Virus record (IMG/VR): IMGVR_UViG_2917413769_000006 | Location: 1 to 26,903 of that record | From: a virus | Taxonomy: Duplodnaviria; Heunggongvirae; Uroviricota; Caudoviricetes | DNA length: 26,903 nucleotides | Reading direction: 5' to 3' (one strand) | In this document: positions 1-26,903 of the stretch, one piece after another | Numbering within the stretch: position 1 is the stretch's first letter | Layout: each line of letters begins with the position of its first letter | Position numbers and translations under genes: made by a program | The notes under the pieces: generated by a model | Told to the model about the DNA's origin: nothing | Seen by the model: the letters and a program-made list of their open reading frames with translations, nothing else | The model's database searches: none

Positions 1-273
1 ATGAAAAACAGAGAATCCAATGTCAGCAGCCTGCAAGAATTAGCCGATTTTAACGTCAGCTATTCCCTGCTCACAAACGAAGTCTATCTGTCTGCATCAT
101 TCATCGATAACATGGCCTGCATACCACATTGGCCAGTAAAGGAATTCCCAGATCAGTTTATGTGTGATCAGTTTATGTGTATCTCACGAACTCGCGCAAA
201 AGAACTGATAAATGAGTTACAGAAGGCAATCAACTACATGGATGCAGGTATTGATAACTCCCATGGTAGGTGA
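1..273 (+). CDS. hypothetical protein; 3' end interrupted by IS insertion (stop codon supplied by the IS terminus)
   Basis: 90-codon ORF from the first base of the window; its stop TGA (271-273) is the first 3 nt of the IS left end. Contains a perfect in-frame 15-bp tandem duplication (151-165 = 166-180, DQFMC twice). No recognisable family. Confidence 0.4.
   Translation: MKNRESNVSSLQELADFNVSYSLLTNEVYLSASFIDNMACIPHWPVKEFPDQFMCDQFMCISRTRAKELINELQKAINYMDAGIDNSHGR
151..180 (+). repeat. perfect 15-bp tandem duplication gatcagtttatgtgt x2
   Basis: Direct reading: 151-165 and 166-180 are identical; in frame within ORF 1-273; each copy carries a GATC site. Confidence 0.95.
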
Positions 274-334
274 TGTAGCCCCCAGAAACACCGGACAGTA
301 GCTGTATCTCCAGATAAGAGATAGGCTTGAATAT

Positions 335-685
335 ATGTCTAACACTAACGCCAATTTTGAGATGACCGGGATCCTGTTAGGGCAAGAAGTCCGTAAACGT
401 AAAACTCCTCAGGAGAAAATCGCCATTATCCAGCAGACGATGGAGCCGGGTATGAATGTCTCCCATGTCGCCCGCCTGCATGGTATCCAGCCCAGCCTGC
501 TGTTTAAATGGAAGAAGCAATATCAGGAAGGCAGCCTCACCGCCGTTGCGGCCGGAGAGGAAGTCGTTCCTGCTTCTGAGCTTACAGCTGCTCTGAAGCA
601 GGTCCGGGAGCTTCAGCGCCTTCTGGGCAAGAAGACGATGGAAGTTGAGATCCTGAAAGAAGCGGTGGAGTACGGCCAGTCGTGA
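335..685 (+). CDS. IS3-family transposase OrfA (HTH DNA-binding, InsC-like)
   Basis: 116-aa ORF with ATG at 335; strong resemblance to IS2 OrfA; ends TGA 683-685 immediately before the orfB start. Confidence 0.9.
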
Positions 686-687
686 AA

Positions 688-1569
688 ATGGATAGCGCAC
701 GCGCCCTTGTTGCCAAAGGACGGGGAATAGCCCTGGTCAGCCGCACCATGGGCGTGTCGCGTGCGCAGCTGTCACTGCGAGTTAACCGTTCTGCCGACTG
801 GCAGGACAGGCGCTGTAACCGGCGTAATGACGAAGCAGACGCTGAAATACTGACGGATATCCTCGATATCATCAGCGATATGCCGAGTTATGGTTATCGA
901 CGCGTGTGGGGCATCCTGCGCAAGCAACGTCGCACTGAGGGAGAGCCACCGGTGAACGCCAAACGGCTTTACAGGATAATGAGCGAGCATAACCTGTTGT
1001 TGTTGCATGACAAACCAGAGCGACCGAAGCGTGAACACAAGGGAAAAATCGCGGTGGCAGAAAGCGATATGCGCTGGTGTTCAGACGGCTTCGAGTTCGG
1101 CTGCGACAACGGTGAAAAACTGCGGGTGACGTTCGCGCTGGACTGCTGCGACAGAGAGGCCATAGACTGGGCAGCGAGCACGGGAGGCTACGACAGTTCG
1201 ACCGTACAGGATGTGATGCTGAGGTCGGTGGAAAAGCGCTTCGGCGACAGGTTGCCGGACACACCAGTGCAGTGGTTGACGGATAACGGTTCAGCGTATA
1301 CTGCGCATGAAACGCGGAGGTTCGCCAGAGAGCTGAATCTTGAGCCCTGTACAACAGCGGTGAGCAGTCCGCAGAGTAATGGCATGGCCGAACGGTTCGT
1401 GAAGACGATGAAAGAAGACTATATCGCGTTCATGCCAAAACCGGATGTGAGAACAGCCCTGCAAAACCTTGCAGCAGCGTTCACGCATTACAATGAAAAC
1501 CACCCGCACAGCGCGCTGGGATATTACTCTCCGAGGGAATACCGGCGGCAGCGGGCATCGTTAACTTAA
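688..1569 (+). CDS. IS3-family transposase OrfB (DDE integrase-like catalytic domain, InsD-like)
   Basis: ORF in the -1 frame relative to orfA; ATG at 688 (MDSARAL...) with GTG at 682; rve-type motifs ([21 protein letters not shown]). The A6G slippery motif that IS2 uses for the OrfAB fusion is not present here (sequence is CAGTCGTGAAAATGG). Confidence 0.9.
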
Positions 1570-1627
1570 GATACAAAAGCGGTCCGGAGATAGCGGGTCA
1601 AGATCATAACTCCCATGGTAGGTTCAA

Positions 1628-1999
1628 CTAGCTTTCAACGTCACACATAGCGACAGGAAATTTTTTGTACAGCGTAGATATTCCAACATCGTAGATAATT
1701 GAAACCTGCTTTTGCTCCATTCCATTTTTTATCAATCGTCCCATTTGCGCCCATTCTTCACTACTAAACTTTGGGCGCCTTCCACCAATACGCCCTTCAG
1801 CTCGTGCGGCTGCTAAACCAGCCCGGGTGCGTTCGACTATAAGCTCCCTTTCCATTTCTGCCAGTGCACCCATTACATGAAAGAAGAATCTCCCCATCGG
1901 CGTACTCGTATCGATGCTATCCGTCAGGCTCCGGAAGTTAACCCCTTTCTCCTGCAGTTCCTCCACTAACACAACAAGATGTCGCATGCTGCAACCGCA
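1628..1999 (-). pseudogene. DNA invertase (Pin/Gin/Hin-type serine recombinase), 5'-truncated: catalytic N-terminus missing
   Basis: Minus-strand ORF MRHLVVLVEELQEKGVNFRSLTDSIDTSTPMGRFFFHVMGALAEMERELIVERTRAGL... is near-identical to the C-terminal two-thirds of Pin-family invertases as I recall them; resemblance stops about 4 codons upstream of the first Met and an in-frame stop follows, so roughly 65-70 N-terminal residues including the active-site Ser are absent. Confidence 0.85.
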
Positions 2000-2180
2000 T
2001 GAACTTTACCGCGCGCAGGGCTTCCCGGAGTGGTACATCATCGACCAGGACTATCGGGGCAAGAAGTACGCGAAGGACAAACAGGTTGCGCGCTGCGGTA
2101 ACGCTGTTCCTCCGCCTTTTGCTGAGGCATTGGTGAGGGCTAATTTACCTGAACTATGCGTGAGCAGGGAGGCTGCGTAA
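1988..2180 (+). pseudogene. C-terminal fragment of a DNA (cytosine-5)-methyltransferase
   Basis: Translation ...HELYRAQGFPEWYIIDQDYRGKKYAKDKQVARCGNAVPPPFAEALVRANL* matches the conserved C-terminal end of C5-MTases (GFP..., GNAVPPP motif X). Only about 60 codons of MTase-like sequence are present; the upstream part of the ORF is unrelated, so this is a remnant. Confidence 0.7.
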
Positions 2181-2461
2181 TGGCAAAATCAGCAGCAGAG
2201 CGCAAAGCAGCACAGCGCGCCCGCCAGTCTGCCGCTGGTGGGCGGAAACTTGAACTGGTGCTGGATGCGCAGGAACTGGAAATGCTTGCCCGAAACTGCG
2301 CAGATCGTCGACTAGGCCGCGCGCCGTATGAAATGGGGGAATATATAGCGCTTCTCATTCGCCAGGATGATGCGCGTGTAAAGGGGAATATCAAATCAAT
2401 CAGCGCGAATCGCTGCGGTAAAACTGACAATGTGACATGTCACGACACCCTAAAACCTTAG
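2180..2461 (+). CDS. small hypothetical protein, possible ribbon-helix-helix DNA-binding protein
   Basis: ATG at 2180 overlaps the TAA of the MTase fragment (TAATG). 93 aa: basic N-terminus, alternating-hydrophobic strand (RKLELVLD) followed by two predicted helices, consistent with an RHH fold. Inference only. Confidence 0.45.
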   Translation: MAKSAAERKAAQRARQSAAGGRKLELVLDAQELEMLARNCADRRLGRAPYEMGEYIALLIRQDDARVKGNIKSISANRCGKTDNVTCHDTLKP

Positions 2462-2556
2462 AGACGAACCGCCAGATAATGTCGGTTTTTCGTTATTAAA
2501 CAGGTTGGTACAAAATAACCACGCTTGATGTTTTAACGTTTTGTGCCTTTAAAAGT

Positions 2557-2605
2557 TTGCACTTACTGCCACTTGGGAGTATATATGCTGTACGTTTATA
2601 CAGCA
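2557..2605 (+). promoter_or_regulatory. sigma70 promoter (-35 TTGCAC, 17-bp spacer, -10 TATATA) overlapped by a LexA (SOS) box
   Basis: -35 at 2557-2562, -10 at 2580-2585; immediately downstream 2586-2605 TGCTGTACGTTTATACAGCA fits the LexA consensus CTGT-N8-ACAG with AT-rich spacer; RBS GAGGGAGG at 2613-2620 and ATG at 2625. Confidence 0.7.
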
Positions 2606-2624
2606 CACTTGTGAGGGAGGGAAC

Positions 2625-2816
2625 ATGTTCAAAAAGGCGGAGGTCGGGGAACATCTCCCCGATAACGGTCGCGCTCTCATAACCTGCAAGAATGGTAAGG
2701 TGACAGCACTCAGGAACATCTACGATGATGAGCACGTAGCATCGCTTAAGTCTTTGTTAGAGCTGGCAGAACAAGCGGGTTGTGTCGTTGTTCAAAGAGG
2801 AAAAAATAAGATATAA
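2625..2816 (+). CDS. small SOS-regulated protein (63 aa), function unknown; candidate antirepressor or SOS-induced effector
   Basis: ORF with good RBS directly downstream of the LexA-box promoter; no recognisable motif. Confidence 0.55.
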   Translation: MFKKAEVGEHLPDNGRALITCKNGKVTALRNIYDDEHVASLKSLLELAEQAGCVVVQRGKNKI

Positions 2817-2820
2817 TTAT

Positions 2821-2859
2821 GGTACCGGACTGAGCACCCGGCACCTGTATTTCTGAGCA
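2821..2859 (+). terminator. possible weak intrinsic terminator/attenuator hairpin
   Basis: 8-bp stem (ggtaccgg / ccggcacc, one mismatch) followed by a T-rich tract tgtatttct; lies between the 63-aa ORF and the next gene. A perfect 10-bp palindrome agcaattgct (2856-2865) follows. Confidence 0.3.
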
Positions 2860-2883
2860 ATTGCTGCGCTAAAGGGGAAACCA

Positions 2884-3480
2884 ATGGCGCAGTATTCATT
2901 TGTAAAATCAGCAGGCGGAGTATTAATTCCGGCGACACCTGATGCACGGGAATTTATCGAGAAAAAATTCCGTCTTGGTGCTGTTTTATATGCAGACTTT
3001 AAACAGGCACGTAATGCGGCATTTCACCGTAAATTTTTTGCACTCCTGAATCTTGGTTTCGATTACTGGCAACCGTCGGGCGGTGCAATGTCCCCGGCAG
3101 ATAAAAAACTGGTTCGTGGGTATGTGCAGCTGGTGGCCCATTATGCTGGCCATGAAGAAACACTCCAGGAACTGGCCGATCAGTATCTGCGTGAAGAGGC
3201 AGAAAAACGCGCCGGTAATATCAGCGCTGTAAAATCCTTTGAAGCCTTTCGCGCCTGGGTAACTATTGAGGCGGGTTTTTATACTCAATACGAAATGCCA
3301 GACGGTACTACCCGCAACGAACCCAAATCCATATCGTTCGCCAAAATGGACGATCTCGAGTTTTCCCAACTCTATAAATCCGTACTTGATGTGCTATGGA
3401 ATTATATTTTGTTCCGCACATTTCCCACCCAGCAGGCTGCAGAAAACGCCGCCTCACAATTATTCAGTTACGCCGCATGA
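2884..3480 (+). CDS. nin-region phage protein (DUF1367-like by recollection)
   Basis: 198-aa ORF with RBS; sits directly upstream of, and overlaps by ATGA with, a YbcO-like gene, as in lambdoid nin regions. Family name from memory, not verified. Confidence 0.55.
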   Translation: MAQYSFVKSAGGVLIPATPDAREFIEKKFRLGAVLYADFKQARNAAFHRKFFALLNLGFDYWQPSGGAMSPADKKLVRGYVQLVAHYAGHEETLQELADQYLREEAEKRAGNISAVKSFEAFRAWVTIEAGFYTQYEMPDGTTRNEPKSISFAKMDDLEFSQLYKSVLDVLWNYILFRTFPTQQAAENAASQLFSYAA

Positions 3481-3770
3481 AGAAAATCGATCTCACCAAA
3501 CAGGCGCGCGGTCGCATGTGTACTGTGCGCATTCCAGGTATCTGCAATTTTGATCCAGAAACCAGCGTTCTTGCCCATTATCGCATGAGTGACACCTGCG
3601 GGATGGGAATCAAACCACATGACATGCAAGGCGCAATTGCCTGCAACTGTTGTCATGACGTAATCGATGGCCGTGCAAAAACCGATATTGATCAGGACAC
3701 TCTGAGGCTATATCACGCCGAAGGTGTTTTCCGTACCCAACAAATCTGGAGAGAGGAGGCGTTTATATGA
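3477..3770 (+). CDS. YbcO-like protein (DUF1364), putative Zn-binding nuclease of lambdoid nin regions
   Basis: MKKIDLTKQARGRMCTVRIPGICNFDPETSVLAHYR...ACNCCHDVIDGR: Cys cluster and RIPG.CN..PETSVLAH motif resemble DLP12 YbcO as I recall it; ATGA overlap with the upstream gene. Confidence 0.7.
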   Translation: MKKIDLTKQARGRMCTVRIPGICNFDPETSVLAHYRMSDTCGMGIKPHDMQGAIACNCCHDVIDGRAKTDIDQDTLRLYHAEGVFRTQQIWREEAFI

Positions 3771-4345
3771 TTAACCCATCAACGACAGGAAAGGGTGGTG
3801 AAATGCTGCGATTAAACACCCTCGAGTCAGTCTGGATTCAGGGGAAACTTCGTATGTGGGGCCGATGGTCATATATTGGATCCGGCTCAGGTGGTGACAT
3901 GTTTAATAACCTTCTCGCGTCAAAAAAAGTCAGTAAAACTGCTATTCAGCAGGTGTTGAGGCATCTCAAATCATCGGGTCTGGATCACGGTGAACTGATG
4001 TCATATTTTCTGGACATGCTTTCCGGAAAAGAAAAAAGCAACCTTGCATTCTGTACCGATGAAGAAGGCCTGTTAATGGATGCTGTGATCGGTGAAATAT
4101 TAGTTCGGACTGGTCATCAGCGCCTTTTTAAATTGGTAGTTGATCGGTACAAGGATCGTATGAGTAAGAAGGCTATGGCAAGAGAACTGAATACTCGTCA
4201 CCCGGAATGGTGCCTACGTACCTGCGAAAGTCGAATTGATGTCTGGTTGCAGATGGCAGAAGCCATGCTGTACTTACCAATGTGTGATGTATTCGATAAA
4301 AAAGCTGATCGATTCCGGTTGCAAAGTTGCGCGGGGATTGCTTGA
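3767..4345 (+). CDS. late-gene antiterminator Q-like protein
   Basis: Position immediately upstream of terminator hairpins and the lysis cassette; N-terminal LESVWIQGKLRMWGRW resembles the LERWG.W start of Q-family antiterminators (QuuD-like). Alternative start ATG 3803. Confidence 0.65.
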   Translation: MINPSTTGKGGEMLRLNTLESVWIQGKLRMWGRWSYIGSGSGGDMFNNLLASKKVSKTAIQQVLRHLKSSGLDHGELMSYFLDMLSGKEKSNLAFCTDEEGLLMDAVIGEILVRTGHQRLFKLVVDRYKDRMSKKAMARELNTRHPEWCLRTCESRIDVWLQMAEAMLYLPMCDVFDKKADRFRLQSCAGIA

Positions 4346-4395
4346 ATTCAGCTATGCTCGCGAAGCTACACCCGCAGCGATAGATAAAAATTAAT

Positions 4396-4425
4396 AACCC
4401 GCCATCAAGCGGGTTTTGTCGTTTC
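4396..4425 (+). terminator. rho-independent terminator hairpin
   Basis: 7-bp GC-rich stem aacccgc / gcgggtt with 6-nt loop, followed by ttttgtcgtttc. Confidence 0.6.
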
Positions 4426-4646
4426 TGGAGGATGGAAAAATGAAATAGCTAAACGGAAATACCGTATTGGATACTATATTTTGGCAACGTGACGACAGCG
4501 TTAATCTGGTCGGGCTCTCATGGCGACGTAGTGAGGGAGAGAAAGCGTAAAGCATCACTGAGTTACGGTTGACGCCCGGTTTAACGCGTAAGTAGTCTGA
4601 TAAAGAGATAGTGCGCCGCGACCCTCACAGCGGCAACGATTAACGG

Positions 4647-4676
4647 ACCCCGGCATTTGCCGGGGTTTTCTTATTT
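4647..4676 (+). terminator. rho-independent terminator hairpin
   Basis: Stem ccccggc / gccgggg with loop attt, followed by ttttcttattt. Confidence 0.65.
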
Positions 4677-4711
4677 AAGGCCGCTGACAGGTCCGTTTAG
4701 TGCAACGCCTT

Positions 4712-4748
4712 TCCCCGTTTCCGCTCCTGGATATTCGGGGATTTTTTA
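4712..4748 (+). terminator. possible terminator hairpin (long loop)
   Basis: ccccg ... cgggg stem followed by attttttat; loop is 18 nt so less canonical. Confidence 0.35.
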
Positions 4749-4789
4749 TCACTCATGCCCGCTGAAGTGGGTATTCAAATTAGGGGGCT

Positions 4790-5194
4790 ATGGTGGGTGA
4801 ACCTGTATCTGCCGTCACCGCTACGACGTTAACCCTGACCAGCGTTACTTTTGCGAGCCTTTTCGCTGATACTCCTGCGGGGGTTTATGTCGGGGCGTTT
4901 GCAGGTGCGGTTGTTTATGTTCTGTCATCGCAGGAATTGAGCAGGTTTGCGCAGGTCGGTTATTTCGTAGCGTCGTTTCTTATCGGCATACTTGGTGCCG
5001 ATTTTACGACAGCAATCCTGAATGGAATGCTCGGCAAGCATTTTCCTGATGGAGTAACGATCGGTAACTGGCTTGGCGCTACTGTAGCGGCAGCGGTTGG
5101 TGTCTGCATTCTGATTTCGTTGCGGAAAATCGACCCCAAAACAATCCTGAGCCGTCTGATATCCGGGGGGAGTGGGGATGGTAACGTTAAATGA
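4790..5194 (+). CDS. putative holin / lysis membrane protein
   Basis: 134-aa ORF with RBS AGGGGG; several strongly hydrophobic segments; first gene after Q and terminators, directly upstream of endolysin. Confidence 0.45.
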   Translation: MVGEPVSAVTATTLTLTSVTFASLFADTPAGVYVGAFAGAVVYVLSSQELSRFAQVGYFVASFLIGILGADFTTAILNGMLGKHFPDGVTIGNWLGATVAAAVGVCILISLRKIDPKTILSRLISGGSGDGNVK

Positions 5195-5474
5195 ATTTCT
5201 CCTGATCGTTAATGCTCTCGCTTGCGCAGTCAGCGCAACAACCCTCGGTACATTCCAGCGCAAAGGGGCGAAACACAAACGTATTGGCGCGTTTCTGGCG
5301 TTAGTGCTGATCATCGCCTGTGGCTCAGTAACTATCCAAATTCTTACCGGGGAATATACCGTAGCAAATCCATCGGAAACGGTGATCAACGTAATGCTGA
5401 CCATATTTATCGTTTCTGCAAAAGGGAATGTGATGCGGGTTTTTAACCGGAATGTAGTCAGTTCGGATAAATAG
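5178..5474 (+). CDS. putative holin / antiholin (small membrane protein)
   Basis: About 98 aa from ATG 5178 (GTG 5172 also possible), three hydrophobic segments, overlaps the preceding ORF and precedes the endolysin. Confidence 0.45.
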   Translation: MVTLNEFLLIVNALACAVSATTLGTFQRKGAKHKRIGAFLALVLIIACGSVTIQILTGEYTVANPSETVINVMLTIFIVSAKGNVMRVFNRNVVSSDK

Positions 5475-5487
5475 CTAAGGTAATTCA

Positions 5488-6099
5488 ATGAATAAATCAC
5501 AGTTTCAGAAGGCGGCTAATATCAGCGCCGAGTTAGCTGCGCGTTGGTTTCAGCCAATTGATGCGGCGATGGCTGAATTTGGCATAACTTCTGCCGATGA
5601 TCAGGCGATGTTTATCGCTCAGGTGGGGCATGAATCTGGAGGTTTCACACGAATTGTGGAAAACCTGAATTATTCTGCTGATGGCTTAAAAGCAACTTTC
5701 GGAAAGTATTTCCCCGGCGACACCGCTCAACAATACGGCCGCACTGCTGATCATCCGGCGGATCAAAAATCAATTGCAAATATTGTTTACGCCCACCGGA
5801 TGGGGAATATTGCAGAAAGCGATGGCTGGAATTATCGCGGTCGCGGCCTGATTCAGATTACCGGGCACGACAATTACCGGGATTGCGGCGCTGGCCTGGG
5901 TGCCGATTTGCTACTGGTTCCGCAGTTGCTGGAGCAGGACGAATATGCGGCTCGTTCGGCAGCGTGGTTCTTTGCCTCGAAAGGCTGCCTGAAACGCAGT
6001 GGCGATATTACGGCAGTAACAAAAATCATCAATGGTGGCACCAATGGCCTTGATGATCGTAAAGCTCGCTACGAAAAAGCGAAATCGGTACTGGTATGA
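5488..6099 (+). CDS. endolysin, glycoside hydrolase family 19 (chitinase-like lysozyme)
   Basis: 203 aa; motifs FIAQVGHESGGF, NYRGRGLIQITG, KIINGGTNGLDDR typical of GH19-type phage lysozymes; position in lysis cassette. Confidence 0.85.
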   Translation: MNKSQFQKAANISAELAARWFQPIDAAMAEFGITSADDQAMFIAQVGHESGGFTRIVENLNYSADGLKATFGKYFPGDTAQQYGRTADHPADQKSIANIVYAHRMGNIAESDGWNYRGRGLIQITGHDNYRDCGAGLGADLLLVPQLLEQDEYAARSAAWFFASKGCLKRSGDITAVTKIINGGTNGLDDRKARYEKAKSVLV

Positions 6100-6635
6100 G
6101 TGCACTGCTTGCCATAGCCGAGAAATACTGGAAGCCACTGGTGATCACGTTGCTGGTGGCTTTTTCGTTATGGCGTGTATTCAACGCGGGATATGAATCG
6201 GCTGATTCTGCCTGGAAGCAACAATGGCTACAGCGAGATCTGGCTGACTCAACCGCAACCTTACATAGAGAGGTTGCCGAGCGAACCGAAGAACGGCGGC
6301 GTCAGCAGGCGGCAGACGAGGAACGAAAACGTGCAGATGAGGAACTGGCAAAAGTACAGGCTGATGCTGACGCTGCTCAGCGGGCTGGTGATGGGTTGCA
6401 GCAACAACTCGCCACGCTACGCAGGCAACTCGCAGGAAGTGAAACCGGCCGCATTTCCGCAATTGCAGCAGCAGGCGCGGCAAAAGCCGAGACCACAAGA
6501 GTGCTTGCCGAGCTGCTTGGCGAATCTGACAAAAGAGCGGGCATCTATGCAAAAGAGGCTGATGAACGCTATGCAGCAGGATCAAGCTGCGAACGAACCT
6601 ACGACAAAGTGACAGGAACAAATAATGGAAATTAA
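6096..6635 (+). CDS. i-spanin (Rz-like)
   Basis: ATGA overlap with endolysin; N-terminal transmembrane helix (WKPLVITLLVAFSLW) followed by charged coiled-coil-like region; contains an embedded ORF in another frame. Confidence 0.75.
   Translation: MSALLAIAEKYWKPLVITLLVAFSLWRVFNAGYESADSAWKQQWLQRDLADSTATLHREVAERTEERRRQQAADEERKRADEELAKVQADADAAQRAGDGLQQQLATLRRQLAGSETGRISAIAAAGAAKAETTRVLAELLGESDKRAGIYAKEADERYAAGSSCERTYDKVTGTNNGN
6337..6612 (+). CDS. o-spanin (Rz1-like outer-membrane lipoprotein), embedded in the i-spanin gene
   Basis: Alternate-frame ORF wholly inside the Rz-like gene; MRNWQKYRLMLTLLSGLVMGC has signal peptide plus lipobox Cys; Pro/Gln-rich mature part with a further Cys (QECLPSC). 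Confidence 0.65.
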   Translation: MRNWQKYRLMLTLLSGLVMGCSNNSPRYAGNSQEVKPAAFPQLQQQARQKPRPQECLPSCLANLTKERASMQKRLMNAMQQDQAANEPTTK

Positions 6636-7023
6636 GTTGGTCAAATACTGGAAGGTTGAGTTATTCGAACAGCAGAAATCAGGGGTTTCTGTATTGATGG
6701 CTGAATCCAGGAAGCCATTTTTCACCGGATACTCAAAAGAGCGAATTAACCCCGAGAAAATCCACGGTAGCGAGTTTATTTCGCTAGCTCCGACTCCTGA
6801 TTCACTGGCACTTGAATCTGTTCGGTTGTATCGGGTTGATGAAATCAAATGCATCCCGGTTTACGAACAGGAAGTTGACTCTTTTGCAGAAGCCGCAGAG
6901 CCACTGATTAAATGGATGGCAGAAAGCGTTCACCCACACCACTCAGCGATCGTAACTTCGACTGGCGCGGAGCTATTGATGAGCGAAAAGACTCACAATA
7001 CCGAAAAATATCTCAAAGACTGA
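6625..7023 (+). CDS. hypothetical protein (moron between lysis cassette and terminase)
   Basis: 132-aa ORF with RBS (aggaacaaataATG); no recognisable motif; followed by about 210 bp of non-coding DNA. Confidence 0.5.
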   Translation: MEIKLVKYWKVELFEQQKSGVSVLMAESRKPFFTGYSKERINPEKIHGSEFISLAPTPDSLALESVRLYRVDEIKCIPVYEQEVDSFAEAAEPLIKWMAESVHPHHSAIVTSTGAELLMSEKTHNTEKYLKD

Positions 7024-7234
7024 CATTACAGAAGCTATTCACGTAGGGGCTTCGATAATGCAAGGCTAAACATTGTCTCCCACCGCGCACCCAGCGCATG
7101 GCAACAGGCGGCATTTATTTTGTTCTGATTTCCCGACAGGTTTGCATTCACGGCAGCATAAACGATCAGTTTCTGATCCATGCGCTATCGCTACTTGCCG
7201 GAGTCATAGTTTTCAGACCAGAGGATTATTCTTT

Positions 7235-8262
7235 ATGTCCAGAGCGAACTGGGAGGAACGATTATCCCTGTTCGCTGATGAATGGAAGCGAACGGAGATA
7301 TCACCAAAAGAGTGGTGTGAAAGAGAAGGGTACTCATGGGGAACGGCGAAAGCATACATCTCGATAAAGGCGGCAAAAGTGCTGCTTTCTTCAGATGGAG
7401 TTATCACCGAGAAGCCAGAAAAAAAAATTGCGAAAAAAAAAGTTCGGAAAAAATCGCGAATTCGGAGATAGAAAAAAGTGCTGAAGAGTTAGCGGAAAAA
7501 AATGGGCTGACGGCGAAGCAAAAAAAATTTATTGCCGAATATCAGAAAGATAATAACGCGACTCAGGCGGCGATTAGAGCCGGGTACAGCGAAAGGAACG
7601 CCGATAAAATCGGACCAGAGTTGCTGGGGAAAACTAGGGTAGCGAAAGAAATCGCGAATCTGCAGAAAGCCCACCTTTCCCGAACATTAATAAAAGCAGA
7701 CGACGTGCTCGAAAAAATGTGGCAGCTCGCCACCTTCGACGCTAACGAGATTTCTCAATATCGGCGTGGTGCCTGTCGTTACTGCTGGGGGTTTGGTCAT
7801 CATTATCAGTGGCGTGATGCAATCGAGTTTGAAGAAAAAAGCTCTGGTGCTCGAGCGAAGAAAGGCAAAGAGCCTAACGATGCTGGTGGATATGGTTACA
7901 ACCATAATGACGAACCTAATCCTGAATGTCCTCGCTGTAACGGTGACGGAGTAGGGCGTGCGCATTTCGCCGATACGACAAAACTTTCCTCTGTTGGCCG
8001 GCTTGCGTATTCCGGTACGAAGCTGGTTAAAGGTGGCATTGAGATTACTGCCATCAGCCGGGAAAAAATGTTTGAAGCGATTATGCGTAGATTAGGCCTT
8101 TCCGATACCGAACTGGCCCAACGGCTGCTTGAGCTTGAAATACGCAAACGTACTGCTGAGGCAGAACGTCTTGAGCATGAAACGGAGCTGAAGCGAAAAG
8201 GCAAAAGCGATGAGAAGCCGACCATCGTTATTAAACTGGTGAATTCCCCTGATGACGACTGA
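7235..8262 (+). CDS. terminase small subunit (P27/Terminase_2-like), reading frame split within A-rich tract 7419-7441
   Basis: N-terminal HTH-like segment MSRANWEERL...ISPKEWCEREGYSWGTAKAYIS from ATG 7235 stops at 7471; the Terminase_2-like core (LTAKQKKFIAEYQKDNNATQAAIRAGYSERNA...) continues in the adjacent frame to 8262. The two frames overlap across two A9 runs (7419-7427, 7433-7441). Confidence 0.65.
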
Positions 8263-9523
8263 ACACGTTATTAAGTTTTTGCCATTTCACGACGGGCAGA
8301 AAAAGATTTATCGATCTCCAGCAAAGAGAAAAGTAATCCGTGCTGGTCGCCGTTATGGCAAAACGACAATGCTTGAGCAGGCCGGGGGAAACTGGGCGGC
8401 ACGACAAATGCGAGTCGGTTGGTTTGCCCCGTCATATAAAATTCTTCTTCCGTCGTTCAAAGCGATTCGGGAACTGTTGAAGCCGATCACAACCAGTTCA
8501 AGTAAGACCGATTCGATTATTGAGACCATTGGCGGCGGTCAGGTCGAATTCTGGACTCTGGATAACCCCGACGCTGGGCGATCCCGTAAATATCACAAAG
8601 TCATCATTGATGAGGGAAGCCTGGTCAAAAAAGGCATGCGTGATATCTGGGAACAGGCAATCGAGCCGACACTGCTGGATTTCGACGGTGATGCTGTAAT
8701 GGCCGGTACGCCTAAGGGTGTGGATGATGAGAATTTTTTCTATCAGGCCTGCAATGATAAATCGATGGGGTGGGAGGAGCACCACGCGCCAACAGCTGCG
8801 AACCCAACGATTAACCCCGCAGCACTGGCGAGGATTATTGACGGTCGCCCGCCGATGGTTGTGCAGCAGGAATATAACGCAGAGTTTGTGGACTGGCGCG
8901 GACAGAACTTTTTCAAACTCGATTGGCTGCTGGAGAATGGCGAAGCTGTCGATTATCCGTTTGCCTGCGATACCGTTTATGGCGTTGTTGACTGTGCGCA
9001 GAAGGGGCAGTTACAGAACGACGGATCTGCGTGCATCTGGTTTGCGCTAAATTCGCTGCCGACGCCTCACCTGGTCATTCTCGATTGGGACATTATCCAG
9101 ATTGACGGTTATTTCCTGAAAGATGTGGTGCCGCAGTGGATAAACAAGGCCAAACAGCTTAGCGAAATCTGCCGGGCACGCATGGGCACCACCGGGCTGT
9201 TTATTGAGGATAAGGCCACCGGCATTACGCTGCTGCAACAAGGCGCTAATGAAGGCTGGAACGTTCACCCCATCGATAGCGAGTTAACGGCGCTGCCGAA
9301 AGAATCTCGCGCCATCAATATTTCTGGATATGTGGCGTCCGGGAAAGTTCGCATTTCTAAATACGCCTTTGACAAAATCGTTGAGTACAAGCAGTCGAAG
9401 AAAAATCATCTTCTGACACAGGTGCTCAAGTTCATCATCGGTGAAGAAGACCAGGACGACGATCTGTTTGATTGCTTTAACTACGGCGTCGCGCTGGGTC
9501 TGGGTAACGGAGAGGGGTTCTGA
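8252..9523 (+). CDS. terminase large subunit
   Basis: 423 aa; Walker A-like GRRYGKTT near N-terminus, acidic motif VIIDEG; overlaps terS stop. Confidence 0.85.
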   Translation: MTTEHVIKFLPFHDGQKKIYRSPAKRKVIRAGRRYGKTTMLEQAGGNWAARQMRVGWFAPSYKILLPSFKAIRELLKPITTSSSKTDSIIETIGGGQVEFWTLDNPDAGRSRKYHKVIIDEGSLVKKGMRDIWEQAIEPTLLDFDGDAVMAGTPKGVDDENFFYQACNDKSMGWEEHHAPTAANPTINPAALARIIDGRPPMVVQQEYNAEFVDWRGQNFFKLDWLLENGEAVDYPFACDTVYGVVDCAQKGQLQNDGSACIWFALNSLPTPHLVILDWDIIQIDGYFLKDVVPQWINKAKQLSEICRARMGTTGLFIEDKATGITLLQQGANEGWNVHPIDSELTALPKESRAINISGYVASGKVRISKYAFDKIVEYKQSKKNHLLTQVLKFIIGEEDQDDDLFDCFNYGVALGLGNGEGF

Positions 9524-10959
9524 TGCAGGACGACGATATTTGCATGGGTAGTAATGCTGGCGTCCTCAGTAAGATTCTGGAGGGCGACAGCATTGAACCC
9601 GGTGCGCAGGCGGGGTATGAGCTCTGCAAGCTGATTTACCTGTTTCACCCGCTGGGCGGAAAGATGGTCGACCGACCGATAAAACTGGCGATGTCGGAAC
9701 CACGAACCGTACATGTAACGCGCGGGCCTGAGAAGCGGTTGCGTGAGGCGTTCGAACGGGAATGGAAAGCGATTAAAGCCGATCGCATTATTGCGAATAC
9801 TGCACGCCAGTCCCGTATTTATGGTGTTGGCGCAGTCGTGATGCTCATTGAAGGCGAGCCCACGAACGAGGCCGCAGGGTTCGATACGCTTTACAGAAAA
9901 TCCATCACCTTTAACGTGCTGGATCCGCTGAACACTGCCGGTTCTGTAGTGCTCAATCAGGATCCTAACTCTGCTGATTTCCAGAAAGTGGGAAGCGTTA
10001 CCGCGGCAGGCAAGCCTTATCACCATAGCCGTTGCTGCGTGATGATGAACGAGGATCCGATCTATCTGGCCTACACGCCATCGTCTTTCGGGTTTGCCGG
10101 GCGCAGCGTTTACCAGCGTGCACTTTATCCACTGAAATCATTCATTCAGTCGATGCGCGCTGATGACATGGTGACGATTAAAGCCGGGCTGCTGGTGGCG
10201 TTCATCAAACAGGCCAGCTCCATCGTCAATAACATGATGCAGAAAATGTCCGGGATTAAACGCTGGATGTTGAAACGCGGTGGTAACGGTGACGTGTTGC
10301 AGGTAGGAGAGAATGACAAGATTGAATCTCTCGACATGCAGAACCTCGAAAAGCCGCTGGATACTGCCCGTAACCACATTCTGGCGAATATCGCGACGGC
10401 GGCAGATATGCCCGCGATTCTGCTCAACAGTGAGACGTTTACGCGCGGGTTTGGTGAAGGAACAGAGGATGCAAAAGCGGTCGCCCAGTATATCGACGAT
10501 GTACGTAAAGATTTGCAGCCGCTTTATGATTTTTTCGTGCGCATCGTTCAGTACCGGGCGTGGTCACCTGAATTTTTCGACGCTCTGAAAAACGATTTGC
10601 CCGAGTACAAGAGTCTCAGTTGGGAGGCGGCTTTCAGTTCCTGGGTGAACAATTTTGAATATGTCTGGCCTTCGTCTCTGAAAGAGCCGGAAAGTGAAAA
10701 AGTCAAAGTCGATGAAACGCGCTTTAAGGCGATCACTGAGATGTTGACTGTGCTGCTTCCGCAACTCACCAAAGACCCGGAAAACAGGGCGACGCTTATT
10801 AAGTGGGCCTGTGAGAATGCCAACATGAACGAAAACCTGTTTGCCGATCGGCTTGAGCTGGATTATGAGCTGCTGGAGAAATTCCCTCCGGATCCACCTT
10901 CAACAAGCAATGATAGGGAGGATGGTGATAATGGCCTCATTCGTGAAAGAGCTGCGTGA
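9523..10959 (+). CDS. portal protein
   Basis: 478-aa ORF immediately after terL (ATGA overlap); size and position; no motif independently confirmed. Confidence 0.7.
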   Translation: MQDDDICMGSNAGVLSKILEGDSIEPGAQAGYELCKLIYLFHPLGGKMVDRPIKLAMSEPRTVHVTRGPEKRLREAFEREWKAIKADRIIANTARQSRIYGVGAVVMLIEGEPTNEAAGFDTLYRKSITFNVLDPLNTAGSVVLNQDPNSADFQKVGSVTAAGKPYHHSRCCVMMNEDPIYLAYTPSSFGFAGRSVYQRALYPLKSFIQSMRADDMVTIKAGLLVAFIKQASSIVNNMMQKMSGIKRWMLKRGGNGDVLQVGENDKIESLDMQNLEKPLDTARNHILANIATAADMPAILLNSETFTRGFGEGTEDAKAVAQYIDDVRKDLQPLYDFFVRIVQYRAWSPEFFDALKNDLPEYKSLSWEAAFSSWVNNFEYVWPSSLKEPESEKVKVDETRFKAITEMLTVLLPQLTKDPENRATLIKWACENANMNENLFADRLELDYELLEKFPPDPPSTSNDREDGDNGLIRERAA

Positions 10960-11806
10960 AGCCATTAAACATTTTCTGGAGTACGGTTACAGCAGCGAAG
11001 AAAGCCTCATTATGTGGACTGAGCGCCTGCGTAATGCCACTGAAAATAAGGTCGATGGCAATGACTTGTATCGATATACCAGTCGCCGGTTAACTGCTGC
11101 TTATGATTTGGAAATTGGCCGGGGAAAAGCGCTGAAACGCCACATAGGGGTGAGCCGCTTCACGCTGAATTATCTTGAGCCAAAACTGCGCGCCGAGCTG
11201 GACCGCCGGATCATGGCATCCGCTGGCCTGATAAAACTCAACCGTTCGCAGGCTATCGACAAAACAATTCAACGTTTCAGCGGGTGGGCAACCAGTATCC
11301 CACCGATAAGTGAAATCAGCGTTGGCCTGTCGGCTTCTTCCCGAACGAGTGCAATTGCCACTAGTCAGCACATCGCAAAGTCAGCTCGCCAGATTGATTT
11401 CGAGCAGCGCCGGGTGATGGTGGATCAGACACATAAGCTGATTGCCAATATCGATAACATCATTGCGACCGATGGCGGGGCGATTGCGGCGGTGTGGCAC
11501 AGCCACTGGCGCCAGCCAAATTATGATTTCCGTGAGCCTCATAAGGAGCGTGATTTACTGGTGTACGCCATTCGTGGCAACTGGGCGATGAAAAAGGGTT
11601 TCATGAAGGTCGGTCCGGCGGGCTATCTGGATGAAATCACCCAGCCCGGCGAAGAGGTGTTCTGCCGTTGCTATCTCACCTATATCTACAACGTCCGAAG
11701 CCTTCCTGATGAGATGAAAACCGAAAAATGGCGAAAGTTCATCGAGGGAAACAAATCTGTCGGTCGTCGTTCTGCAAACTTTGAGGCCATAAAAAACGGA
11801 GGATAA
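10931..11806 (+). CDS. head morphogenesis protein (Mu F-like / minor head protein)
   Basis: About 291 aa from ATG 10931 with RBS GGGAGGA (ORF open from 10841); position after portal. Confidence 0.55.
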   Translation: MASFVKELREAIKHFLEYGYSSEESLIMWTERLRNATENKVDGNDLYRYTSRRLTAAYDLEIGRGKALKRHIGVSRFTLNYLEPKLRAELDRRIMASAGLIKLNRSQAIDKTIQRFSGWATSIPPISEISVGLSASSRTSAIATSQHIAKSARQIDFEQRRVMVDQTHKLIANIDNIIATDGGAIAAVWHSHWRQPNYDFREPHKERDLLVYAIRGNWAMKKGFMKVGPAGYLDEITQPGEEVFCRCYLTYIYNVRSLPDEMKTEKWRKFIEGNKSVGRRSANFEAIKNGG

Positions 11807-13381
11807 GTGAAAACCTACGCTGCCGGGATCCTGTTCAAGTCTGGCGGGAAAATATTTCTGGTAAAGCGTGGGGATGATGGTTCATGGGCGGTACCGGGTG
11901 GGAAACTCGAAGAGGGCGAAACGCCGGAAGCCGCAGCAAGGCGTGAAGTGATGGAAGAATGCGGGTTTGATTATTCCAGCCCCCTGACGCCGCATACCCT
12001 GATTGATGGCTATGTTACCTATCTTGCTGATGATGTTGAGCAGTTCGACGCGGTTCTGAATGAGGAGAATCAAGCTTATGGCTGGTTTTCTCCTGCTGAA
12101 CTGCCCGATCCGCTACATCCCGGCATGGTGGCGATGCTTGATGCCGAACCACTAAATGAAATGGACGTTGCCGGGCTTATCGCTCACGGGCAACTCACAT
12201 CCCCGCAATTTTTCAGAAATATGTACCTGTGGGCGCTGCGTATCACCGGAACGGGTGTTACCTGGCGATCCAGATTCAGGCAATACGCCTACCGATCCCC
12301 TGAAAACTATCTGACGGATGAATTCCTCGCCCGGTGCTCTGGGCTGCCGGTTATCTGGTGGCACCCGGAGAAAAACACGCTCAGCAGCGAGGAATTCGCC
12401 TCAAGGACGATCGGGACCATCGCGTTTGCCTGGATAAAGGGTGATGAGGTGTGGGGAATGGCCCGCATCTATGACACCGACGCCGCTGCGAATCTTTCAA
12501 CGCGGCAACTGAGCACATCCCCCACGGTGGTGGGCGGCGATGACGTTCTGATCAACGTCGACGGTGAACCGCTGCTGCTGGAAGGAACTCCGGAATTGTT
12601 AGATCACCTTGCGATTTGTGAACAGGGCGTCTGGGACAAGCTGGGAGAACCGACGGGAGTTAAATCCGACACACTTGTAAACGAGGTCCAGAAAATGGAT
12701 GAAGAAAAATTATTAGCACTCATTAACCAGGCGCTGGACGCTCGCGAAGCCCGCGCAAAGGCTGACGCCGAGGAAAAAGCGAAAGCAGATGCAGAGGCCG
12801 CAGAAAAGGCTAAAGCCGATGAAGACGCCGCCCGCATTAAGGAAGAGGAAGAAAAAGCGAAGGCTGACGCCGAGGCAAAAGCGAAAGCTGATGCGGAGGC
12901 AGAAGAAAAGGCCAAAGCGGACGCCGAGCTGGAGAAAATCCGCGCAGACATGGAAGAAATGAAAAGCCGTGTGCCGCAGGAACTCAGCGACGAAGAGCGC
13001 AATGAGATCGCTGATACCCAGTGCAAAGCTGACAGCGTATTTGCCTCTTTCGGCGAACGCGCGCCGCAACCTATGGCGGGTGAACGTGCGCTGCCCTACC
13101 GCCGCCGCATCATGACCCGCCTGCAGAAATATTCTCCTGATTATAAAGAAGTGGATCTGCATGCCATCGCAGACAGCCAGCTCCTGAGCATCGCGGAGAA
13201 AAAAATCTATGCCGATGCGCAGGCATCAGCGGCATCCAGCCTGGAACCCGGCGCTGGGCTGCGTGAAGTCATTCGCACCGATGCCACCGGGCGCCGTATC
13301 AGCACCTTTATCGGCGATCCGTCAGCAACATGGGCGCCTTTCCAGGCTGTCAGCCGTAAAGTCGCTGGCATCAAACAGTAA
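11807..13381 (+). CDS. Nudix hydrolase domain fused to head scaffold/protease-like protein
   Basis: GTG start 5 nt after RBS ACGGAGGA. Residues about 1-110 form a Nudix fold with a complete Nudix box [24 protein letters not shown] (G-x5-E-x7-REUxEExGU). Remainder: globular middle domain, imperfect KADAEA-type coiled-coil repeats (about 12747-12930), basic C-terminus; occupies the protease/scaffold slot between the F-like gene and capsid genes. Confidence 0.75.
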
Positions 13382-13401
13382 TCAACCGGAGAACAAACAA
13401 C

Positions 13402-14274
13402 ATGTCGAGCGTTTTGACAGTAAATCCAATGCAGACCACTAACGCCCGCGGTACTTTTTACGTCAAGTCTGATGGTCTTATTCAGGGTGTGGCGCTGGAC
13501 GATCCGGCGGCGCGTTATGCGCTGGCATCCGGTACTGTTGCCAGCGATGAAGTTAAACCAATGTGGGGCGGTCTGGCTGTAAATGAACTGGTTCCCGGCG
13601 CTTCGTCTGCTCCGCGTAGCAGTATCATCAAGCGGGCAGGCACACTTACTCAGCTGGTGGGATTCACAGTTTTCAATCAGGCACATAACGGCCTGACCAC
13701 TCCGCAATCACCGGTACCGCTTTACCTCAGCAATATGAGCGTTTCTTTTTATCGCCTGGGTTCGGGGATGCGTGTTCCGGTTAAAGCTTCCGATGCTGTT
13801 ATCTCACTGGCCAGCGCGGGGATCTCCGTTAATCAGCCGCTGGTGTGGAATTTTGCTGAGGATTGTCTGGATGTATTCAGCACTGCGGCGGCTGATGTGG
13901 CTACAACAGCTATCACATGGACCGCACCCACCGCGAATGCGGCTGGATATGCAACAGCGACGACCGACAGCGCTCATGGACTGAAAGTGGGCGCATATGT
14001 CGCGATTTCTGGTGCGGCTCCGGTTACTTACAACGGTACCGTTCAGGTGCTCAGCGTGCCGTCGGCGACAACTTTCACCTTTACGCCGGTTTCAGTGCCT
14101 GCAGGCAATGCGACCACTCAGGGTACCGTAGGTGCGGTAACAGTGCAGGATGTCGCCCTTCCGGTAAAAATCATCGAAATGCAGATGGGTAACAGCAAAA
14201 CCGTTTCTTACGATGCGGCGACGGGCTTTGCTACCTGGAACGACAGCGGAAACGCTGCGGTAATTCTGCTGTAA
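13402..14274 (+). CDS. putative head structural protein (decoration-like, Ig-like beta-rich)
   Basis: 290 aa, Thr/Ala/Val-rich beta-type composition (TFTFTPVSVPAGNATTQG); located immediately before the putative major capsid gene. Confidence 0.4.
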   Translation: MSSVLTVNPMQTTNARGTFYVKSDGLIQGVALDDPAARYALASGTVASDEVKPMWGGLAVNELVPGASSAPRSSIIKRAGTLTQLVGFTVFNQAHNGLTTPQSPVPLYLSNMSVSFYRLGSGMRVPVKASDAVISLASAGISVNQPLVWNFAEDCLDVFSTAAADVATTAITWTAPTANAAGYATATTDSAHGLKVGAYVAISGAAPVTYNGTVQVLSVPSATTFTFTPVSVPAGNATTQGTVGAVTVQDVALPVKIIEMQMGNSKTVSYDAATGFATWNDSGNAAVILL

Positions 14275-14291
14275 TCAGGAGAGGCTAAGAG

Positions 14292-15323
14292 ATGCCAGCT
14301 ATTACACCCGCTTATCAAATTGTAAACCCGTCGTACATCATGCCGGAAATGATCCTGTCGTATCAGCAGGCGTCCGGCGCATTTTCTGTCATGGCCAGCG
14401 GTAACCCGCTGGTTCGCCTGTCAGACGGCGACCAGTACGTTTATATGAAACGCCTGGATATTCGCACTCAGGTAACCTCCAGCCAGTCAGGGAATGCCAA
14501 CCAGTTACCCTCTGTTGCACTGGATGCGCGAATGGTCAGCACGCCAACGTATATGTTCCGCGCGCGCGCCATTTACGATCATCACGATATGGCTGCAGCA
14601 GGGAACTGGGGGATTGCACTCCCTGAAGCCCAGCGACTTGGTACCCGACAGGCTATTTTCCAGCAAATGCGTAACGCGCTGCTCTATGGCATGAACCCGG
14701 CTGGTGGTGAGGGCGTTCTGAATACCAACGGCGCAACCACTATCAGCCTGCCGGCAGACAGCGGCGGGAACACTACCGTACTTACTTACGATCATGGCGA
14801 AATGGCAGTGTTTCTGCTGGCGCAGATTCAGGCGATCCGTACCCGTACCATGCAAATGGGGCGGGCGTCACGCATGGTTATCCTCGGTCCTCAGCGCACG
14901 CTGGGTACGATGGAAATGCAGCAGATCGTTCAGTTGACCAGCTACCAGCGTCCGGGCGGTGGTACTTCAACGGTGAAAGGTACCGTCAACGGTGTCTCAG
15001 ATGAGGCAGATTGCGAAATTGAATGGGGCTATGACGATACGCTGATTGGCGCCGGGGCTAATGGTACGGATGCGATCATCATCGCCATGCCGGAAGTTGA
15101 GCGCCCTGAGGTTAACGCGAAAATTAACACCAACGAATTCGCCAAACTTAGCCCTTCACTGGAAGCCACATCACTGATGTTGTGCGACATGGCGGCACCG
15201 CGTGAAATTCCAACGCCGATCGCGGGCGGGGCCATTGATGTGCTGTCCGAACTGCGATCCACCTCTGGCTGGGTGCTTCGCCCTGAGGCGCTGACCATCA
15301 TTTCGATGAAATACAGCGATTAA
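14292..15323 (+). CDS. putative major capsid protein
   Basis: 343 aa with strong RBS; last large head-module gene; followed directly by an intrinsic terminator. Assignment by position and size only. Confidence 0.5.
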   Translation: MPAITPAYQIVNPSYIMPEMILSYQQASGAFSVMASGNPLVRLSDGDQYVYMKRLDIRTQVTSSQSGNANQLPSVALDARMVSTPTYMFRARAIYDHHDMAAAGNWGIALPEAQRLGTRQAIFQQMRNALLYGMNPAGGEGVLNTNGATTISLPADSGGNTTVLTYDHGEMAVFLLAQIQAIRTRTMQMGRASRMVILGPQRTLGTMEMQQIVQLTSYQRPGGGTSTVKGTVNGVSDEADCEIEWGYDDTLIGAGANGTDAIIIAMPEVERPEVNAKINTNEFAKLSPSLEATSLMLCDMAAPREIPTPIAGGAIDVLSELRSTSGWVLRPEALTIISMKYSD

Positions 15324-15346
15324 TTATTAAGTTCCCTCGCTGATTT

Positions 15347-15380
15347 CCCTGCGATCCGGAAGGTTCGCGGGGATTTTTTT
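15347..15380 (+). terminator. rho-independent terminator downstream of capsid gene
   Basis: 8-bp stem ccctgcga / tcgcgggg (one G-U pair) with 10-nt loop followed by attttttt. Confidence 0.65.
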
Positions 15381-15394
15381 ATCCAGGAGTAAAC

Positions 15395-15880
15395 ATGAAA
15401 CTGTACATCGCCAATACCACCAAACAGCGCCACGATTTCGCCTATCGCAAGCCGGAGACCGGACGCCTTGTGTATCACCCGATTAATGCGGGTTCTCAGG
15501 CTGTTGTCATCGATGGCACCCGCGCCGAAATCGACCTCATTATTCAGCAGCACGCCGATTACGGCCTGATTGATGCGACAAAAATCGACCAGAACCGCAT
15601 ATATATCGGGCTGTGTTACAGCGTAGATAAACCTGTCGCATCGAAAGTCATTGAAAAAGCCATGCGGGATAACGACAGCCACCTGAACCGAGCGGCACAC
15701 GATCGCCGTCAGGCATCCGTGCTGGCAACAAATAACGCTCTCACCGAGCAGGAAAACGGCTATCTCGGTGAGCTTGAGGTCAGTGCAGAGCAGCGACTGA
15801 GCGCCACCGATGACCGTGACGAAACAGCGTTTGTCGATGAGACGCTGGCTGTGAGTACGGGATCCAAAAAGAAAAAATAA
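15395..15880 (+). CDS. hypothetical protein with acidic C-terminal half
   Basis: 161-aa ORF with RBS CCAGGAG beginning right after the terminator; no recognisable family. Confidence 0.45.
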   Translation: MKLYIANTTKQRHDFAYRKPETGRLVYHPINAGSQAVVIDGTRAEIDLIIQQHADYGLIDATKIDQNRIYIGLCYSVDKPVASKVIEKAMRDNDSHLNRAAHDRRQASVLATNNALTEQENGYLGELEVSAEQRLSATDDRDETAFVDETLAVSTGSKKKK

Positions 15881-15892
15881 GCGAGGGACGCC

Positions 15893-16318
15893 ATGCCTGA
15901 ACTGGCCGGATTTATCCAGTTTATTCGTAATACGATGGGGATTAATGCATACGCGTTACCTGATGACGATCCGGCCATTAATCTTACCTGGTCAATGTCG
16001 CTGGACTGGGTGAACAGGCAGATCGCCTGCATCAGTCCGGTTCTGTATTCACAGGCTGTTTATAACCTCGCGGCTTCCTTTCTGATTAACTTCGGTCCTG
16101 AGTCTGTCTTCGGTCCGGTGCGCGAGAAACTGGGCATCAACAATTTTACTGCTGGTGTTATCAGCGCTTCCTCTGACGAGTCAACCAGCCAGACGCGGGT
16201 AGTGAGTGACGCACTGAAAAATCTCTCGCTTGCTGACCTGCAACAACTTAAGGACCCTTATGGTCGATGGTATCTGGCAATTGCGCAGCAGTACGGCGAT
16301 CTGTGGGGGCTGACGTGA
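15893..16318 (+). CDS. putative head-tail connector / neck protein
   Basis: 141-aa ORF with RBS, located between head and tail modules. Confidence 0.4.
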   Translation: MPELAGFIQFIRNTMGINAYALPDDDPAINLTWSMSLDWVNRQIACISPVLYSQAVYNLAASFLINFGPESVFGPVREKLGINNFTAGVISASSDESTSQTRVVSDALKNLSLADLQQLKDPYGRWYLAIAQQYGDLWGLT

Positions 16319-16746
16319 AACTTCACCTGGGCGTGATGGACATTCCCTATGAAAACGAGAATACGACCACCGGCGATGTGGCCGAAATTCTTGAGGGAAA
16401 ATACCGGATCATGCAGACGTTCTTCGATCGTCACAGCGAGGAAATTGCGCTGATGATGAGTAATGACCTCGCGGCGGGACTGGAAACTATGTTGGCTGGC
16501 GCGCCGCTGCCTGCGGATCCCTTTGCCGAATCCATGTCACAGGTACATCACCTCTTTGTTGCTTTCCTCGATAACGCAGAGATGAACGGCACAGAAGGTG
16601 TGCCGACTGCTCGCGCGCTTGAGGGGATCAGTAAGCGATTTAAAAACAAGAAAGGGGAGCCACGTCCCTCTTTCATCGATACCGGCATGTTTCAGGCGTC
16701 GATGCGCGCATGGGTAAGCGGGGTGCTGAATGCCTTCCCTAAGTGA
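16315..16746 (+). CDS. putative head-tail joining protein
   Basis: GTG 16315 overlaps upstream stop (GTGA); alternative ATG 16336. Confidence 0.4.
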   Translation: MKLHLGVMDIPYENENTTTGDVAEILEGKYRIMQTFFDRHSEEIALMMSNDLAAGLETMLAGAPLPADPFAESMSQVHHLFVAFLDNAEMNGTEGVPTARALEGISKRFKNKKGEPRPSFIDTGMFQASMRAWVSGVLNAFPK

Positions 16747-17668
16747 GTTGTCTCAGGCCAAAACGGAGCTAAATGCTTCGCTGGTTCAGGGGCTGGAAGA
16801 TATAAGCCGATCTGCATCGGTGACGTTCACAAAGTACATCCGGAAAGTTCTGCCTCTGGATGGCTTTGTTTTCTGGGTGAAGGCGTCGATTCTGGCAGAG
16901 AATCCCGGCAGCGAGCCGGATATCAAAGATGTCAAAGGCTACCTTCACCTGACGACGGAGAGCATTCAGGACGAGGAGCAGTTGTACGATAAAAACGTTG
17001 TCACGTTCACCGCGCAGTCGGATATCGATCCTTTCAACGATATCGGTTCAGAGGTGCTTTATATCGGCGAGTTCTACGGCATTAAGTTTGCCTTTTCCCG
17101 GCGCTCTGGCCTCAATGAGCCCGCCAATATCTACCACTACACCGGCAACGCGATTTACCCGCATATGCTCTCACAGATTATCAGCTCGCCGGATGATATC
17201 GATCTGGATGATGTGGTGGTTTCCAGTTCGCTGCCGATCTGGTTGTCCTTAAACAAAATCATGCCGATGTTCCCGGCGATGCTCTCTGAGCAGAACCTGT
17301 CACCGCCTTATGCGACAGTGAAATGTTCGGCCCCGGCGGGCATTGCTTCAGGTGCGTATATCGATGATACCTCAAGCCAGTGGCAGCTCGTCTCCGAGGA
17401 TGTGACAGTTTCTATCACCGGCCTGAGAAATTCCGATGCTATGGATTTTTTGCTTATGGTGCATCAGTACACCCTGGCGGATGGCGCGGAAATGGGGATC
17501 AACAATATCCCTGTTATCGAAGACAACCGGGTTTCTCAGAACGAGCTGAATATTCTTGCGATGAGAAAAACCATCAAATTCAAAATCAATTACTACCAGC
17601 AGCGGATGAGGAATATCGCCCGCCAGCTGATCACGTCTGCAATCCCGTCCATTTACGTGGAGAAATAG
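16730..17668 (+). CDS. putative neck / tail completion protein
   Basis: 312-aa ORF overlapping the previous gene's end; immediately upstream of the sheath gene. Confidence 0.4.
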   Translation: MPSLSELSQAKTELNASLVQGLEDISRSASVTFTKYIRKVLPLDGFVFWVKASILAENPGSEPDIKDVKGYLHLTTESIQDEEQLYDKNVVTFTAQSDIDPFNDIGSEVLYIGEFYGIKFAFSRRSGLNEPANIYHYTGNAIYPHMLSQIISSPDDIDLDDVVVSSSLPIWLSLNKIMPMFPAMLSEQNLSPPYATVKCSAPAGIASGAYIDDTSSQWQLVSEDVTVSITGLRNSDAMDFLLMVHQYTLADGAEMGINNIPVIEDNRVSQNELNILAMRKTIKFKINYYQQRMRNIARQLITSAIPSIYVEK

Positions 17669-17672
17669 CTAA

Positions 17673-19067
17673 ATGGCAATTGTTAACATTAATATCTCGG
17701 TGACGAATCCGCCTAAGCCGACAAATTTGCTGAAGTCCGGCGCGCTGGTTTCAACAGGAGGAACCACCCTGACGCCGGGGAGTTTCCAGCTGCTGACGTC
17801 AAAAGACGACCTGAAGACGATCGCTACACCGGCGGCGACTATTTCAGCGATGGAATGGGATTCAGGTGTGGTTACCGTAACCCTTGATGAGGCGCACGGC
17901 TGGACAACAGGTGATACGGTACCGGTTGTTATCTCCGATGCTCAACCGGAAGCGTACAACGGTGCGTTCACCGTCACCGCAACCAGCGCCACGGAGTTCA
18001 CCTACCCACTGAGCGACGACCCGGGGGCCGCGACTACCATGGGGACGGTTGCGACCGTCGCCGCGGGCGAAACGGCGCAGATGAATACCACGTTCTGGGC
18101 GCAGGGCTCAAGCCGGGCTGTTTATGTGCTGGAGCTGGGCGACCTGAGTGTGAAATCGGCGGTGGCCGCGCTGAGCACCTTCATTGATGAAGATATCGCG
18201 CTGGGCAATACGTATCAGAAATTCTTCTCCTATCTGGTGCCGCGCGAGTGGGATGCTGAACCGACGTTTAAGACGCTCGCCAATAACTACACTTCGCCGG
18301 GATCGCTGGTGAAATTTTTCGTCACCACCACCATTTCGACCTATGCGGACTGGGTATCAGGAAAATACCCGAATGTTTTTGCGGGGGTTGAGGCTTCGGC
18401 CATTGGCGAAACTGAGTTTTCTATGGCTGCGCCGTTCCAGTCGTCTCTGGTTAACGATCCTGGCTCTTCAAATATGGTTCCGCCGATGGCGTTCCGCTTC
18501 ATGTATGGCGTGACAGAGTATCCGCCAGCGGGTAATGGCACGCTGCTGAAGACGCTGCAGGACAGCAATATCAACTACATCGGCACGGCAGCGGAAGGTG
18601 GGCTGAGCAATAAAATGCTGGTGGCCGGGCATATGCTCGACGGCAACCCGTTTAACTACTGGTACTCAGTGGCCTGGTGCGCACTCAATCTTGAAATCGA
18701 TATTGCGAACGAGATTATCAACGGCTCTAACACCACCGTTAACCCGCTTTATTACGATCAGCCCGGCATCGGACGTCTCCAGCGCCGCAGCCTGAAAACG
18801 CTCCGCTCAGGTATCAGTTACGGCCTGATTCTGGGGCAGGTGATTGATGCGCAGCTCACACAGACAGACTTTAACGAAGAGTACGAGAAAGGCACGTATG
18901 CGGGGAATGCAGTTATCAATGCTGTGCCGTTCGCTGATTACACCAGCCTGAATCAGTCCGATTACGCCGACGGGAAATATAACGGCCTGAGCGCCGTTGT
19001 AACGCCTCGTCGCGGCTTTGAATCCATCACGTTTAATCTCAACGTAACCAATTTTGTGGGGGCGTAA
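17673..19067 (+). CDS. contractile tail sheath protein
   Basis: 464 aa; followed by a 145-aa tube-like gene, a chaperone-like gene and the tape measure, the canonical myovirus order. Confidence 0.7.
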   Translation: MAIVNINISVTNPPKPTNLLKSGALVSTGGTTLTPGSFQLLTSKDDLKTIATPAATISAMEWDSGVVTVTLDEAHGWTTGDTVPVVISDAQPEAYNGAFTVTATSATEFTYPLSDDPGAATTMGTVATVAAGETAQMNTTFWAQGSSRAVYVLELGDLSVKSAVAALSTFIDEDIALGNTYQKFFSYLVPREWDAEPTFKTLANNYTSPGSLVKFFVTTTISTYADWVSGKYPNVFAGVEASAIGETEFSMAAPFQSSLVNDPGSSNMVPPMAFRFMYGVTEYPPAGNGTLLKTLQDSNINYIGTAAEGGLSNKMLVAGHMLDGNPFNYWYSVAWCALNLEIDIANEIINGSNTTVNPLYYDQPGIGRLQRRSLKTLRSGISYGLILGQVIDAQLTQTDFNEEYEKGTYAGNAVINAVPFADYTSLNQSDYADGKYNGLSAVVTPRRGFESITFNLNVTNFVGA

Positions 19068-19070
19068 TCA

Positions 19071-19508
19071 ATGCCAAATCCATTAGTCCCTCAGGGCTTT
19101 CTTAACCGCGTCCGGGGATCGGTGACTATTACCGATCTTCCGGCTCTGAACGTCACGGCATCCTATCTGGGCAAGGATGCGATCAGCATGCGGCCGGATT
19201 CGAACGCGACCGATATTCTCCCCACGCTGACGGGAACCGTCGGCAGCCAGGCTCCCTATCAGCAGGTTACGCTGACCGTGCATCTGCTGAAAACGCAGGG
19301 GCTGGCAGCCAGCTACCAGCAGCGTTTCGCTTCCGATACTTCTCTCGGTGAGGTTGTTGTCACGCCGGATGCGACCACCTTCGGAAACTACACCGTCCTG
19401 AACTGCTATCTCGTCAGCTTTAATGAGATCCCGATGAACGGCATGGACCCGGGTTATGTCGTGACCATTTCCGGCTATCTGACAACGAACGATAAGATGT
19501 GGGGCTAA
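19071..19508 (+). CDS. tail tube protein
   Basis: 145-aa ORF directly after the sheath gene. Confidence 0.6.
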   Translation: MPNPLVPQGFLNRVRGSVTITDLPALNVTASYLGKDAISMRPDSNATDILPTLTGTVGSQAPYQQVTLTVHLLKTQGLAASYQQRFASDTSLGEVVVTPDATTFGNYTVLNCYLVSFNEIPMNGMDPGYVVTISGYLTTNDKMWG

Positions 19509-20095
19509 TTGCTGTGAAAATTGACCGCAAACTGAATTTTGTCAGCACCATCACGCGCGATGATGGCTCTCTGGTTTATCTGCACGTCACGCCTTTCCCG
19601 TATGAGGTAGTAGAGGAAAACTGCGTTCTGCTGGGAAATCTGTTCAATAACTTTTTCACGATGGTCGGCACCGTCGGCGCACCGCGCGTGGCCGCCATGA
19701 TGCTGCGAAAAGTCCTCAAGTCACAGCAGGATAATGGGGCTATGCCGGATGGCACGCCGACGCTGATGGATGATATCGAGCGGCTGACCACCGTTATCTG
19801 GAAAGATGACGGTGTGTGGAAATCGGTTCCCCTGGCGGCGGCATTCAAGGGGGGAATTATCACCCCCGATGAATACCGGGAAGTTGAAGGCGAGGTGGTT
19901 TTTTTTATGGTGAGCTCTGCCATTCAAAAAGCGGATCTGCTCTCGGGAACGATGGGAAAATCGCTCGAAATGTACAGTGGGCAACTCGTCTCATTGAACG
20001 TTATGGCGTATCGCGATTCTTTACCGACGTCGAAAACGGATACCGATACCCCGATCCCGGAAGCCCAGCCGGAACTATCGCACATACCCTCCTGA
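19499..20095 (+). CDS. putative tail assembly chaperone
   Basis: GTG start at 19499 or 19514; located between tube and tape-measure genes. No overlapping alternate-frame ORF of 60 aa or more in the track. Confidence 0.4.
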   Translation: MGLIAVKIDRKLNFVSTITRDDGSLVYLHVTPFPYEVVEENCVLLGNLFNNFFTMVGTVGAPRVAAMMLRKVLKSQQDNGAMPDGTPTLMDDIERLTTVIWKDDGVWKSVPLAAAFKGGIITPDEYREVEGEVVFFMVSSAIQKADLLSGTMGKSLEMYSGQLVSLNVMAYRDSLPTSKTDTDTPIPEAQPELSHIPS

Positions 20096-20218
20096 CGTGG
20101 GCATCAAACGAAGGCTTCCGGGATCTATGCCGGGAAAATGACTGGGGGGATTACAAAAGCCCCCTGCATTTCCGGGAGCGCTTCATTCTGGAAGAAATAA
20201 GGCAGAGGGGCTATTTCA

Positions 20219-22039
20219 ATGGCAGCTAAATCCGTTGTTGAAATTGATGTGCAGGACGAGAAATTTCAGTCGTTTCTTGAAAAATTTGGAGAGTATCAAA
20301 AAGCCCTCGAGGAGCTTCCGGATCAGTGGCGCGGCATTGCCCAGGGCATGGGCGACACGACCAAAGAAACGGAAAAAGCCCGCGGGCTCACCGAGGCCGT
20401 AACCAAAGCGTTCAACGATGGTGTCGCGTCGATAGCGTCGCTGAATGATGGCCTCGACCGGCTTAATGGCAATCTGGAAAAGGCTAATAAAACCCAGTCG
20501 GAGCTCAACAAAAAATCCGGCGGCGCGGGCAAATTCCTGAAACAAGCCAGCAAGGATGCGAAATCGCTCGCCGGGCACATCAAGAATGCGACGACAAGTT
20601 TGCTTTCGTGGGGCTCCGTTCTTGGGCTGTTCTCCGGGCTGGCGGGCGCGGGCAGTCTGTGGGGCCTGAATCGTCTTTCCGGTTCGGCATCCGCGCAGCG
20701 CTTTACCGCGATGGGGCTCGGTACCACGGCGGGCGGTCTGAATTCAGCCGCGATTAATTATCAGAAGATTTTGGGCAACCCAACCGGCACGCTCGGGGCC
20801 ATCCGCGATGCACAGATGGACCTGAGCAAACGCTGGCAGTTTAAGGCGCTGGGTATCGATAACGCCGATCAGGACCCGGCCAAAATGCTGCCACAGCTCA
20901 TACGCGGCGCGCGTGATGCGTTTGTTCGTAGTGGCAGTTCGCAGCAGGGGGCCGAGGCCTACGGGCTGACGAACTATTTCAGCCTGGACGACCTGAACCG
21001 CTTCAAAAAAATGAGCGATGCCGAAATCAACGCCATGACGAAGCAGGCTCAGGTTGACGCGCAAAAGCTCCAGATCTCGGATGCGCAGCTGCGGCAGTGG
21101 CAGGATTTCAATATTCAGCTCGACCGAAGCAAAACCAGCGTTGAGAACACGTTTATTAAAGGCCTCGCGCCACTGGCGCCACAGCTTGGAAAACTCTCCG
21201 ATGCGTTTTCCGGCGCTATCGAAACCGTTCTGAAATCTCCTGAGCTGGGGAAATGGATCGACGGTTTATCAAGTGGCATTCAGCGGTTCGGCAACTATCT
21301 CGCTTCGCCTGAATTCAAAACCGACGTTGAAGCGTTTATGTCCGGTGTTGAACGGATGGGCCGCATGATCGGCAAGGTTATCGACTGGGTAACCGGCAAG
21401 TCGAAAATCACCGTTGATGACGTCAAATCACACTCATCCATTTTGTCTGACAAGCCAGTGAGGGACCCCGGCACTGGGAAAAGTTATGTGCCCGGGAGCG
21501 ACGACGACCCTCGCGTTTGGGGATGGCTGAAGGGAGTACGCCATTTCTTCTCGAGTGGCAAGGTCACGCCTGTTGATCCACAGCAGGCCGATGTGAATGC
21601 GAAAGGCCGGACGATTGCGGACCGGTTCAACAACCCGGCCAACCTGCGCGCGGCTAGCGGGTACGAAACGGCCAATACCAAAAGCGGCAAATTTGCTGTT
21701 TTCCCGACGCTGGATGAGGGCGTTCTTGCCGCGGCAAAACAGCTGCAACTCTACGGCTCCCGGGGTATCAACAACATTCACGATATTGTCGGTAAGTGGG
21801 CTCCCCCGAACGAGAACAACACCCAGGCTTATATTCAGCACGTTGTGAAAGCGACCGGCCGCAGTGAGCACGAAAGTTTGAACCTGGGGGATCCGAAGCT
21901 GCTGGCGAAGCTGATTTCGGCCATGTCGGTGAAAGAGGGGGCGGGCTCGCGTGTCAGCGAGGAGAAAGTTATTCAGATATTCAACAACACAGGCGGAAAC
22001 GCGATTGTTTCAAGCACTCAACTCGGAGGTTACAGCTGA
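20219..22039 (+). CDS. putative tail tape measure protein
   Basis: 606 aa, largest tail gene, coiled-coil-like N-terminal region and Gly-rich hydrophobic segment (WGSVLGLFSGLAGAGSLWGL); position after the chaperone. Confidence 0.55.
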   Translation: MAAKSVVEIDVQDEKFQSFLEKFGEYQKALEELPDQWRGIAQGMGDTTKETEKARGLTEAVTKAFNDGVASIASLNDGLDRLNGNLEKANKTQSELNKKSGGAGKFLKQASKDAKSLAGHIKNATTSLLSWGSVLGLFSGLAGAGSLWGLNRLSGSASAQRFTAMGLGTTAGGLNSAAINYQKILGNPTGTLGAIRDAQMDLSKRWQFKALGIDNADQDPAKMLPQLIRGARDAFVRSGSSQQGAEAYGLTNYFSLDDLNRFKKMSDAEINAMTKQAQVDAQKLQISDAQLRQWQDFNIQLDRSKTSVENTFIKGLAPLAPQLGKLSDAFSGAIETVLKSPELGKWIDGLSSGIQRFGNYLASPEFKTDVEAFMSGVERMGRMIGKVIDWVTGKSKITVDDVKSHSSILSDKPVRDPGTGKSYVPGSDDDPRVWGWLKGVRHFFSSGKVTPVDPQQADVNAKGRTIADRFNNPANLRAASGYETANTKSGKFAVFPTLDEGVLAAAKQLQLYGSRGINNIHDIVGKWAPPNENNTQAYIQHVVKATGRSEHESLNLGDPKLLAKLISAMSVKEGAGSRVSEEKVIQIFNNTGGNAIVSSTQLGGYS

Positions 22040-22755
22040 TGGCGTTCACCCGCGAACTCTACAAACTCGGCTTTGAAATCTCGCCGGTGATCCTTTGTGA
22101 TGGTGTGGCGCAGAGTATTCCCGGCGGCATGCTGCCTGTTGTGGCTCTCACGCAGAGCGCCAGCTACGTGACCGGGCTGCTGGGCGGTGCAATCGAGCTC
22201 ACCGACATGGACAAGTATTTTTGTCACTGGAAGGTCGCCCAGGGCGGAACGATGGTCGATTATGACATTGGCCGCTATCCCTTTGCGAACCAGGCGGTCG
22301 CCGCAAACGCTTTACTGTCTCAGCCGCTACGCGTTCCGATGCTGATGGATGCACCTGTGAATGAAAACACCGGCGCGATGACAAAGCTGGTCACGCTGAG
22401 TGCGCTGCAGATGGTCCTGCAGGCTCATGCCAACCTGGGCGGAACGTTCACGGTCGCAACGCCCAGCCTGATTTACAGCAACTGCATACTGCGCACCGTC
22501 CGCGATGTGACCGGCTCGAATGAGCCGCTGCCGCAGCGACAATGGCTGTGGGAGTTTGAGCAGCCCCTCATAACTGAAACCAGCGCAGAGCAGGCCACCA
22601 ACAATTATTTGAGCAAAATTGACAACGGCGATAAAGCCACGGAAAGCGCCTGGACAAGCACGGTTTCAGCGATCGGCAACACGTCGCTCGGTAGTAGTGT
22701 TTCCGGGGCCATTATTGGCTTAATCGGCAAACTCAGCGGGACATTCAACCTATGA
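22039..22755 (+). CDS. tail/baseplate-associated protein
   Basis: 238-aa ORF with TGATG overlap with the tape-measure stop. Confidence 0.4.
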   Translation: MAFTRELYKLGFEISPVILCDGVAQSIPGGMLPVVALTQSASYVTGLLGGAIELTDMDKYFCHWKVAQGGTMVDYDIGRYPFANQAVAANALLSQPLRVPMLMDAPVNENTGAMTKLVTLSALQMVLQAHANLGGTFTVATPSLIYSNCILRTVRDVTGSNEPLPQRQWLWEFEQPLITETSAEQATNNYLSKIDNGDKATESAWTSTVSAIGNTSLGSSVSGAIIGLIGKLSGTFNL

Positions 22756-23027
22756 GCACTGCGCTTTATCCCTTCTCCGGAAACGAGCAAAAAAGTATGG
22801 CCTTTACGCCGATCCTCGATGGCGAGGTCTACAACTGCCAGACAAAGTGGAATATTGCCGGCCAGCGCTGGTACCTCAATATTACTGATAACTCCGGCGC
22901 GAGGCAGCTGACCATGCCCATCGTCGGCTCACCTGACGATTTCGATATAAATCTGCTGTTGGGGGTATTCAGCTCGACAAAAATGGTGTGGCGCATTTCC
23001 AGCGGGCAGATCGAGGTAATCAACTGA
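22752..23027 (+). CDS. small tail protein
   Basis: 91-aa ORF translationally coupled on both sides. Confidence 0.35.
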   Translation: MSTALYPFSGNEQKSMAFTPILDGEVYNCQTKWNIAGQRWYLNITDNSGARQLTMPIVGSPDDFDINLLLGVFSSTKMVWRISSGQIEVIN

Positions 23028-24070
23028 TGCGCTTTTATGATATCCAGATTTTCAACGCCGCTGATGCCAGCGGCAACCCGGGCGCGTTATACCGGCGCTA
23101 CAGTAGCCTGAAAAATGGCGTCTACAATCCCGGCAGCCTGATGGTCGAATTCGATTTGCTGCGGTTTGGTGAATCGACGCCACAGGGACAAAGCAGCATT
23201 ACGGTGTGGGGTATCAGCCCTCAGGAAATGCAGCAGGCCCGTCAGGATATGTTCGGCAAGTCCATCAAAATGTGGGTGGGCATGTCGAAGGGATTGCCGC
23301 TAGCTAATCCTGCTCAGAGTGGCCTGGTGCTTGATGGAACAATCTGGCAGGTGCTGGGGAACTGGCAGGGAACAGAGTTACGGATGGATCTCATTGTTAC
23401 CGCCGGGGCCGTGTCCAGTGTAAATCCTGCACCGCTGGCGCCCATCAATTTAACCGTGCCCTGGAACAAGGGAATTAAGCTCTCTGTTGCCCTGACGCAG
23501 TGTTTCCAGAATATGGGCGGTGGATATCGTTTCTCGATTAGCGTCAGCGATCGGCTGATCAATAACTTCGACAGCAATATGTTCTGTGGAAGCCTTACTG
23601 AACTTGCGTCAAAACTGAAATCGCTGAGTAAAGGCATCATCCGGGACGCGAATTACTCCGGCGTCGAAATCACGATGGTCAACGGCAAAGAAATCCGGGT
23701 TTTCGACAACGATTTCGATAATCACCAGGATAAAGACTCGAAAAAAAGCGCGTCATACCGGAATAAAAAACCTGTCCAGATTGATTTCAAAGACCTGGTG
23801 GGGCAGCCGACATGGGTGCAGTTTGGCACCGTCAGCATTCCCTGCGTGATGCGCAGCGATATCCAGGTGGGCGATTACATCCGGATGCCGAAGAAGCTGC
23901 GCCCGATGATCCAGGCTTCTTCTTATTCGCAGTTCCGCGACGACTCCGCATTTACGGGCGATTTTCTGGTGTCTTCGGTCCGGTTACTGGGAAACAGCAG
24001 GCAGCCCGATGCAAACAGCTGGGTAACGGTGCTGGAGGCCCATCCAACCGGAGGAATAGCCGCACAATGA
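23027..24070 (+). CDS. putative baseplate hub/assembly protein (Mu gp44/P-like by position)
   Basis: About 347 aa from ATG 23027 (TGATG overlap). Confidence 0.45.
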   Translation: MRFYDIQIFNAADASGNPGALYRRYSSLKNGVYNPGSLMVEFDLLRFGESTPQGQSSITVWGISPQEMQQARQDMFGKSIKMWVGMSKGLPLANPAQSGLVLDGTIWQVLGNWQGTELRMDLIVTAGAVSSVNPAPLAPINLTVPWNKGIKLSVALTQCFQNMGGGYRFSISVSDRLINNFDSNMFCGSLTELASKLKSLSKGIIRDANYSGVEITMVNGKEIRVFDNDFDNHQDKDSKKSASYRNKKPVQIDFKDLVGQPTWVQFGTVSIPCVMRSDIQVGDYIRMPKKLRPMIQASSYSQFRDDSAFTGDFLVSSVRLLGNSRQPDANSWVTVLEAHPTGGIAAQ

Positions 24071-24783
24071 GCCTGAATAAAAAACTGAATTTTGGCGGCA
24101 ATATGCATAGCTTTGCCGACCAGAAGATTGCCGATGCCATGCAAATGGCGGGCAAGGTGTTACCGGCGAGCGTAGTGGCGCGTTCCGGCCACATGATCAC
24201 CGTCTCTTTCCTCCTGCGCGACATACCCTATGTGCTGCCACAAATCACGATACCGCTGTTTGGCCCGGAGTACATTCGCTATCCCATGCGCAAAGGCAGT
24301 AAAGGGATTGTGATCCCCGCTGATACCTACCTGGGCGGCGCCAGCGGCCTCGGCGGGGGAACGGCTGACCTCACGCCGCCTGCAAACCTCAGCGCGCTGG
24401 TGTTCCTGCCGATCAGCAACACCGAATGGCAGGACGTCGATTACAACGTGCTGACGCTTTACGGGCCGGAGGGGATCACGCTTCGGGATTCAGCCAGCAA
24501 GACGACGTTTCTGCTCACGCCGCAGAGCATCACGATCGCCACGCCTTCGCAGTTTCAGGTAACGGTCGGCGGAACGGTGTTAACGCTGACTGAAGGCATG
24601 TGGTCGCTGACAGGCCAGAGCGGAACGCTGAAGGACAGCGCCGCCAGCACCAGCCCACAAATTATGCATGAGGGCTGGCAGCAGCTGCTGCAGTGGCTTA
24701 ATTCACATCAGCACAGCAACGGCAACGACGGGAATAATACCGGAGGGCCGACGTCACAATTCGACGGGAGTATTACTGAATGA
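24067..24783 (+). CDS. putative baseplate spike protein (gpV-like by position)
   Basis: About 238 aa from ATG 24067 (ATGA overlap); Gly/Asn-rich C-terminus. Confidence 0.4.
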   Translation: MSLNKKLNFGGNMHSFADQKIADAMQMAGKVLPASVVARSGHMITVSFLLRDIPYVLPQITIPLFGPEYIRYPMRKGSKGIVIPADTYLGGASGLGGGTADLTPPANLSALVFLPISNTEWQDVDYNVLTLYGPEGITLRDSASKTTFLLTPQSITIATPSQFQVTVGGTVLTLTEGMWSLTGQSGTLKDSAASTSPQIMHEGWQQLLQWLNSHQHSNGNDGNNTGGPTSQFDGSITE

Positions 24784-25112
24784 GAACTTATGGCCGGGAT
24801 GGAGCGGGTAACTGGGTTACGGTCACTACCGATGAAAATGGCTACAACGATGCGGTCTGGCTCACTACCCTGGTGCAGAATTTGAAGCTGGCGCCGCAGG
24901 AATCCCCCTTTTTTGCTAACCACGGTATTCCGGCGAATGGCTCAGTGATTCAGCAGATCCTGCCGACATTTTATGTTAACCGGCTCCAGCAGCAGTTCAG
25001 CCCGTATTTCTCCTCTCTCCAGATAGCGCTGATGGAATCTGACCCGCCCGTATACAACATCTCAGCGATCACAAACTCTGGTTCTAAAATTGTCACACAG
25101 GTATACGTATGA
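24780..25112 (+). CDS. putative baseplate wedge protein (gpW / gp25-like by size and position)
   Basis: 110-aa ORF coupled to neighbours. Confidence 0.4.
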   Translation: MRTYGRDGAGNWVTVTTDENGYNDAVWLTTLVQNLKLAPQESPFFANHGIPANGSVIQQILPTFYVNRLQQQFSPYFSSLQIALMESDPPVYNISAITNSGSKIVTQVYV

Positions 25113-26335
25113 GCGATTTACCCGTTAATTATGATATTGCTGGCCCGGTACCGCAGACGACGGATGCGCTGCGCCAGATGGTCATTGATACCGCAACGCA
25201 GCTCTCCCCGGGCATTACGACAGACTTACCGGGTTCACTGGTCGAAGACATGGTGAGCACCAGCGTCGGTGCGCTGGTTGTCGTGGATCAGGCCCGGGTT
25301 GATTTGATTAACTCCTGCAGCCCGTATGCGGCGAACGTGCACCTTCTGGCGCAGCTCGGCGGGATGTACGGCGTGCAGAAAGGGCAGGGAACAAATACGT
25401 CGGTTTATGACGTGTTTTCCGGGCCGCCGGGCTTTGCCATCCCGAAAGGGTTCATCATCGGTGACGGTACTTACACCTATTCCGTACAGCGCGATACGAT
25501 GATCCCCAGCAGTGGCCAGACAGAGCCGGTGTATTGCCTGGCGACGACGGAGGGAACCTGGGCTGTCCCTGCGGGTTCAGTCAATCAGATCAAAACCTCG
25601 TTGCCGGATGGCATAGCCATCACCTGCACGAATCTTACAGACGGGCTGCCCGGCGCGCAGGAACAAACCTTTGCATCATATCGATCGCAGGTCTTTCAGG
25701 CGGGAATGTACGGCGTGCAGGGAACGCCCGATTGTTACCGAATCGAGCTGAAGAACGTCTATGGCGTGCAGGAGAATCTGATCTCGTATCGGCAGGCTGC
25801 TTTGGGCGCGTGGGTAGCCGTTGTGGGTGGTGGTGATCCGTATGAGGTGGCTTACGCCATCTATAAAGCGGTACCGGACATTTCAGTTTTGACGAATGAC
25901 GTTTCCAACCCGTCCGGCTCGCCCGTCGAGAAAAAAACAATTCCGATCACGGTTTATCCCGATACTTATCAGGTGCCGATGGTGGTTCCCTCTTCACAGA
26001 ATGCCTCCGCGCTGATCACCTGGAATACTGTATCCACCACTTATATTGACCCAACGGGAATTGCGAAGGCCGTTCAGCAAAATATTGCTGACTATATCAA
26101 TGCGATTGCCGTCGGTGAGCCTATCAATATTTTCCAGATTCAGGATATTTTCCTGACGTCAGTACAGGGCCTGGTGCCTGCATCGCTTATTTCGATGATT
26201 GACATCCAGATCGGTATTAATGGGGTGATTGTCCCGCCGTCGGCTGATTCAAGCCTGGTATACGGTGACACTTACGCCTATTTCTCCACTTCCGCTGATA
26301 AAATTCAGGTTAAGCAATATGGCAGCACCTCTTGA
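25109..26335 (+). CDS. putative baseplate J-like protein
   Basis: 408-aa ORF following the small wedge-like gene, as in Mu/P2 baseplate clusters. Confidence 0.45.
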   Translation: MSDLPVNYDIAGPVPQTTDALRQMVIDTATQLSPGITTDLPGSLVEDMVSTSVGALVVVDQARVDLINSCSPYAANVHLLAQLGGMYGVQKGQGTNTSVYDVFSGPPGFAIPKGFIIGDGTYTYSVQRDTMIPSSGQTEPVYCLATTEGTWAVPAGSVNQIKTSLPDGIAITCTNLTDGLPGAQEQTFASYRSQVFQAGMYGVQGTPDCYRIELKNVYGVQENLISYRQAALGAWVAVVGGGDPYEVAYAIYKAVPDISVLTNDVSNPSGSPVEKKTIPITVYPDTYQVPMVVPSSQNASALITWNTVSTTYIDPTGIAKAVQQNIADYINAIAVGEPINIFQIQDIFLTSVQGLVPASLISMIDIQIGINGVIVPPSADSSLVYGDTYAYFSTSADKIQVKQYGSTS

Positions 26336-26903
26336 AACGATTATTCCGGCGTATCCGTACACGCAGTACAACGATGACCCGAACATCGTGGCCTTTTTCC
26401 AGGCCTACAACAAAATCGTCCAGGGTTATCTGGATTATCTGAATTCGTTAAATCTTCCGTGCTGGACGTCACCGGCTATCACCGGGGATCTTCTCGACTG
26501 GATTGCTTTGGGCATTTACGGAGAGACACGCCCGTTATTGCAGGTATCTCAGGAAGCGATAGCTAAGGGGGCTTATAACACCATTGACTACAACACGATC
26601 CCCTATGCCGGGATGAAAAACTTCGTGCCAGGCGCGACGACCTATGTAGTCGATGATTACTTCAAGCGGATCCTGACCTGGAATTTTTATAAAGCCGACG
26701 GTTTTCAGTTCAATCTGGACTGGTTGAAAAGGCGCATCGCACGCTTTCTCTGTGGTCCGAATGGCATTGATCCTCCCGTAACTAACACCTTTGATATTTC
26801 TGTCGTTCCGAACAACGGTGTATTCGTGATTATCCTTCCTGATTCAACTGACAGCGTCGGGGTTTTTCTGAAAGAGGCAATAGAGCAGGGGATCGTAAAG
26901 CTG
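26319..26903 (+). CDS. putative tail protein (gpI-like), 3'-partial at window end
   Basis: ATG at 26319 opens a frame that runs without a stop to the end of the window (MAAPLETIIPAYPYTQYNDDPNIVAFF...); not in the supplied ORF track because it has no stop. Confidence 0.45.
   Translation, partial: MAAPLETIIPAYPYTQYNDDPNIVAFFQAYNKIVQGYLDYLNSLNLPCWTSPAITGDLLDWIALGIYGETRPLLQVSQEAIAKGAYNTIDYNTIPYAGMKNFVPGATTYVVDDYFKRILTWNFYKADGFQFNLDWLKRRIARFLCGPNGIDPPVTNTFDISVVPNNGVFVIILPDSTDSVGVFLKEAIEQGIVKL

Follow-up and report, generated by a model that had tools for sequence, protein, structure and literature searches.

The window, a stretch of 26,903 nt analysed over its whole length, begins ~450 bp downstream of yccA and adjoins a tRNA 3′ fragment in Escherichia sp. 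E1130, whose contig VATL01000016.1 (GCA_005781065.1) aligns with the window at 0 mismatches over 6273 nt. Because it is yccA-adjacent and lies beside a tRNA 3′ fragment, the window is placed at a prophage attachment site; ARAGORN detected no intact tRNA upstream of it in the source contig, where only the 3′ fragment is visible. The first gene, on the plus strand at positions 1–273, encodes a hypothetical prophage protein (WP_135493636.1, Escherichia sp. E1130) with no match to any Pfam or NCBIfam family. This gene is the target of an insertion sequence (IS) that occupies 271–1606 on the plus strand and is flanked by two identical copies of the 16-mer TAACTCCCATGGTAGG, the left at 255–270 and the right at 1607–1622. 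The IS is located in the final codons of the target gene and replaces the last two of them, the C-terminus ..HGRFN becoming ..HGR with the loss of two residues, while the new TGA stop (271–273) is formed by the tip of the IS, its initial three bases. On the other side, on the minus strand at 1628–1987, lies a serine invertase fragment comprising the C-terminal 119 residues of the protein (Pfam Resolvase profile positions 79–144 and an HTH_7 domain). The initial annotation had placed the insertion exactly at the CTAG in which the stop codons of these two genes would overlap; this is not borne out, as the CTAG (1628–1631) lies 5 nt past the end of the right copy of the repeat. The invertase reading frame is untouched by the IS and its N-terminal truncation results from a separate rearrangement, the complete 567-nt invertase gene being found in relatives with an empty site. 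From position 1990 onwards, matches to the phage database are nearly absent, the only ones being the end of an mEp237-like methylase and a DUF1367 gene.

The two exact copies of TAACTCCCATGGTAGG are the only ones in the 26.9-kb window, and no further copy with up to two mismatches was found there, against a chance expectation of 0.01 matches. A repeat finder reports a match of 18 nt (254–271 and 1606–1623) because the terminal bases of the IS, the last A and the first T, happen to equal the adjoining target bases. The 16-mer shows no self-overlap between prefix and suffix at any length. Some 90 bp from the IS, at 151–180, the window also holds a perfect, microhomology-free 15-bp tandem duplication that is unrelated to the 16-mer and is missing from both of the empty-site relatives described below. 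Its length is the same as that of an ISEcl1 duplication, and it might even be the footprint of an ISEcl1-like element.

The boundaries of the 1336-bp element were set independently by full-length copies elsewhere. Megablast matched the element over its full length (1–1336), at ~96% identity, to 72 E. coli records and to 1516 plasmids, and every full-length copy that was fetched starts with TGATGTAG and ends with CAAGATCA. The repeat consequently lies wholly outside the IS, and no part of it belongs to the IS termini, a possibility that the initial annotation had kept in view. An exact scan of viral contigs gave no match to the left IS end. The termini, which are conserved across copies, form imperfect inverted repeats on the plus strand, the left, at 271–315, starting 5′-TGATGTAGCCCCC and the right, at 1562–1606, ending ...GGGTCAAGATCA-3′; the first 45 nt and the reverse complement of the last 45 nt have in common the blocks TGAT, CCC, CCGGAC and TGTATCT, and a GATC is located at 1602–1605 within the right terminal repeat. 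Two overlapping genes on the plus strand lie between these ends. orfA (335–685) encodes a DNA-binding protein of 116 residues resembling the IS2 TnpA repressor, with an HTH_Tnp_1 domain (Pfam PF01527, E = 1.5e-18) and an NCBIfam score of 168 bits for the IS2 repressor TnpA, for which the IS2 cut-off is 229. orfB (682–1569), in the −1 frame relative to orfA, encodes 295 residues with an HTH_21 domain and an rve DDE core (PF00665 rve, E = 1.3e-18; PF13683 rve_3; PF13276 HTH_21), and its top NCBIfam match is IS2 TnpB at 422 bits, under the IS2 cut-off of 597. RefSeq annotates the copies of 96% identity as joined coding sequences labelled ‘IS3 family transposase, programmed frameshift’, and orfB is predicted to be expressed as an OrfAB fusion through such a frameshift. 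As both reading frames are open, the element is probably active.

The overlapping orfA and orfB (−1), the rve DDE core with an N-terminal HTH and the imperfect terminal repeats of the form TG...CA are all features of the IS3 family, and the IS3-family model NF033516 (transpos_IS3) scores 200.6 bits, above its cut-off of 160; the OrfB of the window, at 96 bits, stays well under the cut-off of 224 of the IS481 model, NF033577 (transpos_IS481). The element departs from the 3–5 bp target duplication of the family, the window having 16 bp. The description of the element as IS2-like holds, in that its proteins are nearest to IS2 TnpA and TnpB, and because both scores fall under the IS2 cut-offs it is a member of the IS2 group and not IS2 itself. 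The same 90% protein cluster contains a member named ‘IS3-like element ISEcl1 family transposase’ by NCBI. ISEcl1 has a length of 1336 bp (PMC8805313) and belongs to the IS2 group of the IS3 family (PMC8805313, PMC10425158). Over its 1336 positions the copy in the window has 52 differences from the form usual on E. coli plasmids and chromosomes and is thus an ISEcl1 isoform or a close relative.

The 16-bp repeat had been noted from the outset as atypically long, and it is indeed far above the 3–5 bp described as typical and as a conserved property of the IS3 family (PMC10045372, PMC3299598). Uninterrupted homologous loci at the same yccA-adjacent prophage site were found in E. coli strain 44 (89.6% identity) and in a mussel isolate of ST536 (87.4%), and these alleles, 87–90% identical and from a species other than that of the window, each carry a single copy of the 16-mer (GATAACcCCCATGGcAaGTTCAACTAG and GATAACTCCCATGGTgGGTTCAttTAG) that continues directly to ...TTCAACTAG. 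In both, the stop of the small open reading frame overlaps that of the convergent recombinase gene. The phage collection held no empty-site allele. For three insertions elsewhere, the pre-insertion sequence was rebuilt with one repeat copy (500 nt each) and searched in 5426 E. coli genomes: the ydeE site (15 bp) was found in 2158 records at ≥99%, the site in a DUF262 gene (15 bp) in 20 records and the pdeG site (5 bp, AATAC) in 2978 records at the same threshold, the five listed for each being 100% identical over 500 nt. The 16-bp repeat did arise by duplication of the target site.

The empty alleles bear directly on the proposal in the initial annotation that the IS entered a pre-existing duplication, or landed exactly between tandem 16-mers, and added only a short duplication of normal size. 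Small duplications do occur at this locus, as the tandem at 151–180 illustrates. The related empty alleles, however, are single-copy and show no tandem pair, an event of 1–5 bp in a tandem array cannot give two full copies of a 16-mer that lacks prefix–suffix overlap, and 38 other insertions at unrelated sites have the same 15 or 16 bp, with exact empty sites recovered for two insertions of the 15-bp class and for the one with 5 bp. We regard this proposal as having next to no probability.

The behaviour of other copies was surveyed across 97 distinct sites of the IS lineage, pooled from E. coli, other Enterobacterales, Sodalis and metagenomes, to which OrfB scans of contigs, taken from one genome per species and from metagenomes, had contributed 160 loci. 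Long flanking repeats are present at 39 of the 97 sites (15 bp at 24 sites, 16 bp at 14 and a degraded repeat of 14–15 bp at one). They are perfect at 22 of the 15-bp and 12 of the 16-bp sites and have one mismatch at four more, two of each length; the degraded repeat, with one mismatch, was scored as 14. A single site has 5 bp, no site has a repeat of 6–13 bp or of more than 16 bp, and 57 sites have none, so that among the 40 repeat-bearing sites all but one belong to the 15/16-bp class. Seven distinct sites in complete E. coli replicons, occupied by eight further copies, gave 15, 15, 15, 15, 15, 16 and 5 bp, and the duplicated sequences at these seven sites are mutually unrelated. All five copies on a 5.36-Mb contig have long repeats. 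The hosts of long-repeat insertions include Escherichia, Yersinia, Citrobacter, Atlantibacter, Klebsiella, Pantoea, Scandinavium, Ca. Sodalis and assorted metagenomes. A duplication of 15–16 bp is the normal product of the ISEcl1 lineage, seen at essentially all intact insertions, with 5 bp produced rarely, the 5-bp class comprising the one event at pdeG. The IS copies at the DUF262 gene and at pdeG are identical at 1336 of 1336 positions and both encode WP_097741260.1, and therefore one element made both a 15-bp and a 5-bp duplication.

The recurrence of the length class at 39 independent sites in many genera also answers the suggestion that the copy in the window alone underwent aberrant transposition or repair. 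That suggestion draws on the published description of the IS2 group as duplicating 5 bp; with 38 other independent insertions flanked by 15- or 16-bp repeats, the long duplication is a property of the whole lineage and not a local accident, and a one-off event is extremely improbable. A third proposal, that the repeat reflects a conserved target motif of 15–16 bp or homology-driven insertion, and hence site specificity, could appeal to the near-palindrome CTCCCATGGTAG inside the 16-mer of the window. The 24 fifteen-bp and 14 sixteen-bp duplications, examined with 10-nt flanks, nevertheless yield no target consensus, with at most ~0.4 bit of information per position and no symmetry, and the targets are diverse, including ydeE, the DUF262 gene, IS150, integrase fragments and plasmid genes. 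Target specificity as the origin of the repeat is accordingly very unlikely, if slightly less so than the two preceding explanations.

The lack of a repeat at 57 sites is put down to recombination, deletion or chimeric assembly, with direct signs of this in only three pairs of Sodalis copies, which point to recombination. Before identical flanks were merged, the repeat-less copies numbered 60, of which 32 come from Ca. Sodalis endolongispinus, 23 from metagenome contigs and five from other genomes, one of these five being the 5-bp case. Ca. Sodalis endolongispinus is an IS-expanded symbiont that accounts for ~50 of the 80 loci retained from the genome scan. In three pairs among its sampled copies the halves of one 15/16-bp duplication are found on different copies, and these reciprocal flanks point to recombination between IS copies. 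In metagenome contigs, repeats are a classic source of chimeric joins. Recombination between copies is also how a survey of IS1202 accounts for its own repeat-less members (bioRxiv 10.1101/2022.12.17.520857).

We consider that the 16-bp repeat of the window is an ordinary target-site duplication made by insertion of an ISEcl1-type element, that this length is the norm of the lineage and that it would correspond to a stagger one helical turn longer than that of IS2, a reading to which we assign a probability of roughly 0.85. Transposition of IS2 proceeds in two steps, through a figure-of-eight and then a minicircle, and the cleaved 3′-OH ends at the minicircle junction attack both target strands symmetrically (PMC3299598). 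By homology, an ISEcl1-type element would follow the same copy-out-paste-in route, its figure-of-eight being converted to a minicircle whose abutted ends, once cleaved, would be joined to the target on both strands, and the length of the duplication would equal the stagger between the two strand joinings. From the duplication lengths alone we infer that in ISEcl1 the spacing of the attacked phosphates may exceed that in IS2 by one helical turn (5 + ~10.5 = 15–16 bp), which would leave both phosphates on the same face of the DNA, while the same protein would keep access to the 5-bp geometry. Such a spacing could originate in another pairing of catalytic subunits, another multimer or another path of the target DNA. 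The bimodal lengths, together with the production of both classes by one element, favour a pair of discrete geometries of target capture over sloppy spacing. A long duplication that is lineage-wide and yet has a cause other than helical phase, such as two successive single-end joinings made by separate complexes, or a target loop or wrap of variable geometry that chances to favour 15–16 bp, is an unlikely but more serious competitor than those considered above: Kojima 2023 names several such options (PMC10045372), and the variation between 15 and 16 bp shows some slack. Uncoupled joinings would, however, yield a broad distribution of lengths, and the lengths observed are sharply bimodal (5 versus 15/16), one turn of B-DNA apart, as predicted for a rigid two-site complex that contacts a single face of the helix.

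The limits of the long-duplication lineage can be drawn from its termini and from OrfB. Its members have ends of the form TGA...GCCCC / ...CAAG(A/G)(T/A)CA, TGA...CAAGNNCA being the type of ends in the ISEcl1 lineage, and OrfB proteins at least 75% identical to that of the window. The clade extends to 75–83% OrfB identity with somewhat different tips, namely TGAACCGGCCCC...CAAGGACA (16 and 16 bp), TGAGCTGGCCCCC...CAAGAACA (15 bp) and TGAGTGGGCCCC...CAAGATCA (15 bp). Next to these stand relatives with 64–68% OrfB identity and IS2-type tips, TAGAYTGGCCCC...GGGGYCAAATCCA, found in Aeromonas, Klebsiella michiganensis, Lonsdalea and Enterobacter sichuanensis; 5-bp repeats flank six of the seven examples with such ends, and the seventh has 4 bp. 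In the OrfB alignment the long-duplication clade is consistently distinguished by two insertions, of 2 residues and of 1 residue, and by a deletion of 2 residues, plus fixed substitutions, and the three clade-specific indels all fall in the stretch that separates the HTH_21 region from the catalytic core (about residues 45–120 of the window protein). The relationship of these indels, of the substitutions and of the change at the left tip to duplication length is correlative. That a subclade of the IS2 group including ISEcl1 switched its default stagger from 5 to 15–16 bp, with 5 bp still possible for the same protein, is a proposal that we advance tentatively, judging its chances to be a little short of even.

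Duplication length serves as a family signature in IS annotation and also as a test of the mobility of IS-flanked segments. ISEcl1 adjoins mcr-8 and many resistance and metal-resistance loci of plasmids, and searches for 3–5 bp around it will miss a signature of 15–16 bp, or lead to its being taken for an att site or for something anomalous. If the switch of stagger is correct, the subclade concerned includes one of the commonest ISs on the resistance plasmids of Klebsiella and Enterobacter, and an element compatible with E. coli, separated by a few small indels from its well-studied 5-bp sister IS2, would make the structural basis of duplication length testable. A pair within the IS2 group that makes 5 versus 15/16 bp, together with one element that makes both, offers a compact and genetically tractable system. 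Direct repeats of 15–16 bp should also raise precise excision by slippage, which would affect the stability of ISEcl1 knock-outs.

The full-text literature search gave no duplication length for ISEcl1 or ISEc36, although individual ISfinder entries may record such lengths; papers that name ISEcl1 give the family-level ‘5 bp’ or no value. It also returned no IS3-family element with 15–16 bp repeats, one match concerning ICE att sites instead, and the papers on IS481, IS1202 and IS481EU mention no IS3-family example among discrete-class duplications. In the papers searched we found no earlier report of a 15–16 bp duplication in the IS3 family, a value that the ISfinder entries may already hold.

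Compared with known systems, the element of the window is probably closest to ISEcl1 (ISfinder; Enterobacter cloacae, AF342826), which it resembles in its 1336 bp and in family and group, and it has ~96% nucleotide identity to copies widespread on Klebsiella and Enterobacter plasmids. With the IS2 group at large it has in common a length of ~1.33 kb, the arrangement of orfA (HTH) and orfB (rve DDE) with a −1 frameshift, homologous imperfect terminal repeats of ~40 bp with GCCCC...CCAGAC blocks, an OrfB 64–68% identical and, presumably, the pathway from figure-of-eight through minicircle to insertion. The lineage differs from IS2 at the left tip, which is the canonical 5′-TG in contrast to 5′-TA, and at the right tip, which is CAAGATCA in place of CAAATCCA. 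The principal difference is that IS2-type elements duplicate 5 bp (PMC3299598), the value in published descriptions of the group (PMC10425158, PMC10045372, PMC3299598), whereas the ISEcl1 lineage duplicates 15–16 bp.

Discrete duplication classes are known from other families of rve-type DDE transposases with TG...CA ends, in which the classes likewise lie about one helical turn apart. IS481 makes 6 or ~15 bp and IS481EU ~4, 15 or 25 bp, sometimes in one family (PMC10045372), while the subgroups of IS1202 make 5–6 bp (ISAba32), 15–17 bp (ISTde1) and 27–28 bp (IS1202) (bioRxiv 10.1101/2022.12.17.520857). Kojima 2023 noted the steps of ~10 bp and speculated on inner and outer subunits, alternative multimers and DNA looping, stating that the mechanism is unknown and that there is ‘no clue’ to it (PMC10045372). 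The duplications of the ISEcl1 lineage resemble those of the ISTde1 subgroup of IS1202 or of the 15-bp members of IS481, although the family differs, and its classes of 5 versus 15/16 bp also lie ~10 bp apart, a resemblance to IS481, IS1202 and IS481EU that is functional only. Should the proposed switch be right, the ‘quantised duplication’ of these families would extend into the IS3 family. The classes of IS1202 are split by subgroup and by larger indels, unlike those of the ISEcl1 lineage, and where IS481EU has more than one class within one family, in the ISEcl1 lineage more than one class comes from one identical element.

A perfect 15-bp tandem duplication (GATCAGTTTATGTGT, two copies) lies at positions 151-180 of the window, within the hypothetical prophage ORF 1-273 that forms the target of the ISEcl1-like element (271-1606), about 90 bp from that element. 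The duplication is present in neither of the two E. coli chromosomes in which the locus is uninterrupted (strain 44 and the mussel ST536 isolate), and its 15-bp length is the same as that of an ISEcl1-type target duplication. An earlier ISEcl1 insertion, since removed exactly at its ends, could have left it behind as a footprint, or it could be a mere slippage event. No microhomology flanks the repeat. The Logan assembly of a second, independent sequencing run (SRR6148301, L172) shows this ISEcl1 insertion too, together with the two 16-mers (255-270 and 1607-1622) and the 15-bp tandem duplication, and the arrangement is therefore no assembly artefact of a single data set.

On the other side of the element, within 1628-2180, only a C-terminal 119-aa fragment of a serine invertase is retained, the catalytic N-terminus being absent. 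At approximately 1988-2000 the sequence switches abruptly from this fragment to the final ~60 codons of an mEp237-like C5 cytosine methyltransferase gene, which lies on the opposite strand. The switch is a deletion or recombination junction, at which the remnant of a tail-fibre-invertase prophage is fused to a lambdoid prophage encoding a Q antiterminator, holins and a GH19 endolysin. Upstream, between yccA and the start of the window (L176 5550-6000, on the source contig VATL01000016.1 of Escherichia sp. E1130), a tRNA gene is represented by its 3' part in reverse complement (…TGGCGGAAGCGCAGAGATTCGAACTCTG…), probably the prophage remnant's duplicated att half-site; ARAGORN detected no complete tRNA in this part of the source contig.

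A relative of ISEcl1 with about 90% nucleotide identity is hugely multiplied in Candidatus Sodalis endolongispinus (L024-L075 and L082), where many copies carry internal deletions and most are missing flanking repeats. In each of three pairs of copies, the two members carry reciprocal halves of one 15/16-bp duplication, indicating that this symbiont genome has been rearranged through the IS.

In the element on the metagenome contig SKEX01000905.1 (L156), the left tip (TGAGCTGGCCCCC) is of the long-duplication type and the right tip (GGGGCAAATCCA) of the IS2 type, and flanking repeats are lacking; it is apparently a hybrid of the two types of element, or else an assembly chimera. The right terminus of the IS in the window ends CAAGATCA and includes a Dam site (GATC, 1602-1605) one base from the cleaved end, whereas IS2-type tips (CAAATCCA) are without GATC. 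A Klebsiella methylome study reported a consistently unmethylated GATC just 3' of an IS3-family, IS2-group tnpB on IncFIB plasmids (PMC7985491). This site may be the GATC of the ISEcl1-type right tip, in which case its lack of methylation would suggest protein occupancy of the IS end.

Follow-up and report, generated by a model that had tools for sequence, protein, structure and literature searches.

The question raised by this locus is how a perfect 15-bp tandem repeat came to lie, in frame, within a small phage gene and 105 bp from an insertion sequence (IS). The window, as the whole stretch of 26,903 nucleotides analysed here is called, derives from contig VATL01000016.1 of Escherichia sp. 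E1130 (GCA_005781065.1), starting at position 98,964, and begins just within the end of a prophage that adjoins yccA. The first gene inside this prophage end is an open reading frame (ORF) of 90 amino acids (aa) on the plus strand (1-273), in which the unit GATCAGTTTATGTGT occurs twice in succession on that strand (151-165 and 166-180). A preliminary description of this DNA had reported the repeat and drew no link between it and the adjacent IS, an element whose usual target duplication is 15-16 bp long.

The ORF product belongs to phrog_17793, a phage protein family of unknown function whose members normally comprise 87-88 aa, and it matches the family profile over residues 1-86 (E = 7.4e-43). 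No match was found among Pfam and NCBIfam families, phrog_17793 being the only family recovered; an AlphaFold2 model of the product has low confidence (mean pLDDT of 59), and a Foldseek search of this model against the PDB returned nothing below E = 0.2. In E. coli prophages the homologue is the last gene beside yccA and converges on a serine invertase gene, and in Salmonella phage SEN34 it adjoins the integrase. The E1130 ORF holds the same position as these members but differs from the family by a unique insertion of five aa and by a two-residue truncation of the C-terminus made by the IS. The inserted residues repeat DQFMC, one of the best conserved stretches of the family, which falls within a predicted beta-strand of the low-confidence model. 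The 20-mer CAGTTTATGTGTATCTCACG, located within 154-188, does not vary in its DNA sequence, not even in SEN34, where identity is only 70% overall; this may reflect codon-level constraint on QFMCISR, or a DNA-level site. The ORF had been described as IS-disrupted, and the IS does interrupt it, but the loss is limited to the last two codons (F and N) and the stop, with the first three bases of the IS providing a new TGA stop. The severed tail TTCAACTAG (TTC AAC TAG, encoding F, N and a stop) is found on the plus strand at 1623-1631 and matches the C-terminus ...HGRFN of the homologue P0003. In effect, the motif that is best conserved in this small phage protein has gained five residues, at a degraded prophage end.

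Sequence records built independently of one another indicate that the repeat is real. The NCBI contig VATL01000016.1 and the Logan contig SRR8835199_221 both carry the duplication and are identical there base for base, and the Logan assembly of run SRR8835199 agrees with the window over 5,628 bp, repeat and IS included. Logan contigs are built from 31-mers, and single 31-mers span the 30-bp repeat, so they must exist in the reads. The ORF product moreover shows 100% identity to a protein of Escherichia sp. E1130 annotated as hypothetical, which has two GenBank accessions. No evidence in favour of an assembly or sequencing artefact was found, SRR8835199 being the only known read set, and both the agreement of the two contigs and the two protein accessions speak against one; on these records, such an origin appears very unlikely.

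The repeat is composed of exactly 2.0 copies at 100% identity, 30 bp in total (151-180), and it lies in frame, doubling codons 51-55 (D51-C55), which confirms the perfect five-codon duplication reported earlier. Its periodicity stops exactly at both edges, base 150 being A against the final T of the unit and base 181 being A against its initial G, and flanking microhomology is thus zero on either side. By arithmetic, about 2.5e-5 perfect 15-bp tandem repeats are expected in 26.9 kb, and a chance origin is therefore excluded. No other perfect tandem duplication with a period of 13-20 was detected in the 624 kb of DNA analysed. GATC opens both units (151-154 and 166-169), in agreement with the Dam site noted previously in each, but the site is not conserved, since it is replaced by GACC in E. 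coli strain 44 and in phage SEN34. The hexamer AGATCA at 150-155 recurs as the final 6 bp of the IS right end (1601-1606), and the right tip of the IS itself holds a GATC site (1602-1605). This match could be a chance event (about 1%, by estimate) or a pseudo-end attracting the transposase.

The distribution of the duplication has been traced through proteins and contigs. The three closest DNA relatives align to the window with a clean 15-bp gap, and a protein search that yielded 57 homologue clusters has shown a single DQFMC, or a lesion at that place, in the 56 others. When cluster members are added, there are 144 distinct family sequences (the members lie on thousands of contigs, some of them on about 1,000 each), and two copies of DQFMC occur in one of these, that of E1130, with none having more. 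Scans for patterns of one to three copies recovered seven alleles in viral contigs, all single-copy, and nothing or only chance gapped matches in genome contigs, while among metagenome contigs no match showed the 15-bp spacing that a two-copy allele would give. Because the copies have not diverged and E1130 alone has two, the duplication is recent and derived, as the preliminary description had supposed, and the comparison of copy number across strains and assemblies that it recommended places two copies in E1130 only, in both of its assemblies. The origins put forward with that supposition have fared less well. Simple slippage of strands is argued against by the lack of microhomology at either edge, and an expandable repeat is unsupported, with no three-copy allele or further two-copy allele occurring in the proteins or in the contig scans. 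Bacterial tandem duplications of the slippage type resemble this one in being short, perfect, in frame and recent; nonetheless, they as a rule exploit microhomology of a few bases at the flanks and are frequently recurrent, and the E1130 repeat shows neither feature. A functional role has also been considered, in which the repeat would be a contingency locus of variable copy number, or a selected five-residue insertion altering the protein. The preserved frame and the two GATC sites 15 bp apart would suit such an element, but only two copies exist, no variation in copy number was found through the 144 sequences and the scans, the GATC is not conserved, and to double the family's best conserved motif, which a low-confidence model places in a beta-strand, is more likely to be damaging. 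We regard selection for the repeat as highly improbable.

The neighbouring element, located at 271-1606 on the plus strand, is 1336 bp long (TGATGTAG...CAAGATCA) and belongs to the IS2 group of the IS3 family. It contains orfA (335-685) and orfB (682-1569), whose products match the Pfam domains HTH_Tnp_1 (1.5e-18) and rve (1.3e-18, plus rve_3), and the NCBIfam model transpos_IS3 is matched with 200.6 bits against a cut-off of 160. The element resembles IS2 of E. coli in having two overlapping ORFs, an OrfA with HTH_Tnp_1 and an OrfB with an rve DDE domain, in its length of about 1.33 kb, and in that a minority of insertions of its type show the 5-bp duplication typical of IS2. Among NCBIfam models those of IS2 TnpA and TnpB fit it best, yet the scores fall under the IS2-specific cut-offs, and it is for this reason considered a different element. 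By eye, the termini also resemble those of IS2 (a GCCCCC block). The left end of IS2 is not known to carry the terminal CA-3' that is present at both tips of the E1130 element. The terminal inverted repeats of the latter are imperfect (5'-TG ... CA-3'), with the ends having been set by more than 30 copies with unrelated flanks. Its nearest relatives are about 96% identical and are common on plasmids of Klebsiella, Enterobacter and E. coli, as well as on some chromosomes. The name ISEcl1 was not adopted; papers put ISEcl1 beside IS1 on pKPN3-type Klebsiella plasmids, as is the case for one relative of this IS.

The IS is flanked by a 16-bp target-site duplication, TAACTCCCATGGTAGG, with a left copy at 255-270 and a right copy at 1607-1622 that adjoins its right end; this 16-mer is single copy in the relatives L001 and L002. 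The element is itself present as a single copy in the E1130 genome, both assemblies running through it and its exact OrfB being on record at one place only. An assembly that passes straight through the IS in a 31-mer graph, together with the single place of OrfB, fits an element that has moved rather than been copied. Partial copies of the IS have been observed elsewhere. Many E. coli chromosomes (H94-H105) carry an unannotated 78-bp solo left end, about 95% identical, and these are remnants of old copies. At 4615-4645 of locus L082, a further right-end tip of 23 bp, from a slightly different variant, comes after a complete copy, and a 5-bp repeat, GATAC, flanks the whole; this suggests insertion beside, or replacement of, an older copy.

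The target duplications of the element were surveyed at 33 distinct insertion sites in E. coli genomes, a Klebsiella plasmid, Salmonella contigs and IMG/VR prophage contigs, L037-L110 included. Flanking repeats of 15 bp are the most frequent (15 sites), followed by 5 bp (six sites) and 16 bp (five sites), and the seven remaining sites are rearranged and have no repeat or one of 1-3 bp. Duplications of 15-16 bp thus account for about 77% of the 26 intact insertions, and 5 bp is found in the rest. All three lengths arise from copies that are at least 99% identical to each other, and of two E. coli strains from pigs whose copies are annotated under one transposase protein accession, one shows a 5-bp and the other a 15-bp duplication. 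The 15- and 16-bp repeats are genuine target duplications, given that the empty sites in ydeE and nrdE are single copy among the matches listed (about 5,400 E. coli genomes) and that the 16-mer of the window is single copy in relatives. No target-site consensus is evident among the 20 long duplications. The IS3 family norm is a duplication of 3-5 bp, and that of IS2 is 5 bp, from which the 16 bp found here is a departure, though no reason to remove the element from the family. A literature search retrieved nothing on 15-16-bp duplications in the IS3 family; long duplications of this IS may already be recorded in ISfinder. The 5-bp and the 15/16-bp classes lie about one helical turn apart, which suggests that target DNA is captured in two geometries, both on the same face. 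Such a bimodal spacing bears on how the transpososome holds target DNA, and it affects the calling of IS boundaries and of duplications in annotation pipelines.

Taken together with the position of the repeat, this spectrum raises the possibility that 151-180 is a target-site duplication that has lost its element, namely the IS now at 271-1606; this is the reading that we prefer as the most economical, and we find it about as likely as not. The repeat has the properties of a target duplication in being a perfect direct repeat of a stretch that is single copy in uninserted relatives, and its length of 15 bp is the modal class of the IS (15 of the 26 intact sites). No element lies between its copies, which abut directly, the IS being found 105 bp downstream (from junction 165/166 to the IS left end); if made by the IS, the repeat can therefore only be an empty duplication. 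Zero microhomology at the edges is what is expected of staggered joining followed by fill-in, and not of slippage. Both lesions are unique to E1130, and we have roughly estimated the coincidence of an unrelated 15-16-bp duplication within about 110 bp of a single IS at 1e-3 to 1e-4, on the basis that no other duplication with a period of 13-20 occurs in the 624 kb.

We infer that the IS would first have integrated in the same gene at 165/166, with 151-165 as the ancestral unit or putative left copy, 166-180 as its exact match on the right, and the junction between them as the putative former insertion point. The transpososome would have attached the IS ends to the two target strands at points 15 (or 16) bp from each other, the stretch between them then being copied on both sides by gap repair. 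An IS at this place would give the junctions ...TTTATGTGT/TGATGTAGCC and ...CAAGATCA/GATCAGTTT or, written to other extents, ...CAGTTTATGTGT/TGATGTAGCC and ...GGTCAAGATCA/GATCAGTTTATG. The element would then have left by transposase-dependent excision, its flanks rejoining and the duplication not collapsing, and would have re-integrated 105 bp downstream (270/271), making the present 16-bp duplication. Transposase-dependent excision has been established for IS3-family elements and is the only established route by which they are lost from a donor site.

Two versions of the excision step would each yield the observed sequence exactly. In one, the duplication would be 15 bp long, the breaks would fall flush with the two IS tips, and the flanks would be joined directly, which amounts to the break-and-join picture proposed for excision assisted by the IS-excision enhancer IEE, minus its use of microhomology. 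The other would start from a 16-bp duplication and an IS2-type figure-of-eight, in which a cleaved end would attack one nucleotide outside the other end; the resealed donor strand would keep 16 + 15 nt, leaving a perfect 15-bp tandem repeat. The arithmetic of this second version follows from IS2, which joins its ends with a 1-bp spacer.

The main rival explanation is a small tandem duplication that arose independently of the IS, through template switching during replication, slippage, or the mending of a staggered break that arose by chance, and was tolerated in a decaying prophage, with its closeness to the IS and its match in length being coincidental; we judge it plausible, though its probability falls somewhat short of even. 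Small in-frame duplications are ordinary mutations, and this prophage end is degraded. Beyond the IS insertion, a serine DNA invertase/resolvase gene that converges on the ORF (1628-1987, minus strand) is reduced to a remnant of 119 aa where relatives have 188 aa, has lost the N-terminal catalytic part, and is fused to a C5-methylase fragment. Lesions also accumulate in homologues, four of which carry independent ones within about 20 bp of the duplicated codons. In Citrobacter sp. MGH109 (L097, 3150-4660) a different IS3-family element and an assembly gap start after DQF; a Salmonella homologue (L098, 380-395) has a 54-bp deletion from D51; a S. bongori homologue (L099, 3000-3175) has an inversion breakpoint near E48; and protein P0055 has a frameshift after DQL. 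The spot may be fragile or a target, or the cluster may simply reflect decay of the gene. The association of IS and repeat is a post hoc observation, and prophage genes in decay gather unrelated lesions. In addition, no solo 15/16-bp duplication was found at or flanking the other 32 IS sites, no junction with the IS at 165/166 was found in IMG/VR, and the ydeE and nrdE sites are all empty and single copy among the matches listed, with no allele that keeps a duplication. A direct repeat of 15 bp should tend to collapse to a single copy, and to our knowledge Escherichia and other enterobacteria lack classical (non-homologous) end joining. What weighs against an IS-independent event is the absence at both edges of the microhomology that slippage normally uses, the agreement in length with the modal target duplication of an IS 105 bp away, and the joint coincidence estimated above.

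A third possibility, which also invokes the IS, is that the target duplication was one of 10 bp (GTTTATGTGT) and that an internal deletion left the terminal 5 bp of the IS right end (GATCA) between its two copies. The same 30-bp sequence would result, the unit does start with GATCA within the shared AGATCA hexamer, and IS-end fragments are known to persist, as in the 23-bp tip of L082 and the 78-bp solo left ends of E. coli. However, a 10-bp duplication occurs at none of the 26 intact sites, on which ground the reading was rejected; furthermore, GATCAG is found in a single-copy relative, E. coli ST536, so that the first GATCA is ancestral, and the deletion would have needed an endpoint precisely 5 bp short of the tip in the absence of microhomology. 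We accordingly hold this remnant to be a most improbable source of the repeat. Action of the neighbouring invertase at a crossover site in the ORF was set aside as well, its gene having no catalytic N-terminus; the ORF sequence also bears no evident resemblance to the gix/hix consensus. All readings other than an empty target-site duplication and an unrelated duplication are, even when added up, improbable.

Other features of the surroundings were recorded in passing. Immediately next to the invertase remnant lies a fragment of a C5 cytosine methylase, from its C-terminus (1914-2177; region 1628-2180). In relatives, the ORF and the invertase are followed by tail-fibre genes, and in the window a lambdoid late region is found (DUF1367, YbcO, Q antiterminator and holins). 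Further along, a 524-aa ORF (11807-13381) in the phage structural region has an N-terminal NUDIX domain in unusual pairing with imperfect tandem repeats (12764-12912; periods of 30 and 24) rich in Ala, Lys and Glu.

Taken alone, the repeat amounts to minor damage in a prophage gene that is decaying. Should it be an empty target-site duplication, it would represent a footprint, or mutational signature, that has not been described for bacterial copy-out/paste-in elements. More generally, it is conceivable, though somewhat less likely than not, that an IS2-group element widespread on enterobacterial plasmids captures target DNA in two geometries one helical turn apart and can leave the long duplication behind as a clean, five-codon, in-frame insertion. 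Such elements would then write insertions of this kind into genes and move on, some duplications near mobile elements now attributed to slippage would be transposon scars, and IS3-family excision would gain a class of product absent from current models.

These suggestions can be set against the systems in which element loss has been characterized. In the IS3 family, documented excision restores the target precisely or produces deletions, and the literature search yielded no member of the family that leaves both duplication copies, nor any bacterial footprint consisting of a solo duplication. A bacterial likeness is offered by IS629/IS1203v, where IEE-enhanced excision likewise removes an IS3-family element and requires its own transposase; its products are nonetheless precise excisions, in which one 3-bp copy is kept, or flanking deletions, whereas the E1130 proposal keeps both copies. 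Elements of the IS3 family normally transpose by copying out, not by cutting out. In Ac/Ds and the P element, excision involves a double-strand break and non-homologous end joining, usually with a few bases added or lost. It is with these elements that the proposal for E1130 shares its outcome, a target-site duplication that stays as a small tandem repeat after the element has left.

Follow-up and report, generated by a model that had tools for sequence, protein, structure and literature searches.

The locus analysed here raises the question of how an insertion sequence (IS) of the IS2 subgroup could produce its transposase when the slippery run of IS2 is missing from the junction of its two genes. 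In IS2, the A6G motif is the experimentally used slippage window, and the OrfAB fusion is the functional transposase (PMC3219604). The window, that is, the entire 26,903-nucleotide stretch of viral DNA that was analysed, carries a single copy of the related element. A sequence-only reading had noted that there is no A6G at the orfA/orfB junction, that orfA ends at TGA 683-685 and that orfB has its own ATG at 688, all of which is confirmed by direct reading. At issue is whether this junction is characteristic of the IS type or is a lesion of this particular copy.

The limits of the element are defined by database matches, by the alignment of its ends and by flanking direct repeats.

271-1606, plus strand: insertion sequence, ISEcl1-like, 1336 bp, TGATGTAG...CAAGATCA, IS3 family, IS2 subgroup; limits from BLAST matches
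271-317, plus strand: left terminal inverted repeat region, imperfect, beginning with TG; ends aligned across 19 copies
1561-1606, plus strand: right terminal inverted repeat region, ending with CA, with one private change (T1581G); from the end alignment
255-270, no strand: left copy of a 16-bp target-site duplication, TAACTCCCATGGTAGG; exact direct repeat abutting the IS end
1607-1622, no strand: right copy of the 16-bp target-site duplication; exact direct repeat abutting the IS end

BLAST matches at approximately 96% identity begin at position 271 and stop at 1606 in 72 records from E. coli and 1479 from plasmids, and the element is found at about this identity in 1826 plasmid records (mostly Klebsiella) and 166 E. 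coli genomes altogether. Exact protein matches indicate that the surrounding sequence is a prophage and that it lies on a contig of 300 kb from Escherichia sp. E1130; no close relative of this prophage was found in the phage collection. The element belongs to the IS3 family by its transposase profile and DDE/rve core: the NF033516 model, which has a cut-off of 160, scores 200.6 bits with OrfB and 269.3 bits with the reconstructed fusion. The gene layout typical of the family, with orfA in frame 2, orfB in frame 1 (-1) and a helix-turn-helix (HTH) domain in OrfA, is present, as are imperfect inverted repeats of the form 5'-TG...CA-3', the arms of which are 291-317 and 1561-1587. The earlier designation of the element as IS2-like is valid at the level of the subgroup only. 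The IS2-specific models score below their cut-offs (PRK09409, 422 vs 597; PRK09413, 168 vs 229), DNA identity to IS2 is about 70%, compared with 96% to ISEcl1-type copies, and A6G is absent, so this is not IS2 itself. Judged by the approximately 96% identity to the widespread copies and by the name given to one protein in its 90% cluster ('IS3-like element ISEcl1 family transposase'), the element is ISEcl1-like.

The reading frames of the window copy and the relevant stop codons are as follows.

335-685, plus strand: orfA, cut to 116 aa (131 aa in relatives), with an HTH_Tnp_1 domain
683-685, plus strand: premature stop TGA, created by the private change C683T; ancestral codon CGA (Arg), as in relatives
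682-1569, plus strand: orfB, -1 frame, start GTG 682 or ATG 688, 293-295 codons; HTH_21, rve and rve_3 domains intact
728-730, plus strand: TAG, the orfA stop in intact relatives, from the alignment to these relatives

OrfA matches the Pfam family HTH_Tnp_1, with the RefSeq start of orfA in relatives being the ATG that corresponds to window position 362, and OrfB matches HTH_21, rve and rve_3. The DDE residues of OrfB are D135 (1084-1086), D201 (1282-1284) and E237 (1390-1392). The junction of the two genes reads CAGTCGTGAAAATGG, in codons CAG TCG TGA AAA TGG, and the overlap between orfA and orfB is only 4 nt (GTGA) compared with approximately 45 nt in relatives. Direct reading shows that the -1 frame is open from 649 only; reading frames are exact, so that chance plays no part in these observations. 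Scans of window positions 240-760 for promoters and terminators found none.

Comparison with other copies of the element indicates that the TGA is exceptional and the absence of A6G is not. An alignment of the window with two E. coli copies shows that their junction is TCG CGA AAA TGG and that their orfA is 15 codons longer, extending to the TAG that corresponds to 728-730. Two broader surveys were carried out. A scan of 185,579 species-representative genomes, in which the first two bases of the codon at 683-685 were left free, identified 30 loci in at least 15 genera, with 80-97% identity to the window IS; the codon is CGA in all 30, although, given that the search pattern fixed AAAA and the flanks, this count is informative for the two free bases alone. 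The other survey, of 80 loci in viral contigs, relied on OrfB peptide patterns and was not selected on the junction. Here, TCGCGAAAATGG is present in 19 of 19 ISEcl1-like copies with a readable junction and in one ISEc48-like copy, IS2 and its close relatives have GCAAAAAAGTGG, and two other groups have A7G or A7. The sequence TCGCGAAAATGG is also found in ISEc48 on an E. coli chromosome (76% identity by BLAST) and in two K. pneumoniae plasmid copies. Altogether, the CGA AAA junction is shared by all relatives retrieved, more than 50 copies from at least 15 genera at 76-99.9% identity, and RefSeq annotates relatives with a 'programmed frameshift'. An apparent 'CCA AAA' variant, suggested by a RefSeq fusion protein (...QSPKMDS), was dismissed after inspection of the plasmid DNA, which reads TCGCGAAAATGG; the proline results from an automated join that re-reads a base. 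CGA AAA T without A6G is thus the normal state of the ISEcl1/ISEc48 lineage.

In contrast, apart from the window, TGA is found solely in two Logan assemblies that represent the same locus, from runs SRR8835199 and SRR6148301, which are 100% identical to the window and have T at 683; none of the more than 50 other copies has this stop. The exact 116-aa OrfA is likewise restricted to this prophage locus, except for three genes (L005-L007) that were rejected as additional TGA copies: their contigs end within the gene at position 682, before the codon in question. The closest relative, and the only near-identical one, is L124, a contig from another sample in which the element has inserted elsewhere and is flanked by a separate 16-bp duplication. 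Compared with window positions 271-1606, it shows a single difference in 1336 positions, C in place of T at 683; its OrfA accordingly has 131 aa, and its OrfB is the same protein as in the window copy. Most of the substitutions that separate the window copy from its relatives are synonymous (pN/pS 0-0.2), which implies that the lineage was under purifying selection until recently and that the stop is recent. Eleven changes are private to the window copy: 7 are synonymous, one is C683T, two are substitutions within orfB, and one lies close to the right end. Thus, as the comparison indicates, the lesion of the window copy is a private C-to-T nonsense change rather than a missing slip window. This copy of a known IS type is defective and has decayed in an ordinary manner. 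The change also removes the conserved 15-residue tail of OrfA (131 to 116 aa). Across IS2, the A7 group and the ISEcl1-like lineage, changes in this tail are mostly synonymous in frame 0, and the tail is therefore probably functional as protein.

The candidate components of a frameshift signal without A6G, numbered as in the window, are listed here.

685-688, plus strand: A_AAA tetramer, presumed -1 slip site of the lineage, at the same position as A_AAA_AAG of IS2; behind the TGA in the window copy
667-670, plus strand: GGAG, possible Shine-Dalgarno-like stimulator, 14 nt 5' of the slip motif, suggested by reading of the sequence
695-703, plus strand: 5' arm GCGCACGCG of a 9-bp stem, beginning 6 nt 3' of the slip motif; paired in 15 of 15 IS2-subgroup sequences
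758-766, plus strand: 3' arm CGCGTGCGC of the 9-bp stem; paired in 15 of 15
705-725, plus strand: inner hairpin, 705-711 with 719-725, whose loop holds A_AAG (715-718); one pair shows a GC-to-AU change in IS2

When the codons are aligned in register, GCA AAA AAG TGG of IS2 corresponds to TCG CGA AAA TGG of the lineage, and the claim that there is no run of A's to slip on does not hold, with A_AAA lying in frame 0 at the very position of the IS2 A_AAA_AAG heptamer. The ISEcl1/ISEc48 clade would thus retain only the A-site half of that heptamer, its first A being the third base of CGA. Tetramers of this kind are employed in the IS1 and IS3 families: A_AA.A is 'well represented' among their elements, and six tetramers clearly exceed the background, with 0.26-5.6% frameshifting in the presence of a strong downstream stimulator, in the order A_AAG >> U_UUC > U_UUU > C_CCU = C_CCC > A_AAA (PMC4066793). 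The same study scanned 30 nt upstream of frameshift motifs for Shine-Dalgarno-like elements (Sharma et al. 2014; PMC4066793). By this analogy, A_AAA at 685-688 is presumed to be the slip site of the lineage, and its efficiency is presumed likewise; OrfAB would be made via -1 ribosomal frameshifting at A_AAA (CGA AAA U), stimulated by a conserved branched stem-loop. In all relatives, the motif is read in frame 0, but in the window copy UGA precedes the AAA codon.

The 9-bp, G+C-rich stem is common to IS2, IS2-like elements, ISEc48 and all ISEcl1-like copies, and its spacing fits the upstream site A_AAA, the distance of 6 nt being within the 4-10 nt expected for a stimulatory RNA structure. Among 15 diverse sequences, it shows one compensatory CG-to-UA change and three CG-to-UG changes; the whole structure contains two compensatory pairs, one in the stem and one in the inner hairpin. 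The A7G group, outside the 15-sequence alignment, also has the CG-to-UA double change. Paired cells amount to 99.2%; sliding the partner columns lowers this to 25-66%. For 689-775, the fold is only modestly better than that of shuffled sequences (z = -1.8). The stem columns are mostly invariant and lie in doubly coding sequence, and the covariation support is thin. We infer, with moderate support, that the stem acts as a frameshift stimulator. Several other sequences in the region were considered. A second tetramer, A_AAG at 715-718, is held by most ISEcl1-like copies, down to 81% identity, and is also behind the TGA in the window copy. G_GGC at 625-628, the sole motif in a frame 0 scan from 560, is useless, given that the -1 frame has a stop after it, at 646-648. 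Positions 675-682 and 795-802 are complementary over 8 bp, which was taken as chance; this pairing is absent from IS2 and would be inside the ribosome during slippage. The sequence-only reading also allowed for an alternative slippery site upstream in orfA; a scan of the part of the -1 frame that is open before the stop (649-682) found no Z_ZZN or heptamer motif.

Elements with the A_AAA junction (hereafter, A4-type) evidently have been mobile, in the evolutionary sense. One identical A4-type isoform occurs at five loci and another at four, three loci in each set have their own, distinct 15-16-bp duplications, and a single E. coli genome contains 15 places that match the element. Identical copies at 3-4 different sites with different target duplications indicate that the lineage moves. 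The earlier reading had envisaged relatives that naturally possess this junction and are active: relatives without A6G that are mobile do exist, but they lack the TGA stop.

Against this background, the likely effect of C683T can be outlined. The codon directly 5' of the slip codon changes from CGA to UGA, and frame-0 termination would occur one codon ahead of AAA reaching the A site. OrfAB should not be made because the tRNA-Ser on UCG, which would occupy the P site at the UGA, cannot re-pair with GUC in the -1 frame, AAA would never be in the A site, A_AAG is located farther downstream, and there is no other slip motif. Most likely, then, OrfAB is absent from the products of the window copy, OrfA would still be made, and OrfB possibly as well. 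OrfB could be produced on its own by termination-reinitiation, with GUG 682 overlapping the UGA (GUGA) and AUG 688 located 2 nt after it. In IS2, however, the OrfA part of OrfAB contributes an HTH (first 60 residues) and a coiled coil (73-100), both required for binding and transposition (PMC3219604). OrfB alone, without these N-terminal parts needed by IS2 OrfAB for end binding, would not be expected to act on the ends. Low-level readthrough of the UGA followed by slippage may occur. The proposition that the copy yields only separate OrfA and OrfB accordingly fares well in its outcome, with OrfAB probably not made, but not in its reason, which is the C683T stop and not the absence of A6G, normal in this lineage. 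The ends of the element look usable, with only one private change (T1581G), and mobilisation by a transposase supplied in trans could in principle take place. The account as a whole, according to which C683T stops ribosomes before the A_AAA site of the lineage, with loss of OrfAB and a copy that is most likely non-autonomous, is assigned a probability of about 85%.

The alternatives differ in which of these elements they call into question. One could regard the IS type as a kind without any frameshift window, in which OrfA and OrfB are made separately or which is transposition-defective, and the junction of the window copy by itself invites this view, with neither A6G nor any other heptamer present and the -1 frame ATG 688 directly after the stop. 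The relatives make it very improbable: all of them have CGA and an orfA that continues to TAG, about 45 nt into orfB, they carry A_AAA and the conserved stem in the place of the IS2 signal, identical A4-type copies have inserted at several sites, and RefSeq annotates a programmed frameshift. A more limited modification would place the real slip site of the lineage at A_AAG (715-718), three codons before the orfA stop, in which case the window copy would still be blocked by the TGA. Of the tetramers, A_AA.G causes by far the most frameshifting in E. coli (PMC4066793), and its retention in ISEcl1-like copies down to 81% identity adds to its appeal. This placement is nonetheless unlikely. The motif is absent from ISEc48 (ACC TTC GGA) and IS2 (CCC GGG), both of which share the stem and the upstream site; it is part of the inner hairpin loop and does not precede a stem by 5-9 nt; and the experimentally established site of IS2 is the upstream one.

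The copy might also give some functional transposase in spite of the UGA, through readthrough and slippage or through reinitiated OrfB complementing OrfA, or it might have been kept as a regulator that supplies OrfA/OrfB inhibitors. The stem-loop is intact and orfB is undamaged, and an AUG 2 nt after the UGA with a GUG overlapping it is an arrangement that favours coupling. Yet the P-site UCG is unable to re-pair with GUC after a -1 shift, the HTH and the coiled coil needed in IS2 are missing from OrfB on its own (PMC3219604), and the variant occurs at one locus only, all of which renders such a function quite improbable. Least credible of all is that the copy is really intact and owes its T at 683 to faulty assembly or sequencing. 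A single-base difference from an otherwise identical element does call for this suspicion. The same base, however, appears in the assemblies of SRR8835199 and SRR6148301, which are separate data sets although perhaps of the same strain; with T in two further read sets, the TGA cannot be an assembly error of one data set. The NCBI assembly apparently called neither the 116-aa nor the 131-aa OrfA, given that the exact 116-aa protein has Logan sources only.

The target-site duplication is a separate feature of this element. Duplications in the IS3 family are stated to be 3-5 bp long, and those of the IS2 subgroup 5 bp (PMC10045372); the 16 bp of the window element do not match this range. Within the clade, the duplications are 15 or 16 bp in 18 further independent insertions, including L124 and the ISEc48-like L062 (16 bp). 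As a control, IS2 and its relatives at 77-100% identity were analysed in the same way, which yielded 5 bp in 34 of 41 cases. The difference between 15-16 and 5 bp corresponds to about one additional helical turn. Discrete classes of 5-6, 15-17 and 24-29 bp have been noted in the IS481 and IS1202 families but not in IS3 (PMC10045372). The long duplications are solidly observed; they are a departure in one property and leave the protein-based family assignment unchanged. It can be proposed, tentatively and at somewhat less than even odds, that the ISEcl1/ISEc48 clade (down to 76% identity) departs from IS2 in two linked ways, namely, A_AAA in place of A6G and duplications of 15-16 bp in place of 5 bp. 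If so, an IS3-family transpososome would be able to attack target phosphates approximately 15 bp apart. Should the 15-16-bp duplications not already be catalogued, this would be the more interesting result, extending the helical-turn length classes to the IS3 family, and the transposases of IS2 and of the clade, 64% identical, would form a pair suitable for asking what sets the duplication spacing. A literature search for frameshifting or duplication length in ISEcl1 returned only resistance-plasmid papers that name the element, which is chiefly known as a neighbour of mcr-8.2.

By itself, one nonsense mutation that disables one copy of a very common IS is of little consequence. There is a lesson for annotation: the absence of A6G in elements of the IS2 subgroup should not be read as a sign of a defect because a whole successful lineage appears to work with A_AAA and a conserved stem. 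That lineage includes ISEcl1 copies that adjoin mcr-8.2 and copies on more than 1400 Klebsiella plasmids. In addition, the window copy and L124, one base apart, constitute a ready control for the dependence of transposition on OrfAB.

Among the known systems, ISEcl1 (Enterobacter cloacae; common on Klebsiella plasmids) is the closest, with the same length of 1336 bp, the same ends, the same gene layout and the same target duplications of 15-16 bp; the copies to which the window element is about 96% identical are assigned by RefSeq and NCBI to the 'IS3 family' or the 'ISEcl1 family'. The window element belongs to a sub-lineage that has diverged by about 4% from every E. coli and plasmid copy in the collections, and it differs further in carrying the C683T nonsense codon. 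ISEc48 (E. coli), at 76% DNA identity, shares the junction TCG CGA AAA TGG, the stem, with a compensatory CG-to-UA pair, and the 16-bp duplication seen in L062; the downstream A_AAG is absent from it. Similarity to IS2 (E. coli) is readily detectable at the protein level, with OrfB of the window matching the IS2 TnpB model at 1e-126 and OrfA matching the TnpA model at 1e-49, and the -1 layout of orfA and orfB, the position of the slip site and the 9-bp stem 6 nt downstream are as in the lineage. The differences from IS2 are an identity of only about 70% for DNA and 64% for OrfB, the A_AAA_AAG heptamer of IS2 as opposed to the A_AAA tetramer of the ISEcl1-like lineage, a left end that begins with TA in IS2 and with TG in the window element, and duplications of 5 bp in IS2 compared with 15-16 bp in the lineage.

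The remaining comparison is with elements that employ tetramers. IS3 (E. coli) uses A_AAG with a pseudoknot; the motif of the present lineage is the weaker A_AAA, and its predicted structure is a long-range stem around a hairpin. More generally, IS3-family tetramer elements combine Z_ZZN slippage with a downstream RNA structure and an orfA stop nearby (PMC4066793), which is the arrangement proposed for this lineage. Tetramer slip sites in the IS3 family are thus already documented, and the only unusual part of the system described here is the natural pair of elements that differ by one base.

In the IS2 subgroup, the slip motif ranges from a tetramer, such as the presumed A_AAA motif of the ISEcl1-like element in the window (685-688), up to runs of seven A, because the same position is occupied in other lineages of the subgroup by A7 (GCA AAA AAA TGG) or A7G (CAA AAA AAG). 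These lineages, found in the viral contigs L064-L066, L055, L067, L071 and L079, encode OrfB proteins that are 66-68% identical to the OrfB of the window. Downstream of the slip site, the following structure can be formed:

695-703 with 758-766: long-range stem of 9 bp, G+C-rich, enclosing a hairpin
705-711 with 719-725: the enclosed hairpin

The stem, which begins 6 nt past the slip site, and the hairpin are common to IS2, ISEc48, ISEcl1-like and A7G-type elements, with a few compensatory changes, and together are likely to act as a frameshift stimulator shared across the IS2 subgroup. No description of the 9-bp stem was found in the literature searched.

The DNA from just after the start of the slip motif encodes, in frame 0, the C-terminus of OrfA:

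686-730, frame 0: C-terminal tail of OrfA, 15 aa, as encoded in the ISEcl1-like lineage

Ten residues of this tail are near-invariant in IS2, the A7 group and the ISEcl1-like lineage. The changes are mostly synonymous in frame 0 and non-synonymous in the -1 frame, a pattern which suggests that protein-level constraint is stronger on the OrfA-specific tail than on the OrfAB linker translated from the same DNA. The window copy lacks this tail. The RefSeq fusion proteins of ISEcl1-type relatives outside the window (P0019 and P0021) read ...QSPKMDS... at the junction; the underlying DNA encodes ...QSRK followed by MDS..., so that the proline is not a real residue but a product of the position picked for the automated join.

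The element lies among gene debris at one edge of the prophage late region, with the following neighbors:

1-273: ORF of 90 aa, ending in the first three bases of the IS (TGA)
1628-1987, minus strand: serine recombinase/invertase remnant, 5'-truncated, 119 aa, with the C-terminal part of the Resolvase domain and HTH_7
about 1979-2180, plus strand: C-5 cytosine DNA methyltransferase gene remnant, 88% identical to phage mEp237

The latter two remnants adjoin each other. The 90-aa ORF has no Pfam match and was seen in Escherichia sp. E1130 only; if the IS were absent, it would run two codons further (...SHGRFN*).

The window copy is flanked by a target duplication:

255-270 and 1607-1622: target duplication

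Duplications of 15-16 bp accompany 19 independent insertions of the ISEcl1/ISEc48 clade, including this one (window; loci L002, L008, L013, L034, L042-L062, L123 and L124). In published summaries, IS3-family duplications measure 3-5 bp (PMC10045372), and for IS2 and its relatives the identical procedure yielded a 5-bp duplication in 34 of 41 cases. The clade thus differs from IS2 by approximately one helical turn, a step that resembles the discrete duplication classes described for IS481 and IS1202.

Follow-up and report, generated by a model that had tools for sequence, protein, structure and literature searches.

Prophages typically decay by way of inversions, deletions and IS insertions (review PMC6379469; defective prophage pool of E. 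coli O157, PMC2669165). The 'grounded' or cryptic prophages treated in these papers are like the element analysed here in that an IS insertion, an internal rearrangement and gene truncations occur in a complete-looking prophage, but the breakpoints described below differ in that they lie at a microhomology of 12 out of 15 bp and coincide with no IS copy, att site or long repeat. Pin-type invertases that are active in cryptic prophages can serve host functions (e14 Pin, Qin PinQ; PMC12529663). Unlike these active enzymes, the 119-aa invertase copy at our locus would, judging from its sequence, be unable to work as a recombinase.

The closest described systems are two intact prophages of the same family integrated at tRNA-Ser/yccA, one in E. 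coli strain 44 (NZ_CM132959.1; L009) and one in ST536 O21:H9 (NZ_CM174221.1; L010). The strain 44 prophage reads tRNA-Ser, int, early-left genes, cI, cro, YdaT, O, DnaB, 226-aa and 82-aa genes and methyltransferase, followed by DUF1367, DUF1364, DUF1133 (Q), lysis, terminase, head, tail, baseplate J and DUF2612 genes, and ends with fibre, TAP, TAP', alternative fibre tip, recombinase, a small terminal gene and yccA. TAP stands for the tail-fibre-assembly gene and TAP' for its second, oppositely oriented copy. The ST536 prophage follows the same plan. Its recombinase (L010 13690-14256, minus strand) and its C5 methyltransferase (41083-43155, minus strand) are codirectional; the roughly 27 kb that separate them contain all nin, Q, lysis, head and tail genes. 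A close relative was not found in the sequenced-phage collection, in which only phage mEp237 matches the methyltransferase tail of our locus and a DUF1367 gene matches elsewhere.

We analysed a stretch of Caudoviricetes DNA of 26,903 nucleotides (IMG/VR record IMGVR_UViG_2917413769_000006), here called the window. Near its left end two gene remnants meet at a junction, J1, which is very probably the left end of a 29-kb illegitimate inversion within one lambdoid contractile-tail prophage of Escherichia cryptic clade II. The process is ordinary prophage decay, an illegitimate inversion with small losses; this specific inversion is previously undescribed, while the kind of event is well known. 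Features of the window are listed in Table 1.

Table 1. Coordinates of the features discussed in the text (window positions)
Feature	Position	Strand	Description
Terminal prophage gene adjoining yccA	1..273	+	Function unassigned; 91% DNA identity to strain 44 homologue
IS3-family IS	271..1606	+	1336 bp; OrfA 335-685, OrfB 682-1569; HTH_Tnp_1 and rve domains
Pin/Gin-type serine DNA invertase, 3' remnant	1628..1987	-	119-aa ORF, residues 70-188 of 188
Chimeric 88-aa ORF	1914..2180	+	Made by J1; antisense invertase in frame into methyltransferase tail
Junction J1	1983..1997	.	15-bp microhomology patch; from three-way alignment
C5 cytosine DNA methyltransferase, 3' remnant	1983..2180	+	Last 65 codons and stop; motifs IX-X only
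Inverted block, part within window	1988..26903	+	Methyltransferase tail, nin-like, Q, lysis, terminase, head, tail, baseplate

Source of the window and chromosomal site

The window equals the last 26.9 kb of contig PDIL01000006.1 at 100% identity. The source genome belongs to Escherichia cryptic clade II, which is consistent with a chromosomal flank 90.6% identical to E. coli. A sister assembly (GCA_005781065.1) holds the same DNA on a 300-kb contig, VATL01000016.1, which is identical save for two homopolymer indels and adds 8.4 kb of sequence on the left of the window and 9.4 kb on its right. Many of the comparisons below use a 44.7-kb composite in which the window is flanked by sister-contig sequence (L003, window, L006). 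Relative to the sister contig the window carries two extra A in A-runs, at 7427 and 7433, by which the terminase small-subunit gene is split into ORFs 7073-7471 and 7336-8262. As the window comes from an Ion Torrent draft and the extra A are missing in the sister assembly, the split gene probably reflects Ion Torrent homopolymer errors and not real frameshifts.

To the left of the window lie yccA, tusE, yccX, rlmI, hspQ, yccU, csgI, mgsA and helD. These chromosomal neighbours are the same as in the intact relatives, which places the element at the same site, and its left end adjoining yccA is seen directly. The source prophage is probably integrated between tRNA-Ser and yccA; tRNA genes are absent from the window itself. 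Further similarities to the strain 44 and ST536 prophages include the same orientation at this site, the same terminal gene and invertase at the yccA end, the same early-right layout (DnaB, 226-aa, 82-aa, methyltransferases, DUF1367, DUF1364 and DUF1133 (Q)) and the same late layout, with 91-96% identity in the regions bracketing J1. In contrast to the source, both relatives have a full-length invertase (188 aa), an uninverted late block and an IS-free terminal gene, and ST536 alone has in addition the full-length C5 methyltransferase (690 aa), codirectional with its invertase.

Two gene remnants at junction J1

On the left side of J1 the 119-aa ORF aligns with the C-terminal part of full-length recombinases and is 91% identical to its counterpart in the strain 44 prophage; its ATG is a native internal Met codon. 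The Resolvase Pfam match covers just profile positions 79-144 of 145 and is followed by a complete HTH_7 domain (E=2e-11). A full-length relative matches PDB 3uj3 ('DNA-invertase') with E=1e-88 and the gamma-delta resolvase with 7e-32, and by homology the remnant is a member of the Pin/Gin family, an invertase and not a resolvase. Compared to the Pin, Gin, Cin and Hin invertases it retains the C-terminal part of the catalytic domain and HTH_7, but residues 1-69 with the YVRVS(T) serine motif are missing, and the neighbouring crossover site and alternative fibre tip are deleted. When the composite was searched by tblastn, the recombinase matched solely with residues 67-186 and with nothing of residues 1-66. 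The serine nucleophile (at about residue 9-10) lies in the missing part, and the ORF is accordingly read as a pseudogene remnant whose invertase function is presumably dead. The invertase alignment included a Pin sequence as a fourth row, on which no conclusion rests. The scan for promoters and terminators gave nothing over shuffled expectation that would be relevant to expression of either remnant.

On the right side of J1 the translation is 100% identical to residues 626-690 of the 690-aa enzyme from the E. coli ST536 prophage. The DNA is 93% identical to the ST536 methyltransferase gene, and the match runs on colinearly into the downstream genes. The Pfam domain DNA_methylase (PF00145) is matched over positions 278-320 of 324 with E=2e-5, above the gathering score, and the C-terminal motifs (IX-X, GNAVPP-type) are colinear with the full-length gene. 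Both motif I (AdoMet binding) and motif IV (the PCQ catalytic cysteine) are missing, which suggests that the methyltransferase is dead. The C-5 methylase of phage mEp237, which shows 88% DNA identity over 1979-2149, is likewise located upstream of nin-like genes; compared to it, the window retains only the last 65 codons, with the catalytic and AdoMet-binding motifs gone.

A preliminary description of the window had proposed that an invertase without about 65-70 N-terminal codons, including the catalytic serine, meets about 60 retained codons of a C5 methyltransferase at about 1988-1999. Its account of the two remnants was borne out by the 69 missing residues and the 65 remaining codons. The junction position was also essentially right. 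According to the three-way alignment, the switch from invertase-derived to methyltransferase-derived sequence occurs at 1986-1988, within a 15-bp patch with the consensus CGyATrCTGCrACCG: the window tracks the invertase gene to ...GTCGCAT and the methyltransferase gene from GCTGCAACCGCA... onwards. There is no spacer, since the homologies overlap, the invertase match extending to 1996-1997 and the methyltransferase match starting at 1979-1983.

The parental proxy genes match each other at 12 of the 15 bp of this patch. Among the 1,138,627 pairs of 15-mers that the two proxy genes can form in this orientation, none scores higher, and only 11, the J1 pair included, reach this score. Because a near-identical intact parent was not found, the microhomology was measured on proxies that are 91-93% identical to the source. 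A full-length invertase identical to the remnant was not present in a search of 5.8 billion proteins, in which the best full-length invertase was 94% identical and came from Citrobacter. The top-scoring protein of that search, P0001, was set aside as an unrelated, internally duplicated fragment.

J1 also creates an ORF of its own (the 88-aa chimera in Table 1). The gene calls of the sister assemblies omit it, and neither they nor the ORF list gave any sign that it is a gene.

The 28-nt sequence of J1 has no exact match across the GTDB species representatives, and the junction is confined to a few clade II isolates. A chimeric short-read contig could produce such a junction, and the Ion Torrent draft with its homopolymer errors would fit this idea. 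However, the 119-aa junction ORF with the same neighbours is found identically in two NCBI assemblies and in two Logan assemblies, which stem from separate read sets, and neither J1 nor the second joint described below contains a repeat able to mislead an assembler. As J1 is identical across separate assemblies, we conclude that it is not an assembly artefact, an origin that we consider exceedingly unlikely.

Orientation of the late block

How the two remnants came to abut was addressed by comparing gene orientation between the composite and the intact relatives. The REARRANGEMENT was traced by BLAST comparison of the composite with the ST536 prophage. The chromosome and the terminal gene up to window position 271 match in plus orientation, window positions 1983-25314 (methyltransferase tail, nin, Q, lysis, head and tail genes) match in minus orientation, and the window-equivalent positions 31018-35528 (82-aa, 226-aa, DnaB and YdaT/cro genes) match again in plus orientation. 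Comparison with the strain 44 prophage gave the mirror image of this pattern. The block from 1988 to window-equivalent position 31017 on the sister contig, 29,030 bp in total, is therefore inverted relative to both flanks when held against an unrearranged relative.

Beyond the window the gene calls continue on the plus strand with baseplate J, a 207-aa protein, fibre and TAP. Genes on the minus strand follow, namely a hexapeptide acetyltransferase, DoxX, a TAP' fragment, the 82-aa and 226-aa genes, DnaB, an O-like gene, YdaT and cro; a cI-like gene on the plus strand comes next. The cI-like protein is 96% identical to its cluster representative. On the sister contig cI, cro, O and DnaB lie in normal orientation at 31-36 kb from the window start.

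This layout bears on the origin proposed in the preliminary description, namely one deletion that took away the 5' ends of two divergently oriented neighbours and either fused two adjacent prophages or removed the integrase/immunity/replication region. Its premise that invertases sit at the tail-fibre end and methyltransferase and nin genes in the early-right region agrees with the layout of both intact relatives. The remnants are indeed divergent and directly abutting, and DNA has certainly been lost. In the relatives, however, the two genes are codirectional and 27 kb apart, and the intervening DNA, including the late region, has been kept here in inverted form. The immunity and replication genes are present downstream, and no module is duplicated. 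Since every module occurs once in the composite, nothing suggests two fused prophages. We thus regard the deletion model as very unlikely and prefer an inversion within one prophage.

The second joint and the missing DNA

The right end of the inverted block, J2, is located at window-equivalent 31017|31018 (L006 15909|15910), about 4 kb past the window end, and was seen in a single contig. Right of J2 the sequence is 98.9% identical to the ST536 prophage and starts 8 bp past the stop of the 82-aa gene, whereas the sequence left of J2 is the 3' part of TAP' and encodes the equivalent of residues 78-136 of the strain 44 protein. J1 and J2 have no repeat of at least 9 bp in common. J2 does not represent a reciprocal joint with the complementary gene halves, as the 5' halves of invertase and methyltransferase are missing and J2 joins other sequences. 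By tblastn of the composite we recovered only residues 626-690 of the C5 methyltransferase and only residues 78-136 of TAP'; residues 1-625 and 1-77, respectively, were not found, and neither were the N6 methyltransferase and the alternative fibre tip. Measured on the two intact relatives, about 0.9-1 kb is missing from the tail-fibre side, and the methyltransferase/early side lacks about 3.5 kb.

The region next to J2 includes two genes on the opposite strand (L006 14091-15285, window-equivalent about 29199-30393), encoding a hexapeptide-repeat acetyltransferase and a DoxX-family membrane protein. They lie between TAP and the TAP' fragment, within the former invertible fibre segment, had no match among E. 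coli complete genomes and look like moron cargo.

The middle block might also have been contributed by a second or tandem related phage that was illegitimately joined in reverse to an older prophage relic consisting of the terminal gene and the invertase tail. The similarity to the reference prophages is mosaic, with 91% for the invertase, 96% for nin-Q, 66-74% for the late genes and 87% for DnaB, which is compatible with such an origin. Mosaic similarity is usual among lambdoid phages. Against this origin, the middle block supplies precisely the modules that the flanks lack, once each, the right flank is oriented as expected for a prophage at the tRNA-Ser/yccA att site, and two illegitimate joints with a fortuitously exact complement would be required. 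A second phage as donor therefore appears quite improbable. The single-copy gene content points instead to a probable single element, of which the left end was covered.

A dedicated enzyme has to be considered as well, given that an invertase gene and an IS are both close by. The inversion could have been made by the Pin-like invertase acting on a pseudo-crossover site, or by the IS through intramolecular transposition or IS-IS recombination. In the strain 44 prophage, inverted 28-bp crossover sites (TTCTCCCAGACCAA...) bound an invertible tail-fibre segment. These genuine sites are situated within the fibre gene and some 50 bp upstream of the start of the invertase gene, and not at codon 69. 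Crossover sites of the strain 44 type were found neither in the window nor in the sister-contig piece L006 or the ST536 prophage. The IS ends 380 bp from J1, from which it is separate, with its target duplication intact on both sides, and no IS copy was seen at J2. As crossover sites and IS ends are absent from both joints, we reject site-specific and IS-mediated origins, which seem extremely unlikely.

As an observation on the ST536 relative, its region L010 13690-14688 holds the full-length invertase with a single set of fibre and assembly genes and lacks a strain 44-type crossover site. That invertase appears to have no obvious invertible substrate.

Proposed course of the rearrangement

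The reconstruction of the inversion starts from what was observed directly, namely the two remnants with their breakpoint and microhomology, the inverted orientation of the block and the presence of each gene module once; the joining mechanism itself we infer. In window orientation, the ancestral order would have been yccA, terminal gene, invertase (minus), tail-fibre segment, tail, head, lysis, Q and nin, followed by C5 methyltransferase (minus), N6 methyltransferase, replication genes (minus), cro (minus) and cI (plus). Illegitimate joining of a RecA-type-independent kind at the short imperfect inverted homology (12/15 bp) would have linked invertase codon 69/70 to methyltransferase codon about 626 and flipped everything in between. 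At the other end, J2 would have linked the 3' part of the second tail-fibre-assembly gene with the point 8 bp beyond the stop of the 82-aa gene. The parts presumably lost along the way are the 5' part of the invertase gene, the alternative fibre tip, the 5' part of TAP', and the 5' part of the methyltransferase gene together with the neighbouring N6 methyltransferase.

Since J1 and J2 have no repeat in common, a clean reciprocal exchange alone would be insufficient and an additional loss of DNA has to be assumed. Two routes could account for this loss. Two double-strand breaks with resection might have been rejoined under guidance of the microhomology in one event, or a reciprocal microhomology exchange might have come first, its reciprocal joint being removed by a later deletion of about 4.4 kb. 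The one-event and the two-step route are indistinguishable on these data. The locus would represent a clean natural case of an inversion placed at the best microhomology available between two genes.

Consequences for the prophage

By analogy with lambdoid regulation, transcription from pR would now run through cro, O, DnaB and the 82-aa gene into the TAP' fragment, DoxX and the acetyltransferase, and not into nin and Q. Q and the late operon would be uncoupled from pR and would have lost their early promoter. With Q and the late genes severed from pR the prophage is presumably crippled, and the element is probably a recently 'grounded', defective prophage. The late genes themselves look intact. 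The preliminary description had also expected a defective element. This probably holds, but for a different reason: it had considered a fusion of two prophages or loss of the integrase/immunity/replication region, whereas here the inversion would cut Q and the late genes from pR. A single rearrangement may thus be enough to 'ground' a prophage by cutting its late operon off from early control, even though nearly all genes stay intact. Fibre switching has probably been lost too, since the invertase fragment lacks the nucleophile and the substrate sites.

Two further readings, even when taken jointly, strike us as highly unlikely. Firstly, the phage could have been rewired by the inversion and not killed. 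Once excised and circularised, it would carry the block of hypothetical gene, IS, nin, Q and late genes downstream of the cI-side (pL/int) transcription unit and in the same direction. Expression of Q and the late genes could then come from leftward early read-through or from an outward promoter of the IS, and the result would be an inducible phage with scrambled gene order. Secondly, the 119-aa fragment might inhibit other invertases, in which case the expressed fragment (E-helix region and HTH) would bind the crossover sites of other prophage invertases.

For annotation, the preferred reading of one inverted, defective prophage means that pseudogene-remnant labels are appropriate for the 119-aa 'recombinase family protein' and for the methyltransferase tail. 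A map of the locus should show one element with a 29-kb inversion inside it, and not two elements or a remnant carrying late genes only.

Other features of the window

The terminal gene at the yccA end has no Pfam match. Its strain 44 homologue encodes an 87-aa hypothetical protein and overlaps the 3' end of the recombinase gene. In the window its last codons are displaced by the IS, with the native stop at 1629-1631. The gene further contains an in-frame 15-bp tandem duplication at about 163-192 (GATCAGTTTATGTGT twice), which is missing in the strain 44 homologue.

The IS, whose ends were set by 96%-identical E. coli copies, is of the two-ORF, frameshift type. It is flanked by a perfect 16-bp target duplication (255-270 and 1607-1622). 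In six of eight E. coli copies of this IS we likewise observed perfect flanking repeats of 15 or 16 bp, each of a different sequence (L011, L013-L017), and these look like true target duplications of 15-16 bp. Target duplications of 3-5 bp are usual in the IS3 family, and our literature search returned no description of such long ones.

A gap of 445 bp (4345-4790) separates Q (DUF1133) from the first holin gene. It is free of tRNA genes, contains several terminator-like hairpins, among them those at 4396-4415 (on both strands) and 4645-4668, and presumably represents the late promoter and Q-utilisation/terminator region.

Follow-up and report, generated by a model that had tools for sequence, protein, structure and literature searches.

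The window, a 26,903-nt stretch of DNA from a virus of the class Caudoviricetes, carries a gene for a 63-aa protein of the Rem/FsoA family, preceded by a LexA operator and predicted to encode a prophage antirepressor. We favour, with a probability of about 80%, the interpretation that this LexA-controlled antirepressor triggers induction of a prophage whose GtgR-like repressor is non-cleavable. The sequence evidence behind it consists of the operator and its conservation, homology to experimentally proven antirepressors, synteny with the Gifsy phages and the type of repressor encoded alongside; from these we infer that LexA binds the operator, that the gene is induced in the SOS response and that its product physically inactivates the repressor. 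The mechanism as such is already known from Tum of phage 186, AntC of N15 and the Gifsy phages. The features of the locus are collected in Table 1.

Table 1. Features at and around the predicted antirepressor gene (positions in the window)
Feature	Position	Strand	Basis
Junction between invertase-gene 3' fragment (minus strand) and Dcm-gene 3' fragment (plus strand)	1983-1997	.	Homology break
Terminator-like hairpin and T-run, ending the upstream gene and insulating the LexA promoter	2466-2490	+	Folding; relatives
-35 hexamer TTGCAC	2557-2562	+	Direct reading; conserved in relatives
-10 hexamer TATATA	2580-2585	+	Direct reading; conserved in relatives
LexA operator TGCTGTACGTTTATACAGCA (20-mer) over the expected transcription start	2586-2605	+	Motif search, PWM, conservation
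Shine-Dalgarno GAGGGAGGG	2613-2621	+	Direct reading; GGGAGG-type motif retained among relatives
63-aa Rem/FsoA-family protein, predicted antirepressor	2625-2816	+	PHROG, Pfam, BLASTP, hhalign, codon bias, AlphaFold2
Small conserved hairpin in the DUF1367 leader; loop ACUGAGCAC	2821-2845	+	Core stem 2824-2828 with 2838-2842, covariation
DUF1367 gene, homologue of Gifsy irsA	2884-3480	+	Pfam PF07105, 8.6e-84
YbcO-family gene, overlapping both neighbours	3477-3770	+	Annotation
Q-like late antiterminator (DUF1133 / Phage_antitermQ)	3767-4345	+	Domain match
Terminator-like sites, pR'-type region after Q	4396-4415, 4645-4668

A LexA operator is conserved at the promoter of the small gene

The motif CTGT-N8-ACAG occurs once in the 26.9-kb window, against 0.22 occurrences expected by chance. 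When scored with an approximate position weight matrix (PWM) made from 28 E. coli LexA sites, this box reached 21.7 bits (heterology index 5.9), above the median training site, and the second-best site of the window reached 11.2 bits. The top score in 200 shuffles of the window was 20.2 bits, none equalling that of the real box. The first-pass annotation had placed a LexA operator over the start region of a promoter, and our scan agrees: the operator abuts the -10 hexamer and is the sole good LexA box in the window.

For comparison, we gathered relatives of the ORF from five loci of bacterial genomes and 80 viral contigs, and added the annotated records of an intact prophage of E. coli ST536 and of phage BUCT708. 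A LexA box of 20.3-27.0 bits was found in all 84 collected loci with upstream sequence, ending 15-22 nt before the start codon, and it was retained while protein identity to the window ORF ranged from 42 to 94%. The ST536 prophage and BUCT708 showed the same arrangement, with boxes of 27.0 and 24.9 bits, respectively. Elsewhere in the collected loci the best LexA-like site mostly scored below 10 bits. Within the box, the bases of the spacer differ among lineages, with CTG-N10-CAG being retained, and the box of the window sits at the low-scoring end of the range of its relatives. One relative (locus L055) contains a second LexA box (21.6 bits, positions 3653-3672), approximately 300 nt upstream of the box of the antirepressor gene.

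The promoter had been described as near-consensus for sigma70, which overstates its quality, as it agrees with the consensus at only seven of 12 positions and was not called in a generic promoter and terminator scan of the window. We nevertheless consider it credible because its geometry (TTGNNN, 17-nt spacer, TATATA) is conserved. Among relatives, 65 distinct upstream sequences were compared, and the 17-nt spacer of the window recurs in 64 of these; the -35 hexamer is TTGCAC, TTGCGC or TTGCGA in 61 of the 65 (one of the first two in 58), and the -10 hexamer, which invariably adjoins the LexA box directly, is TATATA in 53.

The generic scan did not call the hairpin upstream of the promoter either. 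Its folding energy is -10.3 kcal/mol (z -2.5) in the window, where the stem carries one mismatch, as compared with -19.3 kcal/mol (z -6.9) in the intact ST536 relative (locus L001). The gene that it ends, a 101-aa ORF at 2156-2461, matches PHROG 536 'transcriptional regulator' (1.5e-32) and has no match in Pfam, NCBIfam or PADLOC; its position is retained in close relatives. Downstream of the operator, the good ribosome-binding site and 63-aa ORF reported in the first pass were recovered as a strong Shine-Dalgarno sequence and a real gene (see below). The ORF begins with ATG, as compared with GTG in 63 of the 65 distinct relatives. The ATG start, the weaker LexA box and the mismatched terminator stem would together tend to raise basal expression.

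The 63-aa ORF is a gene of the Rem/FsoA family

The ORF comprises 63 codons, followed by a stop codon at 2814-2816. Its differences from 29 distinct full-length homologues fall 285, 170 and 555 times at codon positions 1, 2 and 3, respectively, and the changed codons are 360 synonymous and 385 nonsynonymous. A profile of close orthologues collected 86 clusters, mostly of 55-100 aa, from 1.84 billion representative proteins. AlphaFold2 modelled the protein poorly from close orthologues alone (pLDDT 67), a deeper alignment being required; with 59 sequences it produced a confident model (pLDDT 89.7) consisting of a helix, a beta-hairpin and a second helix. The third-position bias, the family-wide conservation and the confident model show that the ORF is a real gene. 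In E. coli ST536 (NZ_CM174221.1), the homologous ORF, which starts with GTG (L001:8174-8365), is not called as a gene in the RefSeq record, which lists a 450-nt gap around it as intergenic.

It had also been stated that the ORF belongs to no recognisable family; this does not hold, as it falls into PHROG 340 (1e-17) and Pfam PF27490 'Rem'. Two PHROGs labelled 'anti-repressor' match it more weakly, over their C-terminal parts. In a precomputed Pfam table, the ORF has a PF27490 hit that is flagged weak, and 26 of the 28 retrieved relatives have a hit as well; no match was obtained with our local copy of Pfam-A, which does not contain the PF27490 model, nor with NCBIfam or PADLOC. This domain also forms the C-terminal module of proteins with an N-terminal P22_AR_N, Bro-N, Rha, KilA-N or ORF6N domain. 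A profile search of PDB sequences returned chance-level matches only, and Foldseek comparison of the model with PDB and BFVD gave nothing at E <0.001, so that neither approach found a solved or annotated antirepressor structure resembling the model. Megablast of the locus against phage records yielded matches at the DUF1367 edge only.

A tblastn search located a homologue in Salmonella phage Fels-1, gene STM0898.2n. We identify this gene as fsoA, because the primers in Table S1 of PMC3121763 spell its first and last codons. FsoA is an antirepressor experimentally shown to inactivate the Gifsy-2 repressor GtgR (PMC3121763), and it is the closest experimentally proven homologue of the ORF, with 40% identity over 43 aa (BLASTP, E 1e-11) and an hhalign probability of 96.5% (E 8e-10) against the close-orthologue profile. 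The two genes differ in their control: fsoA lies in the pL operon under a cleavable repressor, with no LexA box within 250 nt, and is reported to be free of LexA control and dispensable for Fels-1 induction (PMC3121763).

More remotely, the 59-member family profile matched Rem, encoded by prophage Qin of E. coli K-12, at 91.9% (hhalign, E 7e-7). Rem, also of family PF27490, is a small antirepressor of the short repressor DicA (PMC10448788), and its gene likewise has the early region on one side and Q on the other. Unlike for the window ORF, we saw no LexA box upstream of rem (L172:4904-5060), where a terminator precedes it; this absence fits the published statement that the inducing signal for rem is unknown (PMC10448788). 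The same profile matched GftA of Gifsy-2 at 74.6% (hhalign, E 2.7e-5), a similarity visible by profile comparison only, as BLASTP of the ORF against GftA gave no match. The first-pass suggestion that this SOS-controlled small gene might specify an antirepressor thus gains support from its homology to FsoA and Rem, as well as from its Gifsy-like position.

The locus resembles the antirepressor slot of Gifsy phages

In Gifsy-1, -2 and -3, a terminator is followed by a LexA-overlapped promoter and the operon dinI-gfoA/gftA/gfhA-irsA, in which an antirepressor gene of approximately 60-75 codons immediately precedes irsA/DUF1367 and Q and is separate from the immunity region (PMC3121763). The Gifsy LexA boxes, like that of the window, are preceded by terminators, and irsA, a DUF1367 homologue, is counted within the LexA-regulated operon (Lemire et al. 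2011, PMC3121763). The Gifsy-2 map reads terminator, LexA box, dinI, gftA, irsA homologue, ninG and Q; gftA starts with GTG, as do most relatives of the ORF, and the product of the following gene (STM1020, the irsA homologue) shares 56% identity with the DUF1367 protein of the window. The Gifsy phages also encode a short repressor without a cleavage domain. A second paper, on Gifsy-1 and RtcR (PMC9879122), contains nothing on the antirepressor operon.

The intact ST536 prophage reads, in order, repressor and cro, YdaT, replication genes, methylases, a small gene, the ORF homologue, DUF1367, DUF1364 (YbcO in the window), a Q-like gene and lysis genes. In this relative, therefore, the ORF follows the replication genes and is not part of the immunity region. 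The locus differs from the Gifsy operon in two respects. In the Gifsy phages dinI comes first, and here it is absent, the ORF beginning 19 nt past the LexA box with no Pfam DinI match; and the protein is of the FsoA/Rem type, remote from GftA. Given the matching gene order, we interpret the locus as the Gifsy antirepressor slot, lacking dinI and occupied by an antirepressor of another sequence type. The sequence comparisons weakly suggest a link to the LexA-controlled antirepressors of the Gifsy phages.

The same logic, a LexA-repressed antirepressor directed against a non-cleavable repressor, operates in coliphage 186 (Tum), N15 (AntC) and Salmonella phage SPC32H (Ant); see also PMC3121763. 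These phages have different genome types and gene positions, and their antirepressors, likened here by logic, were absent among the matches to the ORF.

The predicted target is a short repressor without a cleavage domain

If the ORF encodes an antirepressor, the repressor of the phage would be expected to be incapable of self-cleavage. Pfam recognises a helix-turn-helix (HTH) and no S24 domain in the 151-aa repressor of the ST536 prophage and in the 127-aa repressor of BUCT708, and the latter is similar to GtgR of Gifsy-2 (E 1e-12). We then surveyed the 60 viral loci in which 9 kb or more of sequence precedes the ORF. A divergently oriented HTH repressor of 129-166 aa was present in 59 of them; all 59 share a GtgR-like C-terminal motif, LF..LP.SEK.RH, and none matched the S24 parts of FsoR, LexA or lambda CI. 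The source genome of the window itself encodes a 136-aa HTH repressor of this type (L176:20693-21103), likewise lacking an S24 domain, with the motif LF..LPSSEKERH. Conversely, Pfam assigns both an HTH and an S24 peptidase domain to the Fels-1 repressor, and the FsoA homologues of Fels-1 and Stx phages lie in pL operons without a LexA box. We also noticed, in Fels-1, a 23.4-bit LexA-like site inside the coding sequence of the cleavable repressor fsoR (L003:1841-1860).

Each allele class of the antirepressor co-occurs with both HTH types of the repressor. There is thus no co-evolution signal for specific pairing, and linkage would confound any test of co-variation between the two; the free combination recalls the cross-reactivity of GfoA and GfhA in the Gifsy phages (PMC3121763).

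The early and late regions are inverted relative to each other

The first-pass annotation had seen no repressor or replication genes upstream of the locus and had read the left flank as a deletion junction. The break exists, as homology to intact relatives begins at position 1983, but it does not reflect a plain deletion. We compared the window with its source genome, contig VATL01000016.1 of GCA_005781065.1, which is 99.98-100% identical to it. Past the right end of the window (L176:14000-21227), this contig continues with tail fibre genes, two accessory genes and then the early block, which comprises DnaB, an O-like gene, YdaT and cro on the minus strand and the 136-aa repressor on the plus strand, approximately 33 kb away on the contig. 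In the ST536 prophage, inserted at the same yccA/serT site, the stretch between the ORF and the tail genes faces the other way with respect to yccA. The inverted block, which extends from the 3' fragment of the Dcm gene to include the tail fibre genes, is thus turned relative to the early block and the chromosomal flank; the missing DNA amounts to approximately 3.4 kb of methylase genes plus the 5' part of the invertase gene. The rearrangement is, therefore, an inversion with some loss of DNA, and the early region was not deleted. The left junction is also present in contigs from two other sequencing runs, and the late region is rich in intact ORFs.

One junction of the inversion lies inside a Hin/Gin-type invertase gene and the other inside a tail-assembly-chaperone gene of an invertible tail-fibre region. 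To the left of position 1983 lie the invertase 3' fragment, an IS3-family element (approximately 272-1605) and a 90-aa ORF. The IS3-family element (orfA 335-685, orfB 682-1569) has copies with approximately 96% identity across many genomes of E. coli; it is placed between the 90-aa ORF and the invertase fragment, and its flanks are contiguous in a related contig (L118). Over the chromosomal flank helD-yccA, identity to each of the E. coli genomes in our collection is 91-94.5%; the host is therefore Escherichia-like rather than E. coli proper.

Transcription may extend from the LexA promoter into Q

The weak hairpin that had been noted after the ORF is indeed there, at 2821-2845, and its core stem covaries. 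Among relatives, five of its seven pairs change on both sides, giving 25 double-change cells as compared with 9.9 ± 3.2 in shuffles and far lower values in slid controls. The 5-bp core occurs as the variants CCGG, TCGG/CCGA, TTGG/CCAA and CTGG/CCAG, the 9-nt loop, (A/C)CUGAACA(C/A), is nearly invariant, and the same element precedes irsA in Gifsy-2 (L005:11713-11731). The hairpin thus has some function. It is not convincing as an intrinsic terminator: the stem is thermodynamically weak, with folding z-scores of -0.5 and 0.06, its tail, UGUAUUUCU, is not a proper U-tract, and the generic terminator scan did not call it. An Rfam search of positions 2300-3100 returned nothing credible and no family for the hairpin, and the complement of its loop, GTGTTCAG, recurs at three scattered places of the window, all of them away from the hairpin. 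Between the hairpin and the DUF1367 start codon there is a perfect 10-bp palindrome, AGCAATTGCT (2856-2865), which is kept in many relatives and replaced by ACAATTGCT in others.

It is plausible that transcription starting at the LexA promoter reads through into DUF1367, YbcO and Q, because the hairpin is weak and no credible terminator occurs before Q; between these three genes, which overlap one another, the scan gave chance-level sites only. Such read-through would also agree with the inclusion of irsA in the LexA-regulated Gifsy operon (PMC3121763), and it would be more consequential here, where the inversion has cut Q from pR. With the early region inverted relative to the late region, pR can no longer transcribe Q.

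These observations bear on the strongest alternative, namely that the main job of the promoter is direct SOS control of the late switch. The ORF, DUF1367, YbcO and Q would then form one operon through which Q turns on the lysis and structural genes without the early cascade, the small ORF being secondary. The overlapping genes, the lack of a convincing terminator and the Gifsy precedent for irsA all speak for it, as do the intact ORFs that fill the late region and the fact that, after the inversion, the LexA promoter is the sole recognised promoter remaining upstream of Q. However, intact relatives with the same layout retain the full early cascade, so read-through is unnecessary to explain the promoter; the hairpin, conserved with compensatory changes, could attenuate or process the transcript; and Q-type proteins, as in lambda, must build up before acting. 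We regard a primary role in the late switch as unlikely on balance, and it is compatible with an antirepressor role. A little less likely still is a reading suggested by the anatomy of this rearranged prophage, in which the LexA promoter is left by the inversion as the only one placed to transcribe Q: if its transcripts passed the hairpin, LexA would directly control the lysis and virion genes through Q, in parallel to its indirect control of the early genes through the antirepressor.

A Gifsy-type SOS switch is the preferred explanation

As an induction switch of the Gifsy type, the locus would constitute the SOS input. In the uninduced lysogen, LexA of the host would occupy its operator and shut the TTGCAC-17-TATATA promoter, because the operator lies directly against the -10 hexamer and over the transcription start, and the upstream terminator would exclude other transcription from the promoter. 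Following DNA damage, activated RecA would induce the self-cleavage of LexA, the promoter would fire and the 63-aa protein would be made. This antirepressor would then bind the short, non-cleavable, GtgR-like HTH repressor and strip it from its operators, derepressing the early lytic promoters. The weak hairpin would probably not halt the transcripts, which would continue into DUF1367, YbcO and Q.

It is very unlikely that the 63-aa protein is instead another kind of SOS effector, such as a toxin, an inhibitor of cell division or a RecA modulator resembling DinI. Prophages are known to make small SOS-induced proteins of such kinds, and overproduction of Rem causes filamentation (PMC10448788), but that filamentation results from derepression of dicB and dicF, and is thus the antirepressor effect itself (PMC10448788). 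Moreover, the ORF has no match to Pfam DinI, NCBIfam or PADLOC and no significant Foldseek match in PDB, and every detectable homology leads to antirepressors. Even though the prophage is rearranged and its box and upstream terminator are weaker than those of its relatives, we give practically no credence to a LexA-like site and ORF arising by chance in the intergenic region of a decaying prophage, in view of the shuffling results, the box in all 84 loci, and the codon-position bias and family-wide conservation of the ORF.

The LexA-controlled antirepressor that we favour would provide a likely function for a gene that annotation has left nameless or skipped. It would also extend the role of FsoA/Rem-type antirepressors to that of a LexA-controlled trigger in widespread lambdoid prophages of enterobacteria with short GtgR-like repressors; the group of prophages bearing the ORF was found in Citrobacter, Salmonella, Enterobacter, Pseudescherichia, Yokenella and Escherichia. 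Antirepressors of this sort are able to act on the repressors of other resident prophages (PMC3121763), so that even the copy in the rearranged prophage could place other prophages under SOS control. The inversion offers, in addition, a natural test of whether an antirepressor promoter can drive Q. If it can, such rewiring could keep a scrambled prophage inducible, or make of it an SOS-triggered cassette for lysis or particle production.

Follow-up and report, generated by a model that had tools for sequence, protein, structure and literature searches.

The analysed stretch of DNA, a window of 26,903 nucleotides, very probably holds the late half of a temperate contractile-tailed (myovirus) prophage that belongs inside, or right beside, the family Felixviridae, and we reject the view that its morphogenesis genes form a Mu/SfV-type block. 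All regulatory, lysis and morphogenesis genes at positions 2625-26903 lie on the + strand (Table 1). The sequence-only reading of this region had described lambda-style nin/Q/lysis genes 5′ of a contractile-tail morphogenesis block, and this modular layout was borne out, both gene sets being identified by family matches. Such an arrangement of lambda-style Q/lysis genes 5′ of a Felixviridae head-and-tail core is the family norm in enterobacterial relatives; it is an ordinary architecture and not a novelty, as the same reading had held.

Table 1. Genes and signals at positions 2625-26903 of the window.
Feature	Position	Strand	Evidence
Small nin-region protein, 63 aa	2625..2816	+	phrog_340 E=1e-17; 92% aa identity to E. 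coli prophage L001
DUF1367 protein, YbcN-like	2884..3480	+	PF07105 E=9e-84; phrog_319; 99% aa identity to L001
YbcO-family putative nuclease	3477..3770	+	PF07102 E=3e-40
Q-like late antiterminator, DUF1133 type	3767..4345	+	PF06576 (DUF1133) E=1e-80; phrog_753 'anti-termination protein Q-like' E=4e-63
Hairpin, bidirectional intrinsic-terminator-like, just 3′ of Q	4396..4415	.	
Strong intrinsic terminator, Q-holin spacer	4645..4668	+	10-bp stem, 7 GC pairs, T-run
Holin, Phage_holin_8	4790..5194	+	PF16931 E=1e-17; phrog_198; 37% identity to phiP27 L28
Second holin, 3TM, Phage_holin_3_7	5172..5474	+	PF05449 E=2e-18; phrog_217; phiP27 L29 26%, E=2e-8
GH19 endolysin	5488..6099	+	PF00182 35 bits (cut-off 25.5); phrog_181 E=3e-87; ST64B sb52 62% identity
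Rz-type i-spanin, DUF2514	6096..6635	+	PF10721 E=1e-31; phrog_312 E=4e-53
Putative Rz1-type o-spanin lipoprotein, +1 frame within Rz	6337..6612	+	translation MRNWQKYRLMLTLLSGLVMGC..., signal peptide, lipobox Cys
132-aa protein, between lysis and packaging genes	6625..7023	+	phrog_16206; 51% identity to L001
TerS	7336..8262	+	PF03592 E=2e-28; phrog_51
TerL	8252..9523	+	phrog_2 E=3e-33; 94% aa identity to L001, 38% to RothC
Portal, DUF1073 / Phage_portal_3 type	9520..10959	+	PF06381 54.6 bits; phrog_146 E=2e-72
Head-morphogenesis protein, remote Mu gpF / SPP1 gp7-like	10931..11806	+	phrog_324 E=5e-38
524-aa core head protein	11807..13381	+	PF00293 E=8e-18; weak PF09979; phrog_6216 E=4e-255
290-aa virion protein (RothC gp7 equivalent)	13402..14274	+	phrog_6268 E=4e-95; Ig-like 'virion structural protein' matches; RothC 62% identity
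Major capsid, DUF2184 / PF09950 type	14292..15323	+	PF09950 34.8 bits (cut-off 26.8); phrog_6671, phrog_264; RothC 76% identity
Four putative head-completion/neck genes, 161, 141, 159, 312 aa	15395..17668	+	family-specific PHROGs only
Tail sheath	17673..19067	+	phrog_205 'tail sheath' E=3e-50; 75.6% identity to Yersinia vB_YenM_06.16-1
Tail tube	19071..19508	+	tube fold confirmed
Probable tail assembly chaperone	19508..20095	+	phrog_11810 (function unknown); slot between tube and tape-measure genes
Tape measure, C-terminal lytic transglycosylase domain	20219..22039	+	phrog_7694, phrog_2276 (TMP), phrog_873/7182 (transglycosylase)
238-aa protein, putative tube-initiator slot (Pam3 gp17 / Mu gp43 equivalent)	22039..22755	+	phrog_7750 only; position
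91-aa putative baseplate plug / spacer	22752..23027	+	family profile vs PDB
Baseplate hub	23027..24070	+	phrog_196 'baseplate hub' E=6e-41
238-aa protein, putative spike slot	24067..24783	+	position; PdC23 homologue annotated 'puncturing protein'
110-aa protein, putative sheath-initiator (W / gp25-like) slot	24780..25112	+	phrog_7986 only; position
Baseplate wedge, J-like	25109..26335	+	PF04865 Baseplate_J 29.3 bits (cut-off 21.1)
Second wedge, putative, I-like	26319..26903	+	cut by end of window/contig; 207 aa in full, complete gene in L017; PdC23 homologue annotated DUF2612

A head-and-tail block colinear with a Felixviridae core

Felixviridae was named recently (ICTV 2025), with the Klebsiella phage RothC as a member; its defining feature is a structural core of 20,241 bp (gp1-gp24) that is conserved and resembles the cyanophage Pam3 in fold (PMC12629751; PMC12451628). 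From TerL to the J-like wedge, all 20 of 20 proteins were colinear between RothC and the window at 38-79% amino acid identity, the lowest value belonging to TerL and the other 19 proteins ranging from 52 to 79%. The same series was also colinear with the E. coli prophage L001. Of 50,697 phage records, only 14 carried this sheath, and these also carried this capsid; no further sheath turned up, even at E<=5. RothC and the Pantoea phage PdC23, which ICTV both places in Felixviridae, share 66% identity in the sheath and 79% in the capsid, while the window and RothC share 74% and 76%, respectively; the window sheath and capsid therefore fall within the span of the family. The 14 records include Yersinia relatives, vB_YenM_06.16-1 among them, in which contractile tails have been seen by electron microscopy (PMC9224151). 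Nucleotide similarity to RothC was low, at ~50% (identity x coverage, core alone), and with thresholds of 70% for a genus and 45% for a subfamily, this sequence measure would at best place the window in a different genus or subfamily from RothC. The same core block, without nin/Q/lysis genes, was present in contigs of Rahnella, Martelella, Nitrospira, Desulfobulbia and Rhodanobacter. Judged by these comparisons, the morphogenesis block of ~19 kb from TerL to the baseplate wedge appears to be the conserved, co-inherited core of the lineage.

Among the head genes, TerL is an exchanged allele, since it agrees closely with L001 and only distantly with RothC. The portal showed no similarity to Mu gp29. 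The head-morphogenesis protein had no Pfam, NCBIfam or hhalign match; it has a D-x-R..P.H ... CRC motif in common with Mu gpF, and R201, H204, C245 and C247 are invariant in its family. Its F-like designation rests on phrog_324 and this motif and would reflect a remote relationship. The 524-aa protein consists of an N-terminal NUDIX hydrolase, a DUF2213-like part, a long scaffold-like Lys/Ala/Asp/Glu coiled coil and a C-terminal domain. It is kept across the family, the NUDIX domain being missing in two of nine relatives; in the window, where NUDIX is fused to this head protein, the NUDIX box (G32-F54) is intact. The 290-aa protein may act in decoration or as a scaffold. Within the neck-gene group a weak Phage_tail_terminator_9 match was detected (E=0.0085), and the last gene, of 312 aa, possibly encodes the tail terminator; the neck roles were set by analogy of position with Pam3 (PMC9942802).

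The sheath and tube assignments of the sequence-only reading proved right (Table 1), as did portal, capsid, tape measure and the J-like wedge, while its F-like call holds in a remote sense and its W-, V- and I-like roles follow from position only. Position likewise suggests the roles of chaperone, tube initiator, spike and sheath initiator. The sheath showed no similarity to those of Mu and SfV, nor the hub to Mu gpP, and the 238-aa protein in the spike slot had no family match. The tube fold is also similar to Hcp and PVC tubes, and the tape measure homologue in L001 is annotated as a lytic transglycosylase. With the family profile of the 91-aa protein, PDB searches returned 'spacer protein gp019' (9NDY, E=6.5e-4), Phi92 gp136 (E=0.014) and a Pam3-plug-domain protein (E=0.26), and the protein matched Pfam Pam3_gp18 under the cut-off (E=0.0011), which lends modest support to a plug/spacer family identity. 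The J-like wedge aligned with the Mu gp47 family in hhalign (probability 70%, E=4e-5); for the I-like wedge, the window sequence gave no Pfam match.

Exchangeable control and lysis modules 5′ of the core

The nin/Q region carries DUF1367, YbcO and DUF1133 genes, a trio that also precedes the lysis cassette in L001. The start of the YbcO gene at 3477 was adopted from the gene call in L020, and PHROG names the DUF1367 protein a NinB/Orf recombination mediator. The Q-like protein scored 34 bits against PF06530 Phage_antitermQ (cut-off 26) and weakly matched the solved Q21 protein 6P18 (E=0.02); its homologues in lambdoid Klebsiella and E. coli phages are annotated as Q. Between Q and the holin lies a spacer of 445 bp with no consensus sigma-70 promoter and with the strong terminator, which is a candidate tR'-like target of Q. 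The lysis genes claimed earlier (holin, GH19 endolysin, Rz/Rz1), together with YbcO-like and Q, agreed with the Pfam and PHROG matches, with Rz1 as a putative +1-frame lipoprotein and with two holins in place.

These genes would constitute an exchangeable lambda-style module, running from the Q-like antiterminator through the terminator-bearing spacer and the lysis cassette to the terminase. As in lambda, Q likely lets RNA polymerase, starting from a putative late promoter, read through the terminator at 4645-4668, so that the lysis, packaging, head and tail genes would be transcribed together as a single long late RNA from the + strand. The proposed head set comprises the DUF1073-type portal, the F/gp7-like protein, the NUDIX-DUF2213-coiled-coil protein, the DUF2184-type capsid and neck proteins; the tail would follow in the order terminator, sheath, tube, chaperone, tape measure, tube initiator, plug, hub, spike, sheath initiator and two wedges. 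In the genome of a non-coli Escherichia, the prophage adjoins yccA. It is rearranged: an inversion of ~30 kb has flipped its Q/late block relative to the immunity/replication region and separated the two, and there are an IS3 insertion and truncated genes. Given this rearrangement, expression of the late operon may have been lost.

Compared with L001, the nin/Q segment was 96% identical in nucleotide sequence up to ~4755, just 3′ of the terminator, the segment with the TerS 3′ end and TerL (7696-9523) was 81% identical, and the remainder 66-70%. The holins and endolysin had no counterpart in the L001 lysis cassette. The nearest relative is a different one for the nin/Q segment, for the lysis cassette and for TerL. 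The mosaicism is real, but it lies within a Felixviridae-type family and its lambdoid neighbours.

Conceivably, the lambda-style nin/Q/lysis arm could be a recent and unusual graft onto the core, with a novel junction, instead of the family norm. The absence of these genes from the distant Martelella, Nitrospira, Desulfobulbia and Rhodanobacter members is compatible with this, as are a lysis cassette unlike the one in its nearest E. coli relative and an identity break directly after the terminator. However, in all enterobacterial members the core is preceded by a Q gene, lysis genes arranged as a cassette, and terminase. RothC carries cI/cro/cII/O/P/NinE/NinG/Q/holin/endolysin, the L001 trio is 96% identical in nucleotide sequence, and a Rahnella relative (L008) has holin/lysozyme/Rz 5′ of its terminase. 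This Q type and this core moreover occur together in Rac-SA53 and vB_Apl-pPE4, and lambdoid phages commonly swap cassette alleles in this mosaic manner. We therefore consider a recent graft unlikely.

Relationship of the block to Mu and SfV-type phages

The sequence-only reading had attributed a Mu-like order to the morphogenesis genes and had named SfV and phiP27 as the matching mosaic type. Were the head and contractile tail a Mu-like module, the whole would be an SfV/phiP27/ST64B-type mosaic of lambdoid control and Mu-derived tail. The order sheath, tube, chaperone, tape measure, initiator, hub, spike, W, J, I indeed parallels Mu gp39-gp48, the J-like protein has its Baseplate_J and remote Mu gp47 matches, and the CRC motif is common to the F-like protein and Mu gpF. 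The holins are phiP27-like and the endolysin ST64B-like, and a truncated Gin-like invertase at 1628-1987 is 68% identical to Mu gin in nucleotide sequence, yet lies outside the module. This gene order, however, is generic to simple myophages, and Pam3 fits better than Mu owing to the extra 91-aa plug gene, which Mu lacks.

When the proposed comparison with SfV, phiP27, ST64B and Mu was run, tblastn with all window proteins returned no structural match, the overlap consisting of lysis genes only, namely the holins (phiP27) and the endolysin (ST64B). Family HMMs gave zero matches at E<=10 against the four phages. Six key proteins compared with their Mu counterparts by BLASTP each had E>0.3, and hhalign probabilities were below 2% for sheath, tube, hub, spike, W, I, portal, F, protease and capsid, leaving J/gp47 as the exception. 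The test was able to detect a true Mu-like tail, since the SfV and Mu sheaths, as a positive control, matched at 36% identity (E=3e-89). The Pfam families expected for a Mu-type head and tail were absent among the hits. The heads also differ, being HK97-type in SfV/phiP27/ST64B, gp29/gpT in Mu and DUF1073/DUF2184 in the window. A Mu-derived tail is accordingly very improbable, and at the level of sequences and profiles nothing ties the block specifically to Mu, SfV, phiP27 or ST64B.

It is equally improbable that the block encodes a contractile particle lacking a head, such as a tailocin or an extracellular contractile injection system, or a domesticated element resembling a gene-transfer agent: the inversion, IS3 and truncated genes are compatible with decay or domestication and the tube has an Hcp/PVC-like fold, but the packaging and head genes (TerS, TerL, portal, capsid, head-morphogenesis) are complete and intact, the 30-odd late ORFs are all uninterrupted, and the close relatives RothC/D, Chronis, PdC23 and the vB_YenM group form plaques (PMC9224151).

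Comparison with known systems

The relatives on the Felixviridae side are Klebsiella RothC/RothD (Nakavirus sapi), vB_Kpn_Chronis and Pantoea PdC23 (Certevirus), with the Yersinia vB_YenM_06.16-1 group as unclassified relatives. Like the window, Felixviridae phages combine the set of portal, F-like, NUDIX-protein, 290-aa protein and capsid with the same tail/baseplate set, and they are temperate, have enterobacterial hosts and carry a lambda-style early/Q/lysis arm. Nucleotide similarity between them and the window, however, falls well short of the 70% set for a genus and probably also of the 45% set for a subfamily. RothC differs in its TerL allele (38%), its Q type (DUF1133 in the window) and its lysis cassette (two holins and GH19 in the window). 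Unlike these phages, the window copy is a prophage that has been rearranged and carries an IS3 insertion.

With Pam3, the 'minimal myophage' (PMC9942802), the tail order corresponds one to one, through two wedges and fibre, with a weak match for the plug; the Felixviridae authors likewise used Pam3 for their fold-based annotation. In contrast, the window sheath, capsid and F-like protein had no sequence or profile similarity to PDB sequences. Host and lifestyle also differ, the comparison being one of tail gene sets.

Mu and SfV/phiP27/ST64B resemble the window in their contractile tail, simple baseplate and general gene order, the remote Baseplate_J and the CRC motif, and SfV/phiP27/ST64B also in pairing a myovirus tail with Q/lysis control. 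Nevertheless, no homology to this Mu-tailed set was detectable for sheath, tube, hub, spike, W, I, portal and capsid, and the window differs in its extra plug gene, its portal and capsid families and its lack of transposition genes.

As in lambda/82/21 and the nin regions of DLP12/Rac, YbcN/YbcO nin genes lead to Q and to a spacer with an intrinsic terminator, and as in lambda-type control, a holin-endolysin-Rz/Rz1 cassette directly follows and then terminase. The window departs from this scheme in having a Q of the DUF1133 branch that scores only marginally against Phage_antitermQ and matches Q21 weakly, in having two holin genes of different families, and in the separation of its block from the early operon through inversion.

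Relationship to Felixviridae

In a DNA search, the Klebsiella phages RothC, RothD and Chronis were 74% identical to the window across positions 16280-20074, and patchy matches were obtained with an E. coli ST536 prophage. At the protein level, all 20 products from TerL to the J-like baseplate protein were colinear with those of RothC and also with those of the E. coli prophage. Identity to RothC was 38% for TerL and 52-79% for the remaining 19 proteins. A chance resemblance was rejected in view of the 20-gene colinearity, with identities mostly in this range, and a tailocin or contractile injection system in view of the complete head and packaging genes. When the sheath and capsid were used as tblastn queries against 50,697 phage records, each retrieved the same 14 records: five Yersinia vB_YenM phages, RothC and RothD, Chronis, the Pantoea phage PdC23 (two records) and four others, namely Rac-SA53, Actinobacillus vB_Apl-pPE4 and two records of Shewanella QDWS, one of them a duplicate. 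Relaxing the sheath search of the phage records to E<=5 added no further sheath.

RothC, RothD, Chronis and PdC23 have been assigned to the new family Felixviridae (ICTV 2025), whose conserved structural core of 20,241 bp (gp1-gp24) was annotated via fold similarity to the cyanophage Pam3, a minimal myophage (PMC12629751). [quoted passage not shown] All members share this colinear core of ~20 kb (RothC gp1-gp24), and the window carries it in the 20 proteins from TerL to the J-like protein. Its sheath and capsid are 74% and 76% identical to those of RothC, while the values between RothC and PdC23 are 66% and 79%; the distance of the window from RothC is thus comparable to the RothC-PdC23 span. 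On the nucleotide level, identity x coverage to RothC was ~0.50 for the core alone, and no nucleotide or protein sharing with RothC was found outside the core. The whole-genome value would therefore lie below 45%. This is short of the nucleotide thresholds for the genera Nakavirus or Chronisvirus (>=70%) and for the subfamily Maevirinae (>=45%), which implies a genus different from that of RothC and, judged from these sequence comparisons, probably a different subfamily. We conclude that the element, which is rearranged, most probably represents a new member of this known and only recently named phage family, or else lies right beside it.

Comparison with Mu, SfV, phiP27 and ST64B

The sequence-only reading had described the head and tail genes as a Mu-like module in a mosaic of the SfV or phiP27 type. 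This description did not survive a whole-region comparison with Mu, SfV, phiP27 and ST64B, in which tblastn searches of these genomes with each of the window proteins gave no structural match. The genes in common with these references were lysis genes only: the holins resemble phiP27 L28/L29 (37% and 26%) and the endolysin resembles ST64B sb52 (62%). In BLASTP comparisons of the sheath, portal, F-like, capsid, hub and J-like proteins with their Mu counterparts, all E-values exceeded 0.3, and the window sheath matched that of SfV at E=0.71, whereas in the positive control the SfV and Mu sheaths recognized each other at E=3e-89 with 36% identity. Furthermore, profile HMMs built from each window protein and up to eight relatives had no match at E<=10 among the six-frame ORFs of the four reference phages.

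The same picture emerged from hhalign against Mu-type alignments, where probabilities stayed below 2% for the sheath, tube, N, hub, spike, W, I, portal, F, protease and capsid. Accordingly, no homology of the window sheath and tube to Mu gpL and gpM was detected, and within the Mu gp43-gp48 baseplate the counterparts of N, P, gp45, gp46 and gp48 remained below 2% in hhalign. The only protein to score was the J-like protein, which matched gp47 with 70% probability (E=4e-5) and is also recognized by Pfam Baseplate_J. For the head, neither BLASTP nor hhalign detected anything against gp29, gpI or gpT; the window has a Phage_portal_3 portal and a PF09950 capsid, while the Mu head is built from the gp29 portal, gpF, the gpI protease/scaffold and the gpT capsid. 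The F-like protein and Mu gpF have a short D-x-R..P.H ... CRC signature in common. The domain bearing this signature is widespread and is also present in SPP1 gp7. The only Mu-related sequence that we found lies outside the morphogenesis module, in a Gin-like invertase fragment that is 68% identical to Mu gin at the nucleotide level.

Gene content and late control

Pfam, PHROG and NCBIfam scans yielded the gene map, in which the late-gene candidates lie on the + strand throughout.

Features of the window, in map order, from Pfam, PHROG and NCBIfam scans
Feature	Position	Strand	Remarks
IS3-family element	335-1569		orfA HTH_Tnp_1, orfB rve; 402-aa fused product in source annotation
Gin-like serine DNA invertase fragment	1628-1987	-	Resolvase domain positions 79-144 + HTH_7
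63-aa small protein, nin/Q region	2625-2816	+	
DUF1367	2884-3480	+	
YbcO	3477-3770	+	
Q-like protein	3767-4345	+	DUF1133 E=1e-80; Phage_antitermQ (PF06530) 34 bits, cut-off 26
Q-holin spacer, 445 bp	4345-4790		two terminator-like hairpins
Terminator-like hairpin	4396-4415		
Strong terminator	4645-4668		
Two holins	4790-5194, 5172-5474	+	different families
GH19 endolysin	5488-6099	+	
Rz/DUF2514	6096-6635	+	
Rz1 lipoprotein gene	6337-6612	+	+1 frame inside Rz
TerS		+	
TerL	8252-9523	+	
Portal		+	DUF1073 / Phage_portal_3 type
'Head morphogenesis' (F-like) protein		+	phrog_324; 3' of portal
NUDIX-DUF2213-coiled-coil head protein, 524 aa	11807-13381	+	
Virion protein, 290 aa	13402-14274	+	
Capsid		+	DUF2184 / PF09950 type; end of head set
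Four small neck genes		+	5' of sheath
Sheath	17673-19067	+	phrog_205, E=3e-50
Tube, 145 aa		+	
Chaperone-position gene		+	
Tape measure		+	transglycosylase domain
238-aa protein		+	after tape measure
Plug, 91 aa		+	
Hub		+	phrog_196
Spike-position protein, 238 aa		+	
W-position protein, 110 aa		+	
Baseplate_J protein		+	
I-position protein, truncated		+	end of block

The lambdoid control and lysis region proposed from the sequence was borne out: YbcO, a Q-family match and the holin/GH19/Rz-Rz1 genes were all found. The Q-like protein scored 269 bits against DUF1133, matched four Q-like PHROGs and, weakly, the solved Q21 protein (6P18, E=0.02). Its gene lies directly 5' of the lysis and late genes, and the holin-endolysin-Rz/Rz1 set is followed by the terminase. 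Directly evident are the Q family matches, the terminators, the order of the cassette and the run of co-oriented genes without interruption. By analogy with lambda-type phages, RNA polymerase modified by the Q-like protein at a late promoter within the Q-holin spacer would pass the strong terminator to produce a single late transcript spanning lysis, packaging, head, neck, tail and baseplate genes. A scan of the spacer detected no consensus late promoter, and both this promoter and the dependence on Q are predicted from the lambda analogy. The window has no tRNAs, whereas RothC and phiP27 carry tRNAs after Q.

For the tail and baseplate proteins, Pfam (E<=10) and NCBIfam (E<=1) gave no further hints, and we infer the roles of several neck and baseplate proteins from gene position. 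The inserted domain of the sheath (aa 55-151) and aa 174-243 of the 290-aa protein belong to the same PHROG, phrog_9998. Outside tblastn with this domain gave only weak matches to 'tail fiber' and 'phage stabilization' proteins; it is possibly a shared Ig-like decoration domain. The window makes up the last 26,903 bases of contig PDIL01000006.1 (GCA_004745435.1) and ends with it, at 26903, within the I-like wedge gene; this assembly break falls just 5' of the tail-fibre/invertible region.

Exchange of cassettes around the structural core

A capsid search of genome contigs identified nine loci, none of them identical. The core recurs as a unit in very different hosts, in Rahnella (capsid 82%), in Martelella and in metagenome bins that bear the labels Nitrospira, Desulfobulbia, Parcubacteria and Rhodanobacter, and the nin/Q/lysis genes of the window were absent from all of these core loci. 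A lambda-style arm is present in all enterobacterial members. That of RothC consists of cI, cro, cII, O/P, NinE, NinG, Q, holin and endolysin, the DUF1367/YbcO/DUF1133 trio is common to the window and the E. coli prophage, and Rahnella has a different holin/lysozyme/Rz set 5' of the terminase. Lambdoid siphophages of Klebsiella and E. coli also encode Q proteins of the DUF1133 type, as do two phages with this core.

In a comparison with the E. coli prophage (NZ_CM174221.1; L001), nucleotide identity was 96% across 2416-4755 and broke off just 3' of the strong terminator. Counterparts of the window holins and endolysin are missing from the L001 lysis cassette, and the Rz proteins are 67% identical. 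The 3' end of TerS plus TerL (7696-9523) is 81% identical in nucleotide sequence and the remainder 66-70%. As TerL is 94% identical to that of L001 versus 38% to that of RothC, while the portal is ~63% identical to both, the packaging enzyme has been swapped separately from the other core genes. Both the modular build and the contractile tail that had been proposed earlier hold. This is exchange within one family in the ordinary lambdoid style, and there is no junction between lambdoid and Mu lineages. It illustrates how an old, phylum-spanning structural block picks up regulatory and lysis cassettes from the local phage pool of its host.

Inversion of the late block

The same prophage is present as a whole on the 300-kb contig VATL01000016.1 (GCA_005781065.1), at ~98.9-140 kb. 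The host flank (hspQ, rlmI, yccX, tusE, yccA) is ~92% identical to E. coli, and the host is therefore a non-coli Escherichia. On the long contig, the immunity/replication genes (repressor, Cro, YdaT, replication protein and DnaB) lie 3' of the tail fibres and are oriented against the late genes, whereas in RothC and L001 this region lies upstream and is co-oriented with them. Comparison of window positions 1-2180 with two loci on the long contig (L017, 13568-21103; L021, 1-7000) indicates that a ~30-kb nin-Q-lysis-head-tail block was inverted in place, with deletions, so that it now runs counter to both the immunity/replication region and the flank on the attR side. At the left junction, at ~1983, a truncated Gin-like invertase gene is joined to a truncated C5 methylase gene; the other junction lies at ~15.3-15.9 kb of L017. 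The invertase fragment represents the C-terminal two-thirds and lacks the catalytic N-terminus. Together with a 90-aa prophage-end gene (1-273) it is inverted with respect to the late genes, and the IS3 element lies between the two. Since the inversion severs Q from early rightward transcription, the prophage may be defective.

In L017, the stretch 14091-15955 separates the tail-fibre assembly gene from the inverted early region and contains, on the opposite strand, genes for a hexapeptide acetyltransferase and a membrane protein of the DoxX family plus a piece of a second tail-fibre assembly gene. These genes could be morons or remnants of an invertible fibre segment.

The NUDIX head protein

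In the 524-aa head protein, a NUDIX domain with an intact NUDIX box (G32...REVMEECGF) is fused to the N-terminus of a conserved head-assembly part with a DUF2213-like domain, an extended coiled coil of the KADAEA type and a C-terminal domain that is likewise conserved. Seven of the nine family members examined, from Escherichia through to the Nitrospira- and Rhodanobacter-labelled contigs, kept the NUDIX domain, and it was missing in the two distant relatives from the Desulfobulbia and Parcubacteria bins. A search for its substrate returned only generic MutT/NudI-like matches. When the fusion protein was modelled with AlphaFold2 on an alignment of 23 sequences, the mean pLDDT was 52 and that of the NUDIX domain <50, too poor for use in a fold search. 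Wide retention of a domain that is yet dispensable in two lineages fits an accessory counter-defence or host-takeover role carried on a core gene. Conceivably, although we consider it rather unlikely, the scaffold-like part might carry the NUDIX domain into the procapsid, for release with the DNA into the next host and early hydrolysis of a nucleotide derivative. Candidate targets of such a delivered enzyme would be an immune signal, an NAD/ADP-ribose derivative or an RNA cap.

Homologues of the NUDIX head protein form more than 2,000 clusters, and on this basis prophages of this type are common among Enterobacterales. The majority of their structural genes continue to be listed as 'hypothetical' or under names that disagree with the family matches found here. 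The RefSeq annotation of L001 17640-35960 places TerL in a 'MalT transcriptional regulator family' and the portal in an 'anti-CBASS protein Acb1 family', gives the J-like wedge as 'ubiquitin-activating E1 FCCH domain' and labels the spike-position protein 'LolA-like'; in PdC23 the 290-aa protein is annotated as 'endosialidase'. The main value of the present analysis is the correct filing of the prophage, as a Mu-like label would lead downstream work, such as the calling of accessory slots and the inference of host range or tail fibres, to the wrong reference.

Tail gene order compared with Pam3 and Mu

The tail genes of Pam3 are ordered as terminator gp12, sheath gp13, tube gp14, tape measure protein, tube initiator gp17, plug gp18, hub gp19, spike gp20, sheath initiator gp21, wedge gp22/gp23 and fibre gp24 (PMC9942802). 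This gp12-gp24 order corresponds one-to-one with window positions 16730-26903 plus the downstream fibre gene in L017. Searches of the sheath, capsid, portal and F-like proteins against PDB sequences, with single sequences and with profiles, found nothing meaningful. The correspondence with Pam3 includes the plug position between tube initiator and hub, where the window has the 91-aa gene. With its family profile, this gene matched a baseplate 'spacer protein' (9NDY, E=6.5e-4) as well as Phi92 gp136, and there was a weak match to a Pam3-plug-domain protein. In Mu, the tail genes follow a similar general order, but the plug gene is lacking. The order called Mu-like in the sequence-only reading is therefore the generic order of simple contractile tails; the gene roles assigned there mostly stand. 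Work on this prophage should take the Felixviridae core and the virion structure of Pam3 as its references.

Follow-up and report, generated by a model that had tools for sequence, protein, structure and literature searches.

The window analysed here, a stretch of 26,903 nucleotides of phage DNA, carries a Q-like antiterminator gene followed by a lysis cassette (Table 1). The 192-aa product of the Q-like gene matches DUF1133 in Pfam (E 1.3e-80) and also Phage_antitermQ PF06530 (34 bits; cut-off 26), so that a Q-family gene stands immediately upstream of the interval under study, as a Q-dependent late leader of the lambda, 21 or 82 type requires. Downstream lie two holin-family genes, a GH19 endolysin gene and the gene for a DUF2514 protein in the Rz position. 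Between these two groups of genes, 4346-4789 is an untranslated stretch: no ORF of at least 60 aa overlaps it on either strand, the longest that do being 4391-4558 (minus strand, 55 aa), 4236-4394 (plus strand, 52 aa) and 4657-4800 (plus strand, 47 aa). The first-pass annotation of this DNA had described an ORF-free interval with three terminator hairpins between Q and the lysis genes; the ORF list, a terminator scan, folding and Pfam agree with that description, and the hairpin coordinates given there were off by no more than 2-3 bases.

A consensus scan of the plus strand found terminator-like stems with T-rich tails at 4396-4415, 4645-4668 and 4725-4740; over the wider region 3700-5300 there are five terminator-like sites, compared with 1.5 +/- 1.2 in shuffled sequence. 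Hairpin 1 begins a block that is conserved in E. coli relatives despite different upstream genes. Other family members (see below) carry a hairpin of different sequence at the hairpin 1 position and terminators of other sequence at the hairpin 2 position.

The Q-antitermination architecture proposed in the first-pass annotation is borne out in its layout: Q gene, terminator hairpins and lysis genes do follow one another, in an order that suits a Q-dependent late leader; a late promoter and a qut site are plausible elements of the window. The search for a late promoter that had been suggested gives a weak candidate whose -10 hexamer contains the stop codon of Q and which is followed by a -10-like TATGCT at 4353-4358, in the position expected for a sigma-dependent pause element. 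Its spacing and motifs recur 3' of another DUF1133 allele (L003; one comparison), but it scores 8/12, under the threshold of the consensus scan, which no plus-strand site passes. A basal transcript would start at this weak promoter across the Q stop and would mostly end at hairpin 1 (about 60-70 nt), while Q-modified polymerase would read past hairpin 1, include the sequence that follows in the late leader and continue through hairpins 2 and 3.

Table 1. Features of the interval between the Q-like gene and the lysis genes, and of its borders (positions in the window)
Feature	Position	Strand	Basis or remarks
Q-like antiterminator gene (DUF1133, Q21-related)	3767-4345	+	ORF and Pfam
Candidate late promoter: -35 TTGCAA 4319-4324, 17-bp spacer, -10 TTGAAT 4342-4347	4319-4358	+	Predicted from motifs
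Mosaic piece (i): Q-linked piece	4346-4395		
Mosaic piece (ii): hairpin 1, Shine-Dalgarno, mini-ORF, small hairpin, ~130-nt pseudoknotted RNA, 3' hairpin	4396-4644		
Hairpin 1, intrinsic-terminator-like; 5' edge of conserved block	4396-4425	+	-11.1 kcal/mol, z -3.1, folded alone
Shine-Dalgarno GGAGG 4427-4431, 8-nt spacer, mini-ORF ATG AAA TAG 4440-4448	4427-4448	+	
Small hairpin H1 (ACGG-AAAUA-CCGU)	4453-4465	+	GCGG-AUAGA-CCGC-type hairpin conserved in relatives
Pseudoknotted RNA core, ~130 nt	4476-4605	+	R1 match, pair counts, compensatory changes
Closing helix	4483-4485/4595-4597		
Core 4-bp hairpin	4493-4496/4509-4512		C-G to A-U exchanges
Long-range helix, loop of the 4-bp hairpin with a 3' strand	4498-4504/4581-4587		GCGUUAA/UUAACGC, 91-94% paired
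Central H-type pseudoknot, stem 1	4515-4519/4535-4539		U-A to C-G in 16 sequences
Central H-type pseudoknot, stem 2	4530-4534/4555-4559		
2-bp mini-hairpin	4545-4546/4552-4553		Larger by insertion in some members
Hairpin with 7-nt loop N-U-[AGC]-G-C-R-N	4566-4568/4576-4578		Many stem exchanges
3' hairpin module (GCCGC 4615-4619/GCGGC 4630-4634)	4606-4644	+	Only in late-leader and phage-plasmid versions
Mosaic piece (iii): two further terminator-like hairpins	4645-4749		
Hairpin 2, strong, intrinsic-terminator-like	4645-4676	+	-19.0 kcal/mol, z -3.8, folded alone
Hairpin 3, terminator-like with T run; 3' edge of block (4749)	4712-4748	+	-14.1 kcal/mol, z -2.6, folded alone
Mosaic piece (iv): ribosome-binding region of holin			
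First holin-family gene (Phage_holin_8), 134 aa, start of lysis cassette	4790-5194	+	ORF and Pfam

The interval is a mosaic of four pieces. When it was compared by blastn with 5,426 complete E. coli genomes, 4396-4749 behaved as one block, with 90-97% identity across 22 E. coli genomes that vary in Q allele and holin: identity is 96-98% in four genomes with the same Q allele and about 90% in 18 further genomes that differ in the Q allele, an intervening ORF6N gene or the holin family. Smaller parts of the block also travel. Hairpin 1 by itself occurs in more than 300 E. coli genomes; 4646-4749, with hairpins 2 and 3 and without the RNA core, lies directly upstream of a lambda-family holin in L007; and a core of about 115 nt (roughly 4487-4605) recurs in three other settings: L004 has it between a Q21-type Q gene and a tRNA-Ile, L005 is a 49-kb plasmid that carries phage genes, and in L006 the core is flanked by a cI-like repressor gene and a RelA/SpoT-domain gene.

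The module at 4396-4644 belongs to a conserved structured-RNA family with more than 100 relatives in prophages of Enterobacterales, one temperate Serratia phage and one virulent Salmonella phage. The family was gathered by exact-match patterns and is thus biased towards close relatives: the exact 17-mer GGCGACGTAGTGAGGGA from the core (4522-4538) matched 64 IMG/VR contigs, a second pattern that avoids this 17-mer gave 47 more viral loci, and a 23-base degenerate pattern matched 16 species representatives, of which 15 are Enterobacterales (Buttiauxella, Pectobacterium, Serratia, Photorhabdus, Erwinia, Enterobacter, Citrobacter, Pantoea, and Symbiopectobacterium) and one is titled Martelella alba. 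A blastn search with the interval of the window found no match among 50,697 phage records; the same records searched with a typical early-leader member gave only Serratia phage OS31 and Salmonella phage 7-11 with a close relative. A covariance model, R1, built from 31 sequences, scores the window copy at 134 bits (E 2.6e-36, 4476-4605) and finds no second copy in the window. OS31 and 7-11 likewise lack a second copy, such as a pair like that of HK022 put would call for, and none lies on the pR side of OS31. The N leaders of Pantoea phage PA-1, Yersinia phage vB_YenM_21.09, HK629, and SE1 were considered as relatives and set aside as a different leader; R1 finds nothing in these four phages or in HK022. 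In spirit, the earlier suggestion that a small non-coding RNA might fit into the interval was right: what fills the stretch from hairpin 1 to hairpin 2 is this conserved structured RNA together with a mini-ORF.

The fold of the core was assessed in a model-based alignment of 100 matches, 87 of them distinct. For a structure of 34 pairs, 92.8% of the alignment cells are paired, compared with 30-47% when the 3' partners are slid by 1-3 columns. Twelve pairs, pseudoknot pairs included, have changed on both sides, a number that none of 500 shuffles reaches (the shuffles ignore phylogeny). Stem 2 of the central pseudoknot is invariant in close members (AGUGA:UCACU) and is rebuilt with other sequence in divergent ones: ACUCG:CGAGU in L091, CCAG:CUGG in L087, L090, L118 and OS31, and GCGC:GCGC in 7-11. 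The loops and joining regions of the core are almost invariant. The family is shallow and much of the core invariant, which leaves many pairs without a covariation signal. The plus strand fits as the RNA strand because G-U pairs are frequent. Two candidate helices were rejected: a 3-bp hairpin, 4520-4522/4527-4529 with the loop GCGA, is not maintained in divergent members, and ACGUG/CGCGU as the closing helix has 80% of cells paired against 91-94% for GCGUUAA/UUAACGC.

Upstream of the core, a second small hairpin, H2 (about 4470-4486), varies in sequence among members and is weakened in the window copy; its 3' strand overlaps the closing helix, a hint of alternative folds. A duplex search found no consistent alternative pairing between the mini-ORF region and the rest of the RNA, and no pairing was seen between the core and the downstream terminator (hairpin 2), so that a classical attenuator switch is not evident. 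Self-targeting antisense of the c4/CI type, in which the RNA would pair with its own Shine-Dalgarno and mini-ORF, was also rejected, the best duplexes being scattered without a conserved site.

The stretch just 5' of the fold fits the definition of a minigene or start-stop site (Shine-Dalgarno at 5-12 nt, AUG, at most two sense codons, and stop). Such an arrangement of Shine-Dalgarno, ATG, 0-2 sense codons and stop occurs in every subgroup of the family. Among 85 distinct upstream sequences, 75 conform to it, and their spacers measure 5-12 nt. These mini-ORFs comprise 18 different sequences and 11 peptides (M, MK, MKQ, MKH, MVH, MHN, and others), which indicates that ribosome loading, and not the peptide, is conserved; by these comparisons, the conserved feature would be initiation and termination by a ribosome immediately before the fold. 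In L118, L089 and OS31, 6 nt separate the stop from the core, and in phage 7-11 a 44-codon ORF ends just 5' of it. In one E. coli subgroup (L002 type) the Shine-Dalgarno is mutated and the first hairpin lost; copies of this type may be decaying. The stops are TAA in 42 cases and TAG in 31, with no TGA. A second small ORF (M-[TK]-SGFTL...), considered in the 3' module of early-leader versions, was rejected, since its conserved bases fall in different frames and the hairpin there covaries.

Family members are found on the coding strand, close to where long phage operons begin. Upstream on the same strand there is a cI-like repressor gene at 59 loci and, as in the window, a DUF1133 Q gene at 27. 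A boxA (GCTCTTTAACA, at most one mismatch) is found within 400 nt upstream in 56 of 107 distinct contexts, accompanied in some by a boxB-like hairpin, and marks the element as an early-operon leader in those 56; no sequence resembling GCTCTTTAACA lies upstream of the window copy on the same strand. Immediately after the element, some loci have a P22 gp24/N homologue and others a small gene that varies; OS31, in which the element stands behind boxA, has no annotated N gene. Judged by this gene order, the module most commonly resides in the early-left leader, where it separates nutL from the first gene. The window copy represents the less common late-leader version, whose 3' part consists of a hairpin and an intrinsic terminator; in early-leader versions the 3' hairpin module is swapped for other 3' modules, which lack a terminator and run into the ribosome-binding site of the next gene. 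Virulent phage 7-11 carries its single copy in the leftward gene block at the right end of the genome, about 1 kb inside that block. Neither the mosaic of modules nor the main home of the RNA module in early-left leaders had been noticed in the first-pass annotation.

Searches for a known RNA at this position were made with general and specific models. Rfam 15, whose families include STnc100, AgvB, AsxR, C4, IsrK, ribozymes and riboswitches, has no match in the window at the gathering threshold, and at E up to 10 it gives only weak, terminator-driven matches, none of which spans most of the core at 4476-4605; nor does Rfam match the element in eight relatives. ARAGORN found no tRNA or tmRNA gene in the window, and a full-text literature search with three conserved motifs returned nothing relevant.

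In its surroundings the window copy resembles lambda-type late leaders (pR', qut, tR', and 6S RNA) and the Q21 antitermination system, with a Q gene, a short untranslated stretch, an intrinsic terminator, and then lysis genes, and with a possible promoter that has a -10-like element in the initially transcribed region; it differs in having three terminators instead of one. We know of no counterpart in lambda, 21 or 82 of the 180-nt module of mini-ORF and pseudoknot that lies here between hairpins 1 and 2. Another cis-acting RNA of phage leaders, put of HK022, is about 70 nt long with two stem-loops and acts independently of other factors, through the zinc-binding domain of the beta' subunit (PMC9378689). 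Like put, the element would be a cis RNA; it is on the coding strand near the start of terminator-bearing phage operons, and its carrier OS31 belongs to the subfamily of HK022 and is without an annotated N gene. Unlike put, it has about 130 nt and two pseudoknot interactions and is present once per genome, behind a mini-ORF predicted to load ribosomes and alongside N and Q genes; nhmmer and covariance-model searches found no similarity to putL or putR.

The bar minigenes of lambda, AUG AUA UAA in the pL operon, share with the mini-ORF the plan of a Shine-Dalgarno, AUG, 0-2 sense codons, and a stop. So do bacterial start-stop sites, which bind ribosomes and slightly modulate the expression of the gene that hosts them (bioRxiv 10.1101/520783). 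The minigene described here differs from both in being conserved across a family with varied codons, never ending in TGA, and always lying just 5' of a structured RNA. The stretch upstream of the holin/lysozyme operon is a known site of sRNAs (bioRxiv 10.64898/2026.05.13.724894; PMC8550237), and the element shares with the prophage sRNAs PasA, PasC, PasD, STnc100, AgvB, and AsxR the same lambdoid slot and an intrinsic terminator before the lysis genes. It does not match the models of STnc100, AgvB or AsxR and, with PasA, PasC and PasD compared by description only, differs from the prophage sRNAs in being larger and pseudoknotted, in carrying a mini-ORF and in occurring mostly in early-left leaders. 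A very short ORF a few nucleotides before a stable structure upstream of regulated genes is also found in leader-peptide attenuators and in cauliflower mosaic virus, where ribosome shunting depends on a short ORF. Ribosome shunting is, to our knowledge, without precedent in bacteria; in contrast to leader-peptide attenuators, the mini-ORF contains no regulatory codons, and no terminator/antiterminator alternative was detected. On the features that can be tested by sequence comparison, the module thus belongs to none of the known families compared. It can be described as a structured phage leader RNA with a short upstream ORF, and there is a real chance that its mechanism is new.

The comparisons show a structured RNA coupled to a predicted ribosome-loading site where operons read by antiterminated polymerase begin. 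There is about an even chance that the module acts in cis, as a leader RNA that engages a ribosome and alters the fate of the operon transcript. A ribosome would load on the mini-ORF and terminate at once, 5-70 nt upstream of the pseudoknot. Held at the start-stop site during synthesis of the next ~150 nt, it would set or protect the fold of the RNA and, seated there, would isolate the folding RNA from upstream sequence. The next step would be binding of the folded RNA to a conserved host machine, be it ribosome, RNA polymerase or RNase; once bound, the RNA would change the stability, termination or downstream translation of the transcript. Some observations sit uneasily with a cis-acting module: phages with N or Q have no obvious need for an extra leader device, H2 is weakened in the window copy, and one E. 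coli subgroup carries mutations in the Shine-Dalgarno and the first hairpin.

Other explanations account for parts of the evidence. If the interval were a plain Q-antitermination leader, with a late promoter, qut and three terminators, the sequence between hairpins 1 and 2 would be passenger DNA. The Q-like gene upstream, the three terminator-like hairpins, the lysis genes downstream, and the candidate promoter with its -10-like element all agree with this, but the core recurs in unrelated contexts, and base-pair covariation, a conserved mini-ORF and near-invariant loops are not what passenger DNA would retain; as a full account it is improbable. A protein-coding origin, as a missed small ORF or as the remnant of a lost moron that the first-pass annotation had allowed for, is very hard to credit. 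ORFs of 27-55 aa do overlap the region, and existing annotations place a minus-strand hypothetical protein over it in one E. coli record and a CDS over the copy in 7-11; however, the loop at 4498-4508 carries indels of 1, 2 and 3 bases between members, which exclude a coding reading, no frame is kept, the conserved 3'-module bases of relatives fall in different frames, and the covariation tracks base pairs, not codons, and so points to RNA. An RNA could also serve as a self-cleaving ribozyme or an RNase site that splits the nut- or Q-loaded 5' part from the message or makes a stable new 5' end. The compact pseudoknotted fold, the nearly invariant joining regions and the phage setting would suit such a role, and the N leader of lambda is processed by RNase III. 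Against it, there is no match to an Rfam ribozyme family and no long duplex for RNase III; this explanation, too, has a low probability, if marginally less low than that of the plain Q leader.

The two remaining explanations each have a somewhat better claim and are still unlikely. A stable trans-acting sRNA or decoy, comparable to the Hfq-bound PasA, PasC, PasD or STnc100 and freed by termination at hairpin 2 or by processing, would explain why terminators bracket the unit in late-leader and plasmid versions; it would also suit the known use of the site upstream of the holin/lysozyme operon by sRNAs (bioRxiv 10.64898/2026.05.13.724894; PMC8550237) and the presence of STnc100 about 275 nt downstream of the element in L014. 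This is the less probable of the two: no promoter is recognisable between hairpin 1 and the Shine-Dalgarno, early-leader versions run without a terminator into the next ribosome-binding site, the conserved parts are structured, with no single strand that varies as a seed would, and the element matches no sRNA family in Rfam. The other is a cis-acting processive antitermination or anti-Rho RNA, like put of HK022 or EAR, that would carry polymerase through hairpins 2 and 3. In its favour, the element lies on the coding strand close to where long operons begin, and the explanation is attractive for carriers without N; the position and protein independence of put have been described (PMC9378689); terminators directly follow the element in late-leader and plasmid versions, the first gene after it is variable in the boxA-bearing early-leader loci and N-like in only some, and OS31, from the HK022 subfamily, has the element behind boxA and no annotated N gene. 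What speaks against this explanation is the lack of sequence similarity to HK022, the 130 nt with pseudoknots in place of about 70 nt with two stem-loops, the single copy per phage with none on the pR side of OS31, the co-occurrence with N and Q genes, and the mini-ORF, which it leaves unexplained.

The cis-acting, ribosome-engaging leader RNA can be put in a more specific form, which is offered tentatively and is well short of an even chance: the module would be a new kind of ribosome-assisted cis-regulatory RNA, in which a ribosome parked on a start-stop minigene is the cofactor of a pseudoknotted leader that reprograms the transcription complex or the transcript where long phage operons begin. 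If so, lambdoid phages without N, such as OS31, could possess an RNA-based antitermination or anti-Rho device distinct from put. Few regulatory regions in biology have been studied as closely as the early and late leaders of lambdoid phages, yet the module is missing from Rfam and left no trace in the literature that could be searched. Its location is that at which the translation of N and the expression of the lysis genes are decided, so it could contribute a further level of control to the choice between lysis and lysogeny or to the timing of lysis. An RNA that binds polymerase, ribosome or RNase would provide a compact handle on that machine, while a module with no measurable effect would be informative on modular hitch-hiking in phage mosaics. 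In either case, the conserved mini-ORF offers a natural setting in which to ask what start-stop minigenes are for, a question that dates back to the bar minigenes of lambda.

The mini-ORF upstream of the pseudoknotted RNA core (ATG AAA TAG in the window) terminates with TAA in 42 and TAG in 31 of the 73 scored copies, which comprise 18 distinct ORF sequences; TGA is never used, and the TAG share is far above that of ordinary genes. The absence of TGA and the frequency of TAG hint at the importance of stops read by RF1, or of tight termination. An E. coli-type subgroup (L002, L003, and eight IMG/VR loci) has GACGG in place of the Shine-Dalgarno sequence GGAGG and has lost the first hairpin, with ATG AAA TAG and the core retained; these copies of the element may be in decay or under different regulation.

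Coordinates of features in the window and comparison loci
Feature	Locus	Position	Remark
Hairpin 1 and tail	window	4396-4430	
5' part altered in E. coli-type subgroup	window	4427-4465	by alignment
Mini-ORF stop codon	window	4446-4448	
7-nt loop	window	4569-4575	closed by hairpin stem 4566-4568/4576-4578
Holin-family genes	window	4790-5194, 5172-5474	23-base overlap
DUF2514 gene	window	6096-6635	Rz position
Embedded ORF	window	6175-6612	other frame, inside DUF2514 gene
RNA core region, Salmonella phage 7-11	L140	1800-1970	record 87947-88117
Hairpin and boxA, Serratia phage OS31	L141	2920-2990	
STnc100	L014	4624-4812	- strand

Within the core, almost all family members share a loop of consensus N-U-[AGC]-G-C-R-N (UUGACGC in the window), whose U at position 2 and purine at position 6 give it the look of an anticodon loop; no partner with which it could pair was found. 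The annotation of Salmonella phage 7-11 has a hypothetical CDS, gp150, that overlaps the core, and a better-supported 44-codon ORF with an AGGAG Shine-Dalgarno sequence stops just 5' of the RNA; gp150 is therefore probably a mis-annotation.

The leaders of Serratia phage OS31, L118, and L089 carry a hairpin, CACCUUCAGAGGGUG, upstream of boxA, and only 3 nt separate boxA from the mini-ORF Shine-Dalgarno sequence. This order of hairpin, then boxA, matches that of rRNA leaders but is unlike that of lambda nut sites; no N gene is annotated in OS31. Three N-leader phages (Pantoea phage PA-1, Yersinia phage vB_YenM_21.09, and HK629; L136-L138) share a different conserved leader, CCAAAG..GUUGGCUUUGGGA..GGAGCUAA..GACUGAGAAG, in the stretch that separates boxB from the start of N, ~130 nt ahead of the gene; it looks like a second, unrelated family of structured N leaders.

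Hairpin 1 with its tail, by itself, has matches in >300 E. coli genomes at ~91% identity over 35 bases; it is a terminator-like module in wide circulation, independent of the RNA element. In L014, the element is followed, ~275 nt farther along the same strand, by a full-length match to the Rfam sRNA STnc100 (82.6 bits), and this late leader holds two RNA modules in series, the element and then STnc100, which is absent from the window.

Among the lysis genes of the window are two overlapping holin-family genes and a DUF2514 gene in which an ORF is embedded; this ORF has a lipoprotein-like signal ending in LVMGC, a feature that an embedded Rz1 o-spanin would be expected to show.

Follow-up and report, generated by a model that had tools for sequence, protein, structure and literature searches.

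The conserved element of the spacer that separates the lysis cassette from terS in this prophage is a 37-nt hairpin at 7024-7060, which had been overlooked in the preliminary description. It begins on the base after the TGA of ORF132, a genuine, conserved phage gene that closes the lysis cassette. From the comparison with known intercistronic elements, we infer that the hairpin is a REP-like RNA element lying between two cistrons. The whole model, in which ORF132 would be an accessory gene coupled to Rz and the hairpin a REP-like element of the junction, has in our estimate a probability of about one half.

Organization of the locus

We analysed a window of 26,903 nt (the whole stretch of DNA available), in which the region considered here is best explained as the stretch that closes the lysis module of a prophage of the lambdoid type in Escherichia sp. 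E1130 (Table 1). A near-mode similarity search of the DNA of this region against phages gave zero matches, and a distant-mode search gave terS pieces and two short chance matches; against E. coli genomes, the spanin end alone matched. The assignment of an Rz1-like o-spanin was made by inference from the standard embedded Rz/Rz1 architecture. We also observed that terS is split into two frames because the homopolymer runs at 7419-7427 and 7433-7441 have one surplus A apiece: both are A9 in the window and A8 in other assemblies of the strain.

Table 1. Features of the junction between the lysis module and terS (positions in the window)
Feature	Position	Strand	Basis
Rz-like i-spanin (DUF2514, PHROG 312)	6096..6635	+	Pfam DUF2514, E 1.4e-31; PHROG 312, E 4e-53
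Putative Rz1-like o-spanin, embedded, +1 frame, lipobox LVMGC	6337..6612	+	Translation of frame 6175-6612 (MRNWQKYRLMLTLLSGLVMGCS...)
ORF132, PHROG 16206	6625..7023	+	132 aa, ATG start
Junction hairpin	7024..7060	+	Covariance model, covariation, folding
Rest of the non-coding spacer, 174 nt	7061..7234	.	No significant structure; includes the terS Shine-Dalgarno sequence GAGGA (~7222-7226)
Perfect inverted repeat GATCAG-TTT-CTGATC, two GATC sites	7164..7178	.	Chance level, not conserved
terS: N-terminal HTH-like part and Terminase_2	7235..8262	+	Two frames in the window

ORF132 is a conserved accessory gene

The preliminary description had reported an ORF with a good ribosome-binding site, followed by about 210 bp of non-coding DNA before terS. 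We confirmed its coordinates and found an AGGA Shine-Dalgarno sequence ending 7 nt 5' of the ATG, while the gap to the terS start measures 211 nt (7024-7234). The start of ORF132 overlaps the final 11 nt of the Rz-like spanin gene. The ORF had also been said to contain no recognisable domain, which holds as far as Pfam is concerned; however, it is not without a family, as the profile of PHROG 16206 matched it from end to end (E 4.4e-42, residues 1-132 on positions 1-137 of 137). We found 28 close homologues. The dN/dS values were 0.07-0.45 (about 0.1-0.2), with synonymous sites near saturation, which marks a genuine gene.

Homologues occur in Salmonella, E. coli and Pantoea prophages. The order Rz-ORF-terS and the 11-nt overlap recur in Salmonella, E. 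coli and IMG/VR prophages, and more than 40 prophages have the gene in this slot. An Rz-like spanin of one of at least three sequence clusters lies immediately 5' of the gene in about 52 of the 68 non-redundant loci, and ORF132 sits on the Rz side of the junction hairpin, a position that is kept behind three different spanin families. The gene is not a standard component of all relatives: no full-length homologue was detectable in Klebsiella phages with a similar terS, and many phages have the order Rz-hairpin-terS with no gene in between. Comparison of gene content across related prophages, as proposed earlier, revealed variable cargo in the Rz-terS slot, including Rha/Ant antirepressors, glycosyltransferase sets, an integrase, an HNH endonuclease and small unknown genes.

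No sigma-70-like promoter was found on either strand of 6400-7600 by a simple consensus search, which weak or non-canonical sites may escape, and a consensus scan of the + strand found no terminator-like site for ORF132. The earlier suggestion of a moron slot was right as to the variable accessory-gene slot. ORF132 itself overlaps the Rz stop and showed neither promoter nor terminator of its own in these scans, so that it belongs to the accessory genes of the late operon and is not a strict moron.

ORF132 encodes a predicted two-domain protein

Remote-homology searches and structure prediction, which the preliminary description had called for, yielded a model with two domains. A beta-rich N-terminal domain (residues 1-80; 6625-6864) is followed by a 50-aa C-terminal domain (C-domain) made of a helix and a beta-hairpin (residues 83-132; 6871-7020), and the latter was modelled confidently (pLDDT 91.8). 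Searches of Pfam, NCBIfam, a PDB sequence profile and BFVD gave no informative match. Resemblances to GnsA and Sm-like proteins were below any useful threshold and were discarded. A superinfection-related or defence role had been put forward; it gained no support from the PADLOC HMMs, which had no match at E <= 0.1 to ORF132 and five relatives. Judging from the sequence, ORF132 has no transmembrane segment, signal peptide or lipobox, and no RNA-binding fold was detected in it. It would be a soluble, cytoplasmic, non-structural accessory protein, whose N-terminal beta domain is probably restricted to enterobacterial prophages.

Residues 83-132 alone are common to 865 cluster representatives in one search and to 891 clusters in another, and these approximately 900 protein clusters are all hypothetical. 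Stand-alone C-domain proteins match both PHROG 16206 and PHROG 4621, which are database clusters with no described function, structure or Pfam model, and whose records omit the two-domain nature of the protein as well as its positional link to Rz and the hairpin. The C-domain is also found in early regions adjoining RecT/Sak4 genes, so that a lysis-specific role is not needed, and it occurs alone in lytic Vibrio and Kosakonia phages, away from the lysis genes. This widespread phage module, which is joined to a variety of N-terminal parts, most likely serves in protein binding or oligomerisation.

A covarying hairpin on the sense strand

Comparison of its copies shows the structure, strand and position of the hairpin. 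The copy in the window reads CAUUACAG-AAGCUAUU-CACGU-AGGGGCUU-CGAUAAUG; its inner stem contains a single A.G mismatch and its loop is a variant one. With the covariance model R1 it scored 50.4 bits (E 1.9e-9), as the sole copy in the window, and its MFE is -12.9 kcal/mol (z -2.2). The length ranges from 34 to 39 nt across copies. We observed that 88 distinct sequences share one structure, with 99.1% of cells paired compared with 83.8% in shuffles and 35-54% when the structure was slid; these pairing statistics are slightly inflated by the filter of at least four stem pairs, which kept 88 of 106 sequences. Double-sided changes numbered 155 in 8 pairs, against 46 in shuffles. The set contains 132 G.U cells and 11 non-pairs, and because of the many G.U pairs the hairpin folds on the sense strand only.

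The hairpin is more conserved (75-90% nucleotide identity) than the synonymous sites of the adjoining gene (pS 0.57-0.75). Its apical loop (UUCACUGAG-like), a CA/GA 2x2 internal loop and the outer helix are conserved, whereas the mid-stem covaries freely; since the search pattern preset the outer 8+8 nt in most of the hairpins sampled, independent evidence that this part is conserved comes from the protein-anchored loci only. It does not have the form of an intrinsic terminator, as all 88 variants end in CGAUAAUG with no downstream U-tract, the copy in the window being followed by CAAGGCUAAACA with no U-run. Rfam covariance models applied at E <= 10 to positions 6990-7250 and to the phi80 copy gave just chance snoRNA and miRNA matches. 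A literature search for the hairpin sequence or a described junction stem-loop returned nothing relevant, and the hairpin was unannotated in the records inspected.

Hairpin copies follow stop codons at lysis-terminase junctions

Of 101 hairpin copies, 71 begin 0-12 nt past a same-strand stop codon, compared with 5.9% of random positions, and the orientation is that of the flanking genes throughout. The hairpin is present at the lysis-terminase junction of phi80, ST64B, Fels-1, phiP27 and hundreds of prophages. The phage loci surveyed have 1-3 copies each at the lysis-terS junction, and in at least 10 loci two or three same-strand copies bracket single genes. The genes 5' of the hairpin are spanins, Rha/Ant genes and small unknown genes. 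On the 3' side we found terS genes of several PHROGs, belonging to at least four unrelated families, and also transposase-like, glycosyltransferase and other non-terS genes. In many loci the Shine-Dalgarno sequence and ATG of terS lie about 20 nt 3' of the hairpin; in the window, the terS start is 174 nt away. The phi80 copy lies 3' of rha, before a reverse-strand gene and 1.8 kb from the annotated cos. This diversity of downstream genes and the distance from the phi80 cos leave the earlier idea of a cos/pac signal in the spacer with no support.

Among 78 non-redundant C-domain loci, 48 have the hairpin directly 3' of the gene. Conversely, a C-domain gene precedes only 4 of the 125 hairpins found by pattern, and therefore the C-domain protein cannot be the general partner of the hairpin. 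As a hairpin-binding protein it was set aside.

The rest of the spacer

The preliminary description had drawn attention to a perfect inverted repeat in the spacer, GATCAGTTTCTGATC, with a Dam site (GATC) at either end. The repeat is present as described, but its occurrence is at chance level: the window contains 47 perfect inverted repeats whose arms measure 6 nt and whose loops measure 3-8 nt, versus 43.5 +/- 6.5 in Markov shuffles, and about 0.34 of this type are expected per 211 nt. In L049, the only diverged copy of the long spacer (81% identity), its arms are complementary solely at the two GATC. The suggestion that the spacer holds a regulatory site was borne out to the extent that a conserved cis-element exists, namely the hairpin, and not in the palindrome. 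As a terminator, the palindrome was rejected, having merely a minus-strand consensus match within the chance number.

Folding of the remaining spacer does not surpass that of shuffles (z -1.26 and -0.91), and the two homologous copies fold differently. Two candidate frames, a 48-aa ORF on the reverse strand (7035-7181) and a lengthening of the terS frame from a TTG at 7073, were rejected because three single-base indels relative to L049 break them; the spacer is therefore non-coding. The long spacer is known in the strain and in one other viral contig only (L049/L226). Two pattern scans of IMG/VR returned the contig of L049 alone, a metagenome scan gave two unrelated chance matches, and E. coli genomes contained none.

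Comparison with REP elements and morons

Like the REP elements of E. coli operons, the hairpin is about 35-40 nt long, forms an imperfect palindrome and takes up its fold in the sense transcript; it is extragenic, between genes of a polycistronic operon and typically within 15 nt of the upstream stop, and it combines a conserved sequence with compensatory changes. Its sequence is presumably unrelated to the REP consensus motifs. REPs are dispersed by the hundreds in the chromosome, whereas the hairpin has 1-3 copies per phage; in the window and the phage loci surveyed, we found neither a high dispersed copy number nor a linked RAYT transposase. Conservation of the apical loop and of the 2x2 internal loop is a further difference.

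ORF132 resembles the lambdoid morons in the sense of Hendrix and Juhala, accessory genes between Rz and cos/terS such as phi80 rha and lambda bor, in looking non-essential, with an unknown or host-directed function. It occupies the same slot and is patchily present, being found or missing at the same position among close relatives, and phi80 rha is trailed by the same hairpin. The differences are that a simple consensus scan revealed neither a promoter nor a factor-independent terminator of its own, that it appears to be translationally coupled to Rz, and that it stays beside the spanin in dozens of prophages.

Proposed working of the junction and alternatives

We propose that ORF132 is carried on the Q-dependent late transcript and would be translated via coupling to the Rz spanin gene through their overlap. 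The late mRNA would fold into the 37-nt hairpin right after the ORF132 stop codon. In enterobacterial lambdoid phages, the hairpin may be a general punctuation of the lysis-terminase junction, with Rz-hairpin-terS as the minimal layout and each extra cargo gene closing with its own copy. Ribosomes stall at REPs located <16 nt from a stop codon, and the upstream mRNA is stabilised by REP hairpins (PMC12306157). Placed within 15 nt of the stop codon, the hairpin may act in the same way, shielding the 5' message from 3' exonucleases and/or hindering the ribosome as it terminates; in both cases the expression level of the last gene on the lysis side would be set by the hairpin and uncoupled from terS. 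The conserved loop, CA/GA internal loop and invariant outer helix suggest recognition by a specific factor. A purely passive REP-like barrier would have no need of one, and these features therefore argue against it.

The same conservation around a freely covarying mid-stem would suit an operator for a specific phage or host RNA-binding protein that controls translation or processing of the downstream gene, chiefly terS, in the manner of Mu Com on the mom mRNA or of a coat-protein operator. The proximity of the terS start in many loci and the hairpins behind C-domain genes favour such an operator, for which the C-domain of ORF132 could be the protein. We nevertheless consider it rather unlikely, given the unrelated terS families and non-terS genes that follow the hairpin, the long distance to terS in the window, the reverse-strand gene next to the phi80 copy, the lack of a detected RNA-binding fold in ORF132 and the rarity of C-domain genes before pattern-found hairpins. 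It is quite unlikely that the hairpin functions as DNA, in recombination or packaging (as an attC-like cassette boundary, a homology patch for module exchange or a part of pac/cos), with ORF132 and the hairpin forming a mobile cassette. The slot does recall integron gene cassettes, with an ORF followed by a covarying palindrome of conserved ends, several units in a row: slot genes are individually trailed by copies of the element (L133, L200, L198, L012, L015), a tyrosine recombinase gene lies 51 nt past ORF133 and the hairpin in L006, L010 has an ORF and hairpin outside the usual context, and the cargo is highly variable. However, on the opposite strand the 132 G.U pairs would turn into A.C mismatches, and together with the sense orientation and the link to stop codons they indicate RNA. 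As there is no hairpin between Rz and ORF132, the gene is not bracketed like a cassette, and the slot has no intI/attI/Pc platform. An attC site consists of R''/L''...L'/R' core sites (RYYYAAC ... GTTRRRY), and its folded bottom strand is recognised by IntI. By inspection against this consensus, the ends of the hairpin (CATTACAG ... CGATAATG) are unlike R''/R' cores, and its G.U pairs favour the sense strand. The differing terS families and the distance from the phi80 cos stand against a packaging site.

As for the protein, the position of ORF132 immediately 3' of Rz/Rz1 behind three spanin clusters, its stop/start overlap with a DUF2514-type Rz and its place on the lysis side of the hairpin are what one would look for in a dedicated lysis accessory protein, whose target or partner would be the spanin or endolysin and which might affect timing or a late envelope-disruption step. 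Known lysis regulators act in the envelope, though, and ORF132 has none of the corresponding signals; many phages with the same spanin types have Rz and then the hairpin, the gene being absent, and lone C-domains turn up in early regions and, in lytic phages, at places other than the lysis genes. We therefore regard this role as unlikely. An autonomous moron with its own expression signals and a superinfection or defence function, and with the GATC palindrome as a regulatory or packaging signal, is extremely improbable: the variable slot, the absence of the gene from some relatives and the retention of both GATC sites in L049 are consistent with it, but the overlap with Rz, the consensus scans for promoter and terminator, the PADLOC search, the chance frequency and unconserved arms of the palindrome and the shuffle-like folding of the remaining spacer all argue the other way.

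Implications

By itself, ORF132 is one more conserved phage hypothetical, although its C-domain is a compact, confidently modelled unit of 50 aa that recurs in about 900 protein clusters with no Pfam entry or PDB match. The hairpin is of greater import, as a strongly covarying, strand-specific RNA motif tied to stop codons at the boundary between lysis and packaging. Beyond the REP-like model, one can imagine, as a very unlikely case, that the hairpin marks the boundaries in a gene-capture system of lambdoid late operons, in which each accessory gene would travel with a copy. Exchange by a recombinase (such as the tyrosine recombinase of L006) or by Rad52-type phage recombination acting on the 37-bp patch would then build the variable array between lysis genes and terS, and the element would double as an RNA expression signal for the captured genes. 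In a milder version, the hairpin may represent a new class of cis-regulatory RNA with a dedicated binding factor. If the hairpin does set how strongly the lysis side is expressed relative to the packaging side, or marks the places of cargo exchange, this would account for the organisation of a lambdoid hot spot; to annotators, the hairpin offers a simple landmark for the lysis-terminase junction.

Organisation of the lysis–terminase junction

Judged from its sequence, the window represents a prophage carried by Escherichia sp. E1130. The product of ORF132, the 132-aa ORF lying between the Rz-like spanin gene and terS, was 100% identical to an NCBI protein from this strain, and the locus was found again in the assembly GCA_005781065.1.

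Features of the window and of relative loci (L-numbers; own coordinates)
Sequence	Feature	Position	Remark
Window	Holins, two	4790-5194, 5172-5474	
Window	GH19 endolysin	5488-6099	
Window	DUF2514 Rz-like spanin	6096-6635	
Window	Embedded Rz1 frame	6337-6612	inside Rz-like spanin
Window	ORF132	6625-7023	
Window	Junction hairpin	7024-7060	+ strand
Window	Gene-free spacer	between ORF132 and terS	211 nt
Window	GATCAGTTTCTGATC palindrome	7164-7178	
Window	terS	starts 7235	frames 7235-7471 and 7336-8262
Window	A-runs in terS (7235-8262)	7419-7427, 7433-7441	both A9
Window	TerL	8252-9523	
Window	Portal	9523-10959	
Window	NUDIX-containing protein	11807-13381	+ strand
L006	Tyrosine-recombinase gene	5454-6467	
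L010	Glycosyltransferase/methyltransferase set	5488-7581	3′ of ORF132 homologue and hairpin
L026	Glycosyltransferase/methyltransferase set	4461-5903	3′ of ORF132 homologue and hairpin
L015	Glycosyltransferase/methyltransferase set	4986-6520	3′ of ORF132 homologue and hairpin
L026	HNH endonuclease gene	3423-3938	
L060	Sequence replacing the hairpin	4157-4200	

In the window, terS falls into two frames (78-aa and 308-aa ORFs) because its two A-runs are A9; in two assemblies of this strain built from Illumina reads (L008, GCA_005781065.1; L009, SRR8835199), both runs are A8 and terS is intact (341 aa). An error in sequencing or assembling the homopolymers most likely explains the split; possibly, it reflects real slippage. 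Close homologues of the window TerL and portal proteins carry the RefSeq labels ‘MalT transcriptional regulator family protein’ and ‘anti-CBASS protein Acb1 family protein’ (L011 annotation). These are probably misleading automatic names; PHROG and Pfam assigned the two genes to the terminase large subunit and Phage_portal_3, respectively. In the head-gene block, 3′ of the Mu-F-like gene, a 524-aa protein has an N-terminal NUDIX/MutT-like domain (residues 5–100, NCBIfam E ∼1e-9; PF00293 flagged in relatives), which is unusual within a morphogenesis module.

A conserved RNA hairpin follows the stop codon

Upon lining up the sequence 3′ of each stop codon in the collected loci, we recognised a stem-loop, the junction hairpin, with the layout CATTACAG, a variable 8-nt arm, a 4–7-nt loop, the complementary arm and CGATAATG; the loop is commonly CACTG within TTCACTGAG. 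A pattern scan of IMG/VR gave at least 120 stretches, and 106 instances among the matches listed were true hairpins. The structure, derived from 88 distinct hairpin sequences, consists of a 5-bp outer helix, a 2×2 CA/GA internal loop and a 9-bp inner helix. In this set, where the search pattern fixed the outer 8+8 nt of most sequences and only those with at least four stem pairs were kept, 99.1% of the cells were paired (83.8% in shuffles, 35–54% with the partner slid), and eight pairs showed double-sided changes (155 cells versus 46 in shuffles). The protein-anchored loci, free of pattern bias, have the same hairpin ends. G·U cells numbered 132 against 11 non-pairs; therefore, the hairpin folds on the sense strand only, which points to RNA.

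With a covariance model, the window had a single copy, which scored 50.4 bits (8.8 bits on the opposite strand) and begins at the base next to the ORF132 TGA; this copy has one A·G mismatch and a fold of −12.9 kcal/mol (z −2.2). No Rfam family matched the hairpin even at E ≤ 10, and the searchable literature yielded no account of it. We concluded that it is a strongly supported RNA element of the lambdoid lysis–terminase junction and, to judge from these tools, one not described before.

The hairpin lies directly 3′ of the gene encoding the C-domain (ORF132 residues 83–132) in 48 of 78 non-redundant loci, and between Rz and this gene in none of the 78. Among the pattern matches listed, the C-domain gene was upstream of only 4/125 copies; the others followed spanins, Rha/Ant-type regulators or small unknown genes, and downstream was terS, which belonged to several PHROG families and usually had its Shine–Dalgarno sequence and ATG ∼20 nt off. 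A same-strand stop codon was present 0–12 nt (median 3) before 71 of the 101 non-redundant copies listed, compared with 5.9% of random positions. At least 10 loci have two or three same-strand copies, 300–1200 nt apart, that bracket single genes. The phi80 copy is 6 nt past the rha stop and 1.8 kb before cos; others occur in ST64B, Fels-1, phiP27, mEp390, cdtI and many Klebsiella and E. coli temperate phages. In annotated records the hairpin is intergenic in all but one and annotated as a feature in none.

In ∼15 loci of one family (L060–L079), another conserved sequence (TTCCCCCGACAAGGAATAGATAGCTTCTCTCGATGGAGGTGATCGCC...) replaces the hairpin ∼1–45 nt past the C-domain stop. L081 and L104 have a variant hairpin, in which the TTCACCGAG loop is the same and the outer arms differ.

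The remainder of the spacer

A preliminary description of this region had correctly recognised a non-coding spacer after ORF132. Three single-base indels between two spacer copies rule out a 48-aa reverse ORF and break an upstream extension of the terS frame. The Dam-flanked inverted repeat to which the preliminary description drew attention is present but unremarkable, as the window has 47 perfect inverted repeats (6-nt arms, 3–8-nt loops) versus 43.5 ± 6.5 in shuffles. Apart from this strain, the long spacer is known only from a diverged viral contig (L049/L226, 81% identity), in which the palindrome arms pair at two GATC sites only, and 7061–7240 folds no better than shuffled sequence. Comparison with all the collected loci showed that only the first 40 nt are widely conserved; the 174 nt past the hairpin, palindrome included, show nothing beyond the terS ribosome-binding site. 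That description was accurate in observation and partly supported in interpretation; its emphasis was misplaced, passing over the real feature of the spacer, the RNA hairpin.

ORF132 is a conserved accessory gene with a widespread C-terminal domain

The ORF132 start codon is 11 nt inside the Rz gene (ATGGAAATTAA), and the ribosome-binding site ascribed to it was seen as AGGA. The protein was said to have no recognisable domain; it had no match in Pfam, NCBIfam or PADLOC, but its match to PHROG 16206 spanned the complete sequence (E 4e-42). Close homologues (n = 28) are in prophages of Salmonella, Citrobacter, Klebsiella, Izhakiella and others, and 16 alignment columns are invariant. Against 13 homologues, dN/dS was 0.07–0.22 where estimable, with synonymous sites near saturation (pS 0.57–0.83) and dS saturated for one. 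Closer pairs of homologues gave 0.15–0.45. Salmonella and E. coli relatives keep the Rz–ORF–terS order and the 11-nt overlap, while upstream holins, endolysins and Q genes vary. ORF132 is a real, conserved, uncharacterised late accessory gene. The proposal that it is a moron holds in that many relatives lack the gene, but it is not an autonomous one: a signal scan of the ORF132/spacer region turned up neither a promoter-like site nor a + strand terminator.

In the AlphaFold model of the full protein (pLDDT 77), the N-terminal part is beta-rich and the C-terminal part consists of a helix and two strands. Searching 1.84 billion representatives with a profile gave 865 matches at E < 1e-3. Among the 150 matches listed, ∼15 were full-length, and most others shared about residues 83–132 alone, either as stand-alone proteins of 53–70 aa or as the C-terminal end of otherwise unrelated proteins; one fusion carries an Ead/Ea22-like N-terminus. 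The C-domain model from 95 sequences was confident (pLDDT 91.8; helix 4–24, beta-hairpin 29–33/38–42). Remote homology and structure prediction, as had been recommended, defined a domain; all 891 clusters from a second search with its profile were hypothetical and without Pfam domains. The C-terminal part of ORF132 is a small, new and widespread domain. Another contig (606 kb) of Escherichia sp. E1130 encodes a stand-alone 59-aa C-domain protein (P0198; 89% identical to ORF132 residues ∼78–132), presumably in another prophage.

Neighbouring genes were called in ∼90 loci encoding ORF132 relatives. An Rz-like spanin was the upstream gene in ∼52 of the 68 non-redundant loci with a + strand gene within 400 nt upstream, and these spanins form at least three sequence clusters (PHROGs 214/13, 312, 3001/456 and others). 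terS and TerL, of several families, are at most two genes downstream in most loci. This spanin-to-terS placement is common to full-length homologues and many C-domain-only proteins; a minority of stand-alone C-domain genes are in early regions, adjoining RecT or Sak4 genes, and lytic Kosakonia and Vibrio phages also have C-domain genes.

The suggested comparison of gene content at this slot revealed variable cargo. The exceptional loci, with an integrase, a glycosyltransferase set or Ant/Rha antirepressors, show that cargo enters downstream of the ORF132-type gene. In L006 (ENA contig NODE_88), ORF133 (80% identical) and the hairpin are followed after 51 nt by a co-oriented tyrosine-recombinase (Phage_integrase) gene, which separates the lysis module from a different terS, a position that is odd for an integrase; a homologous recombinase is also 3′ of the C-domain gene in L097. 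The three-gene cargo of an MptE-like ‘sialyltransferase’ (PHROG 4603), a GT9-like glycosyltransferase (PHROG 6804) and a methyltransferase looks like surface-modification cargo in the lysis–terS slot; L015 has a weak second hairpin 3′ of it. In L026, an HNH endonuclease gene (PHROG 99) between Rz and the ORF132 homologue breaks the usual overlap.

Possible function of the junction hairpin

The order of the junction is [holin–endolysin–Rz/Rz1–ORF132]–hairpin–[optional cargo–hairpin]–terS, with ORF132 as the last lysis-side gene. REP elements located within 15 nt of a stop codon cause terminating ribosomes to stall and make the upstream mRNA more stable (PMC12306157), and by analogy the hairpin probably behaves like such an element. 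However, its copy number, distribution and sequence are unlike those of REP, so that the likeness is not one of membership. The conserved loop and the internal loop would be compatible with a specific binding factor. There is a smaller chance, suggested by the one-gene-one-hairpin layout, that the hairpin also serves cassette exchange.

Follow-up and report, generated by a model that had tools for sequence, protein, structure and literature searches.

The closest described relatives of the terminase small subunit (TerS) discussed here are the Terminase_2/PHROG 51 proteins of enterobacterial prophages and of Klebsiella phages such as ST405-OXA48phi1.3 (QBP08130.1). TerS structures have generally led to the view that the Terminase_2 core begins with an HTH-type DNA-binding region. 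Recoding is known from other genes: the -1 frameshifting on A_AAA_AAG in dnaX is one example, and transcriptional slippage in IS elements and in endosymbiont genes, on runs of A9 or longer, is another. Slippage is an intrinsic tendency of long A runs, and bacterial RNA polymerase tends to slip on A/T runs of at least nine bases. Homopolymer indels are also frequent in Ion Torrent sequences, and become worse as the runs lengthen. The resulting false frameshifts and pseudogenes in draft genomes have several features in common: a single-base length change is found only in long A runs, the rest of the sequence is identical to another assembly, the gene is broken in two, and a downstream ATG is annotated as the start.

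The terS locus analyzed here lies in a prophage of Escherichia sp. E1130, in a stretch of 26,903 nt (the window). Its domain order is the same as that of the Terminase_2/PHROG 51 relatives. The protein shares with the ST405-OXA48phi1.3-type TerS the N-terminal pattern W..F....SPKEWCE..G..Y..A..YI, the Lys/Gln-rich linker, the Terminase_2 core with a CxxC...CxxC insert, and the C-terminal tail. As in the Klebsiella phages, terS is located immediately upstream of the large subunit gene (terL) and overlaps it, which is the normal terS-terL arrangement. The E1130 protein differs from its family relatives in that the identity is only 54-67%; the N-terminal domain and the linker are the most divergent parts, with an extra stretch of about 15 aa. 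Moreover, the lysines of the E1130 linker are encoded in A8 runs, whereas the corresponding Lys-Lys codons of the relatives contain A5-7. Judged by its sequence, the E1130 TerS is an ordinary member of the Terminase_2/PHROG 51 family, and its sole peculiarity is a longer and more A-rich lysine linker.

In the deposited window the gene is split between two reading frames. Like the dnaX and A9+ slippage systems, this window has A_AAA_AAA and A9 runs at the junction of the two frames. It also shows each of the features of the Ion Torrent false frameshifts listed above, without any difference in kind from typical Ion Torrent indel errors; it is unusual only in that there are two errors, both +1, 14 nt apart. 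The evidence presented below argues strongly that the split is an assembly artefact, in which two A8 runs were each overcalled by one base in the Ion Torrent assembly.

The terS locus in the deposited assembly

The whole terS gene extends over positions 7235-8262 on the plus strand, and is frameshifted as written (1028 nt). The first ORF (7235-7471) encodes 78 aa; it starts with ATG and ends with a TAG stop codon at 7469-7471, just past two runs of nine A residues. The second ORF (7336-8262, same strand) also starts with ATG and encodes 308 aa. The offset between the two starts is 101 nt, or 2 modulo 3, which places the second ORF in the -1 frame relative to the first. The two ORFs overlap by 136 nt, out of frame with each other. 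As read directly from the window sequence, the A9 runs occupy positions 7419-7427 and 7433-7441, separated by the spacer TTGCG. In frame 0, an A_AAA_AAA heptamer is found in both the first run (7420-7426) and the second run (7435-7441).

These two runs are the only homopolymers of at least nine bases in the 26.9-kb window. The surrounding region is rich in A, with 48% in positions 7400-7530 versus 25% window-wide. A count of A/T runs of at least eight bases gave six hits in the window versus 2.1 expected from shuffles, and five of these hits are located no more than 110 nt from terS. The original prediction had described two A9 runs at the overlap of the frames in an A-rich stretch, and this description was confirmed directly. 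It had also proposed that the frames would be fused by a single additional A or by a -1 slip. The arithmetic is correct; in the intact allele, however, each run is shorter by one A (net -2) rather than one A being added.

The Terminase_2 core (PF03592) is located at 7507-8106 on the plus strand, corresponding to aa 58-257 of the 308-aa ORF. Its Pfam score is 100.2 bits against a cut-off of 26.1, and the fused protein scores 100.3 bits. The predicted Terminase_2-like core in the frame of the 7336 ORF thus has a match above the gathering score. The terL gene (8252-9523, plus strand, PHROG 2) lies directly downstream as an ORF overlapping the end of terS by 11 nt, and the portal gene follows at 9523-10959.

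Homologues and gene structure

The 7235 and 7336 ORFs are pieces of one small-terminase gene, as had been proposed. With BLASTP, the 78-aa frame-0 peptide could be aligned (E = 9e-11) with the start of the 334-aa TerS of Klebsiella phage ST405-OXA48phi1.3, which is a fused protein. The peptide further matches PHROG 51 (profile positions 1-45) and PHROG 370 (positions 1-47), both annotated as "terminase small subunit". When the two pieces are joined in one frame as in the second assembly described below (A8/A8; 1026 nt), the 341-aa protein (P0121, identical to WP_138211497.1) matches the PHROG 51 TerS across residues 1-319 in one stretch (E = 5e-50). A database look-up of the 78-aa product gave no record.

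The homologues were then checked for an organization as two separate overlapping genes, and none was found; all of them are single ORFs. A fused single ORF is present in 21 of 21 homologous loci, comprising 3 Klebsiella phages and 18 enterobacterial prophage loci. Among about 120 proteins listed of 1551 matches, the full-length homologues are also fused, and nearly all of them have 323-338 aa; over all the homologues the length is roughly 325-340 aa. Their layout consists of an N-terminal "MAKPDWGELQQRFLS..GVSPKEWCEAQGLNYATARRYIKK" domain, followed by a Lys/Gln-rich linker and the Terminase_2 core. The single continuous ORF of the relatives is absent from the deposited window. No homologue examined has a counterpart of the first 35 or so residues of the 308-aa ORF (MGNGESIHLDKGG...).

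Nucleotide searches identified only distant relatives. A megablast search of positions 7100-8300 against the GenBank phages and the complete E. coli genomes gave no match. A blastn search of the terS region returned only the terS genes of Klebsiella and Yersinia phages, with 66-73% identity, and the relatives found in a scan of genome contigs were no closer than 57-69% identity; terS is intact in each of them. A KKLR motif in the linker was considered as a proof of the frame between the two runs. This candidate was dropped, since MAFFT does not align it to the KKLR of the homologues in this low-complexity linker.

N-terminal domain and CxxC insert

The N-terminal segment had been described as HTH-like. 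Pfam gave no match to the frame-0 N-terminal peptide; the N-terminus of a Klebsiella-phage homologue matched HTH_29 with E = 0.063, below the threshold. An AlphaFold model of residues 1-61, based on 34 homologues, has three helices (residues 6-20, 24-31, and 35-53), with a mean pLDDT of 67. In a Foldseek search against the PDB, the top matches were all HTH DNA-binding domains (DosR, DesR, DeoR, and GerE); these matches are weak, all with E >= 0.65. An HTH-like N-terminal piece is plausible but not established. If the Terminase_2 core is itself HTH-type, the N-terminal domain would be an additional module rather than the sole DNA-binding element.

The core also contains an inserted CxxC pair (CRYCWGFG ... 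CPRCNGDG) at about 7774-7938, and its cysteines are invariant across the aligned family. The insert has a weak match to DnaJ_CXXCXGXG (E = 0.08). This CxxC...CxxC insert is likely to be a zinc ribbon within the small terminase.

Comparison with a second assembly and two read sets

The window is 100% identical to PDIL01000006.1 (GCA_004745435.1, Escherichia sp. E1130), which was the one contig returned by an exact look-up of the 308-aa product. According to the E1130 genome announcement (PMC6639607), the reads behind this assembly were Ion Torrent single-end reads, 35-400 nt long and with a coverage of 50x, and they were assembled with MIRA and SPAdes. An exact look-up of the TerL protein identified a second NCBI assembly containing the prophage, VATL01000016.1 (GCA_005781065.1), together with the Logan assemblies of two SRA runs, SRR8835199 and SRR6148301. 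The second assembly also carries the name Escherichia sp. E1130 (taxid 2041645), and its terS product is TLI70102.1 / WP_138211497.1, with 341 aa.

VATL01000016.1 was compared with positions 1488-26903 of the window (25.4 kb, in overlapping pieces). There were 0 mismatches and exactly 2 gaps. Both gaps correspond to one A less in each of the two runs, which gives A8/A8 in VATL01000016.1 and a continuous 1026-nt ORF for the 341-aa TerS. From the organism name, the taxid, and the identity over 25.4 kb, we infer that the PDIL01 and VATL01 assemblies represent the same strain. The two assemblies agree at the other long homopolymers in the compared region: the A8 at 7520-7527, the T8 at 19899-19906, and each of the eight 7-mers. 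The discordance is therefore confined to the two longest homopolymers of the window.

The SRA read sets were examined at the same positions. The Logan contig of SRR8835199, a different read set, is also A8/A8 and has the intact 341-aa ORF. The Logan contig SRR6148301_135 is identical to the window, and starts at position 7434 inside the second run, with eight A's before GTTCGG. Since this contig starts exactly at A8-GTTCGG, its reads should differ as to the base before this point (A or G), as deduced from the way a de Bruijn graph breaks. This suggests inconsistent run-length calls at the second tract in the SRR6148301 read set, which was assumed to be the Ion Torrent experiment SRX3260321. 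A look-up of the upstream genes retrieved just the two NCBI assemblies and a single SRR8835199 contig, with no upstream SRR6148301 contig among them. A literature search for VATL00000000 and SRR8835199 found nothing on their sequencing platform. Taken together, A8/A8 rather than A9/A9 is most likely the true sequence.

Origin of the split gene

Of the explanations offered in the original prediction, a homopolymer sequencing error is strongly favoured by the Ion Torrent origin of the deposited assembly and by the intact A8/A8 gene in the second assembly. The true gene would contain A8-TTGCG-A8 and encode a continuous 341-aa TerS, in which a three-helix domain at the N-terminus is joined by a Lys-rich linker to the Terminase_2 core. 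The Ion Torrent consensus would have overcalled each A8 of the linker by one base, both at 7419-7427 and at 7433-7441 on the plus strand, and the net +2 nt would break the frame. The NCBI annotation pipeline would then have taken the first ATG of the downstream frame, at 7336, giving the 308-aa WP_240782892.1. It is slightly unusual, and counts against an artefact, that both overcalls go in the same direction and lie 14 nt from each other; yet the two tracts share the same length and base.

This explanation also accounts for the two pieces as they are written. The true N-terminal three-helix domain would be encoded at about 7235-7417 in the 78-aa ORF, and the linker that follows would run out of frame past the first A run. 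The 308-aa protein from 7336 would be a by-product of the error, with real coding only from the second A run onward. Its first 35 or so residues (7336 to about 7441) would be fictitious, being an out-of-frame reading of the N-terminal domain and the linker. A8/A8 gives the same architecture as every homologue, and thus no recoding mechanism is needed. The terS split is best classed as not being a real feature, and the packaging module of the prophage is probably intact rather than decayed.

A caution for annotation may be drawn from this locus. A_AAA_AAA heptamers, A9 runs, and overlapping frames look like a textbook recoding signal, and here they coincide with the type of error that is characteristic of the sequencing platform. 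RefSeq has taken over this error and lists WP_240782892.1 as a 308-aa "terminase small subunit"; the correct WP_138211497.1 (341 aa) exists for the other assembly.

Alternative explanations

It is unlikely that the tract lengths truly changed, that is, that the PDIL01 DNA is A9/A9 through replication slippage and terS was inactivated in that clone, by prophage decay or by an on/off switch of packaging. Long A tracts are the expected place for such slippage, the two assemblies differ precisely at the two A tracts, and the break of the SRR6148301 contig at the tract would fit a mixed population too. However, a real change needs two independent +1 events in one strain, with 25.4 kb around them otherwise unchanged, and there is no obvious selection for two such changes. 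Homopolymer length is also the very feature that is typically misread by the platform used for the A9/A9 assembly. No other isolate or metagenome has this tract, so that a natural polymorphism is undocumented: exact-pattern scans for the tract, allowing variable run lengths, gave no match in the IMG/VR viral contigs or the JGI metagenome contigs. The decaying prophage with an inactivating mutation, which the original prediction had listed, is without support.

A related idea, which we consider quite improbable, is that the A8 (or variable A8/A9) tracts are truly hypermutable. Such tracts could toggle terS and packaging in E1130 populations, or yield a product with only the N-terminal domain via slippage. 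In that case, the two assemblies would have captured heterogeneity within the population, not instrument noise, and the locus would provide a rare example of phage packaging controlled by homopolymers. The present data give no support for this. The tract has been seen in one strain only, and the sole A8/A9 polymorphism is confounded with the choice of sequencing platform.

Programmed recoding, in which a genome that is truly A9/A9 expresses the full-length TerS by -1 frameshifting on A_AAA_AAA or by transcriptional slippage on A9, is very unlikely. The frame-0 heptamer in both runs is compatible with the former, and the tendency of the polymerase to slip on runs of nine or more with the latter. 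A run of at least nine A/T at the junction is present in the Ion Torrent assembly (A9/A9), and A8/A8 is found both in the second assembly and in the SRR8835199 read set. Conservation would be expected of a recoding site; unlike in the dnaX and A9+ slippage systems, the two-frame arrangement is not conserved, being absent from the 21 loci and from the listed database homologues. No downstream stimulatory structure was found in the 93 nt from the inter-run spacer onward: the RNA of 7428-7520 folds with -16.8 kcal/mol, no better than shuffles (-14.3 +/- 2.8; z = -0.88). The split is also gone in VATL01000016.1 and in the SRR8835199 read set, where the same prophage is in frame. The slippage-dependent expression that had been suggested therefore finds no support.

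Two genuine overlapping genes, one for a small N-terminal protein (start at 7235) and one for a Terminase_2 protein (start at 7336), can practically be dismissed: both ORFs have ATG starts and the 308-aa product is annotated in RefSeq, but the relatives are all fused, the frame-0 peptide has a homologue counterpart where the first 35 or so residues of the 308-aa ORF have none, and no member of this terS family offers a precedent for an out-of-frame overlap of 136 nt.

Other A runs of the linker and neighbouring genes

Further A runs follow the two tracts in the linker. Runs of A6, A6, A7, and A8 start at 7448, 7472, 7496, and 7520, with an exact 24-nt spacing, from the linker into the start of the Terminase_2 core. 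These regularly spaced runs were considered as a pac-type site. This candidate was set aside, as the homologues merely show shorter A5-7 runs at Lys-Lys codons, recurring at gene positions 127, 152, 166, and 191. The 24-nt-spaced A runs are probably just AAA lysine codons.

Several other genes of the window were annotated. A 132-aa ORF (6625-7023) is located between an Rz-like gene and terS; it matches PHROG 16206 over the full length (E = 4e-42), with no Pfam match. At the junction of the early and late regions of the prophage there is an IS3-family element, consisting of orfA (HTH_Tnp_1, 335-685) and orfB (HTH_21 and rve, 682-1569). This element has the usual two overlapping frames, and the gene call of the other assembly gives a fused 402-aa product. 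Adjoining the element, on the minus strand (1628-1987), is the remnant of a serine recombinase that lacks the first 80 or so profile positions of the catalytic domain. A gene of the head module (11807-13381), flanked by the portal region on one side and the major capsid gene on the other, encodes a 524-aa protein with an N-terminal NUDIX hydrolase domain. It was identified by the Pfam NUDIX match, by PHROG 6216 over the full length, and by NUDIX PHROGs over residues 1-120. A NUDIX fusion in a morphogenesis gene is unusual.

Follow-up and report, generated by a model that had tools for sequence, protein, structure and literature searches.

The stretch of DNA analysed here, referred to as the window, comprises 26,903 nucleotides (positions 1 to 26,903 of IMG/VR virus record IMGVR_UViG_2917413769_000006, Caudoviricetes) and carries, within a temperate myovirus prophage, a single gene that joins a Nudix hydrolase domain to a prohead protease and a scaffold. 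Going upstream from this gene one meets a MuF-like head morphogenesis gene and then those for the portal and TerL, and going downstream a 290-aa gene without known function followed by the major capsid protein gene. The slot between a Mu F-like gene and the capsid genes, to which an earlier reading of the sequence alone (the sequence-only reading) had assigned the fusion, is thus borne out by profile matches on both sides:

10841 to 11806, plus strand: MuF/SPP1 gp7-like head morphogenesis gene, directly upstream (phrog_324, E=5e-38); its real start probably lies downstream of 10841
11807 to 13381, plus strand: complete Nudix-prohead protease-scaffold polyprotein gene, 524 aa, GTG start
14292 to 15323, plus strand: major capsid protein (PF09950)

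The GTG start at 11807 abuts the stop codon of the MuF-like gene, to which the fusion gene is translationally coupled. The nearest proteins come from Citrobacter freundii (93% identity), and NCBI-annotated homologs at this identity have an identical N-terminal start sequence; megablast against a phage collection and E. coli genomes returned no near-identical DNA. A GTG in place of an ATG, a second start probably present inside the gene at Met297, and the existence of chimeric relatives such as P0075 could all be taken as signs that the fusion is an artefact of annotation or assembly, consisting of two genes or having its real start past the Nudix box. This reading is effectively refuted: the frame is single and uninterrupted by stops, a strong Shine-Dalgarno sequence (GGAGGAtaaGTG) precedes the GTG at 11807, and no plausible start codon was found between the Nudix box and the protease domain in ORF 11807-13381. 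Moreover, PHROG 6216 matches the protein end to end (residues 3-524, E=4e-255), and more than 2000 homologs from many genera and isolated phages have the N-terminus in common, hence the gene is a conserved one and neither a chance ORF nor a mis-joined frame. The start upstream of the Nudix box, on which the sequence-only reading depended, is conserved in homologs.

The N-terminal part contains the following features:

11807 to 12142, plus strand: Nudix hydrolase domain, minimal and MutT-like, residues 1 to about 112 (PF00293)
11900 to 11968, plus strand: Nudix box G32 to F54 with catalytic R46-E47 and E50-E51, read from the sequence

A Nudix box with both catalytic glutamates had been recognized by eye, and the profile search agrees with it significantly, PF00293 matching residues 5-110 with E=8.4e-18 and scoring 65.1 bits (cut-off 21.1). 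The box, G32-x5-E38-x7-R46-E47-V-x-E50-E51-x-G53-F54, is canonical and fits GX5EX7REUXEEXGU at all positions. The best profile matches in PDB are E. coli NudG (2rrk), MutT (4v14), RenU and 3ees (E ~1e-10), the last of which we take to be Bdellovibrio RppH (BdRppH) and whose resemblance is limited to the Nudix core; together with NudI, these are the nearest PDB/NCBIfam relatives. The domain has in common with MutT, NudG, NudI and RppH its organization as a single Nudix domain of ~110 aa with a canonical box, but it differs from them by the motifs LNDEH..WF and LPxPLH, which mark a clade found only in Nudix domains of phage head modules. Matches in the jumbo phages 121Q, PBECO4 and vB_Ec-M-J were not considered further, as these are plain Nudix genes that stand by themselves.

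As to the substrate, the domain falls below the NCBIfam equivalog cut-offs for MutT (41 bits against 148), the NudG type (28.7 against 156), NudI (28.8 against 95) and the RppH models (25-28 against 116-259). The models for ADPRase and the NudC NAD diphosphatase barely register, with E=0.004-0.008 and 15-17 bits over residues 24-55 only, and the roles in ADP-ribose or NAD-cap hydrolysis that had been suggested for the domain are ranked low; the sequence does not favour them, the nearest families being of MutT, NudG, NudI and RppH type. Judged by its sequence, the domain looks more like MutT or RppH than like enzymes of ADP-ribose or NAD. From this weak, sub-threshold similarity, in which every equivalog score lies far under its cut-off, we infer that the most likely substrate is either the 5'-triphosphate end of an RNA or a compound resembling a nucleoside triphosphate.

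The rest of the chain was described from an alignment-based AF2 model that covers residues 116-524, the junction between Nudix and protease lying outside the model; a single-sequence AlphaFold model (pLDDT 44) was unusable. The middle part is organized as follows:

12152 to 12676, plus strand: prohead serine protease domain with the assemblin/T4 gp21/HK97 fold, DUF2213/PF09979 lineage, residues ~116-290
12362 to 12364, plus strand: His186, candidate catalytic histidine, motif VIWWHPE (121/121, alignment A1)
12512 to 12520, plus strand: Ser236-Thr237-Ser238, candidate catalytic serine, motif LSTSPT (121/121 each)
12602 to 12607, plus strand: Asp266-His267, candidate third active-site member, motif LLDHLAIC (120/121)

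The domain has the assemblin/T4 gp21/HK97 fold, and in the sequence alignment H186, S236/S238 and H267 follow the His...Ser...His order of proteases of this fold. The protease call rests on the fold and the conserved residues, since sequence searches yielded no protease match: a family-profile search of PDB returned Nudix proteins only, and hhalign of the protease sub-alignment was not significant against single sequences of either T4 gp21 (active site His85/Ser140) or BcepB1A gp26. PF09979 scores 19.2 bits on the window protein against a threshold of 22, and 24-29 bits on homologs that are 50-60% identical in this domain; many close homologs carry PF09979 in precomputed Pfam. The predicted activity is cleavage of scaffold or capsid protein during head maturation. 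The protein had been described as scaffold-like with a globular domain, of which the scaffold part holds, but the globular domain is the prohead protease itself. A conserved L-x-E motif at the boundary between Nudix and protease is not claimed as a T4-like cleavage site, because the motif falls within a helix modelled with confidence and also occurs at the extreme N-terminus of proteins that have no Nudix domain.

Downstream of the protease lie the scaffold and a putative internal start:

12683 to 12697, plus strand: internal Shine-Dalgarno GAGG (12683-12686) and in-frame ATG of Met297 (12695-12697)
12701 to 12964, plus strand: long acidic, alanine-rich helix forming the scaffold coiled-coil, residues 299-386 (AF2 secondary structure, TRF)
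12989 to 13378, plus strand: C-terminal helical and small beta domain, residues 395-524 (pLDDT ~90-98)

The KADAEA-type repeats noticed earlier are real, being encoded by tandem arrays of 24-30 bp (12764-12831 and 12853-12912 by TRF) and modelled as one long helix, and the length of this coiled-coil differs between near-identical homologs. The C-terminal domain is conserved at Q405, D409, G416, G425, E426, Y431, R434 and other columns and is probably the end of the scaffold that binds the capsid. Both an elongated helical body and a position between portal/MuF and capsid gene, two features of scaffolds, are found in this protein. The GAGG stands 8 nt upstream of the ATG of Met297, a position within the variable linker that is occupied by M in 99/121 and by V in 13/121 aligned sequences. 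The same internal Shine-Dalgarno and ATG are present in PdC23 and Yersinia phages, and the internal Shine-Dalgarno is missing from some distant homologs. Met297 thus probably starts a nested, scaffold-only product of 228 aa. In phage lambda, C and Nu3 supply few protease-bearing chains among many scaffold chains.

Whether the Nudix domain is a fixed part of such proteins was surveyed in the best 150 of 816 protease-domain cluster representatives. Within this set, the protease N-terminus carries a Nudix domain in 83 representatives (~55%), lacks any extension in 60 (~40%) and in a single one bears a PBECR1 RNase in place of Nudix, in an unchanged gene order. Of the representatives, 76 have the strict Nudix box, and none of the 83 that bear the domain lacks the RE..EE core, so that the catalytic residues are indeed kept in orthologs; as the protease domains of these representatives share only 38-89% identity with one another (median 56%), such invariance indicates selection on catalysis. 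On the tree of the protease, lineages with and without Nudix are intermingled and at least 40 changes are counted; phages such as Rac-SA53 and vB_Apl-pPE4 naturally do without Nudix. No free Nudix gene was found upstream in a Nudix-less locus. P0075 was rejected as an example of alternative cargo, being a deletion chimera of the terminase small subunit and the C-terminal part of the fusion protein. The best reading of the survey is that the protease N-terminus serves as an optional cargo slot, which would be filled by Nudix, by nothing or occasionally by another effector.

The Nudix clade marked by LNDEH..WF and LPxPLH is moreover not confined to one carrier. It is fused ahead of the protease in two DUF2213 lineages that differ strongly, one of them that of BcepB1A, it forms the C-terminus of portals in the Bcep781 group (Bcep781 gp17), and in Bm1 and PQ43W it is a gene of its own next to MuF or the protease.

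These distributions bear on the possibility that Nudix serves the protease as a regulator or pro-domain, whose binding of a nucleotide or pyrophosphate compound would keep the protease inactive until assembly or DNA packaging, and does not act as an effector on an external substrate. Prohead proteases must stay silent before assembly, and Nudix stands directly N-terminal of the protease, joined by a short conserved linker (LPxPLHPG...LNE). We nevertheless hold this explanation to be very unlikely, given that 40% of the close relatives, as well as some natural phages, dispense with the domain, that an unrelated RNase can take its place, and that portals and free-standing genes harbour Nudix as well. 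Furthermore, catalytic glutamates conserved without exception speak for turnover and not for mere binding.

Several known systems help in interpreting the fusion. One of the closest in design is Burkholderia phage BcepB1A, in which gp26 combines a Nudix domain (residues ~48-156) with a DUF2213 protease and scaffold, and likewise lies between a MuF-like gene and the gene for the capsid. Its scaffold is also made from an internal start, the annotated in-frame nested gp25 measuring 226 aa against the 228 aa predicted in the window protein. However, protease and scaffold are very divergent, BLAST matching only the Nudix domain (40%), and gp26 has an extra leader of ~47 aa; its record is labelled "head maturation protease, COG3566", with the Nudix domain unnamed in the annotation. 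Another is gp24 of Pseudomonas phage Pa193, after which PF09979 is presently named (Pa193_gp24), a DUF2213 protease-scaffold family member whose gene immediately precedes those for decoration and capsid proteins. This protein was found in virions by LC-MS and lies inside the mature capsid, where its residues 286-326 bind the capsid interior as a helix-turn-helix (PDB 9B40; PMC11456595), and this bound segment is downstream of the protease domain. Unlike the window protein, it was published as a putative scaffold only, with no mention of Nudix (PMC11456595), and the two are distant, the window protein reaching 19 bits with PF09979, under the cut-off.

T4 offers a model of the proposed process, in which the prohead core takes up enzymes that are then trimmed by the protease and enter the host along with the DNA, as is known of Alt, an enzyme carried in the head and injected with DNA (PMC5512222). 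The T4 cargo proteins are polypeptides of their own, addressed by a short targeting peptide, and the scaffold likewise has its own gene, whereas in the window protein the cargo is covalently within the protease-scaffold chain; no sequence similarity to T4 gp21 is detectable. A further parallel is given by PBECR RNases, 2H, InPase and ARTs fused to MuF or portal proteins, which have been predicted to be packaged and injected (Iyer et al., 2017, PMC5512222). PBECR1 occupies the identical slot in a relative of the window protein, and Bcep781 gp17 is a portal-Nudix fusion; the differences are that in the window protein a prohead protease-scaffold does the carrying and that it holds one small cargo and not many domains. 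As in those effector fusions, an effector domain is attached to a head-internal assembly protein and is interchangeable (Nudix, PBECR1 or none).

The sequence-only reading was not aware of a described fusion, but the architecture already exists as PHROG 6216 and NUDIX+DUF2213 has been noted (PMC8770471). It occurs in the sequenced phages PdC23, Chronis, RothC/D, vB_YenM and BcepB1A (gp26), and prophages that have it number in the thousands. Iyer, Burroughs, Anand, de Souza and Aravind mention NUDIX once, among the neighbours of InPase, and no protease-Nudix fusion (Iyer et al., 2017, PMC5512222). The design is hence widespread, with neither a functional study of it nor proteomic data for a Nudix-bearing member found in the literature searched; an injected Nudix pyrophosphatase was likewise absent as an effector class from the phage literature searched.

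With moderate confidence, we propose that Nudix is an optional enzymatic cargo, brought into the procapsid by a three-part Nudix-protease-scaffold polyprotein. Full-length chains would be few and the scaffold-only chains from Met297 many, as with lambda C/Nu3 and BcepB1A gp26/gp25. The scaffold end would co-assemble with the capsid protein, and in that case the protease and its N-terminal fusion partner would end up within the procapsid. An uptake of Nudix into the procapsid had been suggested before; the suggestion, still an inferred one, is strengthened by the nature of the carrier (protease plus scaffold), by the location of Pa193 gp24 inside the capsid and by the replacement of Nudix with PBECR1. 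Nudix would thus enter the head on the protease-scaffold as an active enzyme; digestion of the scaffold by the protease would most likely free it, and the freed enzyme could become available at or just after delivery of the genome to the next cell. A Nudix domain fused to a portal would stay with the particle unless cleaved, so that ejection is not implied for every carrier, and the standalone versions show that the domain need not be covalently joined to a head protein.

The same standalone members of the clade in head modules (Bm1, PQ43W), in which no covalent link is required, also suit a different account, according to which Nudix acts late in infection in the cytoplasm of the producer cell and its fusion to the late, abundant protease-scaffold provides co-expression and dosage only. 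The genes are always under late, structural operon control. Prohead proteases, including those of HK97 and T4, commonly digest themselves and their scaffold, and the folded Nudix of ~13 kDa may fail to survive maturation, through degradation or simple loss. Cleaning of the nucleotide pool, or removal of a nucleotide alarm or defence molecule during head filling, are examples of roles that would suit such a producer-cell enzyme, and any Nudix that entered the head would be destroyed at maturation without a role in the next host. We consider this account rather unlikely. Nudix has been attached repeatedly and independently to ends that face the capsid inside (protease N-terminus, portal C-terminus), and co-expression alone is hard to accept as the reason, because an adjacent gene would suffice; in addition, a PBECR1 RNase in this slot would be toxic in the cytoplasm of the producer.

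Cargo delivery by the protease may be taken one step further, in a version that we put forward tentatively as a possibility. Here the N-terminus of the DUF2213 protease would be a general dock for head-carried enzymes, and Nudix a pre-packaged takeover or counter-defence enzyme that acts at DNA entry, ahead of all phage gene expression. One possible action is removal of the 5' pyrophosphate from host RNAs, leading to their decay, in parallel to the PBECR RNase. Another is the destruction of an immune molecule that resembles an NTP, for instance a nucleotide that terminates chains or serves as a signal.

If Nudix does travel in the head, temperate phages of a very common kind would deliver an active nucleotide or RNA pyrophosphatase along with their DNA. 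Their hosts include Enterobacterales and Burkholderia among others, their diverged lineages run to hundreds and their prophages to thousands. The prohead protease would then join MuF, portal and targeting-peptide routes as a carrier of cargo, and inspecting the domains fused ahead of the protease would become a rule for finding packaged effectors. The system lends itself to experiment, offering isolated phages with and without Nudix, obvious catalytic glutamates and a domain that is naturally dispensable for assembly. On a more modest reading, PHROG 6216 and database entries named "NUDIX domain-containing protein" or "TolA" can be reassigned as head maturation protease/scaffold proteins.

The gene that the sequence-only reading had described as a Nudix hydrolase fused to a head scaffold is real, lying exactly at 11807-13381 on the + strand and encoding 524 aa. 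Its GTG start codon directly follows the upstream gene's stop and is preceded by a strong ribosome-binding site (GGAGGAtaaGTG), and the protein shares its first 10 residues with NCBI-annotated homologs that are 93% identical. The claimed Nudix box was borne out, residues 32-54 (nt 11900-11968) fitting GX5EX7REUXEEXGU at every position, and the Pfam NUDIX profile covers residues 5-110 (E=8.4e-18; score 65 bits, threshold 21). PHROG 6216 ("unknown function") spans residues 3-524 (E=4e-255), and it is effectively excluded that the fusion is an annotation artefact.

The part following the Nudix domain had been taken as scaffold-like, which holds for the coiled-coil scaffold, but its globular domain (residues about 116-290) is itself very probably the prohead protease. 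A search with residues 116-300 against 1.8 billion cluster representatives gave 816 clusters, the best 150 being about 50-60% identical in the protease domain, and an alignment of 121 of these 150 representatives was the basis of an AlphaFold model of residues 116-524 (mean pLDDT 88.5). With this model, Foldseek against the PDB ranked proteins of the assemblin/T4 gp21/HK97 fold first, and 98 predicted viral structures matched at E<=0.001, most of them named DUF2213, prohead serine protease, capsid maturation protease or HK97 proheadase. The window protein scores just below the Pfam threshold for DUF2213 (PF09979) and its homologs above it; 986 phage records contain the canonical domain, frequently under the label head maturation protease. 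Profile alignment of the protease domain with the T4 gp21 sequence gave no significant match. Throughout the 121 aligned sequences His186, Ser236, Thr237, Ser238 and Glu259 are invariant, and Asp266 and His267 occur in 120. Given that His186...Ser236/Ser238...His267 follows the His...Ser...His order of the prohead protease class, we infer His186, Ser236/238 and Asp266-His267 as the candidate active site. An architecture of Nudix, prohead protease and scaffold is very probable.

The protease is followed by a variable linker, a long acidic helix (residues 299-386) encoded by 24-30 bp tandem repeats (12764-12912), and a conserved C-terminal domain (residues 395-524) that was modelled with confidence. 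Homologs at 89-94% identity vary in length at these repeats (490, 498, 506 or 524 aa), which suggests that repeat slippage alters scaffold length. Within the variable linker, 99 of the 121 aligned sequences have Met and 13 have Val in the column of Met297, and in the window a GAGG (12683-12686) stands 8 nt ahead of the in-frame ATG (12695-12697) of this residue. The same SD/ATG arrangement is present in PdC23 and one Yersinia phage, and the SD is weaker or absent in some distant homologs. On balance these features favour a second, scaffold-only product of 228 aa starting at Met297. The same nested layout is annotated in BcepB1A, where gp26 is a "head maturation protease, COG3566" and gp25 a 226-aa "scaffold protein" with an internal in-frame start just past the protease domain. 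Such nested protease/scaffold expression is the arrangement of lambda C/Nu3.

A word-indexed search with the window protein returned >2000 proteins, named "NUDIX domain-containing protein" in their source records and mostly borne on prophages, chiefly of Citrobacter, Serratia, Salmonella, Klebsiella, Enterobacter, Cronobacter and E. coli. The full fusion is also carried by isolated phages, namely Pantoea PdC23, Klebsiella vB_Kpn_Chronis, RothC and RothD, several Yersinia vB_YenM phages and Shewanella vB_Sb_QDWS.

N-terminal states among the best 150 of the 816 protease clusters
No N-terminal extension: 60
Any N-terminal extension: 90
Nudix with strict box: 76
Nudix by Pfam, REx2EE core intact, last glycine or spacer alone altered: 7
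PBECR1 RNase extension: 1
Unrecognised N-terminal domain of 85-300 aa: 6

Nudix accounts for about 55% of these 150. A check for loss of the catalytic residues, suggested in the sequence-only reading, was passed, since every Nudix examined retains them. Judged from these sequences, the fusion is frequent and subject to selection.

In a neighbour-joining tree built from the protease domain the states are thoroughly intermixed, and 49 of 121 sequences have a nearest neighbour of another state. The tree requires at least 40 changes, a rough count because of its shortness and poor resolution. Nudix-less versions occur naturally in Escherichia phage Rac-SA53 and Actinobacillus phage vB_Apl-pPE4, and in one Nudix-less metagenomic locus no free Nudix gene lies upstream. 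The protease N-terminus would accordingly be read as an optional cargo slot; that Nudix is instead a regulatory pro-domain of the protease seems very improbable. The PBECR1-bearing relative keeps the same order of small terminase, TerL, portal, MuF-like gene, protease gene and capsid genes, and PBECR domains fused to MuF or portal are predicted to be virion-packaged and injected (Iyer et al., PMC5512222). Among other homologs, the 1567-aa called protein P0179 has ribonucleotide-reductase-like domains ahead of Nudix and protease, and P0127 has DUF5710 ahead of Nudix; these additions and the six unrecognised domains may be further cargo types. P0075 (518 aa), in which a terminase small-subunit N-terminus is joined to residues ~211-end at 98% identity, was set aside as a deletion chimera of a decayed prophage or an assembly artefact. 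The Nudix-less Rac-SA53 homolog (4995-6287) is annotated "TolA protein" with the note "nudix", and the Yersinia homologs "glycosyl transferase"; for these, as for PHROG 6216, head maturation protease/scaffold would be a better label.

Nudix domains from four further settings share 40-48% identity with that of the window, and in an alignment AAGxxF, LNDEHxxxxWF and LPxPLH(P/R) are common motifs outside the box.

Settings of related Nudix domains
C-terminal end of portal: Bcep781, Bcep1, Bcep43, BcepNY3
N-terminus of gp26: BcepB1A
Free gene between MuF-like gene and protease: Burkholderia phage Bm1
Free gene in structural module: Ralstonia phage PQ43W

Protease N-terminus and portal C-terminus both face the capsid interior, and independent attachment of Nudix to these two head proteins is the strongest argument that head location is what is selected. 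PF09979 is currently named "Pa193_gp24" in Pfam, and in a cryo-EM study of Pseudomonas phage Pa193 LC-MS identified gp24 as a component of mature virions, where residues 286-326 of gp24 form a helix-turn-helix pentamer on the inner capsid face at the five-fold vertices (PMC11456595). That study mentions no Nudix in gp24, and therefore supports a head location for the carrier but not for the cargo. We consider it probable that Nudix enters the procapsid together with the protease. Its release by the protease and persistence in the virion would be a nearly even matter, and activity in the next host is a more tentative step. Alternatively, Nudix might work in the cytoplasm during the late phase, the fusion serving co-expression only, which we regard as unlikely.

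As for substrate, the window Nudix is of the minimal, single-domain type, and by single sequence and family profile its nearest solved proteins are E. coli NudG (a CTP pyrophosphohydrolase), MutT, NudI, RenU and 3ees, which we take to be the Bdellovibrio RNA pyrophosphohydrolase, with Dcp2 slightly more distant. NCBIfam equivalog scores are all far under cut-offs. Because the nearest relatives are NudG/MutT-type and the ADP-ribose pyrophosphatase and NudC models match the box only (E about 0.004-0.008), an NTP-like or RNA 5'-triphosphate substrate is ranked above the NAD/ADP-ribose roles first suggested. The fact that an RNase (PBECR1) can replace Nudix leans slightly toward an RNA-directed role.

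The sequence-only reading was not aware of any described fusion of this kind. The architecture is already catalogued as PHROG 6216, in GenBank records and as BcepB1A gp26/gp25, and the Pfam NUDIX+DUF2213 architecture receives passing mention (PMC8770471); a literature search, covering older papers incompletely, found no paper interpreting or testing it. A working likeness is proposed with T4, whose Alt and internal proteins are loaded into the prohead and then injected, and with MuF- and portal-fused effectors, for which loading and injection are predicted. In contrast to these, the carrier here is the protease-scaffold itself, the cargo is Nudix and the system is very frequent; it is widespread and readily testable.

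The fusion gene lies in the late operon of a prophage that is temperate and contractile-tailed, and the gene order around it agrees with the slot proposed, after the MuF-like gene and before the capsid genes.

Genes around 11807-13381, in order
NinB, Q-like antiterminator, holin, endolysin, spanin: before the terminase genes
Small terminase, large terminase, portal (9523-10959): after the lysis genes
MuF-like head-morphogenesis gene: ends at 11806, directly ahead of the fusion gene
13402-14274: 290-aa gene, function not assigned (phrog_6268)
14292-15323: major capsid protein
Tail sheath, tape measure, baseplate: downstream of the capsid gene

With its mechanical start at TTG 10841, the ORF of the MuF-like gene shares 119 nt (10841-10959) with the portal gene; since its PHROG match begins only at residue 30, the true start is probably an ATG near 10922-10931. 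The 290-aa protein sits where Pa193 has the decoration protein gp25, and its last ~80 residues resemble repeat domains of virion/tail-fibre proteins; a role in capsid decoration or cementing is likely, and the label "endosialidase" of its PdC23 homolog is probably wrong. The interval 335-1987 resembles an insertion at the left border of the prophage's early/late junction: two overlapping frames (335-685 and 682-1569; phrog_157, E=2e-76) encode an IS-type transposase, which adjoins a truncated DNA invertase gene (minus strand, 1628-1987). The tape-measure-like 606-aa protein at 20219-22036 matches lytic transglycosylase/endolysin-type families (phrog_873, phrog_7182) in its C-terminal part.
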